Source: a virus (lineage: Duplodnaviria > Heunggongvirae > Uroviricota > Caudoviricetes). Taken from it: a stretch of DNA of 64,000 bases. The stretch lies in IMG/VR virus record IMGVR_UViG_3300032046_000009. One strand, 5' to 3'. Position numbers and translations under genes: made by a program. Every line of letters starts with the position of its first letter. The first letter of the stretch is position 1. This document shows positions 1 to 64,000 of this stretch, piece by piece. The notes beneath the pieces are model-generated. The model saw nothing but the letters and a program-made list of their open reading frames with translations, searched no databases and was not told where the DNA came from.

Positions 1-26
1 TAGAACAGGAACTATGAAGTCAAATA

Positions 27-101
27 GGTAGTATATAAGGGTTTCGGTATAGGGTAGTATATAAACGTTTCGGTATGGCGACCTATATAAAGGTTGTGGT
101 C
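27..101 (-). repeat. three tandem ~25-bp units, each with a TATA-like box
   Basis: units at 27-50, 52-75, 77-101; third matches class I core tatataaaggttgtggt. Confidence 0.6.
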
Positions 102-351
102 AACCGAAAGTTGAACTTCTGGGGGTAACTGTCTGGGGTGTAACGCACATAGGTATATATTAAGTTAAAATTTGTTTTTCCGCTAAGTTTGCAAGTCAAA
201 AAAAGAGGGAGTTTTATCGGTTCTGTTCGAGCAGTTCAAAAAATCGCTTATTAAACAGTTTGCCGAGATTTCCTTTTAATTTCGGTTGTGTCCGAATTCG
301 TCTTTTTTGTTCCATGATTATCACCAAAAAAACAAAAAGGGGGTAGGGGGG

Positions 352-612
352 TTAATAGCCGTATTTGTTGTTTAATTCGGTTCTGAATTGCTCTTTTTCT
401 GTTTCGGTCAAAGCGTCCGTCTTTTCTAGCAGTTTATGTATGACGGTTTCGAAGTCAAATTTCTCCCATGTTCTGTTTACGTAGCATACTTTAGCCTTTT
501 CGTATTCATTGCCATTTTTGAACAGCCTTGCATCATGTCTAAAACCGCTTCTTGTGCTCACAAATTCACAGAGTATTTCTGTGGTTTCATTCACTTTAAA
601 GATTCTTGCCAT
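352..612 (-). CDS. hypothetical small protein
   Basis: track 352..618; ATG 5 nt after leader AAGGACGTG; promoter just upstream. Confidence 0.6.
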   Translation of the reverse strand: MARIFKVNETTEILCEFVSTRSGFRHDARLFKNGNEYEKAKVCYVNRTWEKFDFETVIHKLLEKTDALTETEKEQFRTELNNKYGY

Positions 613-660
613 TTTCACACGTCCTTAATACCTATATGTCAGCGTCCCTTATAAACCTTT
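613..660 (-). promoter_or_regulatory. class I promoter cassette (BRE/TATA + AAGGACGTG leader)
   Basis: minus strand aaaggtttataagggacgctgacatataggtattaaggacgtg; TATA 649-656. Confidence 0.6.
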
Positions 661-943
661 AGGTGTTCGTTAATCCATAGCGATATTTGGCGTTAATGGT
701 TTGAATCACCTTAATAGCTGAGGCTTCAGGTTGAATAACCTGAACTTTACGGTATGCTAAAGCTATAAAGGTCTGACATTCACAGCATAAAACTTCGCAT
801 ACTTCTAAGTTGCTGTCAGGAACCGCTTCCCATGTGGTTTTTAGTTGTGCCTTTTTGTGCTCGCATGGGTTCTTATCTATGTCACGGTATCCGTCCATAA
901 CTTTTAGATAAGCGAAATATTCTTGTTGTTCTAGTTCGTCCAC
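659..943 (-). CDS. hypothetical Cys-containing protein
   Basis: track 659..949; GTG 5 nt after leader; TATA 981-988. Confidence 0.55.
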   Translation of the reverse strand: MDELEQQEYFAYLKVMDGYRDIDKNPCEHKKAQLKTTWEAVPDSNLEVCEVLCCECQTFIALAYRKVQVIQPEASAIKVIQTINAKYRYGLTNT

Positions 944-1033
944 GTTCACACGTCCTTAACTATAGTAATAGCATCGCCTCTTATAAAGGTTTGCCTAAAA
1001 TCGGAAAGTTTATATACTAGAAAAAAGGGTTGT

Positions 1034-1264
1034 TTAGAGTTGCTGTTCTTCAATGGCTTTTTCTCTGAGTCTAGCGATGAGTCTAAGATGTAGCTGTTCG
1101 ATTTGTTCAGGGTAGAGGTAAACAAAAGACTCTTCAATATCGGATTCGCTGAAAGCTATTGCCCCGTTGTCGTATTCGATAAGTTCAACTATGCTTGTGT
1201 TTGCCCCACAGCATCGATGACGCTTATTTACTAACTTAGTTCGACATTTTACATTATCTTTCAC
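1034..1264 (-). CDS. hypothetical protein
   Basis: track 1034..1321 runs through its own TATA (1301-1310); trimmed to GTG after leader. Confidence 0.5.
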   Translation of the reverse strand: MKDNVKCRTKLVNKRHRCCGANTSIVELIEYDNGAIAFSESDIEESFVYLYPEQIEQLHLRLIARLREKAIEEQQL

Positions 1265-1317
1265 TTTTCCACGTCCTTGTAATATAGTATAGCACCGACC
1301 TATATAAACGTTGCTAC

Positions 1318-1497
1318 TCAAAATTGAGTTCTGATGTCGGCGAATCTCGGTTGTCTCAGCCTAAACGCTCTTGTGAATGTAAAACCCTGTCTCGTGAGTT
1401 CAGCCCTCATATTTTCAACATTATGACCGCACAGTAAAAGCGTAGCTGTCCCGTGTGCCTCTGTTCGTGTTCCCGTAACGTAAAATAGCTGTGCCAT
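1318..1497 (-). CDS. hypothetical 59-aa protein (not in track)
   Basis: ATG after GGTGA; TATA 1529-1536; stop TGA inside TTGAGTAGC promoter element. Confidence 0.45.
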   Translation of the reverse strand: MAQLFYVTGTRTEAHGTATLLLCGHNVENMRAELTRQGFTFTRAFRLRQPRFADIRTQF

Positions 1498-1557
1498 ATT
1501 TTCACCAATAGCATATAGGCATCGTAGCTTATAAACCTTTACCTAAAAACCGAAGGT

Positions 1558-1665
1558 TTATAAAGGACGACCACAACAAGCGCAAAACGGTTTTGTGTGA
1601 ATCAAAGTTTTACCGTAACCTATTGATTCTTCAACATATCGCCATATAACCTTATTTTTCTCCAT
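1558..1665 (-). CDS. hypothetical 35-aa protein (not in track)
   Basis: ATG 5 nt after AAGGACGGTG leader; hand translation. Confidence 0.3.
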   Translation of the reverse strand: MEKNKVIWRYVEESIGYGKTLIHTKPFCACCGRPL

Positions 1666-1892
1666 TTTGTCACCGTCCTTAATCAGTTGATTAATTGGTG
1701 AGGCTTACGGATTCGCACCGTCAAACCCGAACCTACGCGAAGTTTGCACCTTCGCACGATTTGAGGCTTCGGTTTATAAGTCCTCGCCTCGCCTCTTCGG
1801 TTGTGCACCGAGTTCGCTACCGAGTAGAGCAAGTCCTCAATAGTATAATAGTACCGTCCTTTATAAAGGTTTCTGTACTAAAGTGTACGCAA

Positions 1893-1945
1893 AGGTTTAT
1901 ATACCCGTGTGCTATAGTAGTATTAGGGACGGTGGCGACACGAAT
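1893..1945 (+). promoter_or_regulatory. plus-strand copy of the class I promoter cassette
   Basis: gcaaaggtttatatacccgtgtgctatagtagtattagggacggtgg read on plus strand. Confidence 0.5.
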
Positions 1946-2086
1946 CGGATATTACATGGACACGAATGCCATGAGTTCGGTTGCACCACGAGTTGAACTT
2001 TTGGTGTTCCGAAAAAATAATAGAAAAAAGGTGTCGGGAGTCCCGTTTAGTGTTTTGCACTTTTTTGGGTTATCCGTCTTTACGCT

Positions 2087-2164
2087 CTACCGTTCATCGA
2101 CTTACACTCCTATCGAACGTTTCGAACCGTTCTACCGTTCATCGGTAAGCACTCCTATCGAGCG
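2087..2164. repeat. 33-bp direct repeat, two copies 45 bp apart
   Basis: ctaccgttcatcgacttacactcctatcgaacg / ctaccgttcatcggtaagcactcctatcgagcg; ggctaattgtccct x2 follows. Confidence 0.7.
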
Positions 2165-2663
2165 TGTGTCAGAAGGCTAATTGTCCCTTTGTTAAGGGCT
2201 AATTGTCCCTCGTCCTTGTGAGGCTTCACGAGTTCGCCGTCTTGGGTCGCCCGCGCCTCAATAATATACTATGTCAGCGTGGTATATAAACCTTTCTCAA
2301 TTTGTGATTATAGAAAGTTGAACTATTGTCCCTTGCTTATAAAGGTTTCGACTTAATCAGTTGATTAAAAAATGCCAAATTCGCCGTTCCGCTTCGCCGT
2401 ACCGTTCCATCAATACCTACGATGTTTCCGAATTTCGTGATGAAAAGTGGGCAACTGTGATTGAAAAGCATGGGAAAAGACCATACCTACACGTCTGTTC
2501 ACGATTCATCACAATGGGAGCTATGGGAAAAAAGCATGGTATTGTGGTGAATAGTGAGCAACTGTGTATTGTGTGGCTAAACGAAAAATTCTCTAAGTTT
2601 TCAGTTAATAGAAAGTTGTACTAAAAAAAGAAGGGAAAGTTGCACCGTCTATATCACGGTGGT

Positions 2664-2897
2664 TTAACTCCACAGGCGCACCACAAGTCTGTTTACCGTT
2701 GCAAACTCTGGGTTGACCACGTTAGTTATCCCTGCAAGTTTAACTATTTCGCCGATTATGGTTATTCTTGCAGTTGTTCCGCAGTTGATACATTCGCTTG
2801 TACGCTGTGGTAGTCTCGCAGTTGCACTTTTTATAGCCTTCACGGATTTAACTATCGTGTGGTGTCTGCATTTGGGACAATTTCCGAAATATTCCAT
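2664..2897 (-). CDS. small Zn-ribbon protein
   Basis: CPKC...CINC; TAATG overlap with upstream gene. Confidence 0.6.
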   Translation of the reverse strand: MEYFGNCPKCRHHTIVKSVKAIKSATARLPQRTSECINCGTTARITIIGEIVKLAGITNVVNPEFATVNRLVVRLWS

Positions 2898-3490
2898 TAT
2901 TCATTCACCTCTTTATTAGTTGTATAGTAGTCTAGTGAGTTAGGGCTGACGGTTGCACTTTTGATTATCTTTATTATTCGTTTCGCTCTTATATAATCTA
3001 TGTGTCCGTGTTTGCCCTTATATACTACAGGAACCGTTAGACTTCGAATCCCGACCCGTTTTAAGAGCCTTCTACGCAATGCGTCACGTCTTACGACTAA
3101 AAGGTAATTCTTGTGCCAATTTGGGCTTATTTCTATGTCAATTTGGGTCTTAGGGTCAAAGAAGTCTAATTTGAAAATGTGCCAGCGGTTGCACCTATCC
3201 TTAACTTTTATGCGTACCTCATGGTTCAACTCTAGGTTAAAGTCGTCCACTAATCTCTTGAATTGTGCCTCTAAATGGGTAAATACGTTAGGATTACGCT
3301 TAGAATTCAATTTCCAGCAATTTCCAAAGCCCTTTCCTTTAGCCTTGCCTTTTTCACAGTCCTTATAGTGTTTAAAGAATTCTAAGAACTGCACTTGTGA
3401 TTCTAGGCTTAAATCGAAGAGTCCGATAACGTCCGTGTCCTCTAGTTGTGTTAAGTGTTCGCATATTACGCTAAGTTGTAAGTGTTCCAC
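2897..3490 (-). CDS. hypothetical protein, weak PD-(D/E)xK / DUF559-like C-terminus
   Basis: 197 aa; GTG 5 nt after leader; D..IEI..H..R..L..G pattern only suggestive. Confidence 0.6.
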   Translation of the reverse strand: MEHLQLSVICEHLTQLEDTDVIGLFDLSLESQVQFLEFFKHYKDCEKGKAKGKGFGNCWKLNSKRNPNVFTHLEAQFKRLVDDFNLELNHEVRIKVKDRCNRWHIFKLDFFDPKTQIDIEISPNWHKNYLLVVRRDALRRRLLKRVGIRSLTVPVVYKGKHGHIDYIRAKRIIKIIKSATVSPNSLDYYTTNKEVNE

Positions 3491-3564
3491 GTTCGCACGT
3501 CCTTCAATACTATAATGTCAGCGTCCTATATAAACCTTCGCATTAAAAAAAGAAGGGAATTGTT

Positions 3565-3858
3565 TCAAACGAAATACGGATGTCCGTTTATGCTTATCAG
3601 TTGACTCTTCTGTGAGCATATCCGCTTTAAATCTTCGCCGTATTTAAGTATTTGTTCAGGAGAAACCACGGTTGAACTTTCGATTATCCAAATTTGCACG
3701 TTGTCCAGATACAATTTTCCGTTGTCCAGCCATAGACCCTCACAGTTGTTAATGATAGTTAAACCGCCGAATGCACCGCACAGTTGAACTTTCACAGCAT
3801 CCAATTTCGTTTTATCTGGGTTCTCAGTTGTGACCACGTAGATTTTTATTTCTACCAT
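3565..3858 (-). CDS. hypothetical protein
   Basis: 97 aa; ATG 5 nt after AAGGACGTG; TATA 3895-3902. Confidence 0.6.
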   Translation of the reverse strand: MVEIKIYVVTTENPDKTKLDAVKVQLCGAFGGLTIINNCEGLWLDNGKLYLDNVQIWIIESSTVVSPEQILKYGEDLKRICSQKSQLISINGHPYFV

Positions 3859-3894
3859 CTTTCCACGTCCTTAATAGTGTAATAGCACCGTGAC

Positions 3895-4416
3895 TTATAA
3901 ACCTTCGCTTTTTTTGGTAAACTTAGCGAATTTTGAGATAACGCTCTGCTGTAGCTCTAGCTGTGCATCTATTGTACATGTCCCGATAAACTCACAATAG
4001 ACCCACTCGTTTATCGTTTCTTGTATCAATTCCAACACTAGAGGGTCTGGATTATTATCAAGCAATTCATTTATTGCTGTTTTCCAAGCATAAACCTCTT
4101 GTTTCAGCAAAAATTCTCTATCGTATGACAGGCAAAATTCGGCAATATCCATATTAGGGTAAAGCGTTTGATATACGATAATATGTCCTATTTCGTGATT
4201 CAGAATTAACGCTTTTACCTTATCAGGTATTGAACCATAACCATTAATATAATTAGTTGAATAGTTCTTAGTTCCAATAATGATTTTTCGCTCAGGGTAA
4301 AATGAAGCCTTCGAATGATTCCAGCTTAGGATATAACTGTACTCGATACGGAAACCTAGTTTTTGCGCTAAGTTTTCAAGTCGTGTCAATTCATCCTTAT
4401 CGTTCAAATGTTCCAC
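3895..4416 (-). CDS. HExxH metallopeptidase-like protein
   Basis: LNHEIGH motif; tandem TATA boxes 4441-4453 and 4479-4486. Confidence 0.6.
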   Translation of the reverse strand: MEHLNDKDELTRLENLAQKLGFRIEYSYILSWNHSKASFYPERKIIIGTKNYSTNYINGYGSIPDKVKALILNHEIGHIIVYQTLYPNMDIAEFCLSYDREFLLKQEVYAWKTAINELLDNNPDPLVLELIQETINEWVYCEFIGTCTIDAQLELQQSVISKFAKFTKKSEGL

Positions 4417-4504
4417 GTCCTTAAAGATGATATAACACCGTCCTTAATAAAGAGTTCTATGGTTTTTCTTGTAATAGGTATATAAACCTTTCGCTCTGTT
4501 CGAA

Positions 4505-4800
4505 CCTGTCCGTGCCAGCGATACCCAAAAGGACTGTATATCAAACCCGTTTGTCAAAAACAAGCCCTGAGCATGTCGTTCGGACGAATACGCTCAATTC
4601 CCTTTATATTTGCTCAACGATATTGAGCGAGCAAGCCCCGTTTAGTCGAATAAGGCTAAATCGTGGAGTTCGGGTCTATGTTAGGCATGGTCAATTCAAC
4701 ATCAGTCCTATGGTAACTATGGTTCGATGACGTTCGTTTAGCTAAATCAGCCTTAGAGCTAGTCATCGCGGCGAGTTCGAATCTATAAGATGCCTCTATT
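4505..4800. ncRNA. candidate noncoding RNA locus, paralog of 19105-19400
   Basis: ORF-poor; shared blocks cccaaaggactgt, cctgagc, aacgatattga, catcagtcctatgg. Confidence 0.4.
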
Positions 4801-5871
4801 AACTGATTCCGCCTCAAATCGGGGTCCGATGATGTGTAGCTAAAGTGTATCTGTGTTCTACAACTAAAAGCAAACGTTTATATAGGACGCTGAGAACGTA
4901 GTATTTGGCGGCGGCGGTTCGCGTTAAGCGTATATTACATAGTTACGCATCTTATGAATTCAGTTGCACTAAAAGTTCAACTTTGGGTTGCCTCTCTCCC
5001 GTGTCTTGCGTCAAGCTACTAGCAGATACGCACAGCCCTATATAAACCTTCCTATTAAAGTGTAGAACAGAGATACAATAGGAACCTTTATATACCTCGC
5101 TATCCTCTTCTCAGCGCGCCTCAAATCGTGCTTCGTTTGGCTAATCCGCCTCGATTCAGCCCTAATTGAACATGGTTGTTCTAGGCAAACATTTATAAGC
5201 AACCATGCCTTTTATATGGTATGTATCGAAAGACGTGATTAAACCCAGAGTTGTACTTTATGGTTCGAATTTTGCTAAGTTTGCACATATATAAGCAACC
5301 GATAGGTTTAAATAGCTACTATATAAGGCTATCGGCGATACGCTTAAATAGGGGGTATATAAACGTTTTGGTCTAGCACAACTTCTAGTGTAACAAAAAG
5401 TGCAACTTTTGGGGTAACGCCTCGGCTAACAGGAAATTGTCCGTAGAATGCAACTGAGAATGTCACATAAGCGCACATAGGCGTTTTTTTGATTCCAATT
5501 ATTTTCTGGTCAGAGCTTCCACGCCGTCCGTTTTACCTGTCGGTTTGCCCTGCTTAATCACCTGATTAAAAGTTCTCCACAGTTCCGCGAGCCTTTCGGA
5601 TAATAAAGTCACCGTTTGCCAAAACGTCTTTTTTTCAGGGCTATTTTGGCATTCAGGGGAGCTAGAGGGGGGGGACTTGTTTATAATGGGGTATTAATCA
5701 GTTGTTTAAAATAGAGCTATAGCACTATGTCAGTCAGCACGTTGTCGTATGCCAACTATTCACTCCATAGACCCTTTACGTATGACAACCCTTTTCTTTA
5801 CGTATGTAAAGGTCATCAGTATCTTTTATCGAGCATTTCTTTTATCCATGTACTCCACTTTTTAGCTATTC

Positions 5872-6040
5872 TGGGGGTCTAGTACCACTTTTAGGGGTCT
5901 TTTGAGGGGTATAGGGAGTCATCTAGGGGGTTAGTGATTAGAGGTCGTTAGGGGTTCGTGGTTAAGGGGGTCGGACGGGGGTTCTCTGGGGTTCGGGAAT
6001 TTACTTAACAATTTCTGTTAATGGTTAGGGGGGTCGGGGT
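5872..6040 (+). repeat. G-tract iteron array (about 10 runs of G4-G6)
   Basis: taggggtc, gaggggta, tagggggtt, ttaggggttc, taagggggtcgg, acgggggttc, ctggggttcgg, ttaggggggtcgggg. Confidence 0.75.
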
Positions 6041-6389
6041 AAAGGGTGCATGTGGCATGAGAGAGCCTGTTACGAGCTACGATTCGTTAATCAGTTGATT
6101 AAAAGTTCGGGTTTGCCTGTGTCGCCTTGCTACGGGCTTGGCAGAACTTGGGTCAGTCTGGGTTGACTAGGTGAAATCAAAAAGTGTTAAGGATTCTTAA
6201 CAAAAATTGTCTAAGTTTGCAGAGGGTAAAAGAGGGGGTTTCGAGAGAGGTTAGAAGGAATGAGTAGAACGGGCGAAGGGAAAGCGCGAGAAAGGACGGT
6301 GAAAAAATGGAACAATATCCCTTCGCCCTTGATAGAGTAGTATGTCAAACGGGTATATAAAGGTTGTGGTAGAAAGACCATGCTCGAAT

Positions 6390-6608
6390 CTAGTGTTCGA
6401 CTTTATAGATTCCATAGAGCAGTACCAATATTCCAACAGGGACACCCAAAAATAGAAGCGGTGAAAATAGCGCACCAAAAGTAGCAGAAAAAGCGAAAAT
6501 GAAAATTCCACCCAGAATTGCCCCTATACTTTGGGTTAGAGGGTCACGTATGACTTCGATGGTTCTTGTGTAGAGCCACTTAAAGAATCCTATTTTTTGC
6601 TTGACCAT
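6390..6608 (-). CDS. small membrane protein
   Basis: track 6390..6617; hydrophobic stretches; ATG 5 nt after AAGTGA; TATA 6643-6650. Confidence 0.55.
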   Translation of the reverse strand: MVKQKIGFFKWLYTRTIEVIRDPLTQSIGAILGGIFIFAFSATFGALFSPLLFLGVPVGILVLLYGIYKVEH

Positions 6609-6671
6609 CTTGTTCACTTGATAATAACAACAACACCGAGCTATATAAAGGTTTCCTAAGAACGTCCATGC

Positions 6672-6809
6672 TCAAAATTCAATGTGAACTTTGAGTATTC
6701 CAGAAAGTATTAGAGCTATTACAACTACGAAAAAGGCTATCGGGGCAAATGCCATGATTATGCCAGCGTTCTCTTTTACTTTCTTAATCACGGTTTTTAG
6801 TGTTATCAT
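6672..6809 (-). CDS. 45-aa membrane protein (not in track)
   Basis: hand translation; one TM; stop TGA in TTTTGAGCATGG element. Confidence 0.4.
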   Translation of the reverse strand: MITLKTVIKKVKENAGIIMAFAPIAFFVVVIALILSGILKVHIEF

Positions 6810-6982
6810 TTTAGACCACTTAGATTAGCGCGGAACACGGACGATTCTCCAATAAGCGTCCATCACTCGTCAGCTAAGGACGTAGTTTGGAAACCTTGTT
6901 TCCGTGCTCATACGAGTAATACAATAATCAAACAACTATATAAAGATTGTGGTAGAAACATCATACTCAAAAAAAGAGAGTT

Positions 6983-7162
6983 TTAGAGAAATTGTTTATT
7001 CTCTGTCCGTATCTGAATGTCAATGTCCGTAACGAGTATTTCAATGCTGTCTATGTTTTGTTGTTTCTTGCGTCTTTTAGTCTTTACGGCATCTTTTAAG
7101 AGCTTTATGACGTATCGAGCTTGTTTCGGGGTTATTTTGACCTTAAACTCTTTGTCTATCAT
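6983..7162 (-). CDS. 59-aa basic protein (not in track)
   Basis: ATG 3 nt after stop of 7166..7513; hand translation. Confidence 0.45.
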   Translation of the reverse strand: MIDKEFKVKITPKQARYVIKLLKDAVKTKRRKKQQNIDSIEILVTDIDIQIRTENKQFL

Positions 7163-7165
7163 GGC

Positions 7166-7513
7166 TTAAGCGTCCTTCAAGTAAAGCGTATATCCGACTG
7201 AGAACCATCCCGTTTGGCAGAAGCCAATAATAACGGTTTCTCCGCGCGTTTCGCACTCTTTTATCTTGTCTTTCAGCAATTCGGTCATTGCTTTCGGGTC
7301 TGTTCCAGATTCACCCATAGTTGCTATCCATCCAGAATGAAGGTGTTCATTTTGAAGCCCTGTGCCTGAACGGGTCGTAATTTTGTCGTCATTTCCTAGT
7401 TCAATAGCGTGGTAGCCCCGTTTCTTTGCCAGCGCGTCTAATCTGTCATAGTCTTGGAAAACATTGCAATGGACGGGTGGGAATTTGTCTTTTGATGTTA
7501 GGAAGTTCTTCAT
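7166..7513 (-). CDS. hypothetical protein
   Basis: 115 aa ORF, co-oriented, 11-nt gap to upstream gene. Confidence 0.65.
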   Translation of the reverse strand: MKNFLTSKDKFPPVHCNVFQDYDRLDALAKKRGYHAIELGNDDKITTRSGTGLQNEHLHSGWIATMGESGTDPKAMTELLKDKIKECETRGETVIIGFCQTGWFSVGYTLYLKDA

Positions 7514-7524
7514 TGCTCAGTCAC

Positions 7525-7914
7525 CTATTGATGTCCGTCTTGAATATTCTGGAAAACTTCAATGAATCCGTGCATGTGAACGGCACACGCGAATAACTCA
7601 TAGATTCCATAGTATGACGCAAAGTTGTCATAACCAACACCCGAATCTACGAAGATTCTGGGTCGCTTTTGGACATTGCCCTTCTCTGTGAGTCCCGCTA
7701 GAACAACGACACGTTTTTCTGGGTTCTTTAGAAGATATTTTTCTAATTGTTCTCTTGCCTCTTTGCCGAAGTTGTCCTCAATGTTCGCTAGGTTCAAGTA
7801 TGTCAGCTTAGAGTATCGTTCAGATGGTTGTGCTGGATATTGGTTTTCGAGCCATGACTCTGAGGGTTTAACGTTCTTCGATGTCAGCTTTTCCTTTAAC
7901 TCTTGTAACTTCAT
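7525..7914 (-). CDS. hypothetical protein
   Basis: 129 aa; AAGGTTGAAACT-ATG leader; TATA 7949-7956. Confidence 0.65.
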   Translation of the reverse strand: MKLQELKEKLTSKNVKPSESWLENQYPAQPSERYSKLTYLNLANIEDNFGKEAREQLEKYLLKNPEKRVVVLAGLTEKGNVQKRPRIFVDSGVGYDNFASYYGIYELFACAVHMHGFIEVFQNIQDGHQ

Positions 7915-7985
7915 AGTTTCAACCTTTGAAGAGTAGTGTTCGCCGTCCTATATAAAGGTTCGCTAAGAACGAACGTGCTCAAAAT
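7915..7985 (-). promoter_or_regulatory. class I promoter cassette with distal TTGAGCACG..TTCTTAGCG element
   Basis: plus strand cgccgtcctatataaaggttcgctaagaacgaacgtgctcaaaa. Confidence 0.6.
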
Positions 7986-8149
7986 TTTAGGGGGGTCTTG
8001 GCTAGTGCGTTTCGCCGTGACCCTAGTTTTATTTAATGTAGAGGTTGAAATTTGCCCTATGTCGTATCGCACCGCATAAGGATTTTTCAACGTGCGGAAT
8101 AGACATATACACACCGAAGTATATAAACTTTCGCTAAGAACAACCATAC

Positions 8150-8533
8150 TCAGAGAGGAATAACACCTAGCCATTTATAAACTTCGGTGTTAATTTCAGC
8201 CATACCCGAACCCGTCCATACGTTGTGAGGAATAGAAGTATGAAGAGACTCTGGAATGAAAATAACGTGTGATTTATCGATGTGGTGTCCTTCTGAACCG
8301 TTAAAAGGTGCGTTTAGAATAATAGAGCCTAATTCTCGGCGTTTAGCTTGAATCCTAGCTTGCGTTTTCTTGTGATAAATTCGATGTTCTCTCTCATATT
8401 TTCTCTCATAGTTTGGGTTTTCTAATCTCCATTTCCTCTTATATAACTTTACCTCTTTCTTATGTTTCAAACGCCAATTCTTGTAATATGTAATACGTTT
8501 TTCTCTTGAATCTGTGAGCGTCATTTGATTCAC
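8150..8533 (-). CDS. His-rich nuclease-like protein, paralog of 9378..9704
   Basis: shared KRRELG and GHHID..VIxIPxxLHxSIxHxVWTGxGMAEIN. Confidence 0.65.
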   Translation of the reverse strand: MNQMTLTDSREKRITYYKNWRLKHKKEVKLYKRKWRLENPNYERKYEREHRIYHKKTQARIQAKRRELGSIILNAPFNGSEGHHIDKSHVIFIPESLHTSIPHNVWTGSGMAEINTEVYKWLGVIPL

Positions 8534-8579
8534 ATTAAACTAAATGTTAAACGTGCTTATAAAGGTTTCGGTAAAAGTT

Positions 8580-8830
8580 AGTTGGAACACGGGGGAGAGT
8601 GTGCCCCCGTGTTCTCGGACGTGGTTTGTGGTTTTTTGTCAGTTGAAGCACAAGTTGGTGGAATGCCCCGTGTACGGGACAAACCTTCGGTCTTGTGCGG
8701 TTCCGTTCTTTGTCGCTTATTTCGAACGTAACCCTAGCGACTATGAAGGGTCGGCAAGTTTGTGAGCGTATAGCTCTTTGGTCTTGCGCGCCCTTTGTTT
8801 AGACGCAAGCGCGTCATGTATTATTGAGAT
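8580..8830 (-). ncRNA. candidate GC-rich structured RNA
   Basis: TATA 8841-8848 fires leftward; no minus ORF; perfect 11-bp hairpin gaacacggggg/cccccgtgttc 8585-8614. Confidence 0.45.
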
Positions 8831-8870
8831 GTCAAACGACTATATAAACTTTTCGGGAGAAAGACCATGT

Positions 8871-9254
8871 TTATTGTCTGGGTTTGTTTGCCCTTTCTCT
8901 AAAATCGTCTGTTTCTTGTTGTGTGAAAACTTTATCAATAGCTGGAAGTCTATCGCTCTTTACATAACCATGTAAAAGGTTTCTCTCTTCTACATATTCA
9001 TTATCGCTTTCAGCGTTCAAGTTGTGAGAAATAGCTGATAAACTTTCGTATGGAAGAATTCGGTTTAATACTTCATAAATTGCAACTTCATTGAATTCGT
9101 GAACGAACAACTCAGCACCAATATCATCAGCGATTATACTGTCAATGGAATAGATAACTTTGGTAATTTTAGTATCATATCTTGAAATAGTCCCAGAAGC
9201 CAAAGCTGTTCCATCGAGTTCAGCGTTATCGAAGTAAATTTTCTCCGTGTTCAT
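8871..9254 (-). CDS. hypothetical protein
   Basis: track 8871..9266; ATG 6 nt after GGTGA beside palindrome 9267-9282. Confidence 0.6.
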   Translation of the reverse strand: MNTEKIYFDNAELDGTALASGTISRYDTKITKVIYSIDSIIADDIGAELFVHEFNEVAIYEVLNRILPYESLSAISHNLNAESDNEYVEERNLLHGYVKSDRLPAIDKVFTQQETDDFRERANKPRQ

Positions 9255-9266
9255 CGCGTTCACCAA

Positions 9267-9282
9267 TTAATCAACTGATTAA
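9267..9282. promoter_or_regulatory. 16-bp palindrome TTAATCAACTGATTAA (between TATA and start)
   Basis: read directly; second copy at 9332-9347 flanks the same promoter. Confidence 0.7.
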
Positions 9283-9331
9283 TCAGTACAGCGCGCTATA
9301 TAAAGTTTCGCCTAGAACGTCCATGTTCGAG

Positions 9332-9347
9332 TTAATCAACTGATTAA
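9332..9347. promoter_or_regulatory. 16-bp palindrome TTAATCAACTGATTAA (promoter-distal copy)
   Basis: read directly. Confidence 0.7.
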
Positions 9348-9377
9348 AAATTCGCTAAAAACCACTTGTCGCCACGT

Positions 9378-9704
9378 TTATGTGGTAAGCCATTCGAAAA
9401 CTTTATCATTTATTTCTGCCATACCCTGACCTGTCCAAACGCAATGATGAATAGAAATATGAAGTTCTCTGGGAATATAGATAACACATTCAAAATCTAT
9501 ATGATGAGCAACAGAGCCAATAAATCTCCCATTAAAAGGGTCAAACCCTAATTCTCGCCGTTTTGCATTCTTCATTTTAGTTCGCTCTGGGTGTTTTTTT
9601 CCCCACATTTTTATTTGTTCTCGTTGTCTCTTTTTTTGTGATTCAGTTTTCTCTTTTATTTCAACGTCAAAATTTCCAATAGACTTTAATCGCATCTGAA
9701 TCAT
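9378..9704 (-). CDS. His-rich nuclease-like protein, paralog of 8150..8533
   Basis: VAHHIDFECVIYIPRELHISIHHCVWTGQGMAEIN; class II TATA 9730-9737. Confidence 0.65.
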   Translation of the reverse strand: MIQMRLKSIGNFDVEIKEKTESQKKRQREQIKMWGKKHPERTKMKNAKRRELGFDPFNGRFIGSVAHHIDFECVIYIPRELHISIHHCVWTGQGMAEINDKVFEWLTT

Positions 9705-9745
9705 CTAAAGATAAAATAGTAGAAGTTGCTTATAAAGGTTATGGT

Positions 9746-9961
9746 TTATGTAAATTGAACCTGTTCTATGTCTTTCTTTTTGATGATTTTTTCGAAACAG
9801 TCAGGGCAGAGCCACGTTAAAGTTATGCCAATTTTTCCTCTTTCTTGTACTTTTCCTTTCAAACGATAAACTTTTAGGCTGTTTTTCCAACAATTAGTGC
9901 AACTATAATAGCTTATTGATGAAATACAAATATTATAATCGGTTTTTGTTAGTTGAATCAT
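9746..9961 (-). CDS. small Zn-ribbon protein, last cassette of array A
   Basis: ATG in JM; ends EQVQFT then TAA (start of JM lost). Confidence 0.65.
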   Translation of the reverse strand: MIQLTKTDYNICISSISYYSCTNCWKNSLKVYRLKGKVQERGKIGITLTWLCPDCFEKIIKKKDIEQVQFT

Positions 9962-10200
9962 GTAAACTCTACCTTCTCTTTGCTGTTGAGAAAATCCTTA
10001 AACCACTTTTCCTTTTCCCATTCTTCAATGGGCGTATGAAAACCTAAAAGCGTCCCATGTTCTTTGTCAAACCTTTTTGAAAAATATCTCTTCCATTCTT
10101 CGTTACAACTTTCGCAGAGAACAGCCAATAATAGTTTAATTGGAAATTGACCGCTAACTATTCTTTTGCATTTTCTACAACGTCCTTTAAATTTTGTCAT
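9958..10200 (-). CDS. small Zn-ribbon protein (family B)
   Basis: JM both ends; CRKC..CESC-x3-W; ends EKVEFT. Confidence 0.7.
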   Translation of the reverse strand: MTKFKGRCRKCKRIVSGQFPIKLLLAVLCESCNEEWKRYFSKRFDKEHGTLLGFHTPIEEWEKEKWFKDFLNSKEKVEFT

Positions 10201-10424
10201 GTAAATTCAACCGTTTCCCGTTCACTCTTCCAATACTCACATGAACAACCTAAACGATAAGAATGTCTAGGACTACCTAACGGAGTTTTCACGTCCCTTA
10301 AAAATCCTGTAGCTTTCCCGTTCGGTTCAGTTAAGTTAGGTTGTGAGCGCATCTCTGTGCATTTATAATAAATCTTGTCGAGATTCCTCTTGTTCGAACA
10401 GTTAAAGCAACCTTTCTCTTTCAA
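10197..10424 (-). CDS. small Cys protein (family C, GCFNC..GCSC)
   Basis: track 10197..10493 trimmed to TTG in JM 10421-10441; ends ETVEFT. Confidence 0.6.
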   Translation of the reverse strand: MKEKGCFNCSNKRNLDKIYYKCTEMRSQPNLTEPNGKATGFLRDVKTPLGSPRHSYRLGCSCEYWKSERETVEFT

Positions 10425-10660
10425 GTGAAATTGACCTTCTCTTTTGTTGTTACTTTGCGTTTTAATAGCCACTTTTTGAAAAAAGACTCCCAAGTATTAT
10501 CTCTTCTATCGTGAAAGAAGTCATGTCGTTCTTGTGATTTTTCCCACAAAATACCATGTGAGTCGCAAAGATAAAGTTTTTCCTCAGTCTGTATATCGTG
10601 ATAATTTGCATAACCTTTTTTACCGCAAATACAACACTTTTTACGGTTTGAATTTATCAT
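10421..10660 (-). CDS. small Zn-ribbon protein (family B)
   Basis: JM both ends; CCICG..CDSHGILW; ends EKVNFT. Confidence 0.7.
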   Translation of the reverse strand: MINSNRKKCCICGKKGYANYHDIQTEEKLYLCDSHGILWEKSQERHDFFHDRRDNTWESFFKKWLLKRKVTTKEKVNFT

Positions 10661-10836
10661 GTGAACTCGACCTGTTCTTTTTCGTTAGCCTTTTTATAAC
10701 AAACATTTAGGGTATTGCCTTTGAATCCTCTTTCTATTGAACATGGTTTGCAATAACACACGTTCGCGCTCAATTTATGCAAACTATCACATATATTATT
10801 GCAAGTGAATCTCTTTCCACAAACTTTACAAATCAT
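10657..10836 (-). CDS. 59-aa 8-Cys protein (family A; not in track)
   Basis: hand translation MICKVCGKRFTCNNIC..CYCKPC..EQVEFT; ATGA overlaps. Confidence 0.6.
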   Translation of the reverse strand: MICKVCGKRFTCNNICDSLHKLSANVCYCKPCSIERGFKGNTLNVCYKKANEKEQVEFT

Positions 10837-11051
10837 GTGAACGTCACCGTTTCCCGTCCCTTTAGACGGTTAATAATCTCTCGCGCCTTCATTTTGTCTA
10901 AGAGTTCCATTATCTCTGGGTTATCGGAAAGTAACTTGTCTATGCGTTCGCCTTGCTCTCTGAGCCTGTCTAGCTCGTACATCATACAATTAAAGCATAA
11001 TTTCTCGTTAATTCGTTGTTTGAACTCGTTTCCACATTTAGAACAAATCAT
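10833..11051 (-). CDS. small Zn-ribbon protein (family B)
   Basis: track 10833..11087 trimmed to ATG in JM; ends ETVTFT. Confidence 0.65.
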   Translation of the reverse strand: MICSKCGNEFKQRINEKLCFNCMMYELDRLREQGERIDKLLSDNPEIMELLDKMKAREIINRLKGRETVTFT

Positions 11052-11194
11052 GTGAAACAGACCTTTTCTCTTCCTTTGTTGTTGCATTGCTTACACATTC
11101 TTGAACCTATCTTCTTTGCATCCGCATAGTTTTTAACGGGAATATTGAGAGGTCTGCCACATTTTGAACACGGTATAACGAGAACGCCCGTCAT
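11048..11194 (-). CDS. 48-aa Zn-ribbon protein (not in track)
   Basis: CSKCG..CKQC; ends EKVCFT; ATGA overlaps. Confidence 0.55.
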   Translation of the reverse strand: MTGVLVIPCSKCGRPLNIPVKNYADAKKIGSRMCKQCNNKGREKVCFT

Positions 11195-11397
11195 GTGAAT
11201 AACACCTTCTCTTTTGGCTCTGGGGTTTTATATAGTTTGGTTCCTCGCGCTTTCATTTGAGAATTAAGTTCTTGACAACATTTATCAATTTCATCATAAT
11301 CAATACTGTTTTCGTGACATTTATCGTGCATCTTGCATTCCGTACACAAATCCTCATAATCGTACTCGATATAACCGTTATCGTCTATTGTTGTCAT
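11191..11397 (-). CDS. acidic Cys-containing small protein
   Basis: track trimmed to ATG in JM 11394; ends EKVLFT. Confidence 0.65.
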   Translation of the reverse strand: MTTIDDNGYIEYDYEDLCTECKMHDKCHENSIDYDEIDKCCQELNSQMKARGTKLYKTPEPKEKVLFT

Positions 11398-11588
11398 GTG
11401 AAACATACCTTCTCCTTTTGTTGTAATTCGATTAAATCTGTATCAGATACAACATACCTTTCGGTTTTATATCTTATATCAATGGTTCTGTTTGACATAA
11501 TTCTTGTAATTTTAACAAATGAACCTTTGGGGCAATGCCTAAAGCCAGCGTATTTTAGCTTTGCCTTATCGCCAACTTGAAACGTCAC
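11394..11588 (-). CDS. small beta-barrel (SH3/KOW-like) protein
   Basis: GTG after GGGTGAT; VGDKA motif; ends EKVCFT. Confidence 0.6.
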   Translation of the reverse strand: MTFQVGDKAKLKYAGFRHCPKGSFVKITRIMSNRTIDIRYKTERYVVSDTDLIELQQKEKVCFT

Positions 11589-11704
11589 GAGAAAATCACC
11601 CGTTCTTTTCTTCTGTCTAGCCAGCGATTAAACTCTGCCGTATGAATGAAACATCTAAGTTTTCCTGTATCTTTGTCGAACACTATTATAGCACAGTCAG
11701 TCAT
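11585..11704 (-). CDS. 39-aa protein (not in track)
   Basis: ATG in JM 11701; ends ERVIFS; GTGA overlap. Confidence 0.45.
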   Translation of the reverse strand: MTDCAIIVFDKDTGKLRCFIHTAEFNRWLDRRKERVIFS

Positions 11705-11994
11705 GTAAACGTCACCTTTTCCCTTTTGTCGTATTCTGTTTTTAAACTGTCCTTTAAAAGCCATCCATTCGGATTTTCTCTCATAAATTGTTCAGCATGA
11801 CTTTTTGCCTCTTCATAAGTGTTAAAGATTCCCTCAGTATCGTATTTTCCTGTTTTATCATCTCTGAGCCAAATCTCTGTGCACTCACATTCATTGGGAG
11901 TATGAGTTTCACAATCTTCATAAACGTCTAAACTAAGAAATTCGGTTCCTATTCTCCACGAATTAGTTCCATCCCAGACCCATTTACCCGTCAT
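11701..11994 (-). CDS. hypothetical small protein
   Basis: track 11701..12042 trimmed to ATG in JM; ends EKVTFT. Confidence 0.65.
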   Translation of the reverse strand: MTGKWVWDGTNSWRIGTEFLSLDVYEDCETHTPNECECTEIWLRDDKTGKYDTEGIFNTYEEAKSHAEQFMRENPNGWLLKDSLKTEYDKREKVTFT

Positions 11995-12188
11995 GTAAAG
12001 TTCACCTTTTCCTTTGCGTCTGGGTATCTTTGCGCTTTGCATTCTTTATGTTTATAGTTAAGAAAAGGCAATAAGCATAGAGGTTTATAGGGGTTCTTTC
12101 TGTGAACCTTATGAGGACATTCTGCCTCATCAATGCAAATAGGGACATCGTGATTTTTCAGAAGAGCCTTTAAGTTTAAATCCGTCAC
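11991..12188 (-). CDS. hypothetical small protein, first gene of array A
   Basis: GTG after GAGGGG; ends EKVNFT. Confidence 0.6.
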   Translation of the reverse strand: MTDLNLKALLKNHDVPICIDEAECPHKVHRKNPYKPLCLLPFLNYKHKECKAQRYPDAKEKVNFT

Positions 12189-12368
12189 GCTTTCAACCCC
12201 TCTCTAAACTTGCCATGTGCGAACGGTTGACCGTGATGTGAGCCTGTCGGCAGACTTGAATAGAAACGTCTAAGTTTTCGGACGTTCAACGGCAGACCCC
12301 CGTGACTTTGCGTTTTGCGAGTTTGCGCTTTATCCTATGAAGTTTTCCCGTATTAATCACCTGATTAA

Positions 12369-12420
12369 CTAGAACAACACCGTGACTTATAAAGGTTGTT
12401 CCAGAAAGACCATTCTCGAA
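12369..12420 (-). promoter_or_regulatory. class I promoter for array A, palindrome 12353-12368 adjacent
   Basis: cgtgacttataaaggttgttccagaaagaccattctcgaa; about 160-nt ORF-free leader follows. Confidence 0.55.
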
Positions 12421-12635
12421 ATACTGTTCCGTATCTTACAACTTTCGAGTTTAAGCCCATATTCAGCCTCTAATTGCTTCGCCCTCTTCGCCAGCCCGTC
12501 CTTATAGGATTTAACGCCCAGAATGAGCAGACAATCTTTCATCCATCCCTCATAAACGATTAGTTTGTCCCCCTCAATTCGAACTCCAAATCCAATATGC
12601 CCAAGTTTTCGAGCTACGTTCTTCAAATCAGTCAT
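12387..12635 (-). CDS. hypothetical small protein
   Basis: 82 aa; ATG in JM 12632. Confidence 0.65.
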   Translation of the reverse strand: MTDLKNVARKLGHIGFGVRIEGDKLIVYEGWMKDCLLILGVKSYKDGLAKRAKQLEAEYGLKLESCKIRNSISRMVFLEQPL

Positions 12636-12853
12636 GTAAATTCAACCCTCTCAGGAACCATGAATTTCACCTTTCGAATTATGTCACCGTGAACGAAATA
12701 CTTTGACCATTTTCGTTTTACCACACACACGGTAAAAACAAGTGGGGTTTTTTTTGTAATTGATTCAACTTCTAGTATCGTGCCTACGGGAACGTAAGGA
12801 TTATTTGATTTAAGCAACCGTACAAAATCGCCAGCTTTTATTATTTGATTCAT
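12632..12853 (-). CDS. small beta-barrel (SH3/KOW-like) protein
   Basis: AGDFV motif; JM both ends; ends ERVEFT. Confidence 0.65.
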   Translation of the reverse strand: MNQIIKAGDFVRLLKSNNPYVPVGTILEVESITKKTPLVFTVCVVKRKWSKYFVHGDIIRKVKFMVPERVEFT

Positions 12854-13005
12854 GTAAATGCAACCTTTTCCTTCGTCCGTTTGACCTCTACGACTGTGAG
12901 AATGCCCCCTTCGTCCATTCCGTTTGATAACAGACAGTCTTTCATGTCGAGCAATGTCGGGGGGTCGTCCCCTTCGTATGTAACTAAGAATTTCTTTTTA
13001 GACAT
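12850..13005 (-). CDS. 51-aa acidic protein (not in track)
   Basis: hand translation; ends EKVAFT; ATGA overlap. Confidence 0.5.
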   Translation of the reverse strand: MSKKKFLVTYEGDDPPTLLDMKDCLLSNGMDEGGILTVVEVKRTKEKVAFT

Positions 13006-13166
13006 TATTTCACGCTCTTGTTCTCTAGTTTGTAAAGGTCTGAATTAAGAAACGCTTCGGAAAATTCACAACCGTTCAGCCAATTTTCTACTAATCCCCG
13101 TCTAACTTCGTTGCGTGTCAAAATTCGGTTATCCGTCCACGAAGGTTGTTTTGTCAAAGTTTTCAC
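13005..13166 (-). CDS. 53-aa protein (not in track)
   Basis: GTG in GGACGTGA; TAATG overlap downstream. Confidence 0.4.
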   Translation of the reverse strand: MKTLTKQPSWTDNRILTRNEVRRGLVENWLNGCEFSEAFLNSDLYKLENKSVK

Positions 13167-13279
13167 GTCCGTTCCTTAAAGATTTTTTTCGCTAACGGGT
13201 GTTCTGAAAACTTTTTGCCACCCTCAGTTTCACTAAAGATTTTACGAAATATTTCGTAGCCCGTTAGTTCTTTACTCAT
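13163..13279 (-). CDS. 38-aa protein (not in track)
   Basis: ATG 3 nt after stop of 13283..13561; GTGA overlap. Confidence 0.4.
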   Translation of the reverse strand: MSKELTGYEIFRKIFSETEGGKKFSEHPLAKKIFKERT

Positions 13280-13282
13280 TTT

Positions 13283-13561
13283 TTAATCTTCCTTAATGTG
13301 TGGATTTAATGCAATTCCGTAGGCAACTAAGACTTCTTTAATTTTGCCTATGTCTTTTGTCGAAACATAAAAAGTGGACTCGGTACTAACCTCATATTCA
13401 AATTGAGAAAGAAGGTTGCATATAAGGTCAATATCTTCCTGTTCTTCTATGTCGAAACCGTCTTTTCTAATGAGCAACAGAGAACATGGTACTTTAAGGT
13501 TTGAGAACAGTTTAGCGTCCTCTTCTATTTCTTTGGTTGAAATTATATTGAATTGAAACAT
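13283..13561 (-). CDS. hypothetical acidic protein
   Basis: 92 aa; GCGTGAAAGAAA-ATG leader. Confidence 0.65.
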   Translation of the reverse strand: MFQFNIISTKEIEEDAKLFSNLKVPCSLLLIRKDGFDIEEQEDIDLICNLLSQFEYEVSTESTFYVSTKDIGKIKEVLVAYGIALNPHIKED

Positions 13562-13593
13562 TTTCTTTCACGCTCGAATTTTTGTCTAAGTTT

Positions 13594-14283
13594 TCAGTCC
13601 TCTTCTTTCTTGTTCTTCTTTGCCTTTTCTGCCTTTTGGTCACAGAGAAAACTTTCGCATTGCCCGTTCAATTCGTCCAGCATATTCACGGTGTCTAACA
13701 TTTCGTTATATCGCTCGTGTCCCTTCATGCTTTCGATGTGTGAATTGCAAATCTCAACTGCTTTTCGACATCTCCAAAGTGTGCTCTGAGCCATGCGTTT
13801 GTCTTTTAACCCGTCCTCTGCCATCTTGACGTGTTCCATTATGAAGTTAAGAATGAACTCTGCTTTCTTGTCTTTGTAGTTTTCGAATCCTTCTGGGGTC
13901 GTGAAAATCGGAATGATTTTTATGCGTCTGTCGATGTCCTCAAATCCTTTGCTCTTTGCCTTTGCCTTTATCTCTTCAATTTCTGCAACAGCTAAGTCCA
14001 GCTTATCGCCGTCCAGAAGCCAACTGCTTTCGAGATGTTTCACAGCGTCCAGCTTGAATTTCAGAGCGAACACAATTGCGTTTCTGAAAATTCGCGCAAG
14101 TTTGTTGAATCGCGTGTTTGCGTCCCGTTGTTCTTTTGTCAACTTTTTCTTTTCCGCGTCCGTCAGATATTTCTCGCTGTAAAGGTCATACTCTATTGTA
14201 TAAATCGTTTCGCCGTGTAGTCCTAACGATTCAAGAGCCTTTTCGTCTATGATGAGTTTGTTTGTCGTTTTTTGGTCAGCCAT
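13594..14283 (-). CDS. hypothetical coiled-coil protein
   Basis: track 13594..14292; ATG after AAGTGATTAAA, i.e. palindrome 14285-14300 supplies the SD. Confidence 0.7.
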   Translation of the reverse strand: MADQKTTNKLIIDEKALESLGLHGETIYTIEYDLYSEKYLTDAEKKKLTKEQRDANTRFNKLARIFRNAIVFALKFKLDAVKHLESSWLLDGDKLDLAVAEIEEIKAKAKSKGFEDIDRRIKIIPIFTTPEGFENYKDKKAEFILNFIMEHVKMAEDGLKDKRMAQSTLWRCRKAVEICNSHIESMKGHERYNEMLDTVNMLDELNGQCESFLCDQKAEKAKKNKKEED

Positions 14284-14284
14284 T

Positions 14285-14300
14285 TTAATCACTTGATTAA
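14285..14300. promoter_or_regulatory. 16-bp palindrome TTAATCACTTGATTAA between TATA and start
   Basis: read directly; TATA 14318-14325. Confidence 0.7.
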
Positions 14301-14352
14301 CTATAAATACAGCGTCCTATATAAACGTTTGCTAGGAATCTCCATTCTCATT

Positions 14353-14706
14353 TTACTTAATCAGGTGATTAAACGATTTATGACTAATAATTCTGTGACA
14401 ATTCGCGCAGACTAATCGAACGTCCTCTGGAATTTTCTCTGCCCTTCTCCAACGAACCAATTCTTTTACTCTTCGATTCGCATTTTTTTGTTGTTCATTG
14501 CAACGAAGCCATGTATCGTTTCCTTCATGGTGAAAATCATAAACACAAGAATCAAAATGTTTATCGCAATGAAAACACTTATCGCCTAACTTTTGAATCG
14601 CCCAGAGTTTTAATTCTTCTAGCCATTTTTGGTGATATATCTTTTGGCATTCAGGACATCTTTGAGATTTTGTATTTGTTTCTTTTTCACAGTCTTGACA
14701 TTTCAT
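14353..14706 (-). CDS. HNH endonuclease
   Basis: CPEC..CFHC..HH..N..CANCH; class II TATA 14741-14750. Confidence 0.7.
   Translation of the reverse strand: MKCQDCEKETNTKSQRCPECQKIYHQKWLEELKLWAIQKLGDKCFHCDKHFDSCVYDFHHEGNDTWLRCNEQQKNANRRVKELVRWRRAEKIPEDVRLVCANCHRIISHKSFNHLIK
14357..14372. promoter_or_regulatory. 16-bp palindrome TTAATCAGGTGATTAA, promoter-distal copy
   Basis: read directly; flanks the same promoter about 72 bp away. Confidence 0.7.
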
Positions 14707-14762
14707 TTGAAACACTAATTAATAGATGGTTAATTAAGTATTTAAGTCTTATGGTTGATTAA

Positions 14763-15050
14763 TTAGGTGAATTGAACACATTCTCTCTCAGGAGCTAAGA
14801 GGTTCCATCTGCCCTTATCATAAATGAATTGTTTTCCTTTGAAAAATAAAAAGTCAAAAGGCAAATCATTTTTACGACAAACTTCGCAAAAATAATGCAA
14901 AAAGTGAGTTTCCCTTATTTTTTGTCTATCGTGTTGTGAAAAACTATCTGTGAAAAAAAGTGTTCCACTTTGTTCTTCCAGAATAGAACCACAAGACGGA
15001 CATTTTCGAGTCAAGCGAATTGAACCGCAAGACGGACAATTTTGAATCAA
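14763..15050 (-). CDS. small double Zn-ribbon protein, terminal cassette
   Basis: TTG in JM 15047; CPSCG x2; ends ECVQFT then TAA. Confidence 0.65.
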   Translation of the reverse strand: MIQNCPSCGSIRLTRKCPSCGSILEEQSGTLFFTDSFSQHDRQKIRETHFLHYFCEVCRKNDLPFDFLFFKGKQFIYDKGRWNLLAPERECVQFT

Positions 15051-15262
15051 GTAAATTGCACCTGTTCTCTAGCTTCGGATTCTGCTAGATAAGTTGTGCA
15101 ACAACAACCATAACGATAATCTTCCGCACCGTCCTTCAAAATCTCCATAAAATTAATTCCATTTCTTCTTTGTCCCTCAATAAGATGACATTTTTTGAAT
15201 CGAGCGCAATTAAAACAACCACGCTCTATCGTTAATTCTTCGTCTTGCCCGATATATGTCAT
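15047..15262 (-). CDS. small Cys protein (family C, GCFNC..GCCC)
   Basis: track trimmed to ATG after GGTGAAAAA; ends EQVQFT. Confidence 0.6.
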   Translation of the reverse strand: MTYIGQDEELTIERGCFNCARFKKCHLIEGQRRNGINFMEILKDGAEDYRYGCCCTTYLAESEAREQVQFT

Positions 15263-15266
15263 TTTT

Positions 15267-15419
15267 TCACCAATGGAAAATTTCCCGTTCAACTTTCTTT
15301 TTCGGTTTCGATTTTCGTTTGTGAGTTTGAGCGTATTTTTTCTGATAGTCTTTTCTTCTCTCGATTAGAAATTCTTGCATTTCTCTTCGCGCTAACGCCT
15401 CTTCAATATAATCAGTCAT
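15267..15419 (-). CDS. 50-aa basic protein (not in track)
   Basis: hand translation; K/R-rich. Confidence 0.45.
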   Translation of the reverse strand: MTDYIEEALARREMQEFLIERRKDYQKKYAQTHKRKSKPKKKVEREIFHW

Positions 15420-15452
15420 TTTGGTTTTCCTCAAAAAAGTGGAATTTTGGGT

Positions 15453-15779
15453 TTACCATTTATCGTGTAGCCATAGCCAAATTGCACGTTGTTCAATTGG
15501 TAACTCTTCGAATTCTTTACAGTAGAAATGACGTATGAATTCGAGAAGTTTTCCATCTGCAATTTTGTGGCATTTTTTGTGAATATAGTGAATCCGTCCG
15601 TGTGCTTCGCAATGTGCAGTTTTGTGTTTCGGGTCTAGGCAAATTTCACAGATACCTTTCGGGGGGTTTTTGGGGTCAAACGGTTTCTGCAAAGTTTTTC
15701 GTGTCGGTTGTGGTGTTGGGGGTTCTTCGCCAGCAGGGTTCGCTACTATAATTTTTCTATTGCAAAAGAATCTATTCAT
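15453..15779 (-). CDS. Cys/His-rich Zn-binding protein
   Basis: CEIC..H..HC..H..H..KKCH; TAAATG junction with MoxR gene. Confidence 0.65.
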   Translation of the reverse strand: MNRFFCNRKIIVANPAGEEPPTPQPTRKTLQKPFDPKNPPKGICEICLDPKHKTAHCEAHGRIHYIHKKCHKIADGKLLEFIRHFYCKEFEELPIEQRAIWLWLHDKW

Positions 15780-16667
15780 TTAGGTATCCTCTTCTTTCTT
15801 TTTCAACTTTTCTACGTCTATCTCAGAGCTATCTTCGAAGAACGACCTAAATAAATTGCGCTCTTCTCTTGCGGTGTAAAGCGAACTTGCTATATCGATT
15901 ATGTCCTCTTCGGACATCTTCGCTTTGTAGAGTTTGCCGTAGTTTATTAGGTTGCCTGTCGTGAGGGGCGTTCTAAGTTTTCCGTTCTCGTATTCGGTTC
16001 GCGTCTTTTTGGCAATTTCTACGAACTTCGCAGAAAAGTCATAGTTTCCAGAGAACTTCTTTACCAATTCGCGTTCTTTCTGGGGGCTAAGGTATTCGAT
16101 TATCAGACCTTCAAATCGTCTAATGGTTGCAATGTTCTCGATGAATGTCCCAGAGTAACCCGATTTTTCTGAGGGGTTATAGCTGATAACGAGATAGTGC
16201 TGTGCTGTCCGTGTGAATTGCTTCTTGTATTCTGGAATATACACGTTTCCCCTAAAGTCTGCCAATGATTCCAGAAGTGAAATTATCGATGGTTCTGCAT
16301 AGTTGAACCCGTCTATGTAAAGCAGACCTTTCTCGCTGTTCAACCATTGAATTATGATTCCATCTCTTGTTTCTGTGCTTCCAGCTTTCAGAGTATCACA
16401 TGCCAGCAAATCCCACTTTGTCACGTCCCGTGTTAAGACAATTTCAAAAAGCGGAACCTCTAACAATTCAGCCAACTTGTGAACAAGAGTTGTTTTGCCC
16501 GTCCCCGTTTCGCCGACTAATCTAAGGTTGCCGACAATTTCAAGAATCGCTCTTGACTTTTCAATGTAGCCATGTTCGTCCACGAACTCGATGCCTTTGA
16601 CGTAGATGCCAGCACCTTCAAGTGCTGATTCGACCTTTGCATGAATCTTTTCAAATTCTGAGTTCAT
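15780..16667 (-). CDS. AAA+ ATPase, MoxR/CbbQ/NorQ-like
   Basis: Walker A GETGTGKTT; Walker B LLYIDGF; VWA partner in the adjacent unit. Confidence 0.8.
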   Translation of the reverse strand: MNSEFEKIHAKVESALEGAGIYVKGIEFVDEHGYIEKSRAILEIVGNLRLVGETGTGKTTLVHKLAELLEVPLFEIVLTRDVTKWDLLACDTLKAGSTETRDGIIIQWLNSEKGLLYIDGFNYAEPSIISLLESLADFRGNVYIPEYKKQFTRTAQHYLVISYNPSEKSGYSGTFIENIATIRRFEGLIIEYLSPQKERELVKKFSGNYDFSAKFVEIAKKTRTEYENGKLRTPLTTGNLINYGKLYKAKMSEEDIIDIASSLYTAREERNLFRSFFEDSSEIDVEKLKKKEEDT

Positions 16668-16805
16668 CTTTATTACCTTACGAGTATAGATGCCAGCGTC
16701 CTATTTAAATGTTTGCTTAGAAAGACCATGTTCATTTTAGTTAATCAACTGATTAAAATTTCTCAAAACCCCTCTCCCGCCCGAACCAAAGGTTGCACCA
16801 AAAGT

Positions 16806-17033
16806 TTAAGTAAATTGCACTTCTTCTCTGCCCGATTCTTGGCAATGAAATTGAACAACGTTAAAAGATTCATAAGTAGAGTCTGCCCCAGACAACTTTG
16901 AAAACTCTTCCGAAACTTTTTTTACACACTCAAGACAATAACAGTCATTCGGATTTTTAAGTCTATCACTTTTGCATTTTCCGTTGCAGAAAAAATTGTT
17001 CTTACAATGTGTGCAATGTCTTTTATATTTCAC
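16806..17033 (-). CDS. 8-Cys small protein (family A)
   Basis: CTHCKNNFFCNGKC..CYCLEC; ends EEVQFT then TAA. Confidence 0.65.
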   Translation of the reverse strand: MKYKRHCTHCKNNFFCNGKCKSDRLKNPNDCYCLECVKKVSEEFSKLSGADSTYESFNVVQFHCQESGREEVQFT

Positions 17034-17039
17034 AAGTTA

Positions 17040-17204
17040 TCACATTCGAGTTTTGTTAAGTTTACTTCGTTTCAATTCGCAATAAAGCATAGTCCACAAG
17101 AATTTTTTGGTTAGCTTTATCTTGTGTTTATTGTATTCGAAGAGGTCTTTAGAAATTTCGTCTGCCAATTTTCTACATTCTTTATCGTCAATTATGCAAA
17201 CCAT
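17040..17204 (-). CDS. 54-aa protein (not in track)
   Basis: ATG 6 nt after VWA gene stop; hand translation. Confidence 0.45.
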   Translation of the reverse strand: MVCIIDDKECRKLADEISKDLFEYNKHKIKLTKKFLWTMLYCELKRSKLNKTRM

Positions 17205-17210
17205 TTTTAC

Positions 17211-18938
17211 TCACTTCTGGGTTTCTACGTTTAGATACACGTTTAGGAATCTCTGAGGTAATTCGGATATTTGGTTTATCCGTGTTCGTGAGCACTTCAA
17301 GTTTTTCACTTTGCTTGCGAAGGTTTCTACATTCTCACAGTCACAGAAACCTATGAAGATACATTCAATTCCAGCTTTCGCATATTGGTCGATTAATTCC
17401 TCTGCTTTCGTTTCTTCATCACCACAGAAGCAGAAATCGGACGCAATGACCAGAATCTTTCGGCGTTCGCCTTTAATCGTATTGAACATTCTCAGGCTTG
17501 CCTCTAATCCAACGGAAACCTCAGTACCGCCAGCATTCACCGAAATAGCTCCAATTCTTGCCCGTGTGTTTTCGAAGGTTTCAAAGAAAGTCTTTACTTT
17601 CTGGGTATCTGCCCCAAAGCACCCAATACTGAACCCGTAATCGTCAACGTAATGTCCAAAGACCTCATTCAGTATAGTGGTTATCTTTTCAGCCTCTATT
17701 CGACTAACTGACCCTGAGAAATCGAACCAAAATTGAATTGCGACTTGTTCCTTCTCAAATTTTGTTGTTGTACGCAGATACACATTGCGAACGGTTCCCC
17801 TAAAGCTGTTTGTGTAGATGCGTGGAACAATTGGACTCATCATTTTTCCGCGTTTCTGGAAAATGTCCCGTTGAACTCTCGGTTTCATTTTCTTCTTTAG
17901 TTGATTCAATAGCTCGGAAATTTCAGGCTTGCATTCGTCCAGAAGTTTCGAATACGCCTCAAAATCTGGGTCTGGGGCTGGAATCTCTTCGCCTGTGCCT
18001 TCGCCAGCACCCGAACCTTTCTGCAAATCTTCTAGGTGTTTCTTCTTGTCCTCTTCTGCCTTTTCTTGCTCTTCCTCTTTTTCTAGTAATTGCCTAAGTC
18101 TGTCCGATATTTTGCCCTTTACGTTGCCCCCTCTTCTAGAAACGACATATTCCTTTGTCGTATAGTCAGCGTTCAAGTGTTTAGCTACCAATTCATAAAT
18201 CGTTTGGCAAGACCTTATTATGTCGAGTTTGACACGTTGATATTTCGTCCCCTCTAGCACTTTAAGGGCTGTTTCACAGTCCTTTCTAGCATCTGGGCTT
18301 AGTTTGTTCCATAACTCTGTGCATTTAGCCTCATATAGACCTTCATTGCACAAAATTGCAACCATGTAAACCCCGTCTTGTTGTCCAGCTTGAATTGTCA
18401 TGTTTGGAATTTCGTTTTCGCCTAAGTTTTCGCCCTTCGGTAAGATGGTTGACATGGCTATTTGTGGCTTTTCAATTGTGTTGTCTATCATGTCTTTTAG
18501 TATCAAATTCGCCAAAAGTAGCCTCTTGCCGACATCAAACCTGTATCTGAGAATTATGAAATGATTCACGCGCTTATCTTCAACTATGTTGCAAACTTCG
18601 TGAGCCAGCTTGTAAAATCCTCTCTGTCGTTTGATTTTTGTTGTCCAATTGTTGAAAAATTCCCAATTCGGTTTTGTTAGAATCAGATGACCGCACTCGT
18701 GAACCATGTCACCGTCTAGGATTTTTCGGAATAGACGGGGCGATGTTTTCACGAAATCGGGATAACTCTGTAAACTCAAAGAAATCTCAAAGTTTTCCAT
18801 ATTGAAAGCAGAAGTTGGTTGTTCTGGAATATACTTGATACGAATCCGTTTGTCCTTCGTAATTGCTATGGCAAGATTCCTCATCTCGTCAAGTATCTTA
18901 GAGAAGTTGTTCGTCTTTGCTTGTTTCTGCTTTGTCAT
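17211..18938 (-). CDS. VWA-domain protein with N-terminal HExxH (CbbO/NorD-like)
   Basis: HECGH; MIDAS DFSGS; VIASDF; acidic linker. Confidence 0.75.
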   Translation of the reverse strand: MTKQKQAKTNNFSKILDEMRNLAIAITKDKRIRIKYIPEQPTSAFNMENFEISLSLQSYPDFVKTSPRLFRKILDGDMVHECGHLILTKPNWEFFNNWTTKIKRQRGFYKLAHEVCNIVEDKRVNHFIILRYRFDVGKRLLLANLILKDMIDNTIEKPQIAMSTILPKGENLGENEIPNMTIQAGQQDGVYMVAILCNEGLYEAKCTELWNKLSPDARKDCETALKVLEGTKYQRVKLDIIRSCQTIYELVAKHLNADYTTKEYVVSRRGGNVKGKISDRLRQLLEKEEEQEKAEEDKKKHLEDLQKGSGAGEGTGEEIPAPDPDFEAYSKLLDECKPEISELLNQLKKKMKPRVQRDIFQKRGKMMSPIVPRIYTNSFRGTVRNVYLRTTTKFEKEQVAIQFWFDFSGSVSRIEAEKITTILNEVFGHYVDDYGFSIGCFGADTQKVKTFFETFENTRARIGAISVNAGGTEVSVGLEASLRMFNTIKGERRKILVIASDFCFCGDEETKAEELIDQYAKAGIECIFIGFCDCENVETFASKVKNLKCSRTRINQISELPQRFLNVYLNVETQK

Positions 18939-19005
18939 TTTTCCACACCTTTATAGATGCCAGCGTAGCTTATAAAGGTTTCCCCAGAACGACCATGCTC
19001 GTTTT
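18939..19005 (-). promoter_or_regulatory. class I promoter cassette, palindrome 19008-19023 upstream
   Basis: aaaggtgtggaaaaatg leader; gcttataaaggtttccccagaacgaccatgctcg. Confidence 0.6.
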
Positions 19006-19104
19006 AGTTAATCAACTGTTTAAAAAAGTGAAAGGTTGCACTCTGAGTGACTTAAATGTTGATGGTCAAAGGCATGGTCGAAACTTTTATTACACCTAGA
19101 GTTT

Positions 19105-19400
19105 AACTGTGCCCCGAAGTAGTGTCCCCCAAAGGACTGTGGATAATGCCCGACTCTCAATTTCATCCCCTGAGCGTTCTCTTCGGGGCAAATCGTTCAA
19201 TAATTTCGAACATATATAAACGATATTGAACGAGTGTCCTTCTTTTGTTCGAAGAGGCTCAAATAATGCTTTTCGACCAATGGAAACGATGTTAAAAAGA
19301 CCATCAGTCCTATGGAATCTGGGTTTCGTTCGGGTTCGTTTTGGAAAATCAGTCTTGGAAAACGGCAACGCGCAGACTTCGAATGTAAAGGCTTCGAGTT
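19105..19400. ncRNA. candidate noncoding RNA locus, paralog of 4505-4800
   Basis: 10-bp long-range pair gccccgaag/cttcggggc (19112-19193); no credible ORF. Confidence 0.4.
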
Positions 19401-19544
19401 TTGAAATTAATCATTTGATTAAATAAGCTCAACAGTTCGCATCGTGCCTCGGCGTGAAGGGGCGTGAAGCAGTTAATCACCTGATTAATTAAATGCGCCT
19501 CGCACCGCGTCCCGTTTGGCAAAAGCGACCATTGTGAAAGCTGT

Positions 19545-19620
19545 GCTGGAAATTGAGCATGGCGTTTTTAGGGAAAGATTTATAAGCTACCGTGTTGTAG
19601 TATTCACAAAGAGGCACAAA
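19545..19620 (+). promoter_or_regulatory. full class I promoter cassette on plus strand
   Basis: ttgagcatggcgtttttagggaaagatttataagctaccg read on plus strand. Confidence 0.55.
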
Positions 19621-19621
19621 T

Positions 19622-19753
19622 ATGTTTCCGTTTGATACTCTGGGTTTCATAATAGGTTTAATTGTTCTTGCAAAAGTAGTTAAAACTTTCAGGCGACCCG
19701 TTGGTTGTCCCGACCCGTCAGAACTTGAGGAAGCACTAGAGGACGAAGGCTAG
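19622..19753 (+). CDS. 43-aa membrane protein (not in track)
   Basis: ATG after AGAGGCAC; one TM; hairpin + T-run 19825-19845 downstream. Confidence 0.45.
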   Translation: MFPFDTLGFIIGLIVLAKVVKTFRRPVGCPDPSELEEALEDEG

Positions 19754-20028
19754 GTCACACTTTCGGTGTAACTTTCCGTCCCCTCGAAAATTAAATTTTT
19801 AGTAGAATCCTGAGTGTCACATAACGCACATAGGCGTTTTTTCTTCCCAATTAGATTTCGGTTTATGGTGAAGCCCTCTGCCAGCCCCCAACGTATTCCC
19901 CAGACTTTTAATCAACTGATTAAAAAAGCACCGACTTCAGGCTTCAGTTCCCATTGGCTTCGCCCTAGCATCCAGAACGTCTTTTTCCCTAGTCTATTTA
20001 CCTGTCAAATGTAGCTAGGGGTAGGGGA

Positions 20029-20154
20029 CTAATCGAACCGAACTTTCTCTTTTTGTTTATACAATAGTTTTAGACATTCGGGACAAAAAAGTGCACGACT
20101 TCCAGCGAAGGGTTTGCAGAACCAAAGTTTTCCACATCTAAAACATTCTATCAT
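20029..20154 (-). CDS. 41-aa Zn-ribbon protein (not in track), last cassette of array E
   Basis: CFRCG..CPEC; ends EKVRFD + TAG; abuts G-rich hub. Confidence 0.5.
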   Translation of the reverse strand: MIECFRCGKLWFCKPFAGSRALFCPECLKLLYKQKEKVRFD

Positions 20155-20165
20155 TTTCTCTTCTG

Positions 20166-20396
20166 TCAATCGAAACTCACCTTTTCTGGAATCCGAAACA
20201 TAAGTTCAGAAATTCTAATATCGACTTTTCTCTTCTTTATCAGACAAACCATTTGCATTGGAAAATTTCTCTCTTTTTTATGTAGTTCCGCAGACCTAGT
20301 TAATCGGTTGCTCAATGCTTGTAAAGTATGAATTTCACTTTTCAATTCGACAAGTGGTTTCTTTTTCCATTGTGCAAGCGGAGATTTATGGGTCAT
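20166..20396 (-). CDS. basic small protein
   Basis: ATG in JM 20393; ends EKVSFD. Confidence 0.65.
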   Translation of the reverse strand: MTHKSPLAQWKKKPLVELKSEIHTLQALSNRLTRSAELHKKERNFPMQMVCLIKKRKVDIRISELMFRIPEKVSFD

Positions 20397-20608
20397 GTGA
20401 ATGACACCGTTTCTTTAGCTTTACAGAATCGTGAACAAACTTCTTTCAAATCTTTTGGGTATTCCCCAACTTCGGATTTCTCAAACTTTCGCGCACAATC
20501 GGAGCAATAACAACCCCCGTATTGCACTTTGCCATGACTAAGACCTAATCTAGCGCACCCATTATTGCACACGAAATGTTTTCCGCATTTTCCACAAATT
20601 TTGTTCAT
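20393..20608 (-). CDS. 8-Cys small protein (family A)
   Basis: CGKCGKHFVCNNGC..CYCSDC; JM both ends. Confidence 0.7.
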   Translation of the reverse strand: MNKICGKCGKHFVCNNGCARLGLSHGKVQYGGCYCSDCARKFEKSEVGEYPKDLKEVCSRFCKAKETVSFT

Positions 20609-20883
20609 GTGAATCGAACAACCTCTCTCATATTAAACCAGAGATTCCAGCAATATTCCCATCTTCCAAAATGTTTCCCATGAAAGATGCCCCATTCGTC
20701 ATAACATCCTCTACAAATCCAGATGTTATGTTTAAATCCGCTATTTACTAAAAAGATTAAAACCGCATCTATCGTTTTGGTATCTTCGTCTTTATGTTCA
20801 AAATTATTAGAATTGCTTACGTGGAACCATTTCTTTTTTGGAAGAGTTACAGTTATTGGTTTTCCACATTTCGAACATTTCAA
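20605..20883 (-). CDS. small Zn-ribbon protein (family B)
   Basis: CSKCG..CRGCYDEW; ends EVVRFT. Confidence 0.7.
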   Translation of the reverse strand: MKCSKCGKPITVTLPKKKWFHVSNSNNFEHKDEDTKTIDAVLIFLVNSGFKHNIWICRGCYDEWGIFHGKHFGRWEYCWNLWFNMREVVRFT

Positions 20884-21089
20884 GTGAACTCTACCTTCTC
20901 TTTGAGTTTGGCTAAATATTCTGGAATATGGTCTGAAATTATTATGTCATTCGGATATTTTTCATGACTCCACTTGACAAAAACCATCCAACATTTTATA
21001 CAAAGAAACGCCCATTTTCCGTTATTCTTTTCTCCGCACACGGGACAAAAATCTGGAAGTTCTTCTTTATCAACGAGTTTGTTTGTCAA
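20880..21089 (-). CDS. small Zn-ribbon protein (family B)
   Basis: track trimmed to TTG in JM 21086; CPVCG..CIKCW. Confidence 0.65.
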   Translation of the reverse strand: MTNKLVDKEELPDFCPVCGEKNNGKWAFLCIKCWMVFVKWSHEKYPNDIIISDHIPEYLAKLKEKVEFT

Positions 21090-21283
21090 GTGAATAACAC
21101 CTTCTCTTTTTCGGGTATTCCCCCATAGCACAATTCAAGTGACCCTATATCTTCAGTAAATTTTGTTCCCCATTTTTTGATTGAACATTCTTTACAATAG
21201 CATAATGTAGCGTCTGGGGAACATTCTTCGTCACAATTACAGAAGAACTTTTTTCCGCAAACTTGGCACGTCATTTCTTTCAA
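21086..21283 (-). CDS. 8-Cys small protein (family A)
   Basis: TTG in JM; CQVCGKKFFCNC..CYCKEC. Confidence 0.7.
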   Translation of the reverse strand: MKEMTCQVCGKKFFCNCDEECSPDATLCYCKECSIKKWGTKFTEDIGSLELCYGGIPEKEKVLFT

Positions 21284-21423
21284 GTGAATTGAACCTCTTC
21301 TTTTTGTTTTCTCACTTCACAAATCGAACGTTGTCTGCAACTCTTTTGACAAAAATCGTCATAATGATTTATCTCCCCGACATCGCAGTAAATTATTTTT
21401 CCAGCGCAGTATATTTCCGTCAT
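21280..21423 (-). CDS. 47-aa Cys-rich protein (not in track)
   Basis: hand translation; ends EEVQFT; JM both ends. Confidence 0.55.
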   Translation of the reverse strand: MTEIYCAGKIIYCDVGEINHYDDFCQKSCRQRSICEVRKQKEEVQFT

Positions 21424-21629
21424 GTGAATTGCACCACTTCTTTTAAGTCAACCTCTTCGCAACCTTCTGGACGACCCGACCCATGATTGCATTTTTCACA
21501 CCAACAAACGCTATATTCGTGAGGACATTTTCCCGTTATTGAAGATTTAGTCCATCCTCTCCCTTTACAAGTGAAAGTTCTACCACAATTACCGCACTTC
21601 TTTGTTAGAGCTAATGGATATTTCTTCAT
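21420..21629 (-). CDS. 8-Cys small protein (family A)
   Basis: CGNCGRTFTCKG..CWCEKC. Confidence 0.7.
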   Translation of the reverse strand: MKKYPLALTKKCGNCGRTFTCKGRGWTKSSITGKCPHEYSVCWCEKCNHGSGRPEGCEEVDLKEVVQFT

Positions 21630-21841
21630 GTAAATTGCACTACCTCTTTATCTACCCTTTTAATAAACTTGTCCCAGAGAAAGGTTGCTTTTGCTTCGGA
21701 TTCTGGAATGTCGGCATCGTTTTTGTGAAGTTCGTAAAAATTATACCATTTTTCTCTGCATTTTTGACAAAGAATATCGTTATTCGTTTGAAAAGATTCA
21801 CCGCATTTTTCACAAATACGATTATAGGATTTTTGTGTCAT
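21626..21841 (-). CDS. small Zn-ribbon protein (family B)
   Basis: CEKCG..CQKCREKW; ends EVVQFT. Confidence 0.7.
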   Translation of the reverse strand: MTQKSYNRICEKCGESFQTNNDILCQKCREKWYNFYELHKNDADIPESEAKATFLWDKFIKRVDKEVVQFT

Positions 21842-21939
21842 GTGAATTGCACTCTCACGGGTTCTTTCTCAATTTCAAAACGGTCATACCATTTTTTGAG
21901 ACTTCTATATTTTGTAAAAATATGTTGTAGATGGTTCAT
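21838..21939 (-). CDS. 33-aa protein
   Basis: track 21838..22041 trimmed to ATG in JM 21936. Confidence 0.45.
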   Translation of the reverse strand: MNHLQHIFTKYRSLKKWYDRFEIEKEPVRVQFT

Positions 21940-22151
21940 GTAAATTGTACAACCTCTTGATAACGATATTTGTTTCGCTCCATTCGTTCTTCGCAAGAAC
22001 GACCATTTTCCCTTACTGTTTTTGCGTGGCATAATCCACATTCACAACCATTACTATGTTTGCTCTTTTCAAGTTTTCCACAATCATTATCACAGTAAAA
22101 AATTCGTCCACACGTTCTACAAGTTCTTTTGAAAAGTTCGGGGACTATCAT
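21936..22151 (-). CDS. 8-Cys small protein (family A)
   Basis: CRTCGRIFYCDNDC..CECGLC. Confidence 0.7.
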   Translation of the reverse strand: MIVPELFKRTCRTCGRIFYCDNDCGKLEKSKHSNGCECGLCHAKTVRENGRSCEERMERNKYRYQEVVQFT

Positions 22152-22528
22152 GTAAACTCAACCTTTTCTTTTGAATGTAAACGTACAAGTTCGCTATATC
22201 CCTCATTTATTTCTAGTGTCATATCTAAAATTTCTGAATATGCCAAGTCGGTTGTGACAGTCCCGTAACAAGTTCCACTAGCAATTACCTTATCGCCCTT
22301 CCAAATCTCATAGTCAAATTGGTAGCTATCATTTTCTTTATCTATCTCTTTGAAAGCTCCAATAGGAAAAATCAGTTCAAACCCCTTATCCCATAATTTC
22401 TCCCGTTTCAAAATGATAAGGATATTTTTCTCTATCGTGTCATCTGAATATTCTTCCATAATATCTGTTAGTTCGGTTTCAAACTCAGGTTCTTTGCGTA
22501 AAGTCCAATTCGAAAAAGTGCCACTCAA
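22148..22528 (-). CDS. acidic hypothetical protein
   Basis: 126 aa; TTG in JM 22525; ends EKVEFT. Confidence 0.65.
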   Translation of the reverse strand: MSGTFSNWTLRKEPEFETELTDIMEEYSDDTIEKNILIILKREKLWDKGFELIFPIGAFKEIDKENDSYQFDYEIWKGDKVIASGTCYGTVTTDLAYSEILDMTLEINEGYSELVRLHSKEKVEFT

Positions 22529-22671
22529 GTAAACTCAACTCGCTCTCTGTTATCTGGAATAAAGCAAGTCCAACTTGTGCAATACCACAATCCTCTTTTT
22601 GAATCCCATACTCTTCCCTCACAATCCAACTCACACTTTTTGCAATAATCAGGTTGTTCGTTTCGATTCAT
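22525..22671 (-). CDS. 48-aa Zn-ribbon protein
   Basis: track trimmed to ATG in JM 22668; CKKCELDC. Confidence 0.55.
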   Translation of the reverse strand: MNRNEQPDYCKKCELDCEGRVWDSKRGLWYCTSWTCFIPDNRERVEFT

Positions 22672-22895
22672 GTAAATTCTACCTGTTCTTTGTCTATAAT
22701 TCCTATGAACTTGTGATACTCTTCTTTCCAAACTTTATTTTGAAGTTGGAAACCTTCTAATATCTGAATCTTTTTCTCATAAATTTTTATCCAAACTGTT
22801 CTGCACCCCATACAAATAATTCTCATAGTTTCTTTAGATTCTCCTATCTTAACTTCTCGTCCCTGAATTTCTTTGTGACATTTAGCGCACTTCAA
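22668..22895 (-). CDS. small Zn-ribbon protein (family B)
   Basis: track trimmed to TTG in JM 22892; CAKCH..CMGCRTVW. Confidence 0.65.
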   Translation of the reverse strand: MKCAKCHKEIQGREVKIGESKETMRIICMGCRTVWIKIYEKKIQILEGFQLQNKVWKEEYHKFIGIIDKEQVEFT

Positions 22896-23050
22896 GTGAA
22901 CAATACCTTCTCTCTGATTTTGATTTCTCTGCACAAAATTTTGTAAGGATAATTTTCTCTGTCAGCACCACATGAATGACTTTTACAAGTTTTATAGCAG
23001 AAGTTAGCACAACCGTTGCAATGACACTTTTCACAATCGGGGTTATTCAT
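22892..23050 (-). CDS. 52-aa Cys-rich protein (not in track)
   Basis: 10 Cys; ends EKVLFT; JM both ends. Confidence 0.55.
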   Translation of the reverse strand: MNNPDCEKCHCNGCANFCYKTCKSHSCGADRENYPYKILCREIKIREKVLFT

Positions 23051-23313
23051 GTAAATTGCACTCGTTCTTTTTTAGGTTTGTCTATACTCTTATCCCAGAA
23101 GTTAGGAAGTTCGCCTAGAAAAACAGCCCAACTTGCGTGATGTCCATTTATGCCCTGAGTATATTTTCTTTCAATATCCCTTCCATATTTGTGATGAAAT
23201 TTGTGCCACATCGCAAGACAATCTTTGCACAAAGAAACGTCTATCATATCATCGTCCCGATTATATTCAGGAACCCATGCACCACATTTTAGACAATCCG
23301 TTTTCAACATCAT
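23047..23313 (-). CDS. small Zn-ribbon protein (family B)
   Basis: CLKCG..CKDCLAMW; ends ERVQFT. Confidence 0.7.
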   Translation of the reverse strand: MMLKTDCLKCGAWVPEYNRDDDMIDVSLCKDCLAMWHKFHHKYGRDIERKYTQGINGHHASWAVFLGELPNFWDKSIDKPKKERVQFT

Positions 23314-23576
23314 GTGAAGTCCACTTTCTCAGGTTTCATTGTTACCTGTAATTCAAAATCATCGTATGCAAGAAGGTCTTTGCCAACACGAACAAGATAT
23401 TGAACGTGTGTAGAATTTACGTCTTTAATGTCTGTTATAGAGCCTATTTTGTCAATGAACCCTATCTTGCCTTTGTTTTCCCCCCTCAATATTTTTACGT
23501 CATCGTCTAGTTTAAGTTTTGTTCGTTGCTTAACAAGTTTGTCTATCTGAGCGCGAAACGCTTTACTTCCTTCCAT
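23310..23576 (-). CDS. small beta-barrel (KOW/SH3-like) protein, first gene of array E
   Basis: track 23310..23585; GENKGKIGFI; ends EKVDFT. Confidence 0.6.
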   Translation of the reverse strand: MEGSKAFRAQIDKLVKQRTKLKLDDDVKILRGENKGKIGFIDKIGSITDIKDVNSTHVQYLVRVGKDLLAYDDFELQVTMKPEKVDFT

Positions 23577-23585
23577 TGCAGACAC

Positions 23586-23645
23586 TCAGTTATGTCTATG
23601 TGTTCGTCCTATATAAATGTATGCCTAGAACGAACGTACTCAGCA
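23586..23645 (-). promoter_or_regulatory. class I promoter for array E
   Basis: gttcgtcctatataaatgtatgcctagaacgaacgtactcagc. Confidence 0.6.
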
Positions 23646-23876
23646 AACGTAACCTCTAAGTCTTTCCTTCCTTTTTTCGGGGTTCTCAACCATTTCTTCC
23701 GAAAACGCCAACTCGGAAACGGCTTGTTTCTCCGCATTAAATTGTCGTGTGAATATCGGGGTCGGATTATCGCAGATGAAAAGAATCGCCGTTCCCTTCA
23801 TTCGTCTAAGTTCTGCATTCGGGTCTTTCTTTTTCTTTTGGGCTTCAATGTAAATCGAAGATTCAAGCGTTGGCAT
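23640..23876 (-). CDS. hypothetical small protein
   Basis: 78 aa; stop TGA in TGAGTACG promoter element. Confidence 0.6.
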   Translation of the reverse strand: MPTLESSIYIEAQKKKKDPNAELRRMKGTAILFICDNPTPIFTRQFNAEKQAVSELAFSEEMVENPEKRKERLRGYVC

Positions 23877-24033
23877 CGTCTATTTTCTCCATTGCTTTTC
23901 TTAATTCGATAACTATTTCTGTTGCATCTTCTTTTGAATAGCCTAGAACTCTGAGTCTTTCGTAAACTCTTGACCGAAAGTCTATCTTTCGAACTAGGTC
24001 TTTTACTTGTTCATCTGTTGCTTGTTTTGGCAT
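23863..24033 (-). CDS. 56-aa protein (not in track)
   Basis: hand translation MPKQATDEQ..; 14-nt overlap downstream. Confidence 0.45.
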   Translation of the reverse strand: MPKQATDEQVKDLVRKIDFRSRVYERLRVLGYSKEDATEIVIELRKAMEKIDDANA

Positions 24034-24034
24034 T

Positions 24035-24169
24035 TTACTTTTCTCCTAGAAACTTCTCAACTTTTTTTACAATCTCCGAAGCAACTATTTCTGAATCGAC
24101 ATCTTCTCCGTAGTATTTCAATTGTTTGTCCAATTCCTTTAAGACAACATCATAAAGGGTTTTTGGCAT
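24035..24169 (-). CDS. 44-aa protein (not in track)
   Basis: hand translation MPKTLYDVV.. Confidence 0.45.
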   Translation of the reverse strand: MPKTLYDVVLKELDKQLKYYGEDVDSEIVASEIVKKVEKFLGEK

Positions 24170-24170
24170 T

Positions 24171-24335
24171 TCATTCACCGCTAAGTTTTGCTTCCTGATT
24201 CCATGCTAAGTTGAAGAGAATCTTTTCGTCCCTGTCCAACTTTTTCTCTGCCTGTATGTAGGCTGTTTGCTTGTCCTTCGCTTTCTCAACCCAATTGCGT
24301 TTACTCGTAACTATTTTGAATTTCGGTTCAGGCAT
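24171..24335 (-). CDS. 54-aa protein (not in track)
   Basis: hand translation MPEPKFKIV..; TAATG overlap upstream. Confidence 0.45.
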   Translation of the reverse strand: MPEPKFKIVTSKRNWVEKAKDKQTAYIQAEKKLDRDEKILFNLAWNQEAKLSGE

Positions 24336-24544
24336 TAACCTTCGTCCTCTTCGAATGTTCGAGTTATATTTCCCTGTTTATCTAGGTAGCCAGCTTCGAT
24401 TAATTGGTGAGCCATGCGTCCGTAGGTTCCCTGTAAACTCCAAGCGTGTCCGTTTTTCACTAGCATCGAGAAAAGTTCCAGAGTTTTCTGTTCGTCTAGT
24501 TCGCCTGATTCGTAGGCGATAATCAAATCAACTTCGGAGTCCAT
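24335..24544 (-). CDS. hypothetical acidic protein
   Basis: track 24335..24556; ATG chosen; TATA 24576-24583. Confidence 0.6.
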   Translation of the reverse strand: MDSEVDLIIAYESGELDEQKTLELFSMLVKNGHAWSLQGTYGRMAHQLIEAGYLDKQGNITRTFEEDEG

Positions 24545-24605
24545 TTTTATCAACAAGAGTATATTAGCATCGTCCTATATAAACCTTAGCCCAGAACTAC
24601 CATAC

Positions 24606-24893
24606 TCAAGTGAACTGAACTACTTCTTTTATAGCGTTCCTTATATCGCCTAGTGAAGTAATTTTAATATCCAAAATCATCTCATCTGCCATCTGTTGAA
24701 AGTGTTCTATCTCGCTTTCGTGTATCTCTTCAAATGAACATTTAGATATATGTTCTCCGTCATCGTAGTCATCTTCAAAAAACATAGAGCAAAGAGCACA
24801 TTCCTCTGAACCCCCACTTATACCCCCTCTAAATTTTACTGCAAGAGGGTCATTAGAATACGCAAGCCATCTTAAACTAACTTTACGTGTCAT
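24606..24893 (-). CDS. acidic small protein, last cassette of array G
   Basis: ends EVVQFT; its TTGA continues as TTGAGTATGG promoter element. Confidence 0.65.
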   Translation of the reverse strand: MTRKVSLRWLAYSNDPLAVKFRGGISGGSEECALCSMFFEDDYDDGEHISKCSFEEIHESEIEHFQQMADEMILDIKITSLGDIRNAIKEVVQFT

Positions 24894-25105
24894 GTGAACT
24901 CAACCCTCTCTTTTCTTTTTTCTTTCAAAATTAGCTTTTTGAAACATTCGGGACAAAGCCACCAAAACTTGTGAGCAAATTTTACTCTTCCCCCATTGCC
25001 TATTTCTCTAATACTACTTGCGAACTTCTCACAATTATAACAAGTAAGTTTCTCTCTATAATCTGGGGGGTCATAATCTTCTTCTAGCGGAATTTTTTCG
25101 GTCAA
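24890..25105 (-). CDS. small Zn-ribbon protein (family B-like)
   Basis: track trimmed to TTG in JM 25102; CYNC..CPEC. Confidence 0.65.
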   Translation of the reverse strand: MTEKIPLEEDYDPPDYREKLTCYNCEKFASSIREIGNGGRVKFAHKFWWLCPECFKKLILKEKRKERVEFT

Positions 25106-25266
25106 GTGAAACACACAACTTCCTTTTTAGGCTTTTTGCCACTAACATCGCACACAGAATACATGTCACACTTTTGGCATCTGTCTTGTAAATAGTTTGT
25201 GCATATCAAAACTTTCAGAGTAGTTACGCCCGTTTTTATGTTAGCTTGCAGTTGCATTCTTCTCAA
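25102..25266 (-). CDS. 54-aa Cys protein (not in track)
   Basis: TTG in JM; ends EVVCFT. Confidence 0.5.
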   Translation of the reverse strand: MRRMQLQANIKTGVTTLKVLICTNYLQDRCQKCDMYSVCDVSGKKPKKEVVCFT

Positions 25267-25391
25267 GTGAAGGACACCTTTTCTTTATTCTCCAAGATGT
25301 AAATTAATGCCTGAGCAATTATTTGCTGATTCTGTTGGACATTTCCTGTTGGAACAGATTTTAGATTTTTGATTATCTGTTCTCGATTCAA
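25263..25391 (-). CDS. 42-aa protein (not in track)
   Basis: TTG in JM; ends EKVSFT. Confidence 0.45.
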   Translation of the reverse strand: MNREQIIKNLKSVPTGNVQQNQQIIAQALIYILENKEKVSFT

Positions 25392-25537
25392 GTGAATTGC
25401 ACTTCCTCTTGTTCTTCTAAATATGGAATCCCATGAACTATTTTTTGAACCAGATAACGATAACCGTTTTTGTGAAAGACATCTCCAACTTTCAACTCTT
25501 CTCTGTTGGCTTGTCCTCTGGGTATTATTTTGTTCAA
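25388..25537 (-). CDS. 49-aa beta-barrel-like protein (not in track)
   Basis: VGDVF motif; ends EEVQFT. Confidence 0.5.
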   Translation of the reverse strand: MNKIIPRGQANREELKVGDVFHKNGYRYLVQKIVHGIPYLEEQEEVQFT

Positions 25538-25707
25538 GTGAACATCACTATTTCCCTTTCATTTGGTTGCTTGACTTTAAGACATTCTACAAGTCTTTCT
25601 TTCTTTTTCACCCAACAATCAGGACATAAACATTGGTTCATCTTTCTATTTTTCGCATCACATGATTGCTTGCAATTAAACTCTTTTTTACAATTTTTAC
25701 ACTTCAA
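25534..25707 (-). CDS. 57-aa 8-Cys protein (family A; not in track)
   Basis: MKCKNCKKEFNCKQSC..CLCPDC; ends EIVMFT. Confidence 0.6.
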   Translation of the reverse strand: MKCKNCKKEFNCKQSCDAKNRKMNQCLCPDCWVKKKERLVECLKVKQPNEREIVMFT

Positions 25708-25931
25708 GTAAACTTCACCCTTTCCTTTACTTTCTCTTTATCCCATTTTGCGAAAAGGTCTATTCCTTGTTTCCAAGTTATACAACTGCTTCCTGTCGTC
25801 TTAATGGATTTTTCGCTGTGTTTTCCTATATTCTCATATCTCGTTCCATATTGTTCTCCTTTCGTATCACAATATCCTTTTTTTCGGTTGTTAAACAAAC
25901 AGTTGAAACAGCCCTGTGTTGGTAAACTCAA
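25704..25931 (-). CDS. small Cys protein (family C)
   Basis: TTG start; GCFNC..GSSC; ends ERVKFT. Confidence 0.7.
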   Translation of the reverse strand: MSLPTQGCFNCLFNNRKKGYCDTKGEQYGTRYENIGKHSEKSIKTTGSSCITWKQGIDLFAKWDKEKVKERVKFT

Positions 25932-26251
25932 CTGAATTGCACCTTAACCTTTGGTTCTTTACCGTCTTTAGTGAATGGTTTATTAGGGTCAATTATGTTT
26001 ATCGTAAATTGTTCTGAACTATTGTGGTATTCCCAATAAAAACAACCGTCAGCTAAATCTTTGAGAATATAGTCTATACAATCATCGTTACAAACTACGT
26101 CCTCAAAATCTGTGCCATTATATTCTTTCTTAACTTTCTCTTTCACTTGTTCAAGAGTCAAATCTAGCAAACCGCGTTTTCTCAGTTGTTCGACTAACTC
26201 TTCCGCGTCCCCAACTTGAAAATCATCTAAGATTTTTAATCCGACAATCAT
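25928..26251 (-). CDS. acidic hypothetical protein
   Basis: 107 aa; ends VKVQFS. Confidence 0.7.
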   Translation of the reverse strand: MIVGLKILDDFQVGDAEELVEQLRKRGLLDLTLEQVKEKVKKEYNGTDFEDVVCNDDCIDYILKDLADGCFYWEYHNSSEQFTINIIDPNKPFTKDGKEPKVKVQFS

Positions 26252-26469
26252 GTGAATTTCACCATTTCTGGTTCTACGTCCTCAACTTTTCTGTAACCGC
26301 ATTTTTTAATTCCTTTCGCGGTATCTAAGCGTTGTTTTCTCGTACATTCTTCACAATAACATTCATGTATCTTTTTGTGAAATTGTGAAACTCGAATGCC
26401 GACAGAACACATATCATTACCATTACAGTAAAATTCTTTTTTGCAATTCGCACATCTGACCTTAATCAT
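26248..26469 (-). CDS. 8-Cys small protein (family A)
   Basis: CANCKKEFYCNG..CYCEEC; ends EMVKFT. Confidence 0.7.
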   Translation of the reverse strand: MIKVRCANCKKEFYCNGNDMCSVGIRVSQFHKKIHECYCEECTRKQRLDTAKGIKKCGYRKVEDVEPEMVKFT

Positions 26470-26611
26470 TCTGTTGTTCTCCCTTTCAATGCTAAAACTA
26501 TTAATGGGTCATTGAGAAGGAAAAAAAGGAAAAGAAGAAATTCAGAATGGGTGTAATAGGCAATAATATTGCCCGTAACCAAAACCCATTTCTGATAAAC
26601 TTTCCAGAAAT

Positions 26612-27469
26612 TCATAGGAAAACTCTCTCGGCATGAATCCTTGTGTTAATGGTTTTGTCGTTAAATTCATAAGGTTTACCGTTCTGTTCGAACTTTGGAA
26701 ACGAAATTTTCATAGAGTTTTCGCCCTCTCTGTCAACCCAGAGAAATTCGCCTTTTCGCAAACTCATAACTACATTTGCTATTCTCTGTCCCTTCTCTGA
26801 ACCAAATGCCCTTTTCAATTTCGAGATGTCGTTATCGCCAGCGAGAGAACCTATCAGTAGATATTTTGTGCGCTCAACTATCTGAGTAGAAATGTCACTC
26901 AGACGTTGACCTATTCCTATGAAGAATTGACTATAATTTCTTGATTCGCTCCAAATCTTCAACCAGAAGTCAGATTTCTTGTAAGAACCAAACAAGTTCT
27001 GAATCTCTTCCAGAACGTAGATTCTCTGGATTTCTGCCGTCCCGTTGTTCTTGTTCATTGATTCTCTCTGAATGTAATAGTCTTGTCCGACTAAGTTTTC
27101 GACTAGGCTAACATTTTTTGCAGTTGATAAGAATCCCAAATCAAGCAAAACTGTTTTCTCGTCCTCTGGAATGCTCGGTTTCTTTGTTATGTCAACGTAG
27201 GGTATTTCATCAAATGTGAGTTTCCATGTATTAGCACTATCGCCTATTCGAATTACTATTTTTCCCTCTTTATATCTTTGTGAGTTTCGAATGTATCTTA
27301 CTATGTGCTTCACGGCGTTTGTCTTGCCCGTTCCCCCTAGCCCAATAACAAGCAATCTTCCGTTATCGACTAGGTTCTTCACTATCATTTCAAGTATTGC
27401 ATCGCTCATTTCTTGAACCTTATCGGGTTCAGATATTTCAACCGCGATTTTATTTTCTGTTTCGGTCAT
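26612..27469 (-). CDS. P-loop NTPase (FtsK/HerA/Zot-like)
   Basis: Walker A GLGGTGKTN; Walker B-like IYVLEE; ATG after AGGTGA. Confidence 0.65.
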   Translation of the reverse strand: MTETENKIAVEISEPDKVQEMSDAILEMIVKNLVDNGRLLVIGLGGTGKTNAVKHIVRYIRNSQRYKEGKIVIRIGDSANTWKLTFDEIPYVDITKKPSIPEDEKTVLLDLGFLSTAKNVSLVENLVGQDYYIQRESMNKNNGTAEIQRIYVLEEIQNLFGSYKKSDFWLKIWSESRNYSQFFIGIGQRLSDISTQIVERTKYLLIGSLAGDNDISKLKRAFGSEKGQRIANVVMSLRKGEFLWVDREGENSMKISFPKFEQNGKPYEFNDKTINTRIHAERVFL

Positions 27470-27478
27470 TCCATTCAC

Positions 27479-27736
27479 CTAAAGTGGTGTTGCCATACTG
27501 CTTAATAGTACATTCATAAACTCTATGAATGCCAAAGCTAACAACAAACCCCCGAAAATCCAAAAACACGCAAGTTTCTTCGAACGGAACATTGAAAACT
27601 CTTCCATACGTTTATCTCGAACAAGCATTGCTCTACGTTGTCTTTCTTTTAGCTTTTGAACTGCCGTTTCAATATCCATTTCGTTTTCTGGATTAACACT
27701 CAAATCACGCATTAATGTTTCTTTTTTCTTTGTCAT
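27479..27736 (-). CDS. small membrane protein
   Basis: 85 aa; C-terminal TM; TATA 27771-27778. Confidence 0.65.
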   Translation of the reverse strand: MTKKKETLMRDLSVNPENEMDIETAVQKLKERQRRAMLVRDKRMEEFSMFRSKKLACFWIFGGLLLALAFIEFMNVLLSSMATPL

Positions 27737-27799
27737 CTAATCTACCCTGAATTATTAATAGCATCGACCCTTATAAACCTTTGCCCTAAAACCCCATAC

Positions 27800-28090
27800 T
27801 CAAGTGAAGGACACCTTTTCTGCCCCATTCTTTGCCTTTTCCTCTTCTTGGCGTTTGTCATCTAAATCTCCTAGATAACAGTCAATAGTATCCCAAGTTA
27901 CACCTATTGTTGCGTCATGTCTATGTTCCATTATGTCAATAATTTCCTCTGCTTCATTTTTGGTAATTTTCATACCCCTGTCTTTTGCCCGTCCCAGAAC
28001 GTCCTCAACATTCCAAATTATTAGACAGATATGTTCGTTTGGCTTGTTATAATTCTGAATGTGCTTTATTGCATCTTCTCTTGTTGTCAT
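27800..28090 (-). CDS. acidic small protein, monocistronic cassette
   Basis: own promoter (TATA 28115-28122) yet ends EKVSFT. Confidence 0.65.
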   Translation of the reverse strand: MTTREDAIKHIQNYNKPNEHICLIIWNVEDVLGRAKDRGMKITKNEAEEIIDIMEHRHDATIGVTWDTIDCYLGDLDDKRQEEEKAKNGAEKVSFT

Positions 28091-28434
28091 ATTAGGATAT
28101 ATTATCAGCGTCCCTTATAAACTTTTGCCTAGAACATCCATGCCAATATAACCGTCTGTCCAAGCCCTTGTGCCATCAAAAGCCACTTTTTTAAACAGTT
28201 GATTAACTCGACTTTGGAAAAAATTCCACGGTCTTTCCAATAAATTAATTAATCAACTGATTAAAATTTCTCAAATTTGCCGTTCCGCCCACAGTAGTAG
28301 TGTTTAAGAAGGGTTCATATATAAAACCAGAAGAGTTTGTTATGTTTTAAAGTTACAGAAAATTAAAGCAGTATGCCCTAAAATGGATAACTAGATTAAA
28401 AAAGAGAAATATAGAGAGCAATTAAAAAAATGCT

Positions 28435-29115
28435 CTATTGTTTGGTATTTTTGTTTTTGGTTTCTTTGACGCAAACACACTTTCGATTGTTGAGCAATGC
28501 CCCAATTATCAGTCCTAGTATGAAAGTCAGTATGATTATCAAGAGCCAACATGGGTTACAGTCTTTCTTGTTGTCGGTGATATAGACGTAGAATGGCTTG
28601 TCAACGTAAACAACTCTGTTCACGTAAAGGACTTTCTCGATGTACTTGATGACTTCTTTTGGCACTTCGATATAGACCGTGTTGTTGCAGTATTTGATTA
28701 TTTCGACTTCCTTGATGACTTCGACAGGCACTTCCTTAATGACTTCTTTGATGACCTCTATTGGCACTTCAACGTAAACGACTGTTTCAACAACTTTGTC
28801 AACATAGACAATCTTTTCAACTATTCTGTCAATGTAAACAGTCTTTTCCACTATTCTGTCTTTGTAAACGATTTTCTCAACAACTCTGTCAACGTACACT
28901 ATTCTGTCCACGTAAACAGGAACTTCAACCGTTTGGTTGACGTAAACAATTCTGTCCACGTAGATTATTTTGGTCTTGTTGTTACAAGAGTTGCCATCGT
29001 CACCGTCATTGCAATTTGGCTTATCATTGTCGTCAGAAGCAAATGCTGGAACTATCACTATTGGTATCACTAACGCAATCAAAAGCGCGATTATTATCAA
29101 ATTTCTTTTTTTCAT
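28435..29115 (-). CDS. repeat-rich type I membrane protein
   Basis: N-terminal signal/TM, C-terminal TM; VYVDRIVEKIVY-type repeats, about 33-bp DNA period. Confidence 0.7.
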   Translation of the reverse strand: MKKRNLIIIALLIALVIPIVIVPAFASDDNDKPNCNDGDDGNSCNNKTKIIYVDRIVYVNQTVEVPVYVDRIVYVDRVVEKIVYKDRIVEKTVYIDRIVEKIVYVDKVVETVVYVEVPIEVIKEVIKEVPVEVIKEVEIIKYCNNTVYIEVPKEVIKYIEKVLYVNRVVYVDKPFYVYITDNKKDCNPCWLLIIILTFILGLIIGALLNNRKCVCVKETKNKNTKQ

Positions 29116-29202
29116 TTTTCTCGACCTTACTAGAATACTATAACAATCCTCTATATAAATGTTTACTAAGAAAACCCATATACAAAAAAAGAAAGGAAGA
29201 TT

Positions 29203-30099
29203 TTATGGAGTTGTCGAATTGGTTGGCAGTTGGAAGAACGGAATTATACCGCTTCCGTAATAGGTCGGCAGTTTGCCGTCCCATTGTTGCAGATAGAGAT
29301 ATTGAAGATATTCTGGGCTAACATTTAGTTTCTGTGCGATTAATTGCAATGCTTCCGCGTCTGCATTGGCTTTTGCCAAAGTTGCGTATGCGTATGCGTC
29401 TGCTTCAATTCTTGTCATGTTTGCTTGTGCTTGTTGCTTGAGAATTTCCTGTTCCTGTTGATAGCGAACTATTTCTAAGTTGTTCTTTTCTGTGATTGCT
29501 TGCTGTTCGGCTGTTACTTTGTTCTCAATGGCTTCGTTGAACTTTGTTGAGAATGCGAAGTTCTCTAGCTGAACGTCAACGACTGTTATGTGATAATCCT
29601 TTATTCGTGAGCGAAGTGTGTCTAAAAAGAGAACTTTTACTGCATCTCGTTTTTGGAGAAGTTCTTCTGCTTTGAAAGTAGAGATTGAACCTTTTAGACT
29701 TTCTTGCATGTTGTTGATTATAACCCGTGATTCCCAATCTGTGCGGAGTGTTCTGTAAATATCCTCTGCAAATCCAGACTCAATTCGATAGTTTATTGCA
29801 ACTGTGGTTGTGACTTCTTGCATGTCGTTAGTTCCACAAGACATGTTTGCTAGTTCTGCTTTATGAATCTGCAAGTCAATGTTCACTATGTCTTGTCCAA
29901 ACCAAATGTTGACCCAATGAATGCCTTCACCCGTTGTGCCTGTAATTTGCCCGAATTGAGTAGAAACGCCTATGTAACCGCTTGGAACAGTCCTGATTCC
30001 TAGAACGCCTGTCAACACTAGAAATGCGGAAATGATGACAACAATAGCAATTCGAATAATGCTCCATTCGCCGTTTTTATTCTTTAGTATATTTCTCAT
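29203..30099 (-). CDS. SPFH/band-7 (prohibitin/HflC-like) membrane protein
   Basis: N-terminal TM, SPFH core, Ala/Gln-rich coiled tail. Confidence 0.8.
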   Translation of the reverse strand: MRNILKNKNGEWSIIRIAIVVIISAFLVLTGVLGIRTVPSGYIGVSTQFGQITGTTGEGIHWVNIWFGQDIVNIDLQIHKAELANMSCGTNDMQEVTTTVAINYRIESGFAEDIYRTLRTDWESRVIINNMQESLKGSISTFKAEELLQKRDAVKVLFLDTLRSRIKDYHITVVDVQLENFAFSTKFNEAIENKVTAEQQAITEKNNLEIVRYQQEQEILKQQAQANMTRIEADAYAYATLAKANADAEALQLIAQKLNVSPEYLQYLYLQQWDGKLPTYYGSGIIPFFQLPTNSTTP

Positions 30100-30167
30100 T
30101 TATTCTCGACCTTACTGAAAGTAAGTTATCAGCGTCACTTATAAACCTTCGCTAAGAAAGTCCATGT

Positions 30168-30437
30168 TCAAGTAAATTGAACACGTTCGGGTTCGTTCCA
30201 GATTTCAACTCGTCTTTGCCAAGCTAAACGGCGAACCCCTAAATTAAGTGAAATAGAAGGATAATAAGATTCTCCGCTATGAAGTAGTGCCACGTTGTTG
30301 TGAACAATCGCACCATTATATAGTGCAAGAGAATGTATAAACGCATCTCTGTGAAGTTTCTCGTGTTCCTCTCTAGCAAGAAGAATAAATTTTGTTTTGC
30401 ATCCACATTGCAGATATTGTTTTACTTTTTCACTCAC
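30168..30437 (-). CDS. hypothetical small protein, terminal cassette
   Basis: GTG after AGGTG in degenerate palindrome 30440-30455; ends ERVQFT. Confidence 0.6.
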   Translation of the reverse strand: MSEKVKQYLQCGCKTKFILLAREEHEKLHRDAFIHSLALYNGAIVHNNVALLHSGESYYPSISLNLGVRRLAWQRRVEIWNEPERVQFT

Positions 30438-30455
30438 GGTTAAACACCTGATTAA

Positions 30456-30596
30456 TTAGTCAGAGGGAAATTTAGGAACGACAAAAAGAATTTCTTCGCC
30501 TTTCTCGGCTAGTTTCCACGCCTCTCGCTCCGCGTCTGCTTTTCTTTTAGCCTTAACTTCAAATTTACGTTTGCTAGTTACAACTGTCCACTTCAA
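30456..30596 (-). CDS. 46-aa basic protein (not in track)
   Basis: TTG in JM 30593; hand translation. Confidence 0.45.
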   Translation of the reverse strand: MKWTVVTSKRKFEVKAKRKADAEREAWKLAEKGEEILFVVPKFPSD

Positions 30597-30817
30597 GTGA
30601 ACATCACCTTTTCGCTAATAAAGCCTTTCCAGCGTTTGTTTGATTCCTCTCTCATTTCTCTAAGTTTTTGTTCTACGTTATCTCTGGAATAATCTATGTT
30701 AGTTTTCAAAGGATGAGTTTTCATATACGTCTGCCATTCTTTATTGCATTCAAAACAAGTGTCCGAAGGATTAAAGATTCTCCGTCCGCATCGAATACAA
30801 TGTCTTTCTTTAGTCAT
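30593..30817 (-). CDS. small Zn-ribbon protein (family B)
   Basis: CIRCG..CFECNKEW; ends EKVMFT. Confidence 0.7.
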   Translation of the reverse strand: MTKERHCIRCGRRIFNPSDTCFECNKEWQTYMKTHPLKTNIDYSRDNVEQKLREMREESNKRWKGFISEKVMFT

Positions 30818-30978
30818 TGATTCAACCTATTCCTTGCTAACCAAAGTTCTGATATTTGTAATTGCCCTTCACGTTCGCCTTTTACTCTGCTATCGCACCA
30901 CTTTCTAAATTCCATTTCGTCAACTAAGAAGCATCGTTCACGAAGAAGTTTCAATGCTCGGCGTTCGTCTTGATTCAT
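30814..30978 (-). CDS. 54-aa protein (not in track)
   Basis: ATGA overlaps at both ends. Confidence 0.5.
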   Translation of the reverse strand: MNQDERRALKLLRERCFLVDEMEFRKWCDSRVKGEREGQLQISELWLARNRLNQ

Positions 30979-31187
30979 AGTTTTCGCTCTCTAGTGTTTC
31001 TCCATTTGTGGTATCCTCTCGTGTGCGCTAAACACAAACAAGAATCTGGTACTCTTGCTGTTTGACCGCATTTGACACACGACCCATATAGCGCACGTTT
31101 TCGAAATTCCTCTTCGGATATTCCCAGATAATCCCAAATGGCAAGATGTTTTCGTAATTGTCCCCTATTCATACATCTTACGTTCAT
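30975..31187 (-). CDS. 70-aa Zn-ribbon protein
   Basis: track 30975..31241 trimmed to ATGA-coupled ATG; CVKCG..CLCLAH. Confidence 0.55.
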   Translation of the reverse strand: MNVRCMNRGQLRKHLAIWDYLGISEEEFRKRALYGSCVKCGQTARVPDSCLCLAHTRGYHKWRNTRERKL

Positions 31188-31336
31188 GCTAAACGCCCCA
31201 GATGTTGAATGAATTGCTGTCCCTGTGGTGAAGTAACCCAACTAAGAAACCATATCCAAGTTCCAAAGCTAGACATACCAATCCACACCCAATTTCGCCA
31301 ATCTCGGATTTCTTTCTTCCAATTTATTTTGTTCAT
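31184..31336 (-). CDS. 50-aa Trp-rich membrane protein (not in track)
   Basis: TAATG and ATGA overlaps. Confidence 0.5.
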   Translation of the reverse strand: MNKINWKKEIRDWRNWVWIGMSSFGTWIWFLSWVTSPQGQQFIQHLGRLA

Positions 31337-31599
31337 TATTGGTTCCCTTCCATATTGTAAAGTTGTGCTAGTGGAGATTTCTCAGTTGGCAACATTATGT
31401 GAGATGTGTGTAACCAATGAACGTGAGGATGACACTTCATAGATTCAAGACAACTTTCATAATGAGCCTTATCGCCAACAATTTCTCTTTTCGACCAAGC
31501 CCTCAAATTTCCCATACCTTCACCGTAATATCTAGCTTGCATACTGCAAACTGAGCATCGCCCGTTAGAACCCCAATGATGTTCTCGACATTCGCTCAT
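31336..31599 (-). CDS. Cys/His-rich small protein
   Basis: 87 aa; ATGA overlap. Confidence 0.6.
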   Translation of the reverse strand: MSECREHHWGSNGRCSVCSMQARYYGEGMGNLRAWSKREIVGDKAHYESCLESMKCHPHVHWLHTSHIMLPTEKSPLAQLYNMEGNQ

Positions 31600-31817
31600 C
31601 TGAAAACACCTTTGCTTTCTAGGTATAGGTCTGAATATTCTATTAGTTCACCTATATTCATTATCAGTATTCGAATGGTTTCTTGAGCAATCATTTTTTC
31701 TAAATCCCTTTCGATTCGTTTATCTTGTGTTCGAATTATTTTCAGTCTTTCTTTGAGCATTTTACGGGGAACTTCACGACAACCGTTGCACTCGTGACAG
31801 TTACAACCGCTATTCAT
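31596..31817 (-). CDS. small Cys protein
   Basis: CNCHECNGC at N-terminus. Confidence 0.6.
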   Translation of the reverse strand: MNSGCNCHECNGCREVPRKMLKERLKIIRTQDKRIERDLEKMIAQETIRILIMNIGELIEYSDLYLESKGVFR

Positions 31818-32067
31818 AGTTCCAATACCTCAGTTTGTAGTTGTCAAGCCAAACTCTAAGTTGCCAATACCGATATTGTAATTCTAGTTTGATTTTTGTT
31901 AATACCTGATGTCGTCTATGCCTTTCGCTTAGATAATTCTCATAATCAGAGCATCCCGTTGCATAAGCACATTTCGGACAAACCTTTTTTGGGTTAACCG
32001 TTTCCCCTATTTGACATTCTATTTCACTCTTTGGAGTTTCCCGATTTCTAAGTCTAACGTGTGCCAT
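31810..32067 (-). CDS. small Zn-ribbon protein
   Basis: CPKC..C; TAATG overlap. Confidence 0.6.
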   Translation of the reverse strand: MAHVRLRNRETPKSEIECQIGETVNPKKVCPKCAYATGCSDYENYLSERHRRHQVLTKIKLELQYRYWQLRVWLDNYKLRYWNYE

Positions 32068-32243
32068 TATCTTATTTCTCCTTTATAGCCACACTTTTTA
32101 CATGTTGCGTGAAAATCTGTCCGACCCTCTGACTTTACTATTCCCTCAATATGCCTGTACGCTTCTGCCTTTGCTTTCTTCGATAACTTTGAACGATTCA
32201 CATCGTATGCGATTTTTGAACTTCCGCAATTAGGACACTTCAT
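32067..32243 (-). CDS. 58-aa Zn-ribbon protein
   Basis: track 32067..32258; ATG just after upstream TAA; CPNCG..CKKCG. Confidence 0.6.
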   Translation of the reverse strand: MKCPNCGSSKIAYDVNRSKLSKKAKAEAYRHIEGIVKSEGRTDFHATCKKCGYKGEIR

Positions 32244-32244
32244 T

Positions 32245-32514
32245 TTAATCGCTTCCATTGTAGAGTTTCCAAATGTCTTTGCCGAAGATTTCCATAACTA
32301 ACTCGAAAGCATAGTGGTCATTATCGTTATCTTCACACCAATCTTCGCCGAGTTTTTCGTCCATGATTTTTTTGGCGAATGCGTAAACTTTACGGAAATA
32401 TTCTATCTTTTCTTTGTCTGTAAAAGATTCAAAAGTTCTGAGTTGTTTTGATTCTTTTTCCATCTCTGCAATCTTCGTCAATTCGCTTTCGAGTTTTCGT
32501 TTTCTTGTTTCCAT
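32245..32514 (-). CDS. acidic hypothetical protein
   Basis: 89 aa. Confidence 0.65.
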   Translation of the reverse strand: METRKRKLESELTKIAEMEKESKQLRTFESFTDKEKIEYFRKVYAFAKKIMDEKLGEDWCEDNDNDHYAFELVMEIFGKDIWKLYNGSD

Positions 32515-32516
32515 CT

Positions 32517-32624
32517 TCAGTCACTATCTATGTTTGTTTCTTCGACAACTATTTCTTTATCCTTCTCAACGATTTCGCAAACTTTTCCGAATTGAGTTGT
32601 GTAGCCCAATATCTTCTTTGTCAT
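32517..32624 (-). CDS. 35-aa protein (not in track)
   Basis: first ORF after TATA-like 32659-32668; GTGGTTGAA-ATG leader. Confidence 0.4.
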   Translation of the reverse strand: MTKKILGYTTQFGKVCEIVEKDKEIVVEETNIDSD

Positions 32625-32689
32625 TTCAACCACTTTATACTTATGTTATAACAGCGTAACTAATAAAGGTTTCCCTAGAAAGACCATAC

Positions 32690-32806
32690 TCAATCACGTT
32701 TGAACGGTTCTGGGGGTTTGTGCTTCTCATACTTCAAGTGAGCGAATATAACCACACCGAGAAAGTAGAGAGCCATCAAGCCGTAGAATTGAAGTTCGGT
32801 CAACAT
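32690..32806 (-). CDS. 38-aa membrane protein (not in track)
   Basis: palindrome 32808-32823 supplies AAGTGATTAAT-ATG; stop in TTGAGTATGG. Confidence 0.45.
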   Translation of the reverse strand: MLTELQFYGLMALYFLGVVIFAHLKYEKHKPPEPFKRD

Positions 32807-32811
32807 ATTAA

Positions 32812-33756
32812 TCACTTGATTAATTGAAGTATCCCATCTTTACTTATTTGGAGTTTGTGGTATCGCATATCAGCCTTGCCTAGCCGACACTTGAGAACCC
32901 GTATGAAGTGTAGAAGTTCGCCTTGTTTTGCTTCGGTGTCGATTTTCATTTGAGCGTCCCAACTTGAGAGTTTCTTAAAGTTGATTTCAAACTCCACGTC
33001 TAGCAAATGGCTTAATGCAATGCCCCCTGCAAGTCCGTGTTGGTCAACTGATTCCTCATTTGCTTTCTGTGAGATAAAGATTCCTGTCACGCCTTTCTTC
33101 TGATTATAGCGGACAAATTCGCCTAAGTGGAATTTCAGTCCAGCACGATAATCATCTAGGAGAGTTAACGAATCGACAATTAGAAACTCAGCCTTTTCCT
33201 GTTCTACGAGTACGCGATAAGTTGAAACAAGTGTATTCCATTCTCTAAGTTCGCCGTGTGCAATAACGTCCAGCACAAAAAGATTCTGCTTTATGTTTTC
33301 CCAACTCAGTCCCAGAAAAGTTGCCATCTGTTTCATTCGACTCTGCAAATCAAATCTGTCGTTGTCAGCTTGGAAAATATCTTCGCTAGTTGTGAAAATA
33401 ACTTTGTTTCCGTCACTAGCTAATCTGAGCGCAACTTCCTGAGCGATTAAAGACTTGCCGACATCTGGGTTTCCGACCACACCTATCTGTGCAACTTTCG
33501 GAATGCCCCCCATAGGTTTATCGTCTTTGTCTAAGAAGAAATTGTCTAGGAAGGTTCTGCTTTTGAATAATGCTATTTGTGTCTTTATCTTTGCATCGTT
33601 CGGTCTAGTGGTCAGAAAGTCTTTAGTAAGTTGAATTGGTTTGTTAAAACTCTCTAGCGTTCCATCATTCTGAGCCTTAGCGATTATCTCTTCCATTCTC
33701 TCCATTACAGATTTAGCTCTTTCCTCTAGTTCTTTTTTACTTTGTTCTTCGCTCAT
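32812..33756 (-). CDS. RecA-superfamily ATPase (KaiC/RadB/DnaB-C-like)
   Basis: Walker A GNPDVGKS; Walker B FLIVDSLT. Confidence 0.7.
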   Translation of the reverse strand: MSEEQSKKELEERAKSVMERMEEIIAKAQNDGTLESFNKPIQLTKDFLTTRPNDAKIKTQIALFKSRTFLDNFFLDKDDKPMGGIPKVAQIGVVGNPDVGKSLIAQEVALRLASDGNKVIFTTSEDIFQADNDRFDLQSRMKQMATFLGLSWENIKQNLFVLDVIAHGELREWNTLVSTYRVLVEQEKAEFLIVDSLTLLDDYRAGLKFHLGEFVRYNQKKGVTGIFISQKANEESVDQHGLAGGIALSHLLDVEFEINFKKLSSWDAQMKIDTEAKQGELLHFIRVLKCRLGKADMRYHKLQISKDGILQLIK

Positions 33757-33758
33757 TT

Positions 33759-33968
33759 TTATTCCTCTGTCTTTACTATCGCTTGAAGGATAATTTCTCG
33801 AAGTTTTACAACAGCCAGCGCAGTTGCTTTCGGTCTTGAACGCTGTGCATCGCCAGCACTTATAGAAACGGTTACTCTATGTCCACAATCATATTCAATC
33901 GACAAGTAACCTAATTCTTTCAGCGCGTCTAGTATTCCCTGTGCTTGTGCTTTTTGTTTTTCAGACAT
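33759..33968 (-). CDS. hypothetical small protein
   Basis: track 33759..33977; ATG after AAGGTGATTGAA. Confidence 0.6.
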   Translation of the reverse strand: MSEKQKAQAQGILDALKELGYLSIEYDCGHRVTVSISAGDAQRSRPKATALAVVKLREIILQAIVKTEE

Positions 33969-33973
33969 TTCAA

Positions 33974-34165
33974 TCACCTTAAATTAGTGAATTTAAAGAA
34001 TCTCCAATGAATCTTCTTGTCCTCAAAGTCTATCTGCAAATAGATAAAATGTTCTATCTTTGGGTTTGGAACTATGCCTATCTGGAAATAGAAAGCTAGA
34101 TTAGAAAGCATCGCGTAGAATCTTTCGCCTAAATGGAAAGTACCTACGAATTTTATTTCGGACAT
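33974..34165 (-). CDS. hypothetical small protein
   Basis: track 33974..34174; ATG after GTTGATTGAA. Confidence 0.55.
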   Translation of the reverse strand: MSEIKFVGTFHLGERFYAMLSNLAFYFQIGIVPNPKIEHFIYLQIDFEDKKIHWRFFKFTNLR

Positions 34166-34175
34166 TTCAATCAAC

Positions 34176-34409
34176 TCAAGTGAATTGAACCTTTTCTTTT
34201 CCCGTCAACTTCTTTAACTCTTTTCTTAAACCTTCGTTTTCCTCTTTCAAGTCTAAGTATCGTAATTCGAAATGGTGAAGATAATTCGTAAGTGTTTCCA
34301 TTCTGTCGCGGTAAGTACGAATCGTTTCGCTCTCTAATCTCATTGCGTCCTCTAAAATTTTCGCTGTTGGACAACTATCGCATTTATCTTTCTTTCCCCA
34401 TCCGAACAT
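34176..34409 (-). CDS. coiled-coil small protein
   Basis: 77 aa; ends EKVQFT. Confidence 0.65.
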   Translation of the reverse strand: MFGWGKKDKCDSCPTAKILEDAMRLESETIRTYRDRMETLTNYLHHFELRYLDLKEENEGLRKELKKLTGKEKVQFT

Positions 34410-34410
34410 T

Positions 34411-34728
34411 TCAATCGTCCTCTATTTCTTTGATTTCGATTTTGCCTTTTTGTATTTTGTTCTTTACCGAGTAAACTGTGACTAGAACCCAATATGCAAC
34501 TGTTGGAAGAGCGAAGAAAAATGAAACCCAATAATTTCCCAAACCCTGTCCGATAAAGACAATATACGCTCCCTGAACGCAAGCCATCGCCGACAAAGTT
34601 AGCAATGCCCCTAGCCAATCGTAGCCTTTCAAGATGTTTCGGTTCTTCAATACTGCCCTAATCAGCGCAGATGTGCCAAGCAGAAAGAGAATGTTAGAAA
34701 TGTTGAAAAGCATTGAGGGGTCTATCAT
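34411..34728 (-). CDS. three-TM small membrane protein
   Basis: 105 aa, three hydrophobic segments; ATGA overlap. Confidence 0.6.
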   Translation of the reverse strand: MIDPSMLFNISNILFLLGTSALIRAVLKNRNILKGYDWLGALLTLSAMACVQGAYIVFIGQGLGNYWVSFFFALPTVAYWVLVTVYSVKNKIQKGKIEIKEIEDD

Positions 34729-34994
34729 TCTCTTTTCCCCTTTGCCTTTCCGCTTAGATATTCTTCTTTTGAAAAAATAAGAGCCAAACTAACATCGTGA
34801 ACTAATTCAATCGTTTTCACTACTCTTCCGTTGTTTTCAAGATATTTTATCTTCTCGCGTATCGCTTTTCGCAACTCTTTAGGAGTTTTCCCTTCTGCAT
34901 AAGCAGTATAATGATACTCTGCTCCCCGTTGCTTCTCTTCTGGAACTATGAAACCTATTTTTGCATTCCATTTGTCGTGTTTTTCTACTTGCAT
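34725..34994 (-). CDS. hypothetical protein
   Basis: track 34725..35054 trimmed to ATG 2 nt after upstream TAG. Confidence 0.55.
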   Translation of the reverse strand: MQVEKHDKWNAKIGFIVPEEKQRGAEYHYTAYAEGKTPKELRKAIREKIKYLENNGRVVKTIELVHDVSLALIFSKEEYLSGKAKGKRE

Positions 34995-34995
34995 T

Positions 34996-35154
34996 CTAAT
35001 CTTCTCTACGTTTTCGTTTGTTCTTTTTTCCACCCAAATTCGGGTTTGGAACAAGCATCGTGACTAACGTATCGTAGCCATGTCTTTGTTGAATTTGTGT
35101 TATCCAAATCTTCTCGGACTTGGTATCTATCTTTTTCGTATCTCTGTCAACCAT
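34996..35154 (-). CDS. 52-aa basic protein (not in track)
   Basis: AGTGATTGAA-ATG leader; TATA 35191-35198. Confidence 0.45.
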   Translation of the reverse strand: MVDRDTKKIDTKSEKIWITQIQQRHGYDTLVTMLVPNPNLGGKKNKRKRRED

Positions 35155-35223
35155 TTCAATCACTTTACTTCTATACTATCTCAATGTGACTTATAAACTT
35201 TGCGTTAGAACGTCCATGCTCGA

Positions 35224-35421
35224 TTAATCGTGCATCACGGGGATTCCTTTTGCTCTAAGTTTTGCTTTACGTCTTGCAACCTCTTCAAAATCGTCCGCGC
35301 CAGCGTCATAACCCTCTGAAAATCCAGCTTCATGTGCTTCCCATTCTTTTTCTTCGGACGTTTGTTTTATTTTCTTTCCTTCTAAAAAAAGGTGAAGTTT
35401 TTTGGTTTTTATCGTGTTCAT
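35224..35421 (-). CDS. acidic small protein
   Basis: 65 aa; ATGA overlap. Confidence 0.6.
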   Translation of the reverse strand: MNTIKTKKLHLFLEGKKIKQTSEEKEWEAHEAGFSEGYDAGADDFEEVARRKAKLRAKGIPVMHD

Positions 35422-35825
35422 CGAGATAGCAATGCTCCTATCAAAGCTCCTATGAACACCGTGACTACGAGTGTTGAAACGGCAAAAAGAATTATTCCGA
35501 TAATCAGGCAGTAAATCAATGGGGCATAGATTAGCAAGTTTGTGAAGGTTGCTGTTTGTGCAGTTGTAAAGTTTCCCAGACTAATCAGTAATTGATTTAG
35601 TTGTATCGCCCAGACCCAATAGAGATATATGCCAACGTAGGGAATAAGCGAAGCCAGCATTATGAGTTCAGTCAGGAAAACCATAACGAAGCCGACTATG
35701 AATCCTTGTATGCTTGACGTAATTAGAAAGCCGACAGCACCGACTATGAGTGCGATAATCAGCGAAGTTATCCACGAAGTTCCATAGGTTTTTACTACGA
35801 CTTGAGTTGATTTCTTGTCGTTCAT
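35418..35825 (-). CDS. multi-pass membrane protein
   Basis: track 35418..35834; ATG after GTGATTGAA; about 4 TM. Confidence 0.65.
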   Translation of the reverse strand: MNDKKSTQVVVKTYGTSWITSLIIALIVGAVGFLITSSIQGFIVGFVMVFLTELIMLASLIPYVGIYLYWVWAIQLNQLLISLGNFTTAQTATFTNLLIYAPLIYCLIIGIILFAVSTLVVTVFIGALIGALLSR

Positions 35826-35889
35826 TTCAATCACTACACACTAAGATAGCAATGTCCCTTATAAACTTTCCCTAAGAATTGCCATGCTC

Positions 35890-36300
35890 AGTTTCGAAGT
35901 TAGTTCGAAAAAGTATATGAATTAAATTTAAGATTTAATGGGACTGTTATATAATTTTTCATGGTCTTTTCCCATAGGTTATAAACTATTCCATAAATCC
36001 TAAATATAATCCTTGATAGATTTCGGAGTTAGTTCGAAACATCAAAAAGTCCATACTTTTACCATAGACTATTCGAACAATTTTCGAAAAGAAAATATAA
36101 TTATTTAGGATTTTATGGATTAAAATAACTATCCGATTGCCCAGAGAAGCCATAAGAATGCCCCGTTTGACAAAAGGACATAGATATAAAAAATATTAAA
36201 ATTATATTTTAGAATTTTAATCAGGTGATTAACCGTGGTCGTATATTGCATGGACAATATAGGATAATTAATCAACTGATTAAAAATTCGAAAAATCGGG
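35890..36300. other. AT-rich ORF-free region with TTCGAA repeats and an inverted repeat
   Basis: tttcgaagttagttcgaaa / tttcggagttagttcgaaac; IR ccataaatcctaaatataat vs ataattatttaggattttatgg. Confidence 0.5.
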
Positions 36301-36486
36301 TGAGTCGCGCTCGCGCAAAATTTTGAGCATTCGAAAAAAAACTAACGTAGAAAAATTGAAAATGAAACATCCAAAACGGAACAGCCGTTAGGGGGTTTCG
36401 CTTCGTCCACTTGAACGGGACGGGCACGATTAGGCTAGAAGTACGTGTTTCTTTCTACACGCATTTTAATTCTATATACCAATTCA

Positions 36487-36582
36487 TTAAATATATATAA
36501 TGGAAACAGTAATCGTTGTTTCAAGTCCTATTCTAGCATTCAGACGATTCGTTGTGGTGTAGTTTTCCATGCTATCACCCAT
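36487..36582 (-). CDS. 31-aa micro-ORF (not in track)
   Basis: ATG about 27 nt from TATA 36609-36616; weak. Confidence 0.3.
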   Translation of the reverse strand: MGDSMENYTTTNRLNARIGLETTITVSIIYI

Positions 36583-36639
36583 AGCTGAGAAGTAGTATGT
36601 GCAAACTACTATATAAAGGTTGTGGTAGAAGAACCATGC

Positions 36640-36786
36640 TCAAGTAAAGGTTACTTTCTCCACGTCCATTTTGTGCATACAGTCATAACAAAGCCACTTT
36701 CTTCCTTTAAGAACTACCACAATCTGTTTTCTTCCGCATCCGTCACACGTTAATCCTGTATAAGCCATAGTGATTTTGGCATTCAT
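36640..36786 (-). CDS. 48-aa Zn-ribbon protein (not in track), last cassette of array M
   Basis: CDGCG..CYDC; ends EKVTFT; TTGAGCATGG follows. Confidence 0.55.
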   Translation of the reverse strand: MNAKITMAYTGLTCDGCGRKQIVVVLKGRKWLCYDCMHKMDVEKVTFT

Positions 36787-37076
36787 GTAAATGCAACCTT
36801 CTCTTTTCTGGTTTCTATGTTTTTCAAAAACTCTTCAAAATATTTGTTCCAAATTTCGCTGAATTCTTTCCACGCTTTTTCACCCTCATCGTTATCATTT
36901 CCAAATTTTGCACTATTGTTATAATTTTTACGAGCATCATTTAATCTTTGTATTCTACTTCCTTTGTCAAGAAAGTGTGTCCATTTTGAAAAACAATCTT
37001 TACATATAGTATATGGGGCAATAGAATGGCATGTCTTTTCCTCATTACAAACAGAACAAATTTTCAGGTCTGTCAA
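36783..37076 (-). CDS. small Zn-ribbon protein (family B)
   Basis: TTG start; CSVC..CKDCFSKW; ends EKVAFT. Confidence 0.7.
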   Translation of the reverse strand: MTDLKICSVCNEEKTCHSIAPYTICKDCFSKWTHFLDKGSRIQRLNDARKNYNNSAKFGNDNDEGEKAWKEFSEIWNKYFEEFLKNIETRKEKVAFT

Positions 37077-37213
37077 GTAAACTCAACTCTTTCTTTCTGT
37101 TGAATATAAAATCCGTCAGCTATACAGAAATATTGTTTCTTCTCATCGTCCCATTCTTTGCCCCAACAATCCATTTGACAACCTTTGCACTTATGTTCTG
37201 GAAGTTCGGTCAT
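37073..37213 (-). CDS. 46-aa Cys protein (not in track)
   Basis: CKGCQMDC; ends ERVEFT. Confidence 0.55.
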   Translation of the reverse strand: MTELPEHKCKGCQMDCWGKEWDDEKKQYFCIADGFYIQQKERVEFT

Positions 37214-37368
37214 GTAAACTGTACCTTCTCCTTTGTATCCTTTATTGGTTTTCCCATGACAATCATTTTATCTCCTCTAATAGCAACCAAGAACCCGTCT
37301 TTCTCCATTATTTCTATGGCTTTCTGAATGTCAGCGTAGTCTATACTCATAGTGATTCTTTTGCTCAA
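37210..37368 (-). CDS. 52-aa protein (not in track)
   Basis: TTG in JM 37365; ends EKVQFT. Confidence 0.5.
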   Translation of the reverse strand: MSKRITMSIDYADIQKAIEIMEKDGFLVAIRGDKMIVMGKPIKDTKEKVQFT

Positions 37369-37688
37369 GTAAAACTCACAACCTCTGGAAGTGTATCAAA
37401 TGGTTCGCTAGTTCTGCCACAAATTTTTACCCACTCATTTTCGTTGTGCATGTGAAAATGTTCTCTAATTGGTTTGCCGTTTGTTGAGCCGAAATGATAC
37501 CATCCATCATTTTCAAGTTTCCACGAATTTAGTTGGTAAACTTGCCCGTCTGAATCTTCTTGAAAAATACTGCAACTACATTTGAAAGTGTCTCCAACTT
37601 TGGCTTTCAGTTTTTCGTCTTGAGTTACGCTTTGGTTGTTCGGTTGATGAAACATTTTTTGTTTGCAGAAGGGACAATAGTAAGTCAA
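37365..37688 (-). CDS. Zn-ribbon protein
   Basis: TTG start; CPFC..CSC; ends EVVSFT. Confidence 0.7.
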   Translation of the reverse strand: MTYYCPFCKQKMFHQPNNQSVTQDEKLKAKVGDTFKCSCSIFQEDSDGQVYQLNSWKLENDGWYHFGSTNGKPIREHFHMHNENEWVKICGRTSEPFDTLPEVVSFT

Positions 37689-37921
37689 GTGAACTCGACC
37701 TTTTCCTTATCAACATACTCTATTCTGAAAACTTTACCACATTTCTTGCAAGTTACTTTAAGAGGATAAGGGTCGTGTCCTTCAACAACTTTATATCCCA
37801 TTAAGAATTTATGTCCGTTCGGAACCCATTTTATGTCTTTTTGCTCAAAAGCAAATCCCCATTCATTCCATCCGTTTCCACATTTAGGACATTTTACGTT
37901 TTGTCTATTTTTCGGTTTCAA
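37685..37921 (-). CDS. small Zn-ribbon protein
   Basis: TTG start; CPKCG..CKKCG; ends EKVEFT. Confidence 0.7.
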   Translation of the reverse strand: MKPKNRQNVKCPKCGNGWNEWGFAFEQKDIKWVPNGHKFLMGYKVVEGHDPYPLKVTCKKCGKVFRIEYVDKEKVEFT

Positions 37922-38121
37922 GTAAATTGCACCCTTATTCTATCATCCACTTTAGGTTTCAAGTCGAAAATCTCTCGCTGTATATTCTTATATCTGAGCC
38001 ATTTATTTTCTTGTTTAAAATGTTCTTCACAAAGAAAAATTATTTCTACTCTGTTCACCTTTTTGTAAACGTGAACTTCTTTTACAGCTTCTTTATTGCA
38101 CATCGGAATTTGGCATTTCAA
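37918..38121 (-). CDS. small Cys protein
   Basis: TTG start; ends IRVQFT. Confidence 0.65.
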   Translation of the reverse strand: MKCQIPMCNKEAVKEVHVYKKVNRVEIIFLCEEHFKQENKWLRYKNIQREIFDLKPKVDDRIRVQFT

Positions 38122-38393
38122 GTGAATTGCACCTTCACAAAATCGTCCGCGAACTCTTTGGCTAATTCGTTTGCTTCACCTATTCCCTTTGAAAATATTA
38201 TAGACGCGCCCCATCTTTTCTTTTCAATTTTGATATTTGGGTCTTTCTCTTTAAGAAATTTCAACCACTTCCAAAAACAACCACAATCAGCACCAATATA
38301 AAATACAGGATTTAGTTTAAGAATGTTGGTTGTCCCCGTTTCCCTAAACATCGTGGCTTTTCCGTTTTCCTTTCCGCATTTAGCACAAATCAT
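38118..38393 (-). CDS. small Zn-ribbon protein (family B)
   Basis: track trimmed to ATG in JM 38390; CAKCG..CGCFWKW. Confidence 0.65.
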   Translation of the reverse strand: MICAKCGKENGKATMFRETGTTNILKLNPVFYIGADCGCFWKWLKFLKEKDPNIKIEKKRWGASIIFSKGIGEANELAKEFADDFVKVQFT

Positions 38394-38578
38394 GTGAACA
38401 GCACCTTTTCTTTGACAAACTCGTAATTTTGGCAACAACAGCCAGCACGATAAGGTATATTATTTCTACCTTTCTGAATTTCTTTTGGGTCTATTCCTTT
38501 TTCACTATCTATGGAACCACGACAATTTTTGTATTTCTTACAGTTGAAGCAACCACGATTAATTGATAAACCACTCAA
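38390..38578 (-). CDS. small Cys protein (family C)
   Basis: track trimmed to TTG in JM 38575; GCFNC..GCCC. Confidence 0.65.
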   Translation of the reverse strand: MSGLSINRGCFNCKKYKNCRGSIDSEKGIDPKEIQKGRNNIPYRAGCCCQNYEFVKEKVLFT

Positions 38579-38763
38579 GTAAAGTTCACCTTTTCCTTTA
38601 CCTCTATGCAAGTATGTCTAGGTTGTGGTTCTCCACTATTACTAACTGCTGTCCAGAGGCAATGTTCACAGCAGAAGTTTTGTTCACCAATATCGTGAGC
38701 GTCCCCGTATTGTTCATAAGACCGTCCGCAAACGTCACACTTAACAATTTGCCAAGTCGTCAA
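38575..38763 (-). CDS. small Zn-ribbon protein
   Basis: TTG start; CDVCG..CCEHC; ends EKVNFT. Confidence 0.65.
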   Translation of the reverse strand: MTTWQIVKCDVCGRSYEQYGDAHDIGEQNFCCEHCLWTAVSNSGEPQPRHTCIEVKEKVNFT

Positions 38764-38999
38764 GTGAACACAACCTTCTCTCTAGTATAGTCTGCAATTT
38801 TCCCCTTAAATACTTCCCAAGTTGGGTTTATTTTCTTAGGATATTTAGCAACAAAAAATGTATTATGGTCAGCAAAAAACTCTAGCCATTTTCTTAGACA
38901 AGAACCACAAAGAATAGCGTCTATAGAATGAGGATATTTTAGTTTATCTTCTGTCACCGTGAAAACTCGTCCACATTTCTCACAGTTTCTTTTAGTCAA
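38760..38999 (-). CDS. small Zn-ribbon protein (family B)
   Basis: track trimmed to TTG 38997-38999; CEKCG..CGSCLRKW. Confidence 0.6.
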   Translation of the reverse strand: MTKRNCEKCGRVFTVTEDKLKYPHSIDAILCGSCLRKWLEFFADHNTFFVAKYPKKINPTWEVFKGKIADYTREKVVFT

Positions 39000-39225
39000 A
39001 GCTAACAACTTCTGGACGTTCCTCTTCTGCAAGAACTTCCTTTGCACTTCCTTCCATGTTTCCTAAAATATAAGTGAATCCTTTTTCTTTACCTTCCGTA
39101 CAAAGTTCATACCATCTTGCAAGTCGTCTGAGATGTTCTTCACTTTTAAAATGAGTATCAACGCCTCTCTTTGTTGCAAAGTTTTTCTTGCACAAACCAC
39201 AACGCGCGTAGAATTTCTTAGGCAT
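38992..39225 (-). CDS. C2H2 zinc-finger protein
   Basis: C-x2-C-x12-H-x5-H (CGLCKKNF..HFKSEEH); ends EVVSFD. Confidence 0.65.
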   Translation of the reverse strand: MPKKFYARCGLCKKNFATKRGVDTHFKSEEHLRRLARWYELCTEGKEKGFTYILGNMEGSAKEVLAEEERPEVVSFD

Positions 39226-39315
39226 TAATCAAGTTCTCCTAAGTCGAATGGATTCCCGTGAGGCATCGGTCTAGTCGGGCGTTCATCGTCCTCAATGAAA
39301 GGACGCGGAATGAAT

Positions 39316-39972
39316 CTATGCTTCACCATTTATTATCTCCTTCAATTCCTTTATTCTTCTTCTATCGTAATATGTGTTTCGTTCATAATAGTTGACGTTT
39401 ACTTTTACGAATTGTCCCTTATCTTTTTTTGCTTTCCTGACTTGTTCCAAATCATCGGCTAGTTCTTTCTTCCAATATTCCAATTCCCGTTCAGCCCAGA
39501 ACTTTGTCAAATCCCATCTTTTACTTTTCGGATAATAGACATACAACATACTTCGCATGGGATTTTCTTCATGCTGTTTCTTGTCATAAGTTGAATAACC
39601 AGAGTGCATATAGAAAGATTCGAGTTTTTCTCTTTCCATGAATTGATGAATTGTATTTAGGTAATGTTCGACAGTTTCCATGTATTCGGGTGTTTGAGCG
39701 TCAATCTCCCCTCTGAGAGAAAGAAGGCATGACCAATATTGGTGTGACCAAATCCATCTACCTGTCGGATACCACGGATAAGGTATGTCCGAGTTCTCGA
39801 AAGACTTCTTTACTAACGCTAGAAAAACTTCACCGAGTTCATCAAGAACGTCATAATATTCATCTGTTGTACCTTTTCTACTCACACGAAACGGGTGTCG
39901 AATAGCTAAATGGTGAAGGTCTTGCAACCGTTCCATTGTAACTATAATTTTCTTTCTCTTTTCCTCAATCAT
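39316..39972 (-). CDS. hypothetical protein
   Basis: 218 aa; TAATG overlap. Confidence 0.7.
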   Translation of the reverse strand: MIEEKRKKIIVTMERLQDLHHLAIRHPFRVSRKGTTDEYYDVLDELGEVFLALVKKSFENSDIPYPWYPTGRWIWSHQYWSCLLSLRGEIDAQTPEYMETVEHYLNTIHQFMEREKLESFYMHSGYSTYDKKQHEENPMRSMLYVYYPKSKRWDLTKFWAERELEYWKKELADDLEQVRKAKKDKGQFVKVNVNYYERNTYYDRRRIKELKEIINGEA

Positions 39973-40193
39973 TATTCATCCTTCCCTGTATCAAGAAAGT
40001 GCATTGCTTCCATGACGCTAACGTATTGGTTTGTTCTCGTTAGAATCTTGAAAAATTCGGAGTCAAGATATTCAGTTAAGACTTTTGGGTGTTTCTTTGC
40101 AACCCATTGAATGAGACATTGAGCATTATCGAGATTGGTTTTCGGTCTGTTCCTGATTCCTATCTGCTTCATTGTATCTCTAACTTTTCCCAT
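39972..40193 (-). CDS. hypothetical small protein, first gene of array M
   Basis: 73 aa; TATA 40227-40234. Confidence 0.65.
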   Translation of the reverse strand: MGKVRDTMKQIGIRNRPKTNLDNAQCLIQWVAKKHPKVLTEYLDSEFFKILTRTNQYVSVMEAMHFLDTGKDE

Positions 40194-40265
40194 TAATCGG
40201 TCACTACCTAGAGATATAGCTTTCCCCTATATAAAGGTTTAGTAAGAACTCCCATGCTCAAAACC
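40194..40265 (-). promoter_or_regulatory. class I promoter for array M
   Basis: ttcccctatataaaggtttagtaagaactcccatgctcaaaa. Confidence 0.6.
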
Positions 40266-40481
40266 CTATGAGTATCGCTGGTTTGCATGGACTTCTCCAT
40301 GCCGAAGGTCATAAAAGGAACTATTTTAATCAGTTGATTAAACATTCGGTTTCCATGACCAGCAGGGTTGGGAGCTTTTTTGGCACTTCGAAAAATTTCG
40401 AAAGCCATTCTCTCCATACAAACATCCCCAACCAGCAAAAAAGTGATGGTCATTTGCGAGACCTGTAAAAATTATCTGCCT

Positions 40482-40614
40482 CGAAATTTGCTCGTTTTCG
40501 GAAATTCGACTCAGTTCGAAACTCACCCTATGGGAAATTTTCTCGGTGGGAAAGGGCGGGAGCCAAATCGCCCCGAAATTTGCTCGTATTGCCGAGTTCG
40601 ATTCAGTTCGGGGG
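40482..40614. repeat. about 41-bp direct repeat, two copies
   Basis: cgaaatttgctcgttttcggaaattcgactcagttcgaaac / cgaaatttgctcgtattgccgagttcgattcagttcggggg. Confidence 0.7.
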
Positions 40615-41088
40615 TCAGATGGCTTTTTTCCACCCCCTCGGCTCCATGCCCCAAACTTTTAATCAGTTGATTAATAACTACCGAAAGGTTTATATGGTGC
40701 AACTCGTATTATATAAGGAAGAGTTGAACTTTCAATGACACAGAAAGTTACACTAACCGTAACCTCGAAAGTGACCCAGACGGAAACACGGAAAAGGGTA
40801 ACGCAGAAAAACCTTTAGGAAAAAACCATCGGTCACACTTTTTGAAACCACATACCCACACATAGGCGGCGCGCAGGCGAAAATTTGATTTTGGTCGGCG
40901 AACTTTGTGATTTCTGTTATGATTGTTATTTTGGTATTATTTTTATTTCCTATTTCCTGAGCATTTCGATTTAGATTTACTAAGGATTCGAGAAAAGAAA
41001 ATAACTGAAAACGTCTTTTTTTCAGGGAGTTTTGAACGTCTAGGGGAGCTAGGGGTAGGGGACTATCCCAGAGAAAGTTGGTATATGC

Positions 41089-41277
41089 TCAGAAGGAAGC
41101 GGGTGGCGGGGAAGCTGTTGTAATAAAGTCTGGGCACTTGCCATTCTCCTTTATTGCCTGAACGATAAGGTCGTTTACTGGAATACGCTTGCAGTATTCT
41201 TCCCTTAAACATTCCTTACATTTTGCACGTTCCTTTATCTCTTCAAATGGTATCTTATTCACCACCCTTATTGCCAT
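41089..41277 (-). CDS. small Cys protein, last gene of array N
   Basis: 62 aa; CKEC..C..C; abuts G-rich hub. Confidence 0.55.
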   Translation of the reverse strand: MAIRVVNKIPFEEIKERAKCKECLREEYCKRIPVNDLIVQAIKENGKCPDFITTASPPPASF

Positions 41278-41552
41278 ATTTCCCTTAATATTTCGTGGTA
41301 GTACAATCCAAGACTCTCTAAGTATTTGTCATATTGTTTAGGTCTTGTTTTTGTCATATTTGTAATTATCCAATGAAGAAACTCGTGATTAAGAACGCAA
41401 CACATATCTTCTACATTAAGCCACTTTTCTTGGTCAGTAATCTCCACTTTAGCCGAACCTTTTTTAACCCAAATTTTTGCTCGTCTATGATTTTTAGGCG
41501 TACTTTTTCGCACCTTAATAATGAGGTTTTCAAGATTTATTTCTTCGGTCAA
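41268..41552 (-). CDS. small HExxH metallopeptidase-like protein
   Basis: track trimmed to TTG in JM 41549; NHEFLH. Confidence 0.6.
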   Translation of the reverse strand: MTEEINLENLIIKVRKSTPKNHRRAKIWVKKGSAKVEITDQEKWLNVEDMCCVLNHEFLHWIITNMTKTRPKQYDKYLESLGLYYHEILREIWQ

Positions 41553-41788
41553 GTGAATTGTACCTTCTCTATCCATTCAGCCAAAAACTTGGCGTAAATT
41601 TTTTCCCATAATTCAGACCATTTAGGAGTTCTCGCTACATCATGAAGTTTGGAAAGAAATGGTTGTATAAAATTACCCCATTCTGTACTACATTCTCTGC
41701 AAAGAAAATGTTCAAATTTGCCTAAAACCAATTCAGATTCTTTTCCACAACGGTCACATTTTCTACCTTTAAGCCAATTAGCTCTCAT
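41549..41788 (-). CDS. small Zn-ribbon protein (family B)
   Basis: CDRCG..CRECSTEW; ends EKVQFT. Confidence 0.7.
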   Translation of the reverse strand: MRANWLKGRKCDRCGKESELVLGKFEHFLCRECSTEWGNFIQPFLSKLHDVARTPKWSELWEKIYAKFLAEWIEKVQFT

Positions 41789-41964
41789 GTGAATTGCACT
41801 ACCTCTCTCGGTATTATCACTTTTAAATCCCCACGTTTTATTTCCCTTTCAATTGGAATTTTGATACTTTTACCACCATGAGTGCAAAAAATTTCTCCAT
41901 GTTTGTTAGTCCGTAATATGCATCCTTTGGTAAGTGTGCAACAAGTACATTTATATTCAGTCAA
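41785..41964 (-). CDS. 59-aa Cys-rich protein (not in track)
   Basis: TTG in JM 41961; ends EVVQFT. Confidence 0.55.
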   Translation of the reverse strand: MTEYKCTCCTLTKGCILRTNKHGEIFCTHGGKSIKIPIEREIKRGDLKVIIPREVVQFT

Positions 41965-42251
41965 GTAAACTGCACCTTTATTCTCTTTAATTCTTTCGGC
42001 ACATCTTTAGGCGTTCCCCACATATCCCTTTCATCATAAAATCTCCATTTGTCATTAAGAAGATGTTCCCATTTATTATCATAGAAAATCTTTGGAGTCC
42101 CATCTTCATTTTTGAATGCCTCGCTAATAATATTGTGCCCGCACTCACAAGCATAGAAACTCGCGCCTAAATCTCCAAACCAACCTATGCCATTTCGTTT
42201 TCCAGTAAATATCAGTTCACTTTTACAGAACGGACAAATCCAAACAGTCAT
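41961..42251 (-). CDS. Zn-ribbon protein
   Basis: CPFC..CECG; ends IKVQFT. Confidence 0.7.
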   Translation of the reverse strand: MTVWICPFCKSELIFTGKRNGIGWFGDLGASFYACECGHNIISEAFKNEDGTPKIFYDNKWEHLLNDKWRFYDERDMWGTPKDVPKELKRIKVQFT

Positions 42252-42499
42252 GTGAACTGCACTACCTCTGGGTCCTCTGGTACTATAAAAACTTTGTTGC
42301 TATGCTCAAAATATGTCCCATCTGTTTTTCTATTCCAAATACACGTCAATGATTCTTTGTCGAAAAGATGTACTCTTCGAACAAACTGAGCATGACAATC
42401 TTTACATTCCATACATACTTCTTTCTTTTCTATATTTCGTGAATGGCACATAGGGCATTTAGTGAAGTTGAATTTTAAACCAAAAGTATTGAGAGCTAT
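42248..42499 (-). CDS. Lar-like Zn-ribbon protein with ATA in the JM start slot
   Basis: homology to 44551..44823 (KCPMC.SRN) extends upstream of track ATG to JM 42496, which reads ACATAG. Confidence 0.5.
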   Translation of the reverse strand: MALNTFGLKFNFTKCPMCHSRNIEKKEVCMECKDCHAQFVRRVHLFDKESLTCIWNRKTDGTYFEHSNKVFIVPEDPEVVQFT

Positions 42500-42726
42500 G
42501 TGAATTCCACCTTCTCCTTTGCATCAATTCCAAAATCCATTCTACTTCTACAACGCTCTTTTCCAGAGACAATTTCTCTGCCACCCTTCTCTCTCTCAAA
42601 TTCTTGAATGCAAGCCCCACAATAGCAAGCAGTTTCTTGTTTAGCTTTAAGTTCTATTCCACATTCTCCGTGACACATAAAACTGCAATGGCAATAACAA
42701 CACTTTTTATGATACCATCGTTTCAT
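42496..42726 (-). CDS. 8-Cys small protein (family A)
   Basis: CCYCHCSFMCHGEC..CYCGAC; ends EKVEFT + TAG. Confidence 0.7.
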   Translation of the reverse strand: MKRWYHKKCCYCHCSFMCHGECGIELKAKQETACYCGACIQEFEREKGGREIVSGKERCRSRMDFGIDAKEKVEFT

Positions 42727-42971
42727 GTAAACTGCACCTTTACTGGTCTATTTATTCTCTTTGTTCTTACTTTTAGTCCTAAGTAATTTGAAAAATACAT
42801 ACCGAACTCATAAGCATGTTCTTCACAAAATTCATCGTGGCATATATGTGTTATTTTTGTAGCAAATTCACGAGTGCTCCCTTCGCTTCGCACCATTTTG
42901 TATGACAAAATAATCTCTGATTCTTTTCTACAATCAACCGCGAGACAACAGGTTAAAACACGACCATTCAA
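42723..42971 (-). CDS. small protein (family E), paralog of 44306..44554
   Basis: track trimmed to TTG in JM 42968; AYEFGMYFSNYLGLKV. Confidence 0.6.
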   Translation of the reverse strand: MNGRVLTCCLAVDCRKESEIILSYKMVRSEGSTREFATKITHICHDEFCEEHAYEFGMYFSNYLGLKVRTKRINRPVKVQFT

Positions 42972-43096
42972 GTAAACTGCACCTTTTCCCTTCTGTGTTT
43001 GTTCTGTCTCCAAATTGCAACAACAAGCATCCAATCTATTACTCTAGCTTTGTATTGAATTTCTGTATCCCAATTATCAAATAACTTTGACTTCAC
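42968..43096 (-). CDS. 42-aa protein (not in track)
   Basis: GTG in JM variant ACGTGA; ends EKVQFT. Confidence 0.4.
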   Translation of the reverse strand: MKSKLFDNWDTEIQYKARVIDWMLVVAIWRQNKHRREKVQFT

Positions 43097-43446
43097 GTAA
43101 ATTGCACCTTTTCTCTAGTGATTCCTTCTCTGGAAGCCCAACGTATATTAGATGCGATTCCATTTACACGACATTGAGTTTGTGATAAAAATTCAATCTC
43201 AGTTATTAGTATTTCCCCTGTAGTAGTTTCAATCATTGGTTTTGAATCCTTCATTGATGTACTTTCTATATGAAGCCTGAACATTTTGTTATTATCACAA
43301 TCTTTACATAATTTCTGTGCGTTATCTATTTTAAGTTCGATTTCCCAAATGTCGCCACCATTCACTTTTACTGTCATATCGACTGATGAAATCCCCTCAT
43401 ATTTCTTGTTACCCTGAACTAGATATGCCCGTAAAAATTTGCTCAT
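43093..43446 (-). CDS. hypothetical protein
   Basis: track trimmed to ATG in JM 43443; ends EKVQFT. Confidence 0.6.
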   Translation of the reverse strand: MSKFLRAYLVQGNKKYEGISSVDMTVKVNGGDIWEIELKIDNAQKLCKDCDNNKMFRLHIESTSMKDSKPMIETTTGEILITEIEFLSQTQCRVNGIASNIRWASREGITREKVQFT

Positions 43447-43658
43447 GTAAACTTCACCTTTACAGGTCTCTTTAATTCTTCTCTCCATTCAGTAGCAATT
43501 CTTTTCCATTTTGAAAGACGTAAAGTTTTATTACGGTCTTTGATATATATTCTTACTCTTTTTATCATTTTGCGTTTTTGTCTTTTTGCCTCTAATACCA
43601 TTGCAATAATTAGACCACAAATTGTACTTATCATTCCAATAATTAGTAGTTCAGTCAT
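43443..43658 (-). CDS. small membrane protein with basic tail
   Basis: N-terminal TM; ends VKVKFT. Confidence 0.65.
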   Translation of the reverse strand: MTELLIIGMISTICGLIIAMVLEAKRQKRKMIKRVRIYIKDRNKTLRLSKWKRIATEWREELKRPVKVKFT

Positions 43659-43882
43659 GTAAATTGCACTACCTCTCGTTCTAATTCTGGATGACTTTCT
43701 GGTTTAGCTATTATCTGTCCGCAATTGTGACATTGAACAACTTTGTTATAAGAATTCCATTTTATTGCTCCATTATATCCACAACCGAAACAAATATTAG
43801 AATGTATAGACCTATGTTCTCGCGTAGTCAAACGAACCAAACCACAATCTTTATCATAATGCAAAACTTTGAGTTGTTTCAT
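43655..43882 (-). CDS. small Zn-ribbon protein
   Basis: CFGCG..CHNCG; ends EVVQFT. Confidence 0.65.
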   Translation of the reverse strand: MKQLKVLHYDKDCGLVRLTTREHRSIHSNICFGCGYNGAIKWNSYNKVVQCHNCGQIIAKPESHPELEREVVQFT

Positions 43883-44061
43883 GTGAATTGAACCTTCTCC
43901 CGTTCATTCATAATTGACACATAAACCGTACAATGTTCTCTTATTCTGCAAGATTTTATGCAATATTCTTTGTTAAGCGAATTATGTACTGTGCATCCCG
44001 AAATACTCCATTTAACGTTCAGTTTAGAAGGATGCGTTAAAAGAACTGGTTCAGCACTCAT
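43879..44061 (-). CDS. small Cys protein
   Basis: 60 aa; ends EKVQFT. Confidence 0.6.
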   Translation of the reverse strand: MSAEPVLLTHPSKLNVKWSISGCTVHNSLNKEYCIKSCRIREHCTVYVSIMNEREKVQFT

Positions 44062-44309
44062 GTAAACTGCACCACTTCTCGTTCTTCATATTTCCCACTC
44101 ATAAAGTTTTCCCAAGAATTAGTCCACGCACTTTGGAATTTAATAGAATCAACATTCTTTACTTCCTTATCATAAACTTTTCCCCACGCCGCACGACAAT
44201 TTGGGCAAAGATAAACAGTTTCCAAATTTTGTCCATTTTTATCAATTGGATGTACTCTTACTAACGCATCAGACATATTATTGCACTTGTCACATGGTCT
44301 CTTCATCAT
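44058..44309 (-). CDS. small Zn-ribbon protein (family B)
   Basis: CDKC..CPNCRAAW; ends EVVQFT. Confidence 0.7.
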   Translation of the reverse strand: MMKRPCDKCNNMSDALVRVHPIDKNGQNLETVYLCPNCRAAWGKVYDKEVKNVDSIKFQSAWTNSWENFMSGKYEEREVVQFT

Positions 44310-52234: not shown

Positions 52235-52652
52235 ATTTTTTTGGCTTCCTTTTATGTAGTTTCTCTCGTAAATCTTTTAAATCAAATTGTGACGGTTTGG
52301 AAACACAGAGAGAACCAATATCGCTTACTTCTTCTGAAAAACCAAATCGCCGCATTATTCGATAAATTAATGCATGTTCCAACTCGTGGCTAATTACATC
52401 ATCAACGGTTTTCAATTGGAACAAACGTTTCAAATACATTTTGTTCAACCTAATAAGGTTGTAATAAGGTGAATATTCCCCACTAATACGACTATCGAGA
52501 TTAGAAGCCCTCAAAAATACATCGTTAAAATCCACGGCATATTCTTCTCTATATTTCTTGAAGCAACATACGCACAATTCACATTTATCTATCTGTGTAT
52601 CGGGGTTATATTTTTCTTTAAGACTCTTTTTAGCTTTTTTAAGCCAGTTCAT
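52227..52652 (-). CDS. SprT-like HExxH metallopeptidase-like protein
   Basis: VISHELEHALIY. Confidence 0.6.
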   Translation of the reverse strand: MNWLKKAKKSLKEKYNPDTQIDKCELCVCCFKKYREEYAVDFNDVFLRASNLDSRISGEYSPYYNLIRLNKMYLKRLFQLKTVDDVISHELEHALIYRIMRRFGFSEEVSDIGSLCVSKPSQFDLKDLREKLHKRKPKKYA

Positions 52653-52870
52653 TTTCTTCCCTCATTTATGTGCCAAGTTGAACAGTCTATTAGAGTATGC
52701 CCATTTTCACTATATACTTCAACGTCTGCCGCAAAGTGACTGTGCCATCTCTTCTTTTTATCCTGATGCCAACCACGATGACAAACATTACAAGTATAAA
52801 GGTCGGCATCTAGTTGAACGTTATGTCTGGGATTTACTAATTCTCCTTTTCTGCAATGTGGACATATCAT
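52649..52870 (-). CDS. small Zn-ribbon protein
   Basis: CPHC..CNVCH. Confidence 0.65.
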   Translation of the reverse strand: MICPHCRKGELVNPRHNVQLDADLYTCNVCHRGWHQDKKKRWHSHFAADVEVYSENGHTLIDCSTWHINEGRK

Positions 52871-52983
52871 TTTCTCATTACCTTTACAACTTTAAGATAC
52901 CTATAGACTCTGTTATATTCTCGCCTTGCTTCCAAATATTCTTTAAGACTTTCTGAAATTATTCGTAATTCTTCATCGGTCAT
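52867..52983 (-). CDS. 38-aa protein (not in track)
   Basis: ATGA overlap downstream. Confidence 0.45.
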   Translation of the reverse strand: MTDEELRIISESLKEYLEARREYNRVYRYLKVVKVMRK

Positions 52984-53012
52984 TTCTTTCTACTCTCCAT
53001 ATATCACTATCA

Positions 53013-53297
53013 TCATCTTTTTAAATAAGAAATTTTATTATCTTCGAGAAGTTTTTGGAGATAATGTTCGTAATGTAATCCACATTTGGCACATTCTGTA
53101 ACCCAATCATAATCACTTTGCCATTTATGTTCTGGGCAATGTTCTTCACAATAGTATTTGTCTTCGTAAAGATGACAAAGATTCATAACAAGCCGTGCAT
53201 TACAAATAGTACAATTTCGAAAGGATTCTATCTCTTTCTTTTTCTGTTCCCATTCCTCATTAGAAAGATTTAATATTCCTTCAAATGTAGCTTTCAT
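53013..53297 (-). CDS. Cys/His-rich protein
   Basis: track 53013..53336 trimmed to ATGA-coupled ATG. Confidence 0.6.
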   Translation of the reverse strand: MKATFEGILNLSNEEWEQKKKEIESFRNCTICNARLVMNLCHLYEDKYYCEEHCPEHKWQSDYDWVTECAKCGLHYEHYLQKLLEDNKISYLKR

Positions 53298-53410
53298 TTT
53301 TTCTTCTCCGTCCATTCTCTGCAACTTCCCCACCATCTATGGGTGCATTCTTCATTTCCACAGGTTGCACAACAATTATACGGTCTAAAGTTAACGGGAT
53401 ACCTTCTCAT
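53294..53410 (-). CDS. 38-aa Cys protein (not in track)
   Basis: ATGA overlaps both ends; CCATCG..C. Confidence 0.45.
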   Translation of the reverse strand: MRRYPVNFRPYNCCATCGNEECTHRWWGSCREWTEKKK

Positions 53411-54525
53411 TTCTTTCTTCGCTCCATGTAATCTTCATAGAATGTGAACAAGTTTCCACGACTTGAGTAGAGATGTTTTCGGCATTCTTCTGAAACGGCT
53501 TTAGCAATAAGTGGCATATCATGTTTTGGTGTACCATCTAATCCAAAGTCCGCTTCGACATGGCTTATTGCACCCATGATTTCGCTCTCTGGAATTTGTG
53601 GTAACTTTGGCGGTCCCTCTCGTATCCGTTCGACTATTGGCTTTGGAATATCTAGTTTCACTTTTGCTTGAATATACTCTCCTTCTTTATCGAATGTTTT
53701 CAGTACCATACCTTCATCTTTGCCGTAATCCTTTTCGGTGTTACAGTATTCCAGAACGTGATTAGAAAACTTTATCAAATCCTTTATTGTTCTGTGTCTT
53801 GTTGATGCGTAAAGCTGGACAACTGGAATTTTAGAGTGATAACAATATTGATATACCTGTGTATAAGGAAGGAAATTCTTGAGTGCGGTATCGTAGATGT
53901 CAACAACGAACAGGATAGGCTTTTCATACCTTCTTATCCCTGTGACGCTTGCACCTTTGGCACATTCTTCTACAATTACTCTGAATGTTGGATTAGCTTC
54001 GATTAGTGCTACGATTTTCTCATAATCCTCTACACAATCTTTTCTTACTCTGGCTTGAATATCCTTAGCGGCTATCTCTTGATTATGACTTGATATGACA
54101 AACTCGAACTGTTTCCGCGTATGTGGTTTCTTTCTCTTCCATATGGTAACATTTTCACCATCTTCTTTTATTGTCCATTGAAGTCTAAGTCCGAGCAATG
54201 ACCTTCTAAGTCTGGCATTAGTTGTCAAAATAGGAATATGAGGGTAGTGTTCCCACGGAAGTTCTTTTTGGCGTTTCTTTGTTCCAGTAAAGAATGGAGA
54301 TATACATATGGCTGGTTTATCGAAATCAACCTTAACAGATTCCTTAACCAACTTTCTCAGTTTTGCATTATTACATCTAGTATCAATCAATTCTTTAGCT
54401 TTAGGGTCCCATTCGAATCCTTCTGGAATCTTTCGTGGTTTTCTCATCTTCTTTCCTAATTTCTCCAACCTTTTGAATACTTTGGAAGGTTTCCAGATTT
54501 CGTCTGGATTATCTGCGCCTGTCAT
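53407..54525 (-). CDS. ATP-dependent RNA/DNA ligase (nucleotidyltransferase superfamily)
   Basis: motif I KEDGEN, motif IV EGMVLK, motif V AKVK. Confidence 0.7.
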   Translation of the reverse strand: MTGADNPDEIWKPSKVFKRLEKLGKKMRKPRKIPEGFEWDPKAKELIDTRCNNAKLRKLVKESVKVDFDKPAICISPFFTGTKKRQKELPWEHYPHIPILTTNARLRRSLLGLRLQWTIKEDGENVTIWKRKKPHTRKQFEFVISSHNQEIAAKDIQARVRKDCVEDYEKIVALIEANPTFRVIVEECAKGASVTGIRRYEKPILFVVDIYDTALKNFLPYTQVYQYCYHSKIPVVQLYASTRHRTIKDLIKFSNHVLEYCNTEKDYGKDEGMVLKTFDKEGEYIQAKVKLDIPKPIVERIREGPPKLPQIPESEIMGAISHVEADFGLDGTPKHDMPLIAKAVSEECRKHLYSSRGNLFTFYEDYMERRKK

Positions 54526-55238
54526 TACTTCTCAGCCTTTTGTGCTTTCTCAAGTTTCTTTTTCAGTTCGGCTATGTGAGCGTCTTTCTTCTTTACTTCT
54601 TCTATGATTTTTGCAGTTTCGGGGTCAATCAATGGTATCATTTCTTCTTTTGTGGGTATCATAGTTTCTGGTTTCTTAAATTGTTCGGCTAGTTTTGCTT
54701 GGCGTTCAGCTTCCATTGCGGCACGTTCTTTCTTCTGTAGTTCATATGCTTCCGCTTTTCTAGTTTCCTGATAGTCTGTCTGGGTTTTTCTGAAAATTTC
54801 ATATTTGTAAATATCAGCGTTACTTATCGAATCTGGAACCACCTTTATGTCATCAGGCACACCCATTGCAATTTTTCGTTCACGATTCTTGGTAGCTTGT
54901 TCGCTTCTAATTTGCCAATTACGACATTTCTGGCACATTGATTTCTCTGGAATCATAACATTGTCAACCTCTGTGTTCGGTTCCTTTATTAGTCTTTTTC
55001 CTTTTTCTTCGAGACTTCGAGTTGAACCCTCAATTTTTGTGCCCATACTATTCCATTCGGTTGGAACAGTTTTACGAAATACCTTCTTACATTTAGGGCA
55101 ACCAAAAATATTCCCATCAATAGACTTCGCCAATTCTGTTTTGTCGTCAGGGCAAGTATGTTTCTTGAAGACGTAAACCTTCAACATTGTTACGAAATAA
55201 TCTTGTCCACATGATGAACATTTCTGTTTTTGTTTCAT
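54525..55238 (-). CDS. Zn-ribbon protein with coiled-coil tail
   Basis: CSSCG, CPKC, CQKC; TATA 55274-55281. Confidence 0.7.
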   Translation of the reverse strand: MKQKQKCSSCGQDYFVTMLKVYVFKKHTCPDDKTELAKSIDGNIFGCPKCKKVFRKTVPTEWNSMGTKIEGSTRSLEEKGKRLIKEPNTEVDNVMIPEKSMCQKCRNWQIRSEQATKNRERKIAMGVPDDIKVVPDSISNADIYKYEIFRKTQTDYQETRKAEAYELQKKERAAMEAERQAKLAEQFKKPETMIPTKEEMIPLIDPETAKIIEEVKKKDAHIAELKKKLEKAQKAEK

Positions 55239-55303
55239 ATTTCAATCACTATAAAGGTATTACGCACTCGTCCTATTTAAACTTTGCGTCAGAAACTCCA
55301 TGC

Positions 55304-55483
55304 TCAACTTCTAATCAATGAGAGGGTCAACCATTCATTGACGAGAACCATAATGTCATCTGGGTATTTTGGAAACTCTGGAATATCTAAAAATAGAAAC
55401 AACTCGATAAAGAAGTAAGGCTTTCGGTCTGTCCAATAAATTCTTTGAACCATCGAAGGACGTATTCTAAGTTCTTTTATCAA
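55304..55483 (-). CDS. 59-aa protein (not in track)
   Basis: TTG in JM variant TTCGATTGA; stop in TTGAGCATGG. Confidence 0.5.
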   Translation of the reverse strand: MIKELRIRPSMVQRIYWTDRKPYFFIELFLFLDIPEFPKYPDDIMVLVNEWLTLSLIRS

Positions 55484-55659
55484 TCGAACTTCACCTTTTC
55501 AGACTCTACACGAACTTTATAACAGTCATCAAATGCATGGGGATTCTCAATATACGAACGAGTTTTCTTCCAACATTTTCTACAGAAACATTCTTTGGTT
55601 CTACAGTCTTTAAACTTGGCATCACATTCGAATTCGATACCGCAATTAAGGCATTTCAA
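55480..55659 (-). CDS. 59-aa 8-Cys protein (family A; not in track)
   Basis: MKCLNCGIEFEC..CFCRKC; ends EKVKFD. Confidence 0.6.
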   Translation of the reverse strand: MKCLNCGIEFECDAKFKDCRTKECFCRKCWKKTRSYIENPHAFDDCYKVRVESEKVKFD

Positions 55660-55805
55660 TCGAATTGGACCTTCTCTATTTTATGAAAATAGTTGTAATA
55701 TTCGTGAGCAAGTCGTACAAACCATCTCATACATGCTCTATGATTACTACCACATTGAGTGGTCGGTGGTGGTATTATACATCCCCATGTATTTTTTGGT
55801 TTCAT
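55656..55805 (-). CDS. 49-aa protein (not in track)
   Basis: ATG in JM 55802; ends EKVQFD. Confidence 0.5.
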   Translation of the reverse strand: MKPKNTWGCIIPPPTTQCGSNHRACMRWFVRLAHEYYNYFHKIEKVQFD

Positions 55806-55948
55806 GTGAACGTAACCTTTTCTTCTTCTACAAATTTAATTGCCATCATAATAAAACGAGTGTACCATCCTAAAGCCGCTCTGCATTTGTTATTTCCAAG
55901 TCGAAATTTGTGATTATGGATTTGCCTATATAATTTTGTTTGAGCCAT
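55802..55948 (-). CDS. 48-aa protein (not in track)
   Basis: ends EKVTFT; 23-nt overlap with upstream gene. Confidence 0.4.
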   Translation of the reverse strand: MAQTKLYRQIHNHKFRLGNNKCRAALGWYTRFIMMAIKFVEEEKVTFT

Positions 55949-56618
55949 CCCGCCATTCCCTCAGTCCGTAACTTTTGTTTGCCTTAATGAACACGAGTGG
56001 ACCGTGGGTATAACTCATTTCCTTAACTTCTCTTTGCAATCTTGGAATCAGATTAAGTTTATCTTGAACGGTCCATTCTGATTTTTGAGCGGCTTGAATA
56101 TCTTTCTTAATAAGGGCATCAGCCATAATGTTGACACAGCATATCTCACCACATTGTATAAGTCTGTCAGTCACGACATGAGTTAATTCGTTAAGTTCTT
56201 CTCCTGTAAAATCATTCACCGTAAAGTGTGAATTAACATTAATCATATGTGGTTGGTCTTTGAAAATAATTTTCGTCCTATATTGCCATTTCTTCCACCA
56301 CGACTGAACCCAAAAATGAACAAATTCCTCTGTGTCTTTTATATCTTGCAAATTTTTGGTTACGCCAAAATTTTCTACAATTAATGATATAATCTCTTCC
56401 ATGATTACTTGTTGCGAAGGTAGAAACTCTTGAGATATTTGTTTATCAACACTCATATGGTTTCTGTCAAGATATTCAGTATAATTCTTAAAGTCTTCAA
56501 TGCAGATTTCATAAACCTTTCGGTCTTCGCCAGTAAGACTTAGCAATGGACAAATTTCAGCTAGATTATTGAAAATTAACGTGTTAATCCAAAATCTCAT
56601 ATCTATATTAAGAGCCAT
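55926..56618 (-). CDS. hypothetical protein
   Basis: 230 aa; TATA 56658-56665. Confidence 0.7.
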   Translation of the reverse strand: MALNIDMRFWINTLIFNNLAEICPLLSLTGEDRKVYEICIEDFKNYTEYLDRNHMSVDKQISQEFLPSQQVIMEEIISLIVENFGVTKNLQDIKDTEEFVHFWVQSWWKKWQYRTKIIFKDQPHMINVNSHFTVNDFTGEELNELTHVVTDRLIQCGEICCVNIMADALIKKDIQAAQKSEWTVQDKLNLIPRLQREVKEMSYTHGPLVFIKANKSYGLREWRDGSNKII

Positions 56619-56792
56619 TATACATCAATACTCCAACTACTATAATCTCTCCGTCCCTTATAAACCTTACGCTAGAATAACCATGCTCAATTTAAAGGTT
56701 ATGATGCCAGTTAATCAACTGATTAAAATATTGGTTTTGATAACCTTCTCCGCCGTTTTCCCATGCTTTCAACATGCTTTATAATATAGTTA

Positions 56793-57068
56793 TCAAACTT
56801 TAGTTCTGATTTTTTTCTGCTTGGCGTGAAACTTTTTGTGACATTTTGTGTGAGCCAATACTAGATATTCAGGAGAATAAGAAACATGGTGAATATCAAC
56901 TTTGTCCCTTCCATCAATCGGAAAATCGGATGCATCAAAAGGCAAACCACAAAAGTAGCATATTGTTGGATTAGACCTTTGCATTATAGAAATTATGTTT
57001 ATCATGCGTTCTTTAAAAAGAAATGTGCGATAGGACTTAGAAATCTTCTTCGTCTTTTTGCTCTTCAA
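56793..57068 (-). CDS. HNH endonuclease
   Basis: CYFCG..DIHH..H..CH..H. Confidence 0.65.
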   Translation of the reverse strand: MKSKKTKKISKSYRTFLFKERMINIISIMQRSNPTICYFCGLPFDASDFPIDGRDKVDIHHVSYSPEYLVLAHTKCHKKFHAKQKKIRTKV

Positions 57069-57297
57069 GTTTCTTACCTCTAAGTTTGTATTCGGTTTCT
57101 ACTGGATTTTCTCCGAACCTAGCTTTATCGGAAAGTATTTCTTCCATAGTTGATTTGGGACTATCACCAGTTTCCCAATCCTTATCTGCAATACGCTCCC
57201 AGCATTTGGCACATACACCTATTTGACCCTTCTTTTTCCAAGTTATATAAACAATGGCTGGGTCTTCGAGAGTCTTGCACCGAACGTGAAGTTTCAT
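57037..57297 (-). CDS. small Zn-binding protein
   Basis: track 57037..57315 trimmed to ATG 1 nt after upstream TGA. Confidence 0.55.
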   Translation of the reverse strand: MKLHVRCKTLEDPAIVYITWKKKGQIGVCAKCWERIADKDWETGDSPKSTMEEILSDKARFGENPVETEYKLRGKKLEEQKDEEDF

Positions 57298-57298
57298 T

Positions 57299-57475
57299 TC
57301 ATTTACTTGGCACATTGAGTTCTTTTTCTCCTAAAGTCCATTCTAACAAATCTATGTAACTTTTCAAAATATGGAACATCGCCCACTCGTGGTCAACTTT
57401 AGCTTTTTCTCTCAACTTCTTGAAAGAATCAATCATCATATGAATTTCTTCAACAGTTTTTCTCTTATACGCCAT
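57299..57475 (-). CDS. 58-aa protein (not in track)
   Basis: hand translation MAYKRKTVEE.. Confidence 0.45.
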   Translation of the reverse strand: MAYKRKTVEEIHMMIDSFKKLREKAKVDHEWAMFHILKSYIDLLEWTLGEKELNVPSK

Positions 57476-57821
57476 AATGAAGTTGCTCCTGTAGTTTGAC
57501 TAAGAAACTAATCCAATTCTCATGATTCTTCATTGAACGAGTTGCACAATGAGAAAGTTCCTCAACCAAGACAGCACTCATGAATTGACTTATTCCGACC
57601 ATATCCTCTGGACAGTCATGCATCTTCTTAGCCATATAAAGATTCATCGTCACCAAGTTAATAGGCTTTGCATAGAATGTATTTCCAGATTGAAGTCTTT
57701 TGTTCCAGACCCAGATAATATAGGGGTCTTCATCTATATCAGGTTCTTTGAATATATACTTGTCTTTTATTCGTATTGTCTTTATCTGTGGTGCATTAGG
57801 AAAATTCAATTCAAGAGGCAT
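57465..57821 (-). CDS. hypothetical protein
   Basis: track 57465..57863 trimmed to MPLELNF. Confidence 0.6.
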   Translation of the reverse strand: MPLELNFPNAPQIKTIRIKDKYIFKEPDIDEDPYIIWVWNKRLQSGNTFYAKPINLVTMNLYMAKKMHDCPEDMVGISQFMSAVLVEELSHCATRSMKNHENWISFLVKLQEQLHYGV

Positions 57822-58125
57822 TTTTTTCTTCCTTCTCTTTTGGTACTTCTTGCATAGGACCACCTTGCCATTCTACTTTATCCTTCTTTGGTCGCCCACG
57901 CTTTCGTTTCTCAAGAGTTTCCCCAATTTCCATCTGAATGTCTTTGTCTGCTTTCCACTCAGTTTTTGGATAAATTTTAGCAAAACATTCTCTATTAAAA
58001 GTAGCCAAGCAAACTCTGAATGTGCATTTACATTTAGGACATTCAAGTAAACCTTCTGGACCTTTATTCTCTTCTTTGAGTTGAAGTTCTGCGTTACAAT
58101 GTGGACAATGAATGGTTACTGGCAT
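57811..58125 (-). CDS. Zn-ribbon protein with basic tail
   Basis: track trimmed to TAATG-coupled ATG; CPHC..CPKC. Confidence 0.6.
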   Translation of the reverse strand: MPVTIHCPHCNAELQLKEENKGPEGLLECPKCKCTFRVCLATFNRECFAKIYPKTEWKADKDIQMEIGETLEKRKRGRPKKDKVEWQGGPMQEVPKEKEEKNAS

Positions 58126-58514
58126 TATTGTATCAATCCTTCCTTTGCTAATTTCTTTGCTTCTCTCCAATTCGTTTTGAGCAATTTTCGTTTGCATTCC
58201 GCACAATTATCTACGCTGTCGTCATTTCCTAACTCATAAGTGTTTCCTAGATATAGCCAACGTCCGCAAAGCGCACGATGTTCCTTGACATAATGTGCCT
58301 TTTTGCTATTAAGAAACCAAACCCATCCTTCCTTAAGTGGTGCTGGTTGTCTCCAATCGTCACCAACCCGATAACCACATTTACGACATTCCATCTTTGT
58401 ATAAGTTTCTGAAACATATGTAAGTTTGACTTCTATTGAGCCGCACTTCGGACATTTCTCTTGATTGATAGGAAGAACTGGCTTGATTGTTGGTACTTTC
58501 GGTATTTCTGGCAT
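58125..58514 (-). CDS. Zn-ribbon protein
   Basis: CPKCG..CRKCG..CAEC. Confidence 0.65.
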   Translation of the reverse strand: MPEIPKVPTIKPVLPINQEKCPKCGSIEVKLTYVSETYTKMECRKCGYRVGDDWRQPAPLKEGWVWFLNSKKAHYVKEHRALCGRWLYLGNTYELGNDDSVDNCAECKRKLLKTNWREAKKLAKEGLIQ

Positions 58515-58681
58515 TATTCATTAACCTCTACTGATTTGGCTCCCATAACGATATAGGCTTTGAATGCTTCATTTATTTCCCTAAGAGCTTGTTCCATTAT
58601 CCAAAGATTATAGGATTCGCCTATTTTTCTTTGTGCCCATCTTCTCAAGCTCTCGTAATCCCTTATAGTTATTTTACCCAT
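58514..58681 (-). CDS. 55-aa protein (not in track)
   Basis: TAATG overlap; TATA 58715-58722. Confidence 0.5.
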   Translation of the reverse strand: MGKITIRDYESLRRWAQRKIGESYNLWIMEQALREINEAFKAYIVMGAKSVEVNE

Positions 58682-58744
58682 TTTTAGGTCACTATCCTAT
58701 TATATCAGTCGTCCTATATAAATCTTGCGTAAAAAACACCATGC

Positions 58745-59680
58745 TCAATATTTGAAATCTTTCACATAGGTAGCCCACGGACGGTTTTTTGCCGTTTCAT
58801 TAGACATAGCACCCAAATGAGCGAACTTTATTCTGAAATCAAGATGAACTGAATATCCCAAACTACCAGCTAAAAGACAAAATCCAAAGTCTTCGCTTGC
58901 CCCCTCTTCTTGTTTAGCCAAATCATGGCGTATAGGAACAAAATTCAATCTTTTATCATTAAGAATTTTTCTGCTTAACGCCAAAGCACCAGCACTTGTG
59001 CAAGTCGCTTTGTATATCTTTCCCTCGTCATAATCTTGATATTTAAAGCCGAGAACATTAAGATTAAGTTGTCTGGCTTTTCTTATCTCTTTTGCAATTC
59101 CTCGTTTTATAATCGGAACAGTCCCTTTCGGCATGTCCTTAATAGGAGCATCAATAGACCATACGGTTGCTACCATAGTTTCTTGTGGAAAATCCCTAGT
59201 ATATGACCCGCCACAAATATCGAGATTATTGTCGTAATAAATATTATCCAAAAACCTTTGAATAAAATCTTTATCCTGTGGGATACAGTCATCATCGAGA
59301 AATATCGCTATGTTTGCACCAAATGTTCTTGCCCGTGTTAAAAGCAGTTGACGAACATTAGCTATTGGCTCATAAGGTTGTCCCTTAGCGGCATCTTCTT
59401 TGAACCAAATACGAATAACTTCGTGTGGCAACTGAAACTTTTCAATCAGTTCAAGAGTATTATCTACGCTATTGTTTTCGCAGAAGATGACTTTTTCAGG
59501 CTGTGGGTCTAAGCGATAAAGTGCTCGTTCGAAAACTTTCCAGCAACGTCTTGTAGTATTGTAAATAGGCACAAGAAGAACTACATCTTTAGCTACTTTC
59601 CCTAAAAATGGGGTATCATCTCTAACCCAAAGAAGAGTGAAAGAAACTTTGAAGCCCTCAATTTCTATTAGTGGCAACAT
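58745..59680 (-). CDS. family 2 glycosyltransferase
   Basis: LLVPIYN..NNSVDNT..FLDDDC. Confidence 0.7.
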   Translation of the reverse strand: MLPLIEIEGFKVSFTLLWVRDDTPFLGKVAKDVVLLVPIYNTTRRCWKVFERALYRLDPQPEKVIFCENNSVDNTLELIEKFQLPHEVIRIWFKEDAAKGQPYEPIANVRQLLLTRARTFGANIAIFLDDDCIPQDKDFIQRFLDNIYYDNNLDICGGSYTRDFPQETMVATVWSIDAPIKDMPKGTVPIIKRGIAKEIRKARQLNLNVLGFKYQDYDEGKIYKATCTSAGALALSRKILNDKRLNFVPIRHDLAKQEEGASEDFGFCLLAGSLGYSVHLDFRIKFAHLGAMSNETAKNRPWATYVKDFKY

Positions 59681-59915
59681 TGATTATTTTTCTTCCCCAT
59701 TGTATTCTATTCCATCCACGTTCATTGAAATAGGTAATAGCATAACAAAGTCCTTCTATCCCAATTGCTACGCCTAAAGATTCCGCTGGACGTTGGAAGA
59801 TAAGGTCGAGAACTATGAAGTCAAATACTACTTCCAACATCTTTGCGGTTACACCTTTAAGGACTGTACGCAAACGACTTTCGCAGACCTTATGCTCGTG
59901 GTCGCATTTGGACAT
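59658..59915 (-). CDS. hypothetical protein
   Basis: track 59658..59966 trimmed to MSKCDHEH. Confidence 0.5.
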   Translation of the reverse strand: MSKCDHEHKVCESRLRTVLKGVTAKMLEVVFDFIVLDLIFQRPAESLGVAIGIEGLCYAITYFNERGWNRIQWGRKIINVATNRN

Positions 59916-60276
59916 TAGATTGCCTCTGTTTCTTCTTCGCTTGGAATGGTTTCTTTGCGCCAGCATCTCTAACTAATTCTTCTGCCGTCTTTGGTTTAGT
60001 CTTGTATGAGATGACTTCTGCACCAACTTTGAATTTCTGCCACGGATGGTCTTGGCATATGAAATATTTGGTGAGTCCTTCTCGGCATTTAGGCATGAAA
60101 TCTTTGCGGCATTTCAAGCATTTACGCATACCTTTCTTTTTCTCGGTCAAGATGAATGGCTTAGATTGACTTCTTTTACAGTTAGGGCATTCGGATAATC
60201 CCAAGTTAGTTATGAGTTTTCTGGTTCGCAGTAATCTAATACATTTTGGTTCTGGACATCTAGGGTTCAAACTCAT
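59890..60276 (-). CDS. basic multi-Zn-ribbon protein
   Basis: CPEPKC, CPNC, CLKC. Confidence 0.65.
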   Translation of the reverse strand: MSLNPRCPEPKCIRLLRTRKLITNLGLSECPNCKRSQSKPFILTEKKKGMRKCLKCRKDFMPKCREGLTKYFICQDHPWQKFKVGAEVISYKTKPKTAEELVRDAGAKKPFQAKKKQRQSNVQMRPRA

Positions 60277-60285
60277 TCACCACCT

Positions 60286-60516
60286 TTATTCTTCGCTCCA
60301 TTGATTGAAATGCGGTATTACCAATTGTATTGGTTTCTGCGATAATTCAATGGCTTTTTTATTATCCACTAGCCAGCTAAGAACTTTTAGATAGATAGTC
60401 TCATATGGGGTTCTCGGCATCTTCTTCTCTTGTAACTTACAAAGCAAATAGTATGCTTCTCGGTCAACAAGATAAGTTTTTTCTCCGATGTAAACCATTG
60501 ACATATAATCTGGCAT
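60286..60516 (-). CDS. hypothetical small protein
   Basis: 76 aa. Confidence 0.6.
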   Translation of the reverse strand: MPDYMSMVYIGEKTYLVDREAYYLLCKLQEKKMPRTPYETIYLKVLSWLVDNKKAIELSQKPIQLVIPHFNQWSEE

Positions 60517-60524
60517 AAAACCAT

Positions 60525-60794
60525 CTACTTCGTTTGTCTATTGGCGTATGTGAGAATCCCATGTAATTTGCCATTCCCGTTGTTGATTGTGCAGTAGAGA
60601 CATTCCTCAATAACGAATAGCTTTCCGTCAATATGTTGTGTGTACTTCATACGTTTATGTCGTCCACAAGTAAGACACGGTTCTTCAACATTAACTACAA
60701 CGATTCGCCCATCCATTTCCTTGATTTTTCGTTTCTCGTCTTCGCTTATGTTTTCTAAAGGAATCCGCATACAACTTCGGATTTGTTTTATCAT
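60525..60794 (-). CDS. small Zn-ribbon protein
   Basis: track start lies beside TATA 60831-60838; trimmed to MIKQIR. Confidence 0.6.
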   Translation of the reverse strand: MIKQIRSCMRIPLENISEDEKRKIKEMDGRIVVVNVEEPCLTCGRHKRMKYTQHIDGKLFVIEECLYCTINNGNGKLHGILTYANRQTK

Positions 60795-60865
60795 TTTTTT
60801 CTTACCTTGAATATATACACGCATTCGTCCTATATAAACCTTGCCCTAGAAAGACCATGCTCAAC
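60795..60865 (-). promoter_or_regulatory. class I promoter cassette
   Basis: cattcgtcctatataaaccttgccctagaaagaccatgctcaac. Confidence 0.6.
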
Positions 60866-61019
60866 TTTCGAGTCTCTGTTCTTTTCCAAGATGTCTCAGA
60901 ATAATAAATTGATGATGAAATCCCTCAACTGGTGGAATAAGATTTTCGCCCTTCATTTTCCATTCTATACTATATCTATCGGTTGCATGAATCCAAAGTC
61001 CATCATATTCGAAACTCAT
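60861..61019 (-). CDS. 52-aa protein (not in track)
   Basis: stop TGA in TTGAGCATGG. Confidence 0.45.
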   Translation of the reverse strand: MSFEYDGLWIHATDRYSIEWKMKGENLIPPVEGFHHQFIILRHLGKEQRLES

Positions 61020-61020
61020 A

Positions 61021-61422
61021 TTACCATCTTGGTCTATTTCTCTTTGTTACAGGTTCTAGGCAAGTGCCATTTACTCCATACAAAGAAATGAAGTGAGCTA
61101 TGAAAGTTCCTCTATATCCTTTAATGTTAAAGTCTGCATTCCAATCTTTGCGATACTTTATTAGGATTTTGATAATCTCAACTTCTGTGAATTCATGAAT
61201 ATATGTTCCTAAATCCTGAGAATATCTGGGAGCAATTTCTACTGTTTCTGTTGCAAAACAAACCCCAGTTTCGGAAAGATAAACTGGGCGAACATGGTCA
61301 TTGCATAAATGTCGAGAACGACAATGTTTACATATATCATGTTTCCATTCACTACATTCATGAACACATGTAAATTTGAAACCTAATAGGTCATGCTTTG
61401 TATATACCTTTCGTTCACTCAA
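61021..61422 (-). CDS. Cys/His-rich hypothetical protein
   Basis: 133 aa; TTG start. Confidence 0.65.
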   Translation of the reverse strand: MSERKVYTKHDLLGFKFTCVHECSEWKHDICKHCRSRHLCNDHVRPVYLSETGVCFATETVEIAPRYSQDLGTYIHEFTEVEIIKILIKYRKDWNADFNIKGYRGTFIAHFISLYGVNGTCLEPVTKRNRPRW

Positions 61423-61735
61423 TCAATATACCCTCGGACCTTAATTCTCTAATTACATCGTCACGAGAAATTGGTAGAAGTATTCTCTTATAATAGAGTG
61501 CCCAATCGAACATAACGTGCATCTTTGCTACTTCAATAAATCTTTCACGTTGTTTTATATCTGGGTAATCCTCTGGGTTGTATTTATCATAAATTGCAAT
61601 TGTATAGTGTGTATCTATCCAATGAGTACGTCCGTTAGTTCCATTATATGTTCCATCTATCCACTTATGAACTTCGGGATAAGATTCTCCAAAAATTTTC
61701 CAATCAATATCTTCATGAATTTTCGGGTTAGGCAT
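61415..61735 (-). CDS. hypothetical protein
   Basis: 106 aa; class II TATA 61771-61780. Confidence 0.65.
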   Translation of the reverse strand: MPNPKIHEDIDWKIFGESYPEVHKWIDGTYNGTNGRTHWIDTHYTIAIYDKYNPEDYPDIKQRERFIEVAKMHVMFDWALYYKRILLPISRDDVIRELRSEGILIE

Positions 61736-61813
61736 ATTTTCTCACTAAGGGATAACATAGAGTAAAGGAAGTATTTAAATCTTGCGGAAAAAGAGGGAGA
61801 GTGAAGGTAGTTC

Positions 61814-62677
61814 TTATTCTTGATGAGAACTGCCTTTTGGTGCGGGGAAGGACATTTTTCGTTCTTCCTCTTCCATTTTCGCCTTACGAAGTTCTGCACA
61901 TTTCTTGCTGTCGGTTGTCTTGTCGTAAACAAACTGGAAAAAGTTTTCTTCTAGGAAACGGTAGATACTATCAATCGGTATGAAAAATCCCATCCAAGTG
62001 ATTATGTCCACACCGAAACCAAGTTGCACACTTGCTACTCTAGCGGTATTTCCTATATATTCATAGGTATCTTCCAGAAAAACTGGACCGCCTGAGTTGC
62101 CAAAGATGATGTTGGCAGAAGTCATCCAGTATTCTTTTGCTTCTATTTGGTCGCCTTTGCTTGTCAAACTTCCAAAAGTGAAAAACGGATTATGTGCCAT
62201 CGAACAACCACAGCTTATCATTGATGTGCCGAGTTTTATATCATCTCCTTTTTCTCTTGGAAAGAGTTTTGCAACATGTTCTACTTTATCAGAGCATTTT
62301 ACCTTGAGTAAAGCGACATCAAGTGGTTTATCATAAGCAACTATTTCGGCATCCAAAGTTGTGCCACCTATGCATCGACTCAACTTTTCGTATTTGAAAA
62401 GTTCCACACGCACAAGTTCGTTAGCTTCAACCGTGATGTCTTTCTTGGAAATGCTAGACCACTTTTTGACGAACTTGATTGCTTCTTCAACAACGTGGTG
62501 GCAAGTTACAACATATGATTCATACTCTTTGTCTTCGTCTGGTTTGTCGATAGTCTCTGGTGTTACAGCCGAGTAGATAACTACGCCAGTTCCAGCGGCA
62601 TGTTCCGTCAAAACTCTAACAATAGGATAAAGGATATTCCGATGAATTTCTTTTAGTTTTTCAGCAGATATTCCCAT
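61814..62677 (-). CDS. trypsin-like (S1) serine protease
   Basis: His TCHHVV, Asp DVALLKV, Ser GNSGGPVF; ATG 5 nt after AGGTGA. Confidence 0.8.
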   Translation of the reverse strand: MGISAEKLKEIHRNILYPIVRVLTEHAAGTGVVIYSAVTPETIDKPDEDKEYESYVVTCHHVVEEAIKFVKKWSSISKKDITVEANELVRVELFKYEKLSRCIGGTTLDAEIVAYDKPLDVALLKVKCSDKVEHVAKLFPREKGDDIKLGTSMISCGCSMAHNPFFTFGSLTSKGDQIEAKEYWMTSANIIFGNSGGPVFLEDTYEYIGNTARVASVQLGFGVDIITWMGFFIPIDSIYRFLEENFFQFVYDKTTDSKKCAELRKAKMEEEERKMSFPAPKGSSHQE

Positions 62678-62734
62678 CATAGTCACCTATAAAGTAATAG
62701 ACAACCCAAGTATATAAGTGTTATGGTTTATGGT

Positions 62735-63079
62735 TTAACCAAAACTTTGTCCTATATGGTCAATTACACCAGACCAACCACCATCGCCATCTTCATCCTC
62801 TTCTTCTTCTTCCTCATCTGGACCCATTAATTCATTCCAAATATTGTTTTCGCTTTTCTCTCCATCTTCGGGCGGTGGGGGCAAGACATCCTCTTCCATT
62901 CTTTCTAAAATATGAAAAGCGCAAAGATAAATTTGAACCATCTCATACATTCCTCTACGTTCACGTTTCACAAGAACAGGATACAAACTTTCAGTTGATT
63001 TACCACAAACATCACACTTCGGACCAATAGCTTTCTCTTTTGCTTCTTCTTCCTCTGGGCAATAATCGTCTTCTGACAT
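62735..63079 (-). CDS. acidic Zn-ribbon protein
   Basis: track 62735..63091; CDVCG..C; poly-E tail. Confidence 0.6.
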   Translation of the reverse strand: MSEDDYCPEEEEAKEKAIGPKCDVCGKSTESLYPVLVKRERRGMYEMVQIYLCAFHILERMEEDVLPPPPEDGEKSENNIWNELMGPDEEEEEEDEDGDGGWSGVIDHIGQSFG

Positions 63080-63121
63080 AATCAACACCAAGAAAGATAA
63101 AGTAGAAGTAGTATTTAAAGG

Positions 63122-63691
63122 TTATGGATGTGGTCTCTGAGCAGTTTCCGAAGCGTGTTTCTCGCGTTTTCGTTTGTTGAAATCATGACGTACATTAATG
63201 TTAATCATGTAAAGGGCTTGCAATATCTTGCCTTTAGAATCACAAACTCTACAAGTGAAATATTTCATACATTTTTCCTTTCTAAAGAGGCGGCAAACTG
63301 GAAACATATGACTATCCATATACCAAAAGAATCCTTTCTCTATGGTGTTCTCAAGAATAGAACGAACATTATCATCCCATCGTATAACTACTTCGTCAGA
63401 ATCTATAGCAAAAACCCAATCTCCTTCTGCCACATTTTCTATAGAAGCATCTCTGCATTTTTGTTCACTCATTGGGGACGATAACATAATATAGTCTGCT
63501 TTCGTCTTAGAGGTTTTAGAGAAATTTTCTATTATTTGTTTCGTATCGTCAGAAGAATGCAAAGTTGACGGGTTAATCAGCCAACAAGTATCGTAACAAT
63601 GAATCTCATCAACTTTTCCATCCACACTTCTTAGCGTTTCGAGTAGCATATCTCCGCAATTGTAAACTGGTATCACACAAATTATTCGCAT
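63122..63691 (-). CDS. family 2 glycosyltransferase
   Basis: IPVYNCGDMLLETLRSV..DSDE; paralog of 49519..50175. Confidence 0.75.
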   Translation of the reverse strand: MRIICVIPVYNCGDMLLETLRSVDGKVDEIHCYDTCWLINPSTLHSSDDTKQIIENFSKTSKTKADYIMLSSPMSEQKCRDASIENVAEGDWVFAIDSDEVVIRWDDNVRSILENTIEKGFFWYMDSHMFPVCRLFRKEKCMKYFTCRVCDSKGKILQALYMININVRHDFNKRKREKHASETAQRPHP

Positions 63692-63963
63692 TTATATCTA
63701 TCTCTTGGAAATGGGGTTGCATGTGGTCCGTAGTTCCGAACTATGCATTCCACTTCCTTCCAGCCTAACATTTTGCAAGCTCTCAATCTGTGAACACCTT
63801 CTACAACTTCATAGTAATCTTTTACTCGATGAATTTCTATCGGATTTTTCAAACCATTTTTTGAGATGTCTTCAGCTAATTCTTCTACACGCCGTTTAGC
63901 CGCTTTGAATCTACTATAATACAAGTCAAAGTCATCACGAATTTCATCAATTTTGACTAACAT
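63682..63963 (-). CDS. ParB/Srx-like N-terminal domain protein
   Basis: GLKNPIEI..VVEGVHRLRAC; paralog of 49268..49537. Confidence 0.7.
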   Translation of the reverse strand: MLVKIDEIRDDFDLYYSRFKAAKRRVEELAEDISKNGLKNPIEIHRVKDYYEVVEGVHRLRACKMLGWKEVECIVRNYGPHATPFPRDRYKCE

Positions 63964-63967
63964 TTTA

Positions 63968-64000
63968 TCACTTCGACTTTGGTGGACGTGGACTAGCCTG
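63968..64000 (-). CDS. 3' end of a gene continuing beyond the window
   Basis: open frame ..QASPRPPKSK then TGA, followed by GAAGTGATAAA-ATG. Confidence 0.35.
   Translation of the reverse strand, partial: QASPRPPKSK

What the first reader, a model, noticed from the sequence alone, without database searches (positions are those of the whole stretch)
8580..8830. Second GC-rich RNA candidate ending in a perfect 11-bp hairpin
A minus-oriented promoter (TATA 8841-8848) fires into about 250 bp with no minus-strand ORF. The region ends at GAACACGGGGG-N8-CCCCCGTGTTC (8585-8614), followed on the minus strand by ..CTTTTACC. Internal stem-loops include gacgc-aagc-gcgtc (8795-8808) and a ccccgtgtacggg palindrome. 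The track ORFs 8544..8765 and 8778..8975 on the plus strand have no promoter or SD context.
Basis: partly seen in the sequence, partly recalled or inferred. Interest (0 to 1): 0.5.

Follow-up and report, generated by a model that had tools for sequence, protein, structure and literature searches.

The report
New structured RNA gene, archaeal-type virus
The flagged 250 bases are very likely a real, separately transcribed non-coding RNA gene of an uncultured virus-like element with archaeal-type promoters; it defines an RNA family not in Rfam, conserved in related metagenomic genomes with compensatory base changes, but its function is still unknown.

Summary
On the minus strand, a perfect copy of this genome's standard promoter (8843-8869; TATA box 8841-8848) reads into about 245 nt with no conserved ORF. 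The stretch ends at the window's only perfect GC-rich spaced hairpin (8585-8614) plus CUUUUACC. A second promoter then serves the next gene.

I found homologues in six other metagenomic lineages (L037, L036, L012, L009, L047, L013). The promoter, the helices and several unpaired motifs are conserved, while stem sequences co-vary. In the terminal hairpin, 8 of 11 pairs change on both sides. The conserved features are:
- one or two modules of the form stem-ACCRAA-hairpin-ACNAA-stem;
- a C/A-rich linker;
- two to four single-stranded ACGUYC sites;
- an apical loop, AACACUCUU.

There is no Rfam or tRNA match. Downstream genes differ between lineages, so this is not a leader.

Best reading: a trans-acting viral ncRNA of a new family that probably works as a protein- or RNA-binding scaffold or decoy. 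The gene call is well supported. The mechanism is inferred. The host is probably archaeal, possibly Bathyarchaeia. No expression data were available.

The parts
8841..8869 (-). Promoter of the RNA gene. It comprises the upstream element CATGGTCTTTCT, a BRE-like CCCGAAAAG and the TATA box TTTATATA (8848-8841).
   Evidence: It is a 0-mismatch copy of the 27-nt promoter pattern found 30 times in the window against 1.2 expected. The equivalent BRE/TATA sits upstream of every homologue.
8816..8820 (-). Predicted transcription start, about 22-26 nt after the TATA box. This is inferred, not mapped.
   Evidence: It rests on the established archaeal TATA-to-start spacing. It also fits the ATGs lying 25-44 nt after TTTATA at 22 of 27 promoters, which implies short leaders.
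8802..8815 (-). 5' hairpin H1: GACGC-GCUU-GCGUC.
   Evidence: L012 has GAGGC-UCUU-GCCUC at the same place, with one pair changed on both sides. It is absent from L036 and L037, so it is an accessory element.
8748..8793 (-). Module D1. Lower stem GGGCG(C)GCAAG/CUUGCCG(A)CCC; internal loop ACCAAA / ACAAA; upper hairpin GAGC-UAUAC-GCUC.
   Evidence: Covariance model R1 hits it and 10 further modules in 7 RNAs. The lower stems are 90% paired against 69% after column shuffling, 0 of 2000 shuffles as high. The loop sequences are nearly invariant.
8699..8744 (-). Conserved AUAGUC followed by hairpin H4 (GUCGCU/AGCGAC, 8736-8741 with 8712-8717). H4 overlaps an alternative 10-bp helix H5 (GGUUACGUUC/GAACGGAACC, 8724-8733 with 8699-8708). 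The region contains one ACGUUCGAA site.
   Evidence: H4 co-varies: GUCAU/AUGAC in L009, GUCACACGGG/CCCGUGAC in L013, and a G-U pair in L036. H5 is seen only in the close trio window/L036/L037. Energies are -79.2 kcal/mol for the H4 model and -81.9 for the H5 model.
8648..8698 (-). Module D2.
   Evidence: R1 scores 85.5 bits here. L037 is nearly identical. L036 keeps the loops and lower stem but has an unrelated upper hairpin.
8615..8647 (-). C/A-rich single-stranded linker UUCAACUGACAAAAAACCACAAACC, then the conserved motif ACGUCCGA (8615-8622).
   Evidence: ACGUCCGA precedes the terminal hairpin in all five 3'-complete members and in the truncated L036 and L047. ACGUYC sites occur at 12.2 per kb in the RNAs against 0.53 per kb in the rest of the strand.
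8585..8614 (-). Terminal hairpin: an 11-bp stem GAACACGGGGG/CCCCCGUGUUC with loop CACACUCU (8596-8603).
   Evidence: Across 5 sequences, 8 of 11 pairs change on both sides. Pairing is 96% against 68% shuffled (0 of 500 as high), and slid registers give 40-55%. The loop core ACACUCU is invariant.
8570..8577 (-). CUUUUACC: an oligo-U tract, the predicted 3' end.
   Evidence: A U4 run follows the hairpin within 8-12 nt in the window, L012, L013 and L037. In L009 it follows one extra hairpin. That archaeal RNA polymerase terminates at oligo-T is established knowledge; its use here is inferred.
8556..8570 (-). Separate minimal promoter (CGAAACCTTTATAAG) for the next gene. It marks the end of the RNA transcription unit.
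   Evidence: Read directly from the sequence. The same junction, TTTTACC|GAAACCTTTATAAGC, is present in L012.
8150..8524 (-). A 124-aa basic protein with invariant HH..H..H residues. The gene is part of an inserted cassette and does not belong to the RNA unit.
   Evidence: L037 lacks it: there the RNA gene abuts the next RNA gene directly. The protein family has more than 350 clusters and no Pfam domain. The AlphaFold2 model has pLDDT 90 but gave no significant fold match.

Best explanation
Window 8818-8573 (minus strand) is an independent gene for a structured non-coding RNA of about 245 nt. It belongs to a virus-like element with archaeal-type promoters.

Shown by sequence and comparison: the unit has its own copy of the genome's standard BRE/TATA promoter. 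It ends at a stable hairpin plus a U-tract. A different promoter follows, serving the next gene.

The RNA is modular. A 5' hairpin is followed by one or two D modules, in which co-varying stems flank a nearly invariant internal loop (ACCRAA opposite ACNAA). Next comes a hairpin after AUAGUC, then a C/A-rich unpaired linker carrying ACGUCCGA, and finally a GC-rich terminal hairpin. That hairpin's stem co-varies but its loop (AACACUCUU) is fixed.

Inferred mechanism: the RNA acts in trans as a scaffold or decoy. The invariant internal loops, the two to four exposed ACGUYC(GA) sites and the fixed apical loop would be docking sites for a host or viral RNA-binding factor, or for a complementary RNA. 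The co-varying stems would only hold these sites in place. The terminal hairpin would also protect the 3' end.

The RNA gene appears to be conserved enough to attract mobile nuclease-type gene cassettes to its borders.
For: Promoter:
- The copy here has 0 mismatches to a 27-nt pattern present 30 times against 1.2 expected.
- It is one of only 5 of 27 such promoters with no ATG 25-44 nt downstream.

Conservation:
- Homologues lie downstream of the 127-aa gene family in L009 (nhmmer E = 3.5e-6), L012, L013 and L036, L037 and L047.
- The 3'-element model R2 finds L013, L012, L037 and L009 at E = 2e-6 to 3.5e-4, and nothing else in the window.
- The module model R1 finds 11 modules.

Covariation:
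- Terminal hairpin: 8 of 11 pairs change on both sides; covariation score 0.89 against 0.28 shuffled, 0 of 500 as high.
- D lower stems: 90% paired against 69% shuffled, 0 of 2000 as high.
- H1 and H4 show compensatory changes.

Unpaired motifs are conserved while stems vary.

No ORF is conserved on either strand.

The downstream neighbour differs between lineages, so the RNA is not a leader:
- the 124-aa cassette in the window and L012;
- a DUF7417 gene in L009;
- another ncRNA gene in L037.

Fold z-scores on the sense strand range from -5.3 to -7.5 in five members.

There is no Rfam hit for the window or the homologues and no tRNA.
Against: - There is no transcript evidence. The start and end are predicted.
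- The family is small: 5 complete and 2-3 truncated sequences, which are related to each other. The shuffle statistics therefore overstate independence.
- Nearly all stem pairs are Watson-Crick. There are about 5-6 G-U pairs against 3 A-C mismatches. Antisense z-scores are almost as good in L037, L012 and L013. The strand therefore rests on the promoter, the terminator and gene orientation.
- The trans-acting scaffold or decoy role has no direct support. No partner was identified. The adjacent 127-aa protein could not be modelled (pLDDT 54).
- Archaeal host status is inferred from promoter form and from one protein's nearest named relative, from Bathyarchaeia at 45% identity.
Confidence: 0.62

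Rival explanations
1. A base-pairing regulatory sRNA. The conserved unpaired segments (ACGUCCGA, the apical loop AACACUCUU, the C/A-rich linker) would be seeds that pair with viral or host mRNAs, for example around purine-rich ribosome-binding sites, to control translation or stability.
For: - The most conserved residues are unpaired and exposed.
- The loop contains CUCUU, which is complementary to the AAGAG found in some Shine-Dalgarno-like sites of this genome.
- A neighbouring ncRNA candidate (6335-6225) has a long CU-rich tail.
Against: - There is no enrichment of complementary sites in the window. TCGGACGT occurs 0 times and AGAGTGT once on the gene-sense strand.
- The host transcriptome could not be searched.
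- The invariant internal loops of the D modules are not explained by seed pairing.
Confidence: 0.2
2. A DNA-level element rather than an RNA: a replication origin, a packaging or recombination site, or the recognition site of the adjacent mobile nuclease genes. The inverted repeats would then be protein-binding or cruciform sites.
For: - Stems are almost purely Watson-Crick, and both strands fold well.
- At least six metagenomic contigs end inside or just after this region: L003, L006, L010, L011, L033, L034 and L036.
- Nuclease-type cassettes flank it in the window, L012 and L013.
Against: - A complete standard promoter points into the region and an oligo-T follows it in every lineage.
- Eight or more different helices, each co-varying independently, with conserved asymmetric internal loops, is an RNA pattern rather than a set of protein-binding palindromes.
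- The genome's real operator-like palindrome, TTAATCANNTGATTAA (25 copies), is absent from the region.
- The contig breaks are explained equally well by stretches of the RNA being identical between co-occurring strains. For example, D2 is identical in the window and L037.
Confidence: 0.08
3. A long structured 5' leader or cis-regulator (riboswitch- or attenuator-like) of the downstream 124-aa gene at 8150-8524.
For: It lies directly upstream on the same strand. Its hairpin plus U-tract could act as an attenuator.
Against: - The downstream gene has its own BRE/TATA between the hairpin and its start codon (8556-8570).
- The downstream gene is absent in L037 and is a different gene in L009, while the RNA is conserved.
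- There is no Rfam riboswitch hit.
Confidence: 0.04
4. Protein-coding: the plus-strand ORFs 8544-8765 (73 aa) and 8778-8975 (65 aa), or a small minus-strand peptide, are the real genes.
For: The ORFs exist.
Against: - In homologues, the antisense ORFs change frame and length (77, 57, 29, 36 and 51 aa), and the sense-strand ORFs are 34 aa or shorter and unrelated.
- ORF 8778-8975 overlaps the conserved 127-aa gene on the other strand.
- There is no promoter in the plus orientation.
Confidence: 0.02

Closest known systems
Protein-sponge or scaffold ncRNAs (CsrB/RsmZ, CrcZ, 6S RNA; from my own knowledge)
   Same: A stand-alone gene of a few hundred nt with its own promoter and a terminal hairpin. 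Several copies of a short single-stranded motif are displayed between or on hairpins. Stems vary while the displayed motifs are fixed.
   Different: The motif here, (C)ACGUYCGA, is unrelated to GGA or A-rich motifs. No partner protein is known. The host is archaeal-type and the RNA is virus-encoded. There is no Rfam match.
Phage and prophage structured ncRNAs of unknown function (GOLLD, ROOL; PMC12286853)
   Same: Virus-borne, highly structured, conserved RNAs found by comparative genomics in metagenomes, with function unknown.
   Different: Those RNAs are 500-800 nt, bacterial and in Rfam. This one is about 165-360 nt, has no similarity to them, and comes from an element with archaeal-type promoters.
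phi29-type packaging RNA (pRNA; from my own knowledge)
   Same: A virus-encoded RNA of about 120-250 nt with its own promoter, built from helices with conserved loops, and lying within a few kb of a large non-coding region.
   Different: No complementary loop pair for ring formation was found. No phi29-like packaging motor or terminal protein was identified in the window. The Rfam pRNA model does not hit.
Archaeal K-turn RNPs (box C/D and H/ACA sRNAs bound by L7Ae; from my own knowledge)
   Same: An asymmetric purine-rich internal loop containing GA, flanked by two co-varying helices and repeated within one RNA.
   Different: There are no C/D or ACA boxes in the right positions. The strand opposite has AA rather than GA next to the stem, and two modules have A in place of the key G (ACCAAA). 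The loop is 6 x 5 nt rather than a 3-nt bulge plus tandem G-A pairs. No Rfam sRNA model hits.
HEARO / IscB omega-RNA (HNH-endonuclease-associated RNA)
   Same: A structured ncRNA lying directly upstream, on the same strand, of a small gene with histidine-rich nuclease-like motifs.
   Different: The neighbouring protein is 124 aa with no RuvC or bridge-helix region, and is not detectably HNH by Pfam, PDB sequence or fold search. It is missing next to the RNA in L037 and L009. The Rfam HEARO model does not hit.

Membership tests
Any Rfam 15 family | Covariance-model score at or above the family's gathering threshold | tested here: not met
   There are 0 hits at gathering thresholds in the whole window. 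In 7800-9500 the best E-value on the region is 2.4 (a snoRNA model on the hairpin alone, 16.9 bits against a threshold of 50). There are 0 hits at E <= 1 in L009, L012, L013 and L037.
tRNA / tmRNA | Cloverleaf recognised by ARAGORN | tested here: not met
   ARAGORN finds 0 genes in the window. The UUCGAA stretches are not in a T-arm context.
Box C/D sRNA | C box RUGAUGA near the 5' end and D box CUGA near the 3' end, brought together by a terminal stem | tested here: not met
   There is no RUGAUGA anywhere in the RNA. CUGA occurs once, in the linker, without a partner.
H/ACA sRNA | A hairpin with a pseudouridylation pocket, a K-turn or K-loop in the upper stem, and an ACA box about 14-15 nt 3' of the pocket | tested here: not met
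   The nearest ANA after D1 is 19 nt from the upper stem, and none is correctly placed after D2. The pocket-like loops are identical in all modules. There is no K-loop (sequence inspection).
Canonical kink-turn | A 3-nt bulge followed by tandem sheared G-A/A-G pairs, with GA on both strands | tested here: inconclusive
   The 5' strand ACC-GA-A fits a bulge plus GA. The 3' strand has AA, not GA, next to the stem, with two extra unpaired nt. Window D1 and L037 D1 have ACCAAA. L7Ae binding is not testable here.
Cis-regulatory leader / riboswitch | Constant association with, and co-transcription into, the regulated downstream gene | tested here: not met
   The downstream gene has its own promoter. 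Downstream genes differ in L009, L012 and L037.
HEARO / IscB omega-RNA | Adjacent IscB (RuvC + HNH, about 400-500 aa) and a HEARO covariance-model match | tested here: not met
   The neighbour is 124 aa with no Pfam domain. There is no Rfam hit.
Archaeal transcription unit (BRE/TATA promoter plus oligo-T terminator) | A purine-rich BRE immediately 5' of a TTTAWATA box about 25 nt before the start, and a T-run at the end | tested here: met
   CCCGAAAAG-TTTATATA lies at 8857-8841. The pattern is shared by 30 sites, 22 of them followed by an ATG at 25-44 nt. CUUUUACC lies at 8577-8570. Sigma-70-type sites are not enriched (6 against 3.8 expected). Actual initiation and termination are not testable with these tools.
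phi29-type pRNA | Two loops with mutually complementary, co-varying 4-nt sequences; a phi29-like packaging ATPase and terminal protein | tested here: inconclusive
   No consistent loop-loop complementarity was seen by eye across members, and this was not computed. There is only a weak terminase-like hit to one 288-aa ATPase (E = 6e-6). The complete genome was not available.

The most novel reading that the evidence does not exclude
This is the first defined family of structured, trans-acting ncRNAs encoded by archaeal viruses, probably viruses of Bathyarchaeia. It would be a modular RNP scaffold or decoy whose invariant internal loops and repeated ACGUYCGA sites capture a host RNA-binding factor or defence nuclease. 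It sits in a cluster of at least three viral ncRNA genes (6335-6225, 8095-7965, 8818-8573) and is conserved enough to act as a landing site for mobile nuclease cassettes.
Probability: 0.3. Interest if true: 0.75.

Novelty: new variant of a known kind. Interest (0 to 1): 0.55.

Why it matters
To my knowledge, dedicated structured ncRNA genes are almost undescribed in archaeal viruses. The one paper on Bathyarchaeia viruses held in the library mentions none.

This locus offers a compact, testable example. It has a defined promoter and a defined end. It has a minimal form of about 165 nt (L012). It has a short list of invariant unpaired nucleotides to mutate.

If the RNA binds a host factor, it would reveal a virus-host interface in a major uncultured sediment archaeal lineage. 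The D-module internal loop (ACCRAA/ACNAA) may also be a new recurrent RNA motif.

Practically, the family explains why assemblies of these viruses break at this point. It also provides a marker for finding relatives.

Tried and rejected
1. Known families. Rfam at gathering and at permissive thresholds, on the window and on the homologues, and ARAGORN all found nothing.

2. Annotated phage records. Megablast of 7500-10000 and tblastn of neighbouring proteins gave no match, or only distant AAA ATPases.

3. IMG/VR scans. The protein pattern for the 127-aa gene gave nothing, and the exact hairpin gave nothing. Four RNA motif patterns returned only an unrelated coding family, a high-GC actinophage gene or chance hits. 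None of the pattern hits gave a convincing match to R1 (best E about 0.05) or any match to R2.

4. GTDB genome scans. The 575-aa protein gave no relatives. The RNA pattern gave 8 bacterial chance hits lacking the hairpin. No provirus or host copy was found.

5. JGI metagenome scan. It gave one true new member, L037.

6. MFE long-range helix. The predicted helix GACG...CGUC closing the whole molecule is rejected. L012 supports the local 5' hairpin instead, and L009 places the equivalent sequence elsewhere.

7. Simultaneous H4/H5 pseudoknot. I consider this sterically unlikely, because L037 has no linker between the strands. I treat H4 and H5 as alternatives.

8. Loop-to-D1 kissing interaction (CUCUU with AAGAG). 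It is not consistent across members.

9. Structure of the 127-aa neighbour. pLDDT was 54, so the model is unusable.

11. Sample accession look-ups in the literature. They gave nothing useful.

Full report
1. WHAT IS IN THE SEQUENCE

The window has about 38% GC, and nearly all genes are on the minus strand.

- TATATAAA at 8841-8848 reads TTTATATA on the minus strand.
- GAACACGGGGG-N8-CCCCCGTGTTC lies at 8585-8614, followed on the minus strand by CCAACTAACTTTTACC.
- A GACGC-N4-GCGTC hairpin lies at 8802-8815.
- The ccccgtgtacggg palindrome lies at 8666-8678.

GC content rises to 0.48-0.54 across 8550-8750, against 0.30-0.40 on either side. The 11-bp hairpin is the only perfect GC-rich spaced inverted repeat of 10 bp or more in the 64 kb.

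2. THE PROMOTER IS REAL AND OF ARCHAEAL TYPE

The TATA box belongs to a longer pattern, CATGGnCnTTCT-N9-TTTATA. A purine-rich GCGAAA-like stretch sits directly 5' of TTTATATA. That arrangement is the textbook archaeal BRE+TATA (established knowledge).

- The pattern occurs 30 times against 1.2 expected, 27 of them on the minus strand. The copy at 8843-8869 has no mismatch.
- At 22 of the 27 minus-strand copies, an ATG of an ORF lies 25-44 nt after TTTATA. This fits a start about 24 nt after the box and short Shine-Dalgarno leaders.
- Five copies instead fire into DNA without an ORF. This one does so: the nearest real start is 309 nt away.
- Bacterial sigma-70-type sites are not enriched (6 against 3.8 expected).

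A hint at the host: the nearest homologue of the window's SPFH/Band-7 protein that carries an organism name is from a Candidatus Bathyarchaeia MAG, at 45% identity. The archaeal host is therefore an inference, not a demonstration.

3. IT IS A SEPARATE TRANSCRIPTION UNIT

After the hairpin and CUUUUACC comes a second, minimal BRE/TATA (CGAAACCTTTATAAG, 8570-8556). This one serves the next gene, 8524-8150.

The sense strand has no ORF longer than 34 aa.

4. FOLDING

The minus strand folds to -87.7 kcal/mol with z = -7.1. The plus strand gives z = -3.8.

In homologues, sense-strand z-scores range from -5.3 to -7.5. Antisense values are sometimes nearly as good, so thermodynamics alone does not fix the strand.

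5. HOMOLOGUES

The window sequence is also present on ENA and Logan contigs (L001-L003). L002 is 99.5% identical over 1.4 kb, and all 7 of its differences lie outside the RNA.

The upstream 127-aa gene has 11 homologue clusters at 48-70% identity. Fetching their contigs, plus one motif scan of JGI metagenomes, produced further members:

- L009:4440-4750 (nhmmer E = 3.5e-6).
- L012:~2975-3140, a short form of 165 nt.
- L013:~4240-4600, a long form of 360 nt.
- L036:~1003-1240, cut by the contig end.
- L037:2350-2085 on the minus strand.
- L047:~1660-1790, cut by the contig end.
- L033, which holds only the first nucleotides, and a divergent form in L010/L011.

Every member is preceded by a BRE/TATA box with a shared ..GCTGACAT.. 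stretch after it. Four of the five complete members have a U4 run 8-12 nt after the terminal hairpin. L009 has one more hairpin first.

Two covariance models were built from the window sequence alone.
- R1 (the D module) recovers 11 modules in the 7 RNAs.
- R2 (the 3' element) recovers L013, L012, L037 and L009 at E = 2e-6 to 3.5e-4, and nothing else in the window.

6. ARCHITECTURE AND COVARIATION

- H1, 8815-8802. GACGC/GCGUC becomes GAGGC/GCCUC in L012.

- D1, 8793-8748, and D2, 8698-8648. Each is a lower stem, a 6-nt loop ACCRAA, a variable upper hairpin closed by G-C, a 5-nt loop ACNAA, then the lower stem again.
  - The outer parts of the lower stems differ completely between members: GGGCG/CGCCC, GGGAACG/CGUUCCC, GGAAGAG/CUCUUCC, GAACGC/GCGUUC, GGACGCA/UGCGUCC.
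  - They nevertheless stay paired: 90% against 69% after column shuffling, 0 of 2000 shuffles as high.
  - The loops are nearly invariant.

- AUAGUC followed by H4. GUCGCU/AGCGAC in the window; GUCAU/AUGAC in L009; GUCACACGGG/CCCGUGAC in L013; a G-U pair in L036.
  - In the window/L036/L037 trio, an alternative 9-11-bp helix H5 overlaps H4.
  - The two models differ by under 3 kcal/mol. I treat them as alternatives.

- A C/A-rich linker with CUGACAAAAA and (C)ACGUCCGA at 8622-8615.
  - ACGUYC sites number 2-4 per RNA. That is 12.2 per kb, against 0.53 per kb on the rest of the strand.

- The terminal hairpin, 8614-8585.
  - Across five sequences, 8 of 11 pairs change on both sides and 96% of cells are paired.
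  - The covariation score is 0.89 against 0.28 shuffled (0 of 500 as high). Slid registers give 40-55% paired.
  - The loop keeps ACACUCU in all members.

The shortest member, L012, has only H1, D1, the linker and the terminal hairpin. That is the core.

Caveats: the sequences are few and related, so the shuffle statistics overstate independence. G-U pairs (about 5-6) barely outnumber A-C mismatches (3).

7. WHAT IT IS NOT

- Not a known RNA family.
- Not protein-coding. Antisense ORFs change frame and length among members, and sense-strand ORFs are short and unrelated.
- Not a leader. The neighbour downstream differs: the 124-aa gene in the window and L012, a DUF7417 gene in L009, and a second ncRNA gene in L037.
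- A DNA-level role is not excluded. It is less likely given the promoter, the oligo-T, and the many independently co-varying helices with asymmetric conserved loops.
- The frequent contig ends at this locus (L003, L006, L010, L011, L033, L034, L036) are most simply explained by RNA stretches being identical between co-occurring strains. D2 is identical in the window and L037. This explanation is an inference.

8. MECHANISM

Shown: a conserved, independently promoted, structured non-coding unit.

Inferred: it acts in trans. Selection holds a set of exposed sequences fixed (the internal loops, the ACGUYCGA sites, the apical loop) while the helices drift by compensation. This is the signature of an RNA that presents binding sites to proteins or to another RNA. 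I therefore favour a scaffold or decoy role. A seed-pairing sRNA is the main rival.

I found no complementary sites enriched in the window, and I could not search a host genome. The adjacent 127-aa protein is a candidate partner on the basis of synteny only. Its model was unusable.

9. THE NEIGHBOURING CASSETTE

Compared with L037, the window carries an insertion between CTTTT (the end of this RNA) and GAGTATGG (the promoter region of the next RNA gene). The insertion holds a minimal promoter and the 124-aa gene.

- L012 has the same left junction and a second copy upstream of the RNA.
- The window has a paralogue at 9378-9704.
- The family is large, with more than 350 clusters, and has no Pfam domain.
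- It models confidently (pLDDT 90) as three helices followed by a beta-hairpin plus helix that carry the invariant His residues.
- No significant sequence or fold match to HNH or anything else was obtained.
- In L013 a genuine PF01844 HNH gene sits upstream of the RNA.

Mobile nuclease-type genes gathering at the borders of this RNA gene fits the idea of a conserved target. Homing was not tested.

10. COMPARISON WITH KNOWN SYSTEMS, AND NOVELTY

The RNA works most like motif-displaying scaffold or sponge RNAs. As an object it is most like phage-borne structured RNAs of unknown function. It is not a member of any family I tested.

I rate it a new variant of a known kind: a virus-encoded structured ncRNA, here as a new family in an archaeal-type virus.

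Interest is 0.55. The gene call is solid and unusual for archaeal viruses, but the function is open.

Noticed in passing
window 7965-8122 (minus strand); L037:2062-1893: A second promoter-driven non-coding unit lies just downstream. It has a TATA box at 8129-8122, about 130 nt containing a GUUGAAA...UUUCAAC helix, and ends in CCAAGACCCCCCUAAAAUUUU. It is conserved in L037 (nhmmer E = 1e-33), where it directly abuts the RNA studied here.
   Followed up: partly
window 6225-6382 (minus strand): A third ncRNA candidate. It has a perfect promoter copy at 6356-6382 with the same GTTTGACAT after the TATA box as this finding. It also has a 10-bp hairpin GGGCGAAGGG...CCCUUCGCCC, a CU-rich tail containing CACCGUCCUUU, and the same CUUUUACC end. 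No convincing ORF follows; the only ORFs nearby are 45- and 34-aa TTG-start ORFs at atypical spacing.
   Followed up: no
window, 25 sites (e.g. 9267-9282, 9332-9347, 12353-12368, 19908-19923): The 16-bp palindrome TTAATCANNTGATTAA occurs 25 times against 0.09 expected. It often brackets promoters and also occurs in related loci (L004, L007, L013, L014, L037). It looks like the operator of a viral dimeric regulator.
   Followed up: partly
window 9746-11588 (minus strand): A run of eight or more small CxxC proteins all end in ..E(K/T)VxFT, with ATGA stop/start overlaps. The repeated junction looks like a coupling or recombination cassette carrying the next gene's ribosome-binding site.
   Followed up: no
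window 5200-6210; L004:5900-6560; L007:4410-5000: A large C-rich non-coding region with CCCCTAA-like repeats and several copies of the palindrome is syntenic in related genomes. It may be a replication origin or a regulatory hub.
   Followed up: no
window 8150-8524 and 9378-9704 (minus strand); L012:2591-2968 and 3185-3604: These encode a family of small basic proteins with invariant R..LG..N..F...HH...P...H....H...M...N. There are more than 350 clusters in metagenomes, no Pfam domain, a confident AlphaFold2 model (pLDDT 90) and no fold match. The gene behaves as a mobile cassette with its own minimal promoter.
   Followed up: partly
window 12189-12414 (minus strand): A promoter at 12388-12414 is followed by a GC-rich leader of about 200 nt. 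The leader holds a palindrome operator and GAACGTCCGAAAAC, the same ACGUCCGA motif as the RNA studied here.
   Followed up: no
window promoters (e.g. 7951, 14320, 23612, 24578, 58717, 60833): Ten promoters have ATAGGACG directly after the TATA box, all on the minus strand against 1 on the plus strand. GGACG is the complement of the RNA's repeated CGUCC. The significance is unknown.
   Followed up: no
L003, L006, L010, L011, L033, L034, L036, L047: Eight independent metagenomic contigs end inside this RNA gene or within about 240 nt after the 127-aa gene. This is an assembly-break hotspot.
   Followed up: partly

What the first reader, a model, noticed from the sequence alone, without database searches (positions are those of the whole stretch)
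9746..55948. Conserved 20-nt junction at roughly 75-80 gene boundaries gives small proteins a common E-[KR]-V-x-F-T C-terminus
On the coding strand, small-gene boundaries read GA(R)-(A/R)RG-GTN-NNN-TTY-AC(A/T)-TGA. Plus-strand examples are tcatgtaaactctaccttctc (9957-), tcaagtgaaattgaccttctc (10421-), tcatgtgaattgcaccacttc (21420-) and tcaagtaaattgcaccc (37918-). The upstream ORF therefore ends ..E-K/R-V-x-F-T. The next ORF starts at the ATG or TTG that overlaps the TGA. AAGGTG plus a spacer plus an overlapping start looks like Shine-Dalgarno-driven translational coupling. Three observations go beyond that explanation. The TTY-AC block is almost invariant. The Val codon uses all four third bases and x is nearly free, a pattern that cannot separate selection on the peptide tail from selection on the nucleotide motif. 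The larger enzyme genes (ATPases, GT2, ligase, protease) lack the tail. Three readings remain open and are not mutually exclusive: a coupling element, an in-frame recombination linker that lets cassettes shuffle without breaking ORFs, or a shared C-terminal peptide tag (sorting, degradation or packaging signal).
Basis: partly seen in the sequence, partly recalled or inferred. Interest (0 to 1): 0.9.

Follow-up and report, generated by a model that had tools for sequence, protein, structure and literature searches.

The report
Shared peptide tail at gene junctions
More than 80 unrelated small proteins of a large uncultivated archaeal-type virus or plasmid all end in the same six amino acids (E-K-V-x-F-T); the DNA for this tail also restarts translation of the next gene and serves as a crossover point for gaining and losing genes, and such a genome-wide tail appears not to have been described.

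Summary
GTNNNNTTYACWTGA occurs 71 times in the window against 0.33 expected. 84 small ORFs (33-133 aa) end [K/R/P]-E-[K/V/R]-V-x-F-[T/D/S].

Three layers can be separated.
1. Translational coupling. Codons -6 to -4 are biased towards GAG-AAG-GTG (AAG 94% vs 27% in gene bodies), giving a Shine-Dalgarno (SD) site 8 nt before an ATG/TTG that overlaps the TGA stop.
2. A peptide tail, which is the primary conserved feature.
   - TTYAC is absent from all other start sites of the same genome.
   - The tail persists where no gene is coupled (TAA/TAG stops followed by a promoter), and there the SD bias drops.
   - 262 of 270 homologues found through the protein body alone keep V-x-F.
   - Related elements carry different tails (F-[IV]-F-R, F-V-L-S, [FL]-x-F-T). 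Their SD sits elsewhere or is absent, and Ser, Leu and Arg are written with both codon families.
3. Recombination. Near-identical relatives differ by whole-gene insertions or deletions whose crossovers lie inside the motif.

The tail's function is unknown. My best guess is a docking or turnover tag read by one common machine. The element is archaeal in type and its host is possibly Bathyarchaeia. I found no published description.

The parts
9746..55948 (-). Region holding 82 small genes (33-133 aa) that end [K/R/P]-E-[K/V/R]-V-x-F-[T/D/S]. Larger enzyme genes without the tail are interspersed.
42496..45533 (-). Longest uninterrupted run: 14 tail genes joined by NTGA overlaps. The last gene (EKVEFT) ends in TAG and is uncoupled.
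36640..39225 (-). Run of 12 tail genes.
9746..12188 (-). Run of 12 tail genes. The last gene (EQVQFT) ends in TAA and is followed by a TATA-type promoter.
20029..21939 (-). Run of 10 tail genes. The last two end F-D; the final one has a TAG stop and is uncoupled.
24606..26469 (-). Run of 9 tail genes. Position -5 varies here (M, K, R, I, E, V) and one tail ends F-S.
44984..45007 (-). Typical junction, coding strand AAA GAG AAG GTG CAA TTC ACT TGA, which encodes K-E-K-V-Q-F-T-stop. The SD is GAGAAGGTG. The TTG start of the next gene overlaps the TGA stop.
16806..16826 (-). Uncoupled tail EEVQFT with a TAA stop (GAA GAA GTG CAA TTT ACT TAA). There is no AAGGT and the next start is 141 nt away.
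14763..14783 (-). Uncoupled tail ECVQFT with a TAA stop and no SD.
47412..47432 (-). Uncoupled tail VKVQFD with a TAA stop, followed by a TATA box.
38992..39012 (-). Tail EVVSFD with a TAA stop.
49141..49271 (+). Two tail junctions on the opposite strand (EKVEFT and KVQFT). They belong to a small inverted operon, so the tail follows gene orientation.
44820..44987 (-). Cassette of one 55-aa tail gene. It is present here but absent from locus L039, which is 99.4-99.9% identical on both sides. The crossover lies inside the junction motif, and L039 carries a hybrid junction.
43093..43669 (-). Two-gene block that is absent at this position in locus L019 (98% identical flank). Both breakpoints fall in junction motifs, with a 15-nt shared overlap.
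45530..45536 (-). Control: an ATGA overlap junction without a tail (...GFLRE stop). It is one of 14 such junctions in the window; none has TTYAC before the start.
15780..18938 (-). MoxR-type AAA_5 ATPase (15780-16667) and a 575-aa protein (17211-18938) with an HExxH motif and a VWA domain (DxSxS). The pair is conserved in elements with tail types A, B and C. It is a speculative candidate reader of the tail.
45956..45971 (-). Example of the conserved promoter box (TGAGYATGGnnnTTCT followed by an archaeal BRE/TATA, TTTATA) that heads the tail-gene operons.

Best explanation
The junction is a doubly coded element. Its primary conserved content is a protein feature: an exposed C-terminal heptapeptide, [K/R/P]-E-x-V-x-F-[T/S/D]-COOH, attached to at least 84 small and mostly unrelated proteins, many of them CxxC zinc-ribbon-like.

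A translation-restart signal is written over it. Codons -6 to -4 are chosen as GAG-AAG-GTG or GAG-GTN-GTG, which gives an SD about 8 nt upstream of an ATG/TTG that overlaps the TGA stop. Ribosomes finishing one gene can therefore reinitiate on the next along operons of up to 14 or more genes.

Because the same 15-25 nt recurs at every boundary, it also works as a homologous-recombination site that inserts, deletes and reorders whole genes in frame. I take this as a consequence of the repeat, possibly a useful one, not as its reason for existing.

Shown:
- the peptide is selected independently of the SD;
- the SD overlay;
- crossovers inside the motif.

Inferred: what the tail does. It alternates conserved residues (E, V, F at -6, -4, -2) like a beta-strand. 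It follows a charged linker. In the one family with a moderately confident model it was modelled at low confidence, outside the fold. My best guess is a docking tag through which one machine handles the whole set of small proteins. The most likely version is timed turnover or processing by an AAA+ protease or unfoldase. Candidates are the MoxR-AAA_5 plus VWA/HExxH pair conserved in elements with three of the tail types (A, B, C), the element's LonB, or host PAN/proteasome. I put this at about 0.3. Sorting, packaging or export is the alternative.
For: 1. Not a general start-site feature. TTYAC precedes 56 of 61 tail-coupled starts, 0 of 53 leadered starts and 0 of 14 non-tail ATGA overlaps. Leadered genes use AAGGT/GGTG with variable spacers.

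2. SD overlay. K(-5) is AAG in 94% of tails vs 27% in gene bodies (p=1.6e-62). V(-4) is GTG in 55% vs 9%. E(-6) is GAG in 54% vs 25%. Phe TTT/TTC and Gln CAA/CAG match body usage.

3. Uncoupled tails. With TAA/TAG stops and the next start 40-380 nt away, often with a TATA promoter in between, tails keep E, V, F and T but read EEVQFT, ECVQFT, EHVQFT, EIVQFT and so on. An RRGGT-type SD is present in 76% of coupled vs 45% of uncoupled tails (p=1.4e-4).

4. Retention in homologues (non-circular test). Of 270 genes found through the protein body alone, 262 keep V-x-F and 3 have I-x-F. Median body identity among tail-protein pairs is about 50%.

5. Unrelated carriers. Tail proteins fall into at least 143 BLAST clusters, and 15 of 82 in the window have 0-1 Cys.

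6. Sister lineages, found by profile search.
- Type B (L067): F-[IV]-F-R. The SD is made of the AGG Arg codon plus TGA; Arg becomes AGA/CGA when the stop is TAA/TAG.
- Type C (L071): F-V-[LCVM]-S. Ser is written as AGT (9) and TCN (8), Leu as both CTN and TTR, and most tails show no overlapping or closely following start.
- Type D (L072): V-[KR]-[FL]-x-[FL]-T, with Leu from both codon families.
- Type A' (L070): E-K-V-x-L-T.
The SD register changes between lineages while hydrophobic(-4) and hydrophobic(-2) stay.

7. Recombination. Three independent events (window vs L039, window vs L019, L029 vs L035) have crossovers inside the motif, and L039 carries a hybrid junction.

8. No RNA explanation. 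There is no pairing signal at the junction and no Rfam match.

9. Structure. In the AlphaFold2 model of one family (mean pLDDT 70), residues 79-86, which cover most of the tail (82-88) and the linker before it, have pLDDT below 50.
Against: - No proteomic or expression data, so it is not shown that the proteins exist or keep the tail.
- The function of the tail is pure inference. No known peptide-binding domain was found: the HtrA-like protease has no detectable PDZ, and the large unknown proteins have no Pfam or PHROG match.
- The structural evidence is thin. One model rests on 8 sequences; the second model was uninformative (pLDDT 49).
- Recombination breakpoints are subject to survivorship. 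In a genome of tightly packed genes, only boundary-precise insertions and deletions are likely to survive.
- Only three independent recombination events were found.
- The host 16S anti-SD sequence is unknown.
- A nascent-peptide effect on termination would also be peptide-level selection and is not excluded.
Confidence: 0.65

Rival explanations
1. Pure translational-coupling element. The whole 20-nt block is an optimised RNA signal for termination-reinitiation, and the shared peptide is only its translation.
For: There is strong SD codon bias at -6 to -4. 61 of 75 NTGA overlaps carry the block. The Thr wobble is constrained to A/T by the start codon. Coupling through overlapping stop and start codons with intragenic SD motifs is established in archaea (PMC6728339).
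Against: - The TTYAC part is absent from every other start site and from 14 working-looking ATGA overlaps.
- Tails persist with TAA/TAG stops and no downstream start, and there the SD is less frequent.
- Variation falls on synonymous sites with period 3.
- T is replaced by D or S through two-base changes.
- Sister lineages keep a hydrophobic tail with the SD in a different place or absent, and use both Ser, Leu and Arg codon families.
Confidence: 0.05
2. Recombination linker as the selected function. The motif is kept because it lets cassettes shuffle in frame, like a standardised connector.
For: Crossovers lie inside the motif in three independent cassette insertions or deletions between 96-99.9% identical relatives, and one relative carries a hybrid junction. 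Gene order is rearranged among relatives. There are tandem paralogues inside the arrays. A precedent exists in PeSL cassettes of T4-type phages (PMC2839356).
Against: - Selection for DNA homology should homogenise wobble positions, yet these vary freely (Val uses 4 codons, Phe 2, position -3 is free), which leaves only short perfect matches.
- It does not explain conservation at amino-acid level with Ser, Leu and Arg codon-family switches in sister lineages.
- It would require second-order selection for evolvability.
- Survivorship bias inflates the apparent precision of the breakpoints.
Confidence: 0.1
3. The tail acts inside the ribosome. The last residues of the nascent chain (V-x-F-T) modulate termination or ribosome release at the stop codon, for example by pausing to favour reinitiation or to protect the mRNA.
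For: The tail is always at the extreme C-terminus next to the stop codon. Selection is at peptide level. It is established in bacteria that C-terminal residues influence termination efficiency (own knowledge, not tested here).
Against: The tail is kept on operon-terminal genes with TAA or TAG stops followed by promoters. In lineage C most tails show no overlapping or closely following start. The last residue differs widely between lineages (T, D, S, R), while -4 and -2, which lie further from the peptidyl-transferase centre, are the constant positions.
Confidence: 0.1
4. One hugely expanded paralogue family. All the small genes descend from one ancestor by tandem duplication, and the tail is only the slowest-evolving remnant, with no function of its own.
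For: 53 of 82 window tail proteins have at least 4 Cys and 34 have at least two CxxC pairs. Tandem paralogues exist. Duplication through the junction repeat is mechanistically easy.
Against: There are at least 143 BLAST clusters, including Cys-free helical and beta-rich proteins. Even under common descent, 97% retention of V-x-F at about 50% body identity requires purifying selection on the tail, which means a function.
Confidence: 0.05

Closest known systems
Translational coupling by termination-reinitiation at overlapping stop/start codons (ATGA) with an intragenic Shine-Dalgarno motif (Huber et al. 2019, PMC6728339)
   Same: Same-strand gene pairs with a 4-nt overlap. An SD-like AAGGTG/GAGGT lies 8-12 nt upstream, inside the upstream ORF. 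Archaeal context. SD-forming codons are enriched.
   Different: Ordinary coupled pairs share no peptide. Here the spacer codons (F-T) and Val are fixed as amino acids, the tail survives without any coupled gene, and the phenomenon covers more than 60 consecutive junctions instead of subunit pairs.
PeSL (promoter-early stem-loop) mobile regulatory cassettes of T4-type phages, which mediate modular shuffling (Arbiol 2010, PMC2839356; Comeau 2014, PMC4122927)
   Same: A short conserved regulatory sequence is repeated between small ORFan genes in hyperplastic regions. Recombination between copies creates gene insertions, deletions and replacements between close relatives.
   Different: PeSLs are intergenic promoter-plus-terminator hairpins. 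This junction is coding, has no hairpin and no promoter, and its conservation is at amino-acid level.
Short shared targeting or degradation signals on protein repertoires (ssrA-type C-terminal degrons, C-terminal signals of type IV secretion substrates, capsid-targeting or encapsulin cargo peptides)
   Same: A short, exposed terminal peptide is shared by otherwise unrelated proteins. It is lineage-specific, which is what one expects if it co-evolves with a reader.
   Different: There is no sequence resemblance to any of these. The tail is encoded in each gene, not added by tmRNA (none found). None of these signals is known to double as a ribosome restart site.
Conserved peptide-coding junctions that delimit swappable modules in polymorphic toxins (the VENN motif of CdiA, the PxxxxDPxGL motif of Rhs); comparison from my own knowledge
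   Same: A conserved coding motif marks the border of a variable module and also provides the homology for cassette exchange.
   Different: Those motifs sit inside one large protein, ahead of a toxin domain. Here the motif ends each of many independent small proteins.

Membership tests
SD-assisted termination-reinitiation coupling | Co-directional genes with a 4-nt (ATGA-type) or 1-nt stop/start overlap | tested here: met
   61 tail junctions plus 14 non-tail junctions have a -4 overlap.
SD-assisted termination-reinitiation coupling | An SD motif inside the upstream ORF at initiation distance from the downstream start | tested here: met
   52 of 61 tail junctions have an SD 4-mer starting 12-17 nt upstream of the start. 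Codon bias towards GAG-AAG-GTG is strong.
SD-assisted termination-reinitiation coupling | Translation of the downstream gene depends on translation of the upstream gene | not testable with these tools
   Needs reporter fusions or ribosome profiling.
PeSL-type mobile regulatory cassette | A promoter plus a stem-loop terminator in an intergenic cassette | tested here: not met
   The junction is coding. Pairing probability at the junction is not raised. Promoters are separate boxes.
PeSL-type mobile regulatory cassette | Recombination between copies produces gene insertions and deletions between close relatives | tested here: met
   Window vs L039, window vs L019 and L029 vs L035 have crossovers inside the motif.
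Integron gene cassettes (attC) | A 57-141-bp imperfect inverted repeat with a GTTRRRY core between cassettes, and an adjacent integrase | tested here: not met
   The junction is 21-24 nt, without an inverted repeat or hairpin. No integrase was found among the scanned large proteins.
ssrA/tmRNA degradation tag | The tag is added co-translationally from a tmRNA | tested here: not met
   The tail is encoded in every gene. ARAGORN finds no tmRNA.
   The last residue is T, D, S or R and the conserved positions are -2, -4 and -6. The Trypsin_2/HtrA-like protein at 61814-62686 has no detectable PDZ.
PCNA-interacting PIP box | Q-x-x-[ILM]-x-x-[FY]-[FY] | tested here: not met
   The consensus [KRP]-E-[KVR]-V-x-F-T does not fit.
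Archaeosortase-type C-terminal sorting signals (PGF-CTERM and similar) | A signature motif followed by a transmembrane helix and a basic tail | tested here: not met
   The tail is 7 residues, with no hydrophobic helix.
Programmed frameshift or readthrough fusing adjacent ORFs | A slippery heptamer (X XXY YYZ) or a shift-prone codon at the junction | tested here: not met
   GTN NNN TTY ACW TGA contains no slippery site. The next ORF begins with its own ATG/TTG, and N-terminal CxxC motifs start at codon 3.
C-terminal degron or docking tag read by an AAA+ machine (working hypothesis) | Tail-dependent binding or degradation by a defined reader | not testable with these tools
   Only circumstantial. 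MoxR AAA_5 plus VWA/HExxH is conserved in lineages A, B and C. LonB lies next to the window.

The most novel reading that the evidence does not exclude
A genome-wide, lineage-specific C-terminal 'address code' in large archaeal viruses or extrachromosomal elements. One short beta-strand tag has variants in different lineages (VxFT, FVFR, FVLS, [FL]xFT) and co-evolves with a dedicated element-encoded reader, such as the conserved MoxR-AAA_5/VWA-HExxH pair or LonB. The DNA that encodes the tag is at the same time the ribosome restart site and the in-frame crossover site. Together these make a self-standardising plug-and-play cassette system.
Probability: 0.3. Interest if true: 0.9.

Novelty: new variant of a known kind. 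Interest (0 to 1): 0.8.

Why it matters
If the tail is a tag, a single six-residue handle gives experimental access to the whole 'dark matter' set of small proteins of a group of uncultivated archaeal elements. The proteins could be found in metaproteomes by their C-terminal peptide, pulled down with their common partner, and asked as a class what they do.

It would also be a clear natural case of one short sequence under three simultaneous constraints: peptide function, ribosome reinitiation and recombination. The lineage-specific variants show how such a code drifts.

For annotation, the tail is a sharp marker. It confirms real stop sites and TTG starts of very small genes, and it identifies members of this element group in metagenomes, where IMG/VR and phage databases currently miss them.

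Tried and rejected
- Known phage relatives. There was no DNA or protein match in INPHARED apart from a weak RNA-ligase hit to a Methanofastidiosa virus. The 21-mer has 0 hits in IMG/VR.
- Single-hit loci from the metagenome and genome scans are mostly chance matches. Eight genome hits were found against about 17 expected by my own estimate. Only L060, a 1.9-kb contig of a Pacearchaeota MAG, holds an array.
- RNA explanations. No Rfam family, no tRNA or tmRNA, and no structure signal at junctions.
- Borg-like tandem repeats were not seen.
- Function of tail proteins. No Pfam family, few close homologues, and no significant Foldseek match in the PDB for the one usable model.
- The second AlphaFold model was uninformative.
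- A PDZ domain in the HtrA-like protease was not found.
- Virion hallmark genes on the element were not found in the window or its flanks. A 57%-identical LonB sits between portal and capsid genes on a 183-kb tailed-virus contig (L075), but that stretch has no tails, so the viral nature of this element stays open.
- The substitution count in homologous pairs is circular for Val and Phe, because the set was defined by them. I replaced it with the body-only homologue test.
- Literature searches for a shared C-terminal tail in viral or archaeal small proteins returned nothing relevant.

Full report
**Observation**

Nearly all genes of the window lie on the minus strand. On that strand TTYACNTGA occurs 74 times. 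The stricter pattern GTNNNNTTYACWTGA occurs 71 times in the window against 0.33 expected, and 0 of 100 shuffles reach that count.

Every site is the 3' end of a small ORF. The next ORF starts at the ATG, TTG or, rarely, GTG that overlaps the TGA stop. With the F-D and F-S variants and TAA/TAG stops included, 82 minus-strand and 2 plus-strand genes of 33-133 aa carry the tail, in runs of up to 14 genes. The enzymes lack it: AAA_5, a KaiC-like ATPase, SPFH, RNA ligase, GT2s and Trypsin_2. Gene calls are from my own simple caller, so gene and junction counts are approximate.

**Relatives**

The window matches metagenome contigs of 86, 137 and 152 kb. The offsets of the first two imply a replicon of more than about 200 kb, if they belong to one element.

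The 21-mer junction has no hit in IMG/VR. It picks up 51 JGI metagenome loci from freshwater sediment and peat. Thirty of those, plus one 1.9-kb contig from a Pacearchaeota MAG, hold 3 to 25 tails each.

Pooled, 317 distinct tails give the consensus [K/R/P]-E-[K/V/R]-V-x-F-[T 88%, D 7%, S 4%].

**Layer 1: coupling**

Against the bodies of the same genes, the tail codons are shifted towards SD-forming forms:
- K(-5) is AAG in 94% vs 27%.
- V(-4) is GTG in 55% vs 9%.
- E(-6) is GAG in 54% vs 25%.

The Thr wobble is A or T as the start codon demands. This is ordinary SD-assisted termination-reinitiation, as documented for archaea (PMC6728339).

**Layer 2: the peptide**

Phe and Gln wobble usage equals body usage. 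TTYAC precedes 56 of 61 tail-coupled starts, but 0 of 53 leadered starts and 0 of 14 non-tail ATGA overlaps. Those other sites have AAGGT/GGTG and arbitrary spacers.

Tails at operon ends, with TAA/TAG stops and often a BRE/TATA promoter next, read EEVQFT, ECVQFT, EHVQFT and EIVQFT. E, V, F and T stay, while K/AAGGT is much less frequent. An RRGGT-type SD is present in 76% of coupled vs 45% of uncoupled tails (p=1.4e-4).

In a test that does not presuppose the tail, 262 of 270 genes homologous through the protein body keep V-x-F and 3 have I-x-F. Median body identity among tail-protein pairs is about 50%. Carriers fall into at least 143 BLAST clusters, including Cys-free proteins.

A profile search of 1.84 billion proteins, followed by retrieval of the encoding contigs, revealed sister elements. 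The type B, C and D elements share the window's gene content in part: B and C carry the AAA_5 ATPase next to a ~550-aa protein homologous to the window's VWA/HExxH gene, B and D a KaiC-like ATPase, and D an RNA ligase. Their tails differ:

| Type | Locus | Tail | Coding detail |
|---|---|---|---|
| B | L067 | F-[IV]-F-R | SD is the AGG Arg codon plus TGA; Arg becomes AGA/CGA when the stop is TAA/TAG |
| C | L071 | F-V-[LCVM]-S | Ser written AGT 9 times and TCN 8 times; Leu as CTN and TTR; most tails without an overlapping or closely following start |
| D | L072 | V-[KR]-[FL]-x-[FL]-T | Leu from both codon families |
| A' | L070 | E-K-V-x-L-T | seen in a 2-kb contig only |

The SD moves or disappears between lineages. 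The hydrophobic residues at -4 and -2 and the small or polar last residue remain. Switching between codon families cannot be explained by selection on nucleotides.

**Layer 3: recombination**

Gene order is largely conserved among relatives, with many cassette differences.
- Locus L039 is 99.4-99.9% identical to the window but lacks the 55-aa gene at 44820-44987. Its junction is a hybrid of the two flanking motifs.
- L019 vs the window, and L029 vs L035 (a 39-aa gene), show the same pattern, with 15-25 nt of shared motif at the crossover.

This parallels PeSL-mediated shuffling in T4-type phages (PMC2839356). However, the free wobble positions argue that homology is a by-product, not the selected property. 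Survivorship bias also applies.

**What the tail does**

This is not known.
- There is no RNA structure at the junctions and no Rfam match.
- Tail proteins have no Pfam family.
- One AlphaFold model (mean pLDDT 70) has pLDDT below 50 for residues 79-86, which cover most of the tail (82-88) and the linker before it, so it gives no sign that the tail belongs to the fold. The second model was uninformative.
- The alternation E, V, F at -6, -4, -2 after a charged linker suggests an exposed beta-strand docking motif.

Candidate readers are:
- the MoxR AAA_5 ATPase with the adjacent 575-aa HExxH plus VWA (DxSxS) protein, a pair conserved in lineages A, B and C;
- the archaeal-type LonB just outside the window;
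- host AAA+ proteases.

This step is inference.

**The element**

It is archaeal in type:
- BRE/TATA promoters with a conserved upstream box;
- LonB of the archaeal type and KaiC-like ATPases of archaeal families;
- the nearest LonB homologues that carry a taxon name are almost all from Bathyarchaeota/Bathyarchaeia MAGs, at 52-57% identity.

No virion gene was found in the window or its flanks. A close relative (L074) adds an MCM helicase. Whether the element is a virus or a plasmid is unresolved.

**Novelty**

Literature searches found no description of such a tail. The coupling layer is ordinary. The genome-wide, lineage-specific peptide tail that doubles as restart site and crossover site appears to be new.

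Noticed in passing
window, about 25 sites, e.g. 9267-9282, 9332-9347, 14285-14300, 14357-14372, 16741-16756, 19008-19923, 28191-28264, 36217-36283, 40326-40341, 40659-40674: The palindrome TTAATCA-NN-TGATTAA is heavily over-represented: 45 strand matches with up to 2 mismatches against 0.17 expected. Sites are often paired and lie in intergenic gaps next to promoters. It looks like the operator of a dimeric regulator.
   Followed up: partly
window, 25 sites on the coding strand, e.g. 60848-60863, 55291-55306, 50871-50886, 45956-45971, 40245-40260, 36627-36642, 24593-24608, 16719-16734: A conserved promoter cassette, TGAGCATGGnnnTTCT, then about 8 nt, then a BRE/TATA (AAGGTTTATATAGGACG), occurs 28 times against 1.5 expected. 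Its leading TGA is usually the stop codon of the upstream gene, so operon starts are standardised as well.
   Followed up: partly
window 15780-18938 (-): The 575-aa ORF has an N-terminal HExxH motif (HECGH) and a C-terminal VWA domain with a DxSxS MIDAS motif (DFSGS). It is 42% identical to the VWA protein of L067 and sits beside a MoxR AAA_5 ATPase. The pair is conserved in elements with three different tail types.
   Followed up: partly
L067 (JGI Ga0207433_10004682), L071 (NCBI GCA_041643215.1, JBGGHB010000122.1), L072 (Logan SRR32473238), L070: Related elements carry different array-wide tails: F-[IV]-F-R, F-V-L-S, [FL]-x-F-T and V-x-L-T. L072 also contains one type-A tail (KVQFT) among its type-D tails.
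   Followed up: yes
L075 8373-21809 (Logan SRR22388287, 183-kb contig): A LonB homologue (57% identity) lies between the portal and HK97-type capsid genes, next to a large terminase, on a jumbo tailed-virus contig. This position suggests a Lon-type head-maturation protease. No tails were seen in that stretch.
   Followed up: no
L061 1-9724 (upstream of window position 64000) and L074: A LonB gene is followed by a glycan-synthesis cluster (PIG-L, SDR, hexapeptide transferase, Anp1/GT2, Asn synthase, UDP-GlcNAc 2-epimerase, UDP-glucose dehydrogenase), then ParB_N, GT2 and Trypsin_2. The order is the same in a 64%-identical relative that also encodes an MCM helicase.
   Followed up: no
window junction starts throughout 9746-55948: TTG is the start codon at 25 of 61 tail-coupled junctions (41%), against 10 of 53 leadered genes. 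CxxC motifs beginning at codon 3 confirm these TTG starts. This suggests relaxed start-codon choice during reinitiation.
   Followed up: partly
window about 19985-20028 and L052 about 3111-3140; window about 16668-16805 and L046 after 12609: Conserved non-coding strings follow operon-terminal tails: CCCCTACCCCTAGCTA in the first pair, and GGGCGGGAG-containing leaders about 140 nt upstream of the AAA_5 gene in the second. Their function is unknown.
   Followed up: no
window 42245-42341 vs 44548-44647, and 42723-42758 vs 43443-43479: Internal segmental duplications (71-89% identity) occur within the longest tail-gene runs, consistent with unequal crossing-over between junctions.
   Followed up: no
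window 18939-20028, 45907-46602, 35835-36639: Gaps of about 0.7-1.1 kb with no confidently called gene lie between operons. They are rich in the palindrome and promoter boxes and were not analysed for non-coding RNAs beyond Rfam.
   Followed up: no

What the first reader, a model, noticed from the sequence alone, without database searches (positions are those of the whole stretch)
9746..55659. Large paralogous expansions of tiny Cys-rich proteins
Family A has 11 members with C-x2-C-x3-F-x-C-x(2-5)-C ... C-x-C-x2-C. They are at 10657, 16806, 20393, 21086, 21420, 21936, 25534, 26248, 42496, 48973(+) and 55480. Family B has at least 15 members: a Zn ribbon followed by C-x2-C-x3-W-x2-[FY]. Examples are 9958, 10421, 10833, 20605, 20880, 21626, 22668, 23047, 30593, 36783, 38118, 38760, 41549 and 44058. 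Family C has 4 members with GCFNC ... GC[CS]C, at 10197, 15047, 25704 and 38390. About five small SH3/KOW-like proteins share a GD-x-V motif (11394, 12632, 23310, 25388, 45082). Dozens of divergent copies of 40-100-aa metal-binding proteins on one element resemble a diversified arsenal, such as anti-defence or host-takeover factors or nucleic-acid binders. I know of no named family with the family A or family C signatures.
Basis: partly seen in the sequence, partly recalled or inferred. Interest (0 to 1): 0.75.

Follow-up and report, generated by a model that had tools for sequence, protein, structure and literature searches.

The report
Tagged zinc mini-protein arrays, archaeal element
A large uncultivated archaeal virus-like element carries about 85 tiny genes, many for cysteine-rich, probably zinc-binding proteins in several real paralogous families, and nearly all of these proteins end in the same seven-residue tail, a shared tag that has not been described and whose reader is unknown.

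Summary
Family A (11 genes, eight conserved Cys) is recovered exactly by clustering. Family B has a solid core of about 9-10 genes. Family C has 4. The SH3/KOW-like group is not statistically supported. Families A and C match no Pfam, PHROG or PDB entry. One family B member passes Pfam DUF7569, and another pair passes Lar_restr_allev.

About 85 small proteins of unrelated sequence families end in [K/R/P]-E-[K/V/R]-V-x-F-[T/D]-COOH. In this element the tail codons also carry the next gene's Shine-Dalgarno (AGGTG) and its start codon (ATG or TTG overlapping TGA). The tail is nevertheless selected as protein: wobble positions are free, terminal genes keep it, a relative keeps it with TAA/TAG stops and spacers, and another relative uses F-x-F-R with CGT/AGR codons.

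The arrays sit behind about 30 copies of one archaeal BRE/TATA promoter module. dN/dS is about 0.27, so these are real genes.

Best reading: a co-regulated repertoire of small host-interaction proteins of a large archaeal virus-like element, all carrying one disordered C-terminal handle for a shared partner. The partner and the functions are inferred, not shown.

The parts
9746..12188 (-). Array 1. Twelve consecutive tail-bearing mini-genes with 4-nt WTGA stop/start overlaps. Includes family A 10657, family B 9958 (10421 and 10833 doubtful) and family C 10197.
12632..13005 (-). Two tail-bearing mini-genes (12632 is one of the 'SH3-like' candidates).
14763..15262 (-). Two tail-bearing genes. 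15047 is family C. 14763 ends ...ECVQFT with a TAA stop and no overlapping start.
16806..17033 (-). Family A member with the tail, a TAA stop and no downstream overlap. It lies directly downstream of the 575-aa gene, in the same position as the tail genes in relatives L096 and L008.
20029..23585 (-). Array 4. Seventeen consecutive tail-bearing mini-genes. Family A: 20393, 21086, 21420, 21936. Family B: 21626, 22668, 23047 (20605 and 20880 doubtful). Also one member of the 22525/37073 pair.
24606..26469 (-). Array 5. Nine tail-bearing mini-genes. Family A: 25534, 26248. Family C: 25704. Also one member of the 9746/24890 pair.
36640..39225 (-). Array 6. Twelve tail-bearing mini-genes. Family B: 36640, 38760 (36783 and 38118 weaker). 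Family C: 38390.
41549..45906 (-). Array 7. About 20 tail-bearing mini-genes. Family A: 42496. Family B: 41549, 44058 (44058 passes Pfam DUF7569). Pair 42248/44551 (44551 passes Pfam Lar_restr_allev). Pair 42723/44306.
48701..49271 (+). Inverted mini-array on the plus strand with three tail-bearing genes: ...VKVQFD, family A 48973-49155, and a 39-aa zinc-ribbon 49152-49271 that clusters with family B. The junction layout is the same as on the minus strand.
55480..55948 (-). Array 8. Three tail-bearing genes, including family A 55480 (tail ...EKVKFD).
27800..28090 (-). Isolated tail-bearing gene. Other isolated ones are at 30168-30437, 30593-30817, 34176-34409 and 47412-47576.
24562..24614 (-). 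Reference copy of the roughly 50-nt promoter module. On the gene strand it reads TTGAGCATGG-N3-TTCT-N5-AA-N2-TTTATA(TA/AG)GGACGcTG. About 30 copies were found, e.g. at 6628, 9283, 14304, 16688, 18955, 23596, 27756, 28100, 30124, 32646, 35844, 36596, 40214, 45925, 55260, 56643, 58701 and 60817.
16741..16756 (.). One of 25 copies of the 16-bp palindrome TTAATCA-NN-TGATTAA that flanks the promoters. It is a candidate operator.
   Evidence: 25 found against 0.09 expected
15780..18938 (-). CobS/MoxR-like AAA+ gene (295 aa) and a 575-aa partner gene. The pair is conserved next to tail-gene arrays in relatives L008 and L096.

Best explanation
SHOWN
- The region is a set of short operon-like arrays of real protein-coding mini-genes (median 73 aa) on a large (at least 152 kb) uncultivated element.
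- Each array sits behind one copy of a stereotyped promoter module that looks like an archaeal BRE/TATA promoter.
- The genes are packed so that the TGA stop of one gene overlaps the ATG or TTG start of the next.
- About two thirds of these proteins have at least 4 Cys.
- They fall into several true paralogous families:
  - family A, a new 8-Cys domain with no detectable relative of known structure;
  - family B, a zinc-ribbon followed by a helical hairpin, partly Pfam DUF7569;
  - family C, a new GCFNC...GC[CS]C family;
  - several pairs, one of which is in Pfam Lar_restr_allev.
- Whatever their sequence family, about 85 of the mini-proteins end in the same exposed heptapeptide, [K/R/P]-E-[K/V/R]-V-x-F-[T/D]-COOH. 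AlphaFold models of families A and B leave it unstructured at reduced confidence (pLDDT below 50 in the family B model).
- The tail is under amino-acid-level selection. In this element its codons are also used as the Shine-Dalgarno (AGGTG, 8 nt upstream) and start codon of the next gene.

INFERRED
- The Cys-rich proteins are taken to bind zinc because of their Cys patterns.
- The arrays are a co-regulated, probably early, repertoire of small binders that act on host or element macromolecules (takeover, anti-defence or regulation).
- The common tail is a short linear motif that hands all of them to one shared partner.
- My preferred guess for that partner is a protease or unfoldase that controls their lifetime. 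The element encodes a LonB, an HtrA-like protease and AAA+ ATPases. A packaging or export receptor is the main alternative.
For: Families are real:
- jackhmmer clusters with 0 decoy hits.
- Leave-one-out HMMs recover the members.
- Cys regexes give 9-11, 8-10 and 3-4 hits against about 0 in shuffles.
- BLASTP gives 43 pairs against 0 in shuffles.

Genes are real:
- dN/dS against the syntenic relative L015 has a median of 0.27 for 17 tail genes and 0.125 for 12 other genes.

Family A:
- 52 representatives at E<=1e-3 among 1.84 billion proteins, all 57-171 aa single- or double-domain proteins with the same Cys pattern (two longer repetitive hits, 329 and 540 aa, were not inspected).
- No Pfam or PHROG family.

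Family B:
- 44058 scores 33.2 bits against the DUF7569 threshold of 27.
- The AF2 model shows a beta zinc-ribbon plus two helices, with tail residues 75-82 at pLDDT below 50.

Lar_restr_allev: 44551 scores 31.7 bits against a threshold of 28.6.

Tail:
- 82 minus-strand and 3 plus-strand ORFs carry it.
- It is associated with having at least 4 Cys (odds ratio 3.7, p=4e-5).

The tail is selected as protein:
- Phe uses TTT 34 / TTC 42 and Gln uses CAA/CAG close to body usage.
- Between orthologues, V is identical in 18/18 and F in 18/18 despite 3 and 5 synonymous changes, while position x is identical in only 9/18.
- At least 7 tail genes end in TAA or TAG with no overlapping start.
- Relative L096 keeps E-K-[V/I]-x-F-T with TAA/TAG stops, 10-12 nt spacers, the Shine-Dalgarno placed after the stop, and Thr as ACA, ACC or ACT.
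- Relative L008 uses x-F-[I/V/Q]-F-R with Arg coded by CGT, AGA or AGG and all three stop codons.

An RNA-level overlay is also present:
- Lys is AAG in 35 of 39 cases against 31% in gene bodies. Val is GTG in 57% against 14%.
- The base before TGA is A in 41 cases and T in 36.

Archaeal promoters: about 30 copies of the module. The TATA consensus TTTAWATA downstream of a BRE is as described in PMC11065993.

Candidate readers encoded nearby: LonB, an HtrA-like protease and a CobS/MoxR AAA+.
Against: - No function of any mini-protein was tested, and zinc binding is inferred from Cys patterns only.
- No reader of the tail was identified. The HtrA-like protease has no room for a PDZ domain.
- Nothing links LonB to the tail except that it is encoded on the same element.
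- Whole-gene dN/dS below 1 gives no sign of an arms race.
- Virus identity is not shown. No capsid, portal or terminase gene was found in the roughly 95 kb examined.
- The host taxon is unknown.
- The E-K-V part of the tail is confounded with the Shine-Dalgarno in this element.
Confidence: 0.55

Rival explanations
1. The shared tail is only a by-product of a conserved translation-coupling junction (Shine-Dalgarno, spacer, and a start that overlaps the stop). Under this view it has no function as a peptide.
For: - In the window 59 of 67 four-nt overlap junctions carry the tail.
- Lys and Val codons are biased to AAG and GTG, which creates AGGTG 8 nt before the start.
- Thr is almost only ACA or ACT, which creates ATG or TTG.
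- In L008 the Arg codon plus the stop often spells AGGTGA.
Against: - Conservation has a 3-nt periodicity, with free wobble at F, E and Q.
- The TTY and AC positions have no known role in initiation.
- Eight 4-nt overlap junctions work without the tail.
- Terminal genes with TAA or TAG stops keep the tail.
- L096 keeps the tail while placing the Shine-Dalgarno after the stop.
- L008 keeps Arg through CGT as well as AGR codons, including before long gaps.
- Orthologues keep V and F through synonymous changes.
Confidence: 0.1
2. The mini-proteins are the element's own regulators or structural accessory factors (transcription, replication or assembly) rather than anti-host effectors. The expansions reflect the element's own regulatory complexity.
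For: - Zinc ribbons are typical nucleic-acid or RNA-polymerase binders.
- Window ORF 32067-32258 nearly reaches the TFIIB zinc-ribbon threshold (28.4 bits against 29).
- Selection is purifying.
- Many copies of one promoter and of a palindromic operator suggest dense self-regulation.
Against: - Gene content in the arrays turns over between close relatives while the flanking larger genes stay, which is typical of accessory or host-interaction genes.
- One pair belongs to the Lar anti-restriction family.
- About 85 regulators for one element would be unprecedented.
Confidence: 0.2
3. The conserved junction is a recombination site for shuffling gene cassettes, comparable to an integron or a module boundary. 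The tail persists because cassettes are exchanged together with it.
For: - The same junction flanks unrelated genes.
- One mini-array is inverted onto the plus strand with its junctions intact.
- Arrays differ by whole-gene insertions and deletions between the window and L015.
Against: - Only about 12 of 21 junction nucleotides are fixed, and wobble positions vary. That is too little identity for homologous exchange.
- There is no attC-like secondary structure and no integrase nearby.
- L096 and L008 keep the peptide but not the junction nucleotides.
Confidence: 0.08
4. The small Cys-rich products are precursors of modified or secreted peptides (RiPP-like), and the tail is a follower or recognition sequence.
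For: Many different small Cys-rich peptides share one terminal recognition sequence, which resembles the prochlorosin-type layout of many precursors served by one enzyme (from general knowledge).
Against: - No radical-SAM, lanthipeptide, cyclodehydratase or peptide-transporter gene was found in the Pfam-scanned larger ORFs of the window or in the precomputed Pfam hits of its 10-kb flanks.
- The products contain folded-domain patterns (zinc-ribbon plus helices at pLDDT 78-90).
- The tail also sits on Cys-free proteins of up to 126 aa.
Confidence: 0.03

Closest known systems
One-domain C(P)XCG zinc-finger micro-proteins of Haloferax volcanii, e.g. HVO_0758 and HVO_2753 (PMC11241148, PMC10716476, PMC6562870)
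   Same: - They are archaeal proteins under about 70-90 aa built around two CxxC(G) knuckles.
- They occur as dozens of paralogue-like copies per genome.
- Family B and several singletons give weak hits to the HVO_0758, HVO_2753_ZBP and CPxCG_zf models.
   Different: - Here the genes are clustered in translationally coupled arrays on a mobile or viral element, not scattered on a chromosome.
- Family A has 8 Cys and family C has a different signature.
- All of them carry a common C-terminal heptapeptide, which is not reported for the Haloferax proteins.
Early / anti-defence gene sets of archaeal viruses defined by a shared regulatory sequence (Bhoobalan-Chitty et al. 2024, PMC11065993)
   Same: Many small, mutually dissimilar hypothetical genes are each preceded by the same strong BRE+TATA (TTTAWATA) consensus (compared).
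   Different: - Those are mostly single genes at the termini of Sulfolobales rudiviruses and lipothrixviruses.
- Here each promoter drives an array of up to about 20 overlapping genes.
- The promoter has an extra upstream TTGAGCATGG-N3-TTCT element.
- Early timing and anti-defence activity are untested here.
Pfam DUF7569 (PF24453) and Lar_restr_allev (PF14354)
   Same: - Window protein 44058 passes the DUF7569 gathering score.
- Window protein 44551 passes the Lar_restr_allev gathering score.
- Their L015 orthologues carry the same precomputed Pfam hits, the Lar_restr_allev one marked weak.
   Different: - Only one member of each window family reaches the threshold.
- DUF7569 has no known function.
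- Lar's anti-restriction activity is known from the E. coli Rac prophage only (general knowledge).
Host-takeover modules of large phages, e.g. the Bacillus phage SPO1 module of about 26 small genes (bioRxiv 10.1101/569657 abstract)
   Same: They are dense clusters of small genes with strong expression signals on a large virus, thought to reprogram the host.
   Different: - SPO1 is bacterial.
- No shared C-terminal motif and no Cys-rich paralogue expansions are described for it.
C-terminal address or degron motifs, e.g. HbYX tails of proteasome activators, the I-x-I tail of small heat-shock proteins, PDZ-binding tails and the ssrA tag (general knowledge)
   Same: They are short, disordered, extreme C-terminal motifs with alternating hydrophobic residues and a free carboxylate, read by one partner.
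   Different: - The sequence does not fit any of them.
- For HbYX, position -3 is mostly Q or E here rather than hydrophobic.
- For PDZ binding, the last residue here is T or D.
- No case is known to me of about 85 different proteins of one element sharing such a tail.

Membership tests
Pfam DUF7569 (family B) | Score at or above the Pfam gathering threshold (27 bits) | tested here: inconclusive
   44058 scores 33.2 bits and passes. A second family B member matches at E<=1 when scanned tail-trimmed, but of the ten full-length members scanned individually the other nine have no DUF7569 hit at E<=0.01.
Pfam Lar_restr_allev (pair 44551/42248) | Score at or above the gathering threshold (28.6 bits) | tested here: inconclusive
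   44551 (91-aa form) scores 31.7 bits and passes. Its paralogue 42248 has no hit. Anti-restriction activity cannot be tested.
C(P)XCG zinc-finger micro-proteins (Haloferax type) | Under about 70 aa with two C(P)XCG motifs | tested here: inconclusive
   Family B has CxKCG as its first knuckle, but the second knuckle is CxxC followed by xxxW, without the G. Sizes are 71-97 aa including the tail. HMM hits are sub-threshold.
C(P)XCG zinc-finger micro-proteins (Haloferax type) | Zinc actually bound | not testable with these tools
   This needs metal analysis of recombinant protein. PMC11241148 notes that several predicted members do not bind zinc.
MYND / LIM / C2H2 zinc fingers (family A) | Significant, family-wide match to the domain model or fold | tested here: not met
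   - zf-MYND matches 1 of 11 members at 5.7e-5.
- PDB profile hits to C2H2 proteins cover only the CxxCGKxF knuckle, and LIM scores E 0.06.
Archaeal-virus early / anti-defence regulon (PMC11065993) | A shared consensus regulatory sequence with BRE and TATA upstream of small genes | tested here: met
   About 30 copies of TTGAGCATGG-N3-TTCT-N5-AA-N2-TTTATA(TA/AG)GGACG lie upstream of arrays and single genes.
Archaeal-virus early / anti-defence regulon (PMC11065993) | Expression immediately after infection, and inhibition of a defence system | not testable with these tools
   The element is uncultivated and there are no expression data.
Virus (Caudoviricetes or other archaeal virus) | Hallmark genes: capsid, portal, terminase | tested here: inconclusive
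   None were found in the window, in its 10-kb flanks, or in 22 kb of the IMG/VR relative. Only part of the at least 152-kb element was visible. IMG/VR lists a relative as a UViG.
Borg-type giant archaeal elements | Pervasive perfect tandem repeats | tested here: not met
   Only 6 weak, imperfect tandem-repeat rows in 64 kb. Single-strand coding is shared.
Integron-like cassette array | attC-type structured recombination sites between cassettes, and an integrase | tested here: not met
   The junctions are 4-nt coding overlaps with variable wobble positions. No integrase domain was found in the scanned proteins.

The most novel reading that the evidence does not exclude
The heptapeptide [K/R/P]-E-x-V-x-F-[T/D]-COOH, and its lineage-specific counterpart x-F-x-F-R-COOH (a [F/Y]-N-P-S-x-R motif in a third lineage may be another variant), is an element-wide C-terminal address tag. 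Under this reading a large archaeal virus-like element marks its whole repertoire of about 85 small effector proteins with one short linear motif, read by a single dedicated machine. That machine could be a protease or unfoldase that times their destruction, or a packaging or export receptor that delivers them. This would be a previously unknown layer of proteome organisation in prokaryotic viruses, comparable to eukaryotic sorting signals.
Probability: 0.35. Interest if true: 0.85.

Novelty: new variant of a known kind. Interest (0 to 1): 0.68.

Why it matters
Small proteins are the least understood part of viral and archaeal genomes. This locus offers three things.

1. Two new cysteine-rich domain families (A and C). 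Family A has about 50 distinct metagenomic relatives; family C is found only in close relatives of this element. Neither has a structural or functional precedent.

2. A natural experiment in dual coding. One 21-nt stretch encodes a conserved peptide, a ribosome-binding site and a start codon. ATG and TTG starts interchange freely between orthologues (8 of 18 pairs).

3. A shared C-terminal motif on about 85 unrelated proteins. This implies one common reader. It would also give a simple sequence rule for recognising such effector sets in metagenomes.

Tried and rejected
1. Alternative genetic code or TGA read-through that would make a polyprotein. Rejected because the long conserved genes are intact under code 11 and several end in TGA, and because successive mini-genes are in different frames.

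2. Tail as Shine-Dalgarno only. Rejected as the sole cause.

3. The HtrA-like protease 61814-62677 reading the tail through a PDZ domain. The match to HtrA ends at residue 246 of 287, which leaves no room for a PDZ domain.

4. HbYX proteasome-docking motif. Position -3 is mostly Q or E in the window. The L008 variant (I/V-F-R) looks closer, but this is only a resemblance.

5. Known phage relatives. Megablast found nothing, tblastn with the 575-aa protein found nothing, and the RNA ligase gave one 27% hit to a Methanofastidiosa virus.

6. Host identification through a sugar epimerase from the flank. The best hits are 35-43% identical, scattered over bacteria, with a single Bathyarchaeia MAG. 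Uninformative.

7. Rfam and tRNA scans of the window found nothing.

8. Search for viral hallmark genes by walking the IMG/VR relative (L096, L097). This gave only a weak DUF2213 hit, an AAA ATPase, a LAGLIDADG endonuclease and a PHROG of unknown function.

9. Literature searches for the tail sequence, DUF7569 and the sample accessions returned nothing relevant.

10. The afdb50 fold library was unavailable.

11. The search for related loci with the family A alignment failed because it has no sufficiently conserved stretch.

Full report
WHAT THE WINDOW IS

Almost all genes lie on the minus strand. GC content is 35-42%. There are no tRNAs and no Rfam matches. Exact-protein look-ups place the sequence on metagenome contigs of 86 kb (ENA ERZ27247683), 137 kb and about 152 kb, and it recurs in several JGI, ENA and Logan samples.

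Nothing in the 50,697-record phage collection resembles it at DNA level. The only protein hit is the RNA ligase, 27% identical to a Methanofastidiosa virus.

The larger genes are:
- a CobS/MoxR-type AAA+ with a 575-aa neighbour;
- a KaiC/RadA-like ATPase whose best NCBIfam hit is thermo_KaiC_2;
- an SPFH protein;
- an RNA ligase;
- an HtrA-like protease;
- glycosyltransferases.

Just beyond coordinate 64000 lie a LonB-type protease, a sugar-nucleotide/glycosylation cluster and a ParB_N protein.

Upstream of arrays and single genes is a repeated module of about 50 nt. On the gene strand it reads TTGAGCATGG-N3-TTCT-N5-AA-N2-TTTATA(TA/AG)GGACG. About 30 copies were found, each typically 25-40 nt before a GGTGA-type Shine-Dalgarno and the start codon. 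This is the archaeal BRE/TATA layout, TTTAWATA downstream of a BRE, as described for archaeal viruses in PMC11065993.

Taken together with LonB and the DUF7xxx/HVO-type hits, I take the host to be an archaeon. The taxon is unknown. Virus status is not proven, because no capsid or terminase gene was seen in the parts I could read. IMG/VR does list a 58.9-kb relative as a viral contig.

CHECKING THE OBSERVATION

All listed coordinates are stop-codon ends of real ORFs. Cys makes up 3.5% of residues. Of 120 small proteins between 9.7 and 56 kb, 63 have at least 4 Cys.

Before clustering I removed the last 8 residues, for the reason given in the next section.

- All-vs-all BLASTP gives 43 pairs at E<1e-3 against 0 in five shuffles.
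- The same run returns a family B core of 9 genes: 9958, 21626, 22668, 23047, 36640, 38760, 41549, 44058 and 49152(+).
- It also returns the family C pair 15047/38390 and five further pairs: 9746/24890, 22525/37073, 24171/30456, 42248/44551 and 42723/44306.
- Leave-one-out HMMs recover every family A member (E 2.5e-10 to 6e-5) and all four family C members (1e-8 to 5e-3).
- For family B, leave-one-out recovers only about ten of the fourteen listed genes. 10421 and 20880 fail, and 10833 and 20605 are marginal.
Shuffled ORFs give essentially none.
- The five 'SH3/KOW-like' proteins are not significantly related. Only 23310 has a weak KOW hit.

THE FAMILIES

Family C has no Pfam hit, and its homologues occur only in relatives of this element.

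The pair 44551/42248 belongs, through 44551, to Pfam Lar_restr_allev.

Eighty-two minus-strand ORFs and three plus-strand ORFs end in [K/R/P]-E-[K/V/R]-V-x-F-[T/D]. They form eight arrays of up to about 20 genes, plus a few single genes. Within arrays the stop TGA overlaps the next start as ATGA (39 cases) or TTGA (34 cases).

Part of this conservation is at RNA level. The Lys and Val codons are strongly biased to AAG and GTG, which creates AGGTG 8 nt before the start. The Thr wobble base is A or T, which creates the start codon.

The peptide itself is also selected, on five grounds.
1. Conservation has a codon periodicity. Phe (TTT 34, TTC 42), Gln and Glu wobble positions are close to ordinary usage.
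2. At least seven tail genes end in TAA or TAG with no overlapping start. Conversely, eight 4-nt overlaps have no tail.
3. In 18 orthologous pairs with the syntenic relative L015, V and F are identical in all 18 despite 3 and 5 synonymous changes. Position x is identical in only 9. The Thr codon flips between ACA and ACT in 8 pairs, so the downstream start flips between ATG and TTG.
4. The IMG/VR relative L096 has four consecutive genes ending E-K-I-K-F-T, E-K-V-L-F-T, E-T-V-I-F-T and E-K-V-V-F-T. These have TAA or TAG stops, 10-12 nt spacers that hold the Shine-Dalgarno, and Thr coded by ACA, ACC or ACT.
5. A more distant relative, L008, uses a different tail, x-F-[I/V/Q]-F-R. Its Arg is coded by CGT, AGA or AGG, and all three stop codons occur. 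Another fragment, L014, shows [F/Y]-N-P-S-x-R near protein termini.

Among the 58 family A sequences, 33 end in V-x-F-[T/D/S]. Others end in F-x-F-R or I-D-[D/E]-L.

In both AlphaFold models the tail lacks secondary structure and has reduced confidence (mean pLDDT about 60-70 in the family A model, below 50 in the family B model). Tail-bearing proteins are short (median 73 aa, maximum 126 aa). They are enriched for having at least 4 Cys (odds ratio 3.7), but they include Cys-free proteins.

ARE THESE REAL GENES, AND HOW DO THEY EVOLVE?

Against L015 (45-97% amino-acid identity, same gene order), tail genes have dN/dS of 0.09-0.66 with a median of 0.27. Other genes have a median of 0.125. Selection is therefore purifying but somewhat relaxed. 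Whole genes are gained and lost within arrays between the two relatives.

HOW IT MOST LIKELY WORKS

Shown: one promoter type drives many short arrays, the genes are translationally coupled, the products are small, mostly Cys-rich domains from several paralogous families, and all carry one flexible C-terminal motif.

Inferred: the Cys-rich domains bind zinc. The arrays are a co-regulated accessory or early repertoire of small binders directed at host or element macromolecules. The support is by analogy. It rests on the shared-promoter logic of early and anti-defence genes in archaeal viruses (PMC11065993), on the Lar-family pair, and on turnover of array content. The tail is best explained as a short linear motif read by one common partner.

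I favour a protease or unfoldase that sets the lifetime of these proteins, because the element encodes LonB, an HtrA-like protease and several AAA+ ATPases. Nothing ties any of them to the tail, and the HtrA-like protein lacks a PDZ domain. A packaging or export receptor, or a host hub, remain open possibilities.

COMPARISON AND NOVELTY

The closest known things are:
- the C(P)XCG zinc-finger micro-proteins of haloarchaea;
- promoter-defined early and anti-defence gene sets of archaeal viruses;
- host-takeover modules of large phages.

Families A and C are new families of a known general kind, small zinc-binding proteins. What I could not find described anywhere is the element-wide C-terminal tag, its overlap with the ribosome-binding site and start codon of the next gene, and its lineage-specific variants.

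Noticed in passing
window, about 30 sites, e.g. 6628-6680, 9283-9335, 16688-16740, 24562-24614, 36596-36648, 45925-45977, 60817-60869: A stereotyped promoter module of about 50 nt. On the gene strand it reads TTGAGCATGG-N3-TTCT-N5-AA-N2-TTTATA(TA/AG)GGACGcTG. It has an archaeal BRE/TATA core plus a conserved upstream element that may bind an element-encoded regulator. At several terminal tail genes the TTGA of the stop overlaps the start of this module.
   Followed up: partly
window, 25 sites, e.g. 1679-1694, 9267-9282, 9332-9347, 16741-16756, 19407-19422, 36268-36283, 56711-56726: The 16-bp palindrome TTAATCA-NN-TGATTAA occurs 25 times against 0.09 expected. It is always intergenic. It lies either just upstream of the promoter module or between the TATA box and the start codon, so it is a candidate operator for a dimeric repressor.
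   Followed up: partly
window junctions; orthologue comparison with L015: TTG is the start codon of nearly half of the coupled genes (34 TTGA against 39 ATGA). ATG and TTG interchange between orthologues in 8 of 18 pairs. This suggests that start-codon identity matters little when initiation follows termination at the overlapping TGA.
   Followed up: partly
window 48701-49537 (+): A small inverted block on the plus strand. It holds three tail-bearing mini-genes followed by an 89-aa ParB-like protein (motif ...LNGHHRY...). The block interrupts an otherwise minus-strand genome.
   Followed up: partly
window 28435-29115 (-) and 29203-30099 (-): A 226-aa protein with an N-terminal hydrophobic segment, built from imperfect 30-nt (10-aa) repeats (tandem repeat at 28769-28896). 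It lies next to an SPFH/Band 7 gene, possibly as an NfeD-like partner.
   Followed up: no
L009:1-10000 (beyond window coordinate 64000): The element encodes its own LonB-type protease (760 aa). It also encodes a nine-gene sugar-nucleotide/glycosylation cluster (PIG-L, SDR, hexapeptide transferase, glycosyltransferase, Asn synthase, UDP-GlcNAc 2-epimerase, UDP-sugar dehydrogenase) and a ParB_N protein.
   Followed up: partly
L014 (2.7-kb fragment of a relative, GC 33%) and P0038: In this lineage a different short motif, [F/Y]-N-P-S-x-R, recurs near the C- or N-termini of neighbouring small proteins. It may be another lineage-specific tag.
   Followed up: no
window 1-9700; L012: A 137-kb contig from another sample starts about 1.2 kb before the first tail array, at about window coordinate 8.6 kb. 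It runs away from the arrays. This may be an assembly break caused by strain variation in the arrays.
   Followed up: no
L015:12886-13212 and L015:10941-11603: The syntenic relative carries genes that are absent from the window at the same places. One is a 108-aa protein with a weak Pfam Acb5 hit. The other is a transglutaminase-core protein. This is an example of accessory-gene turnover in the arrays.
   Followed up: no
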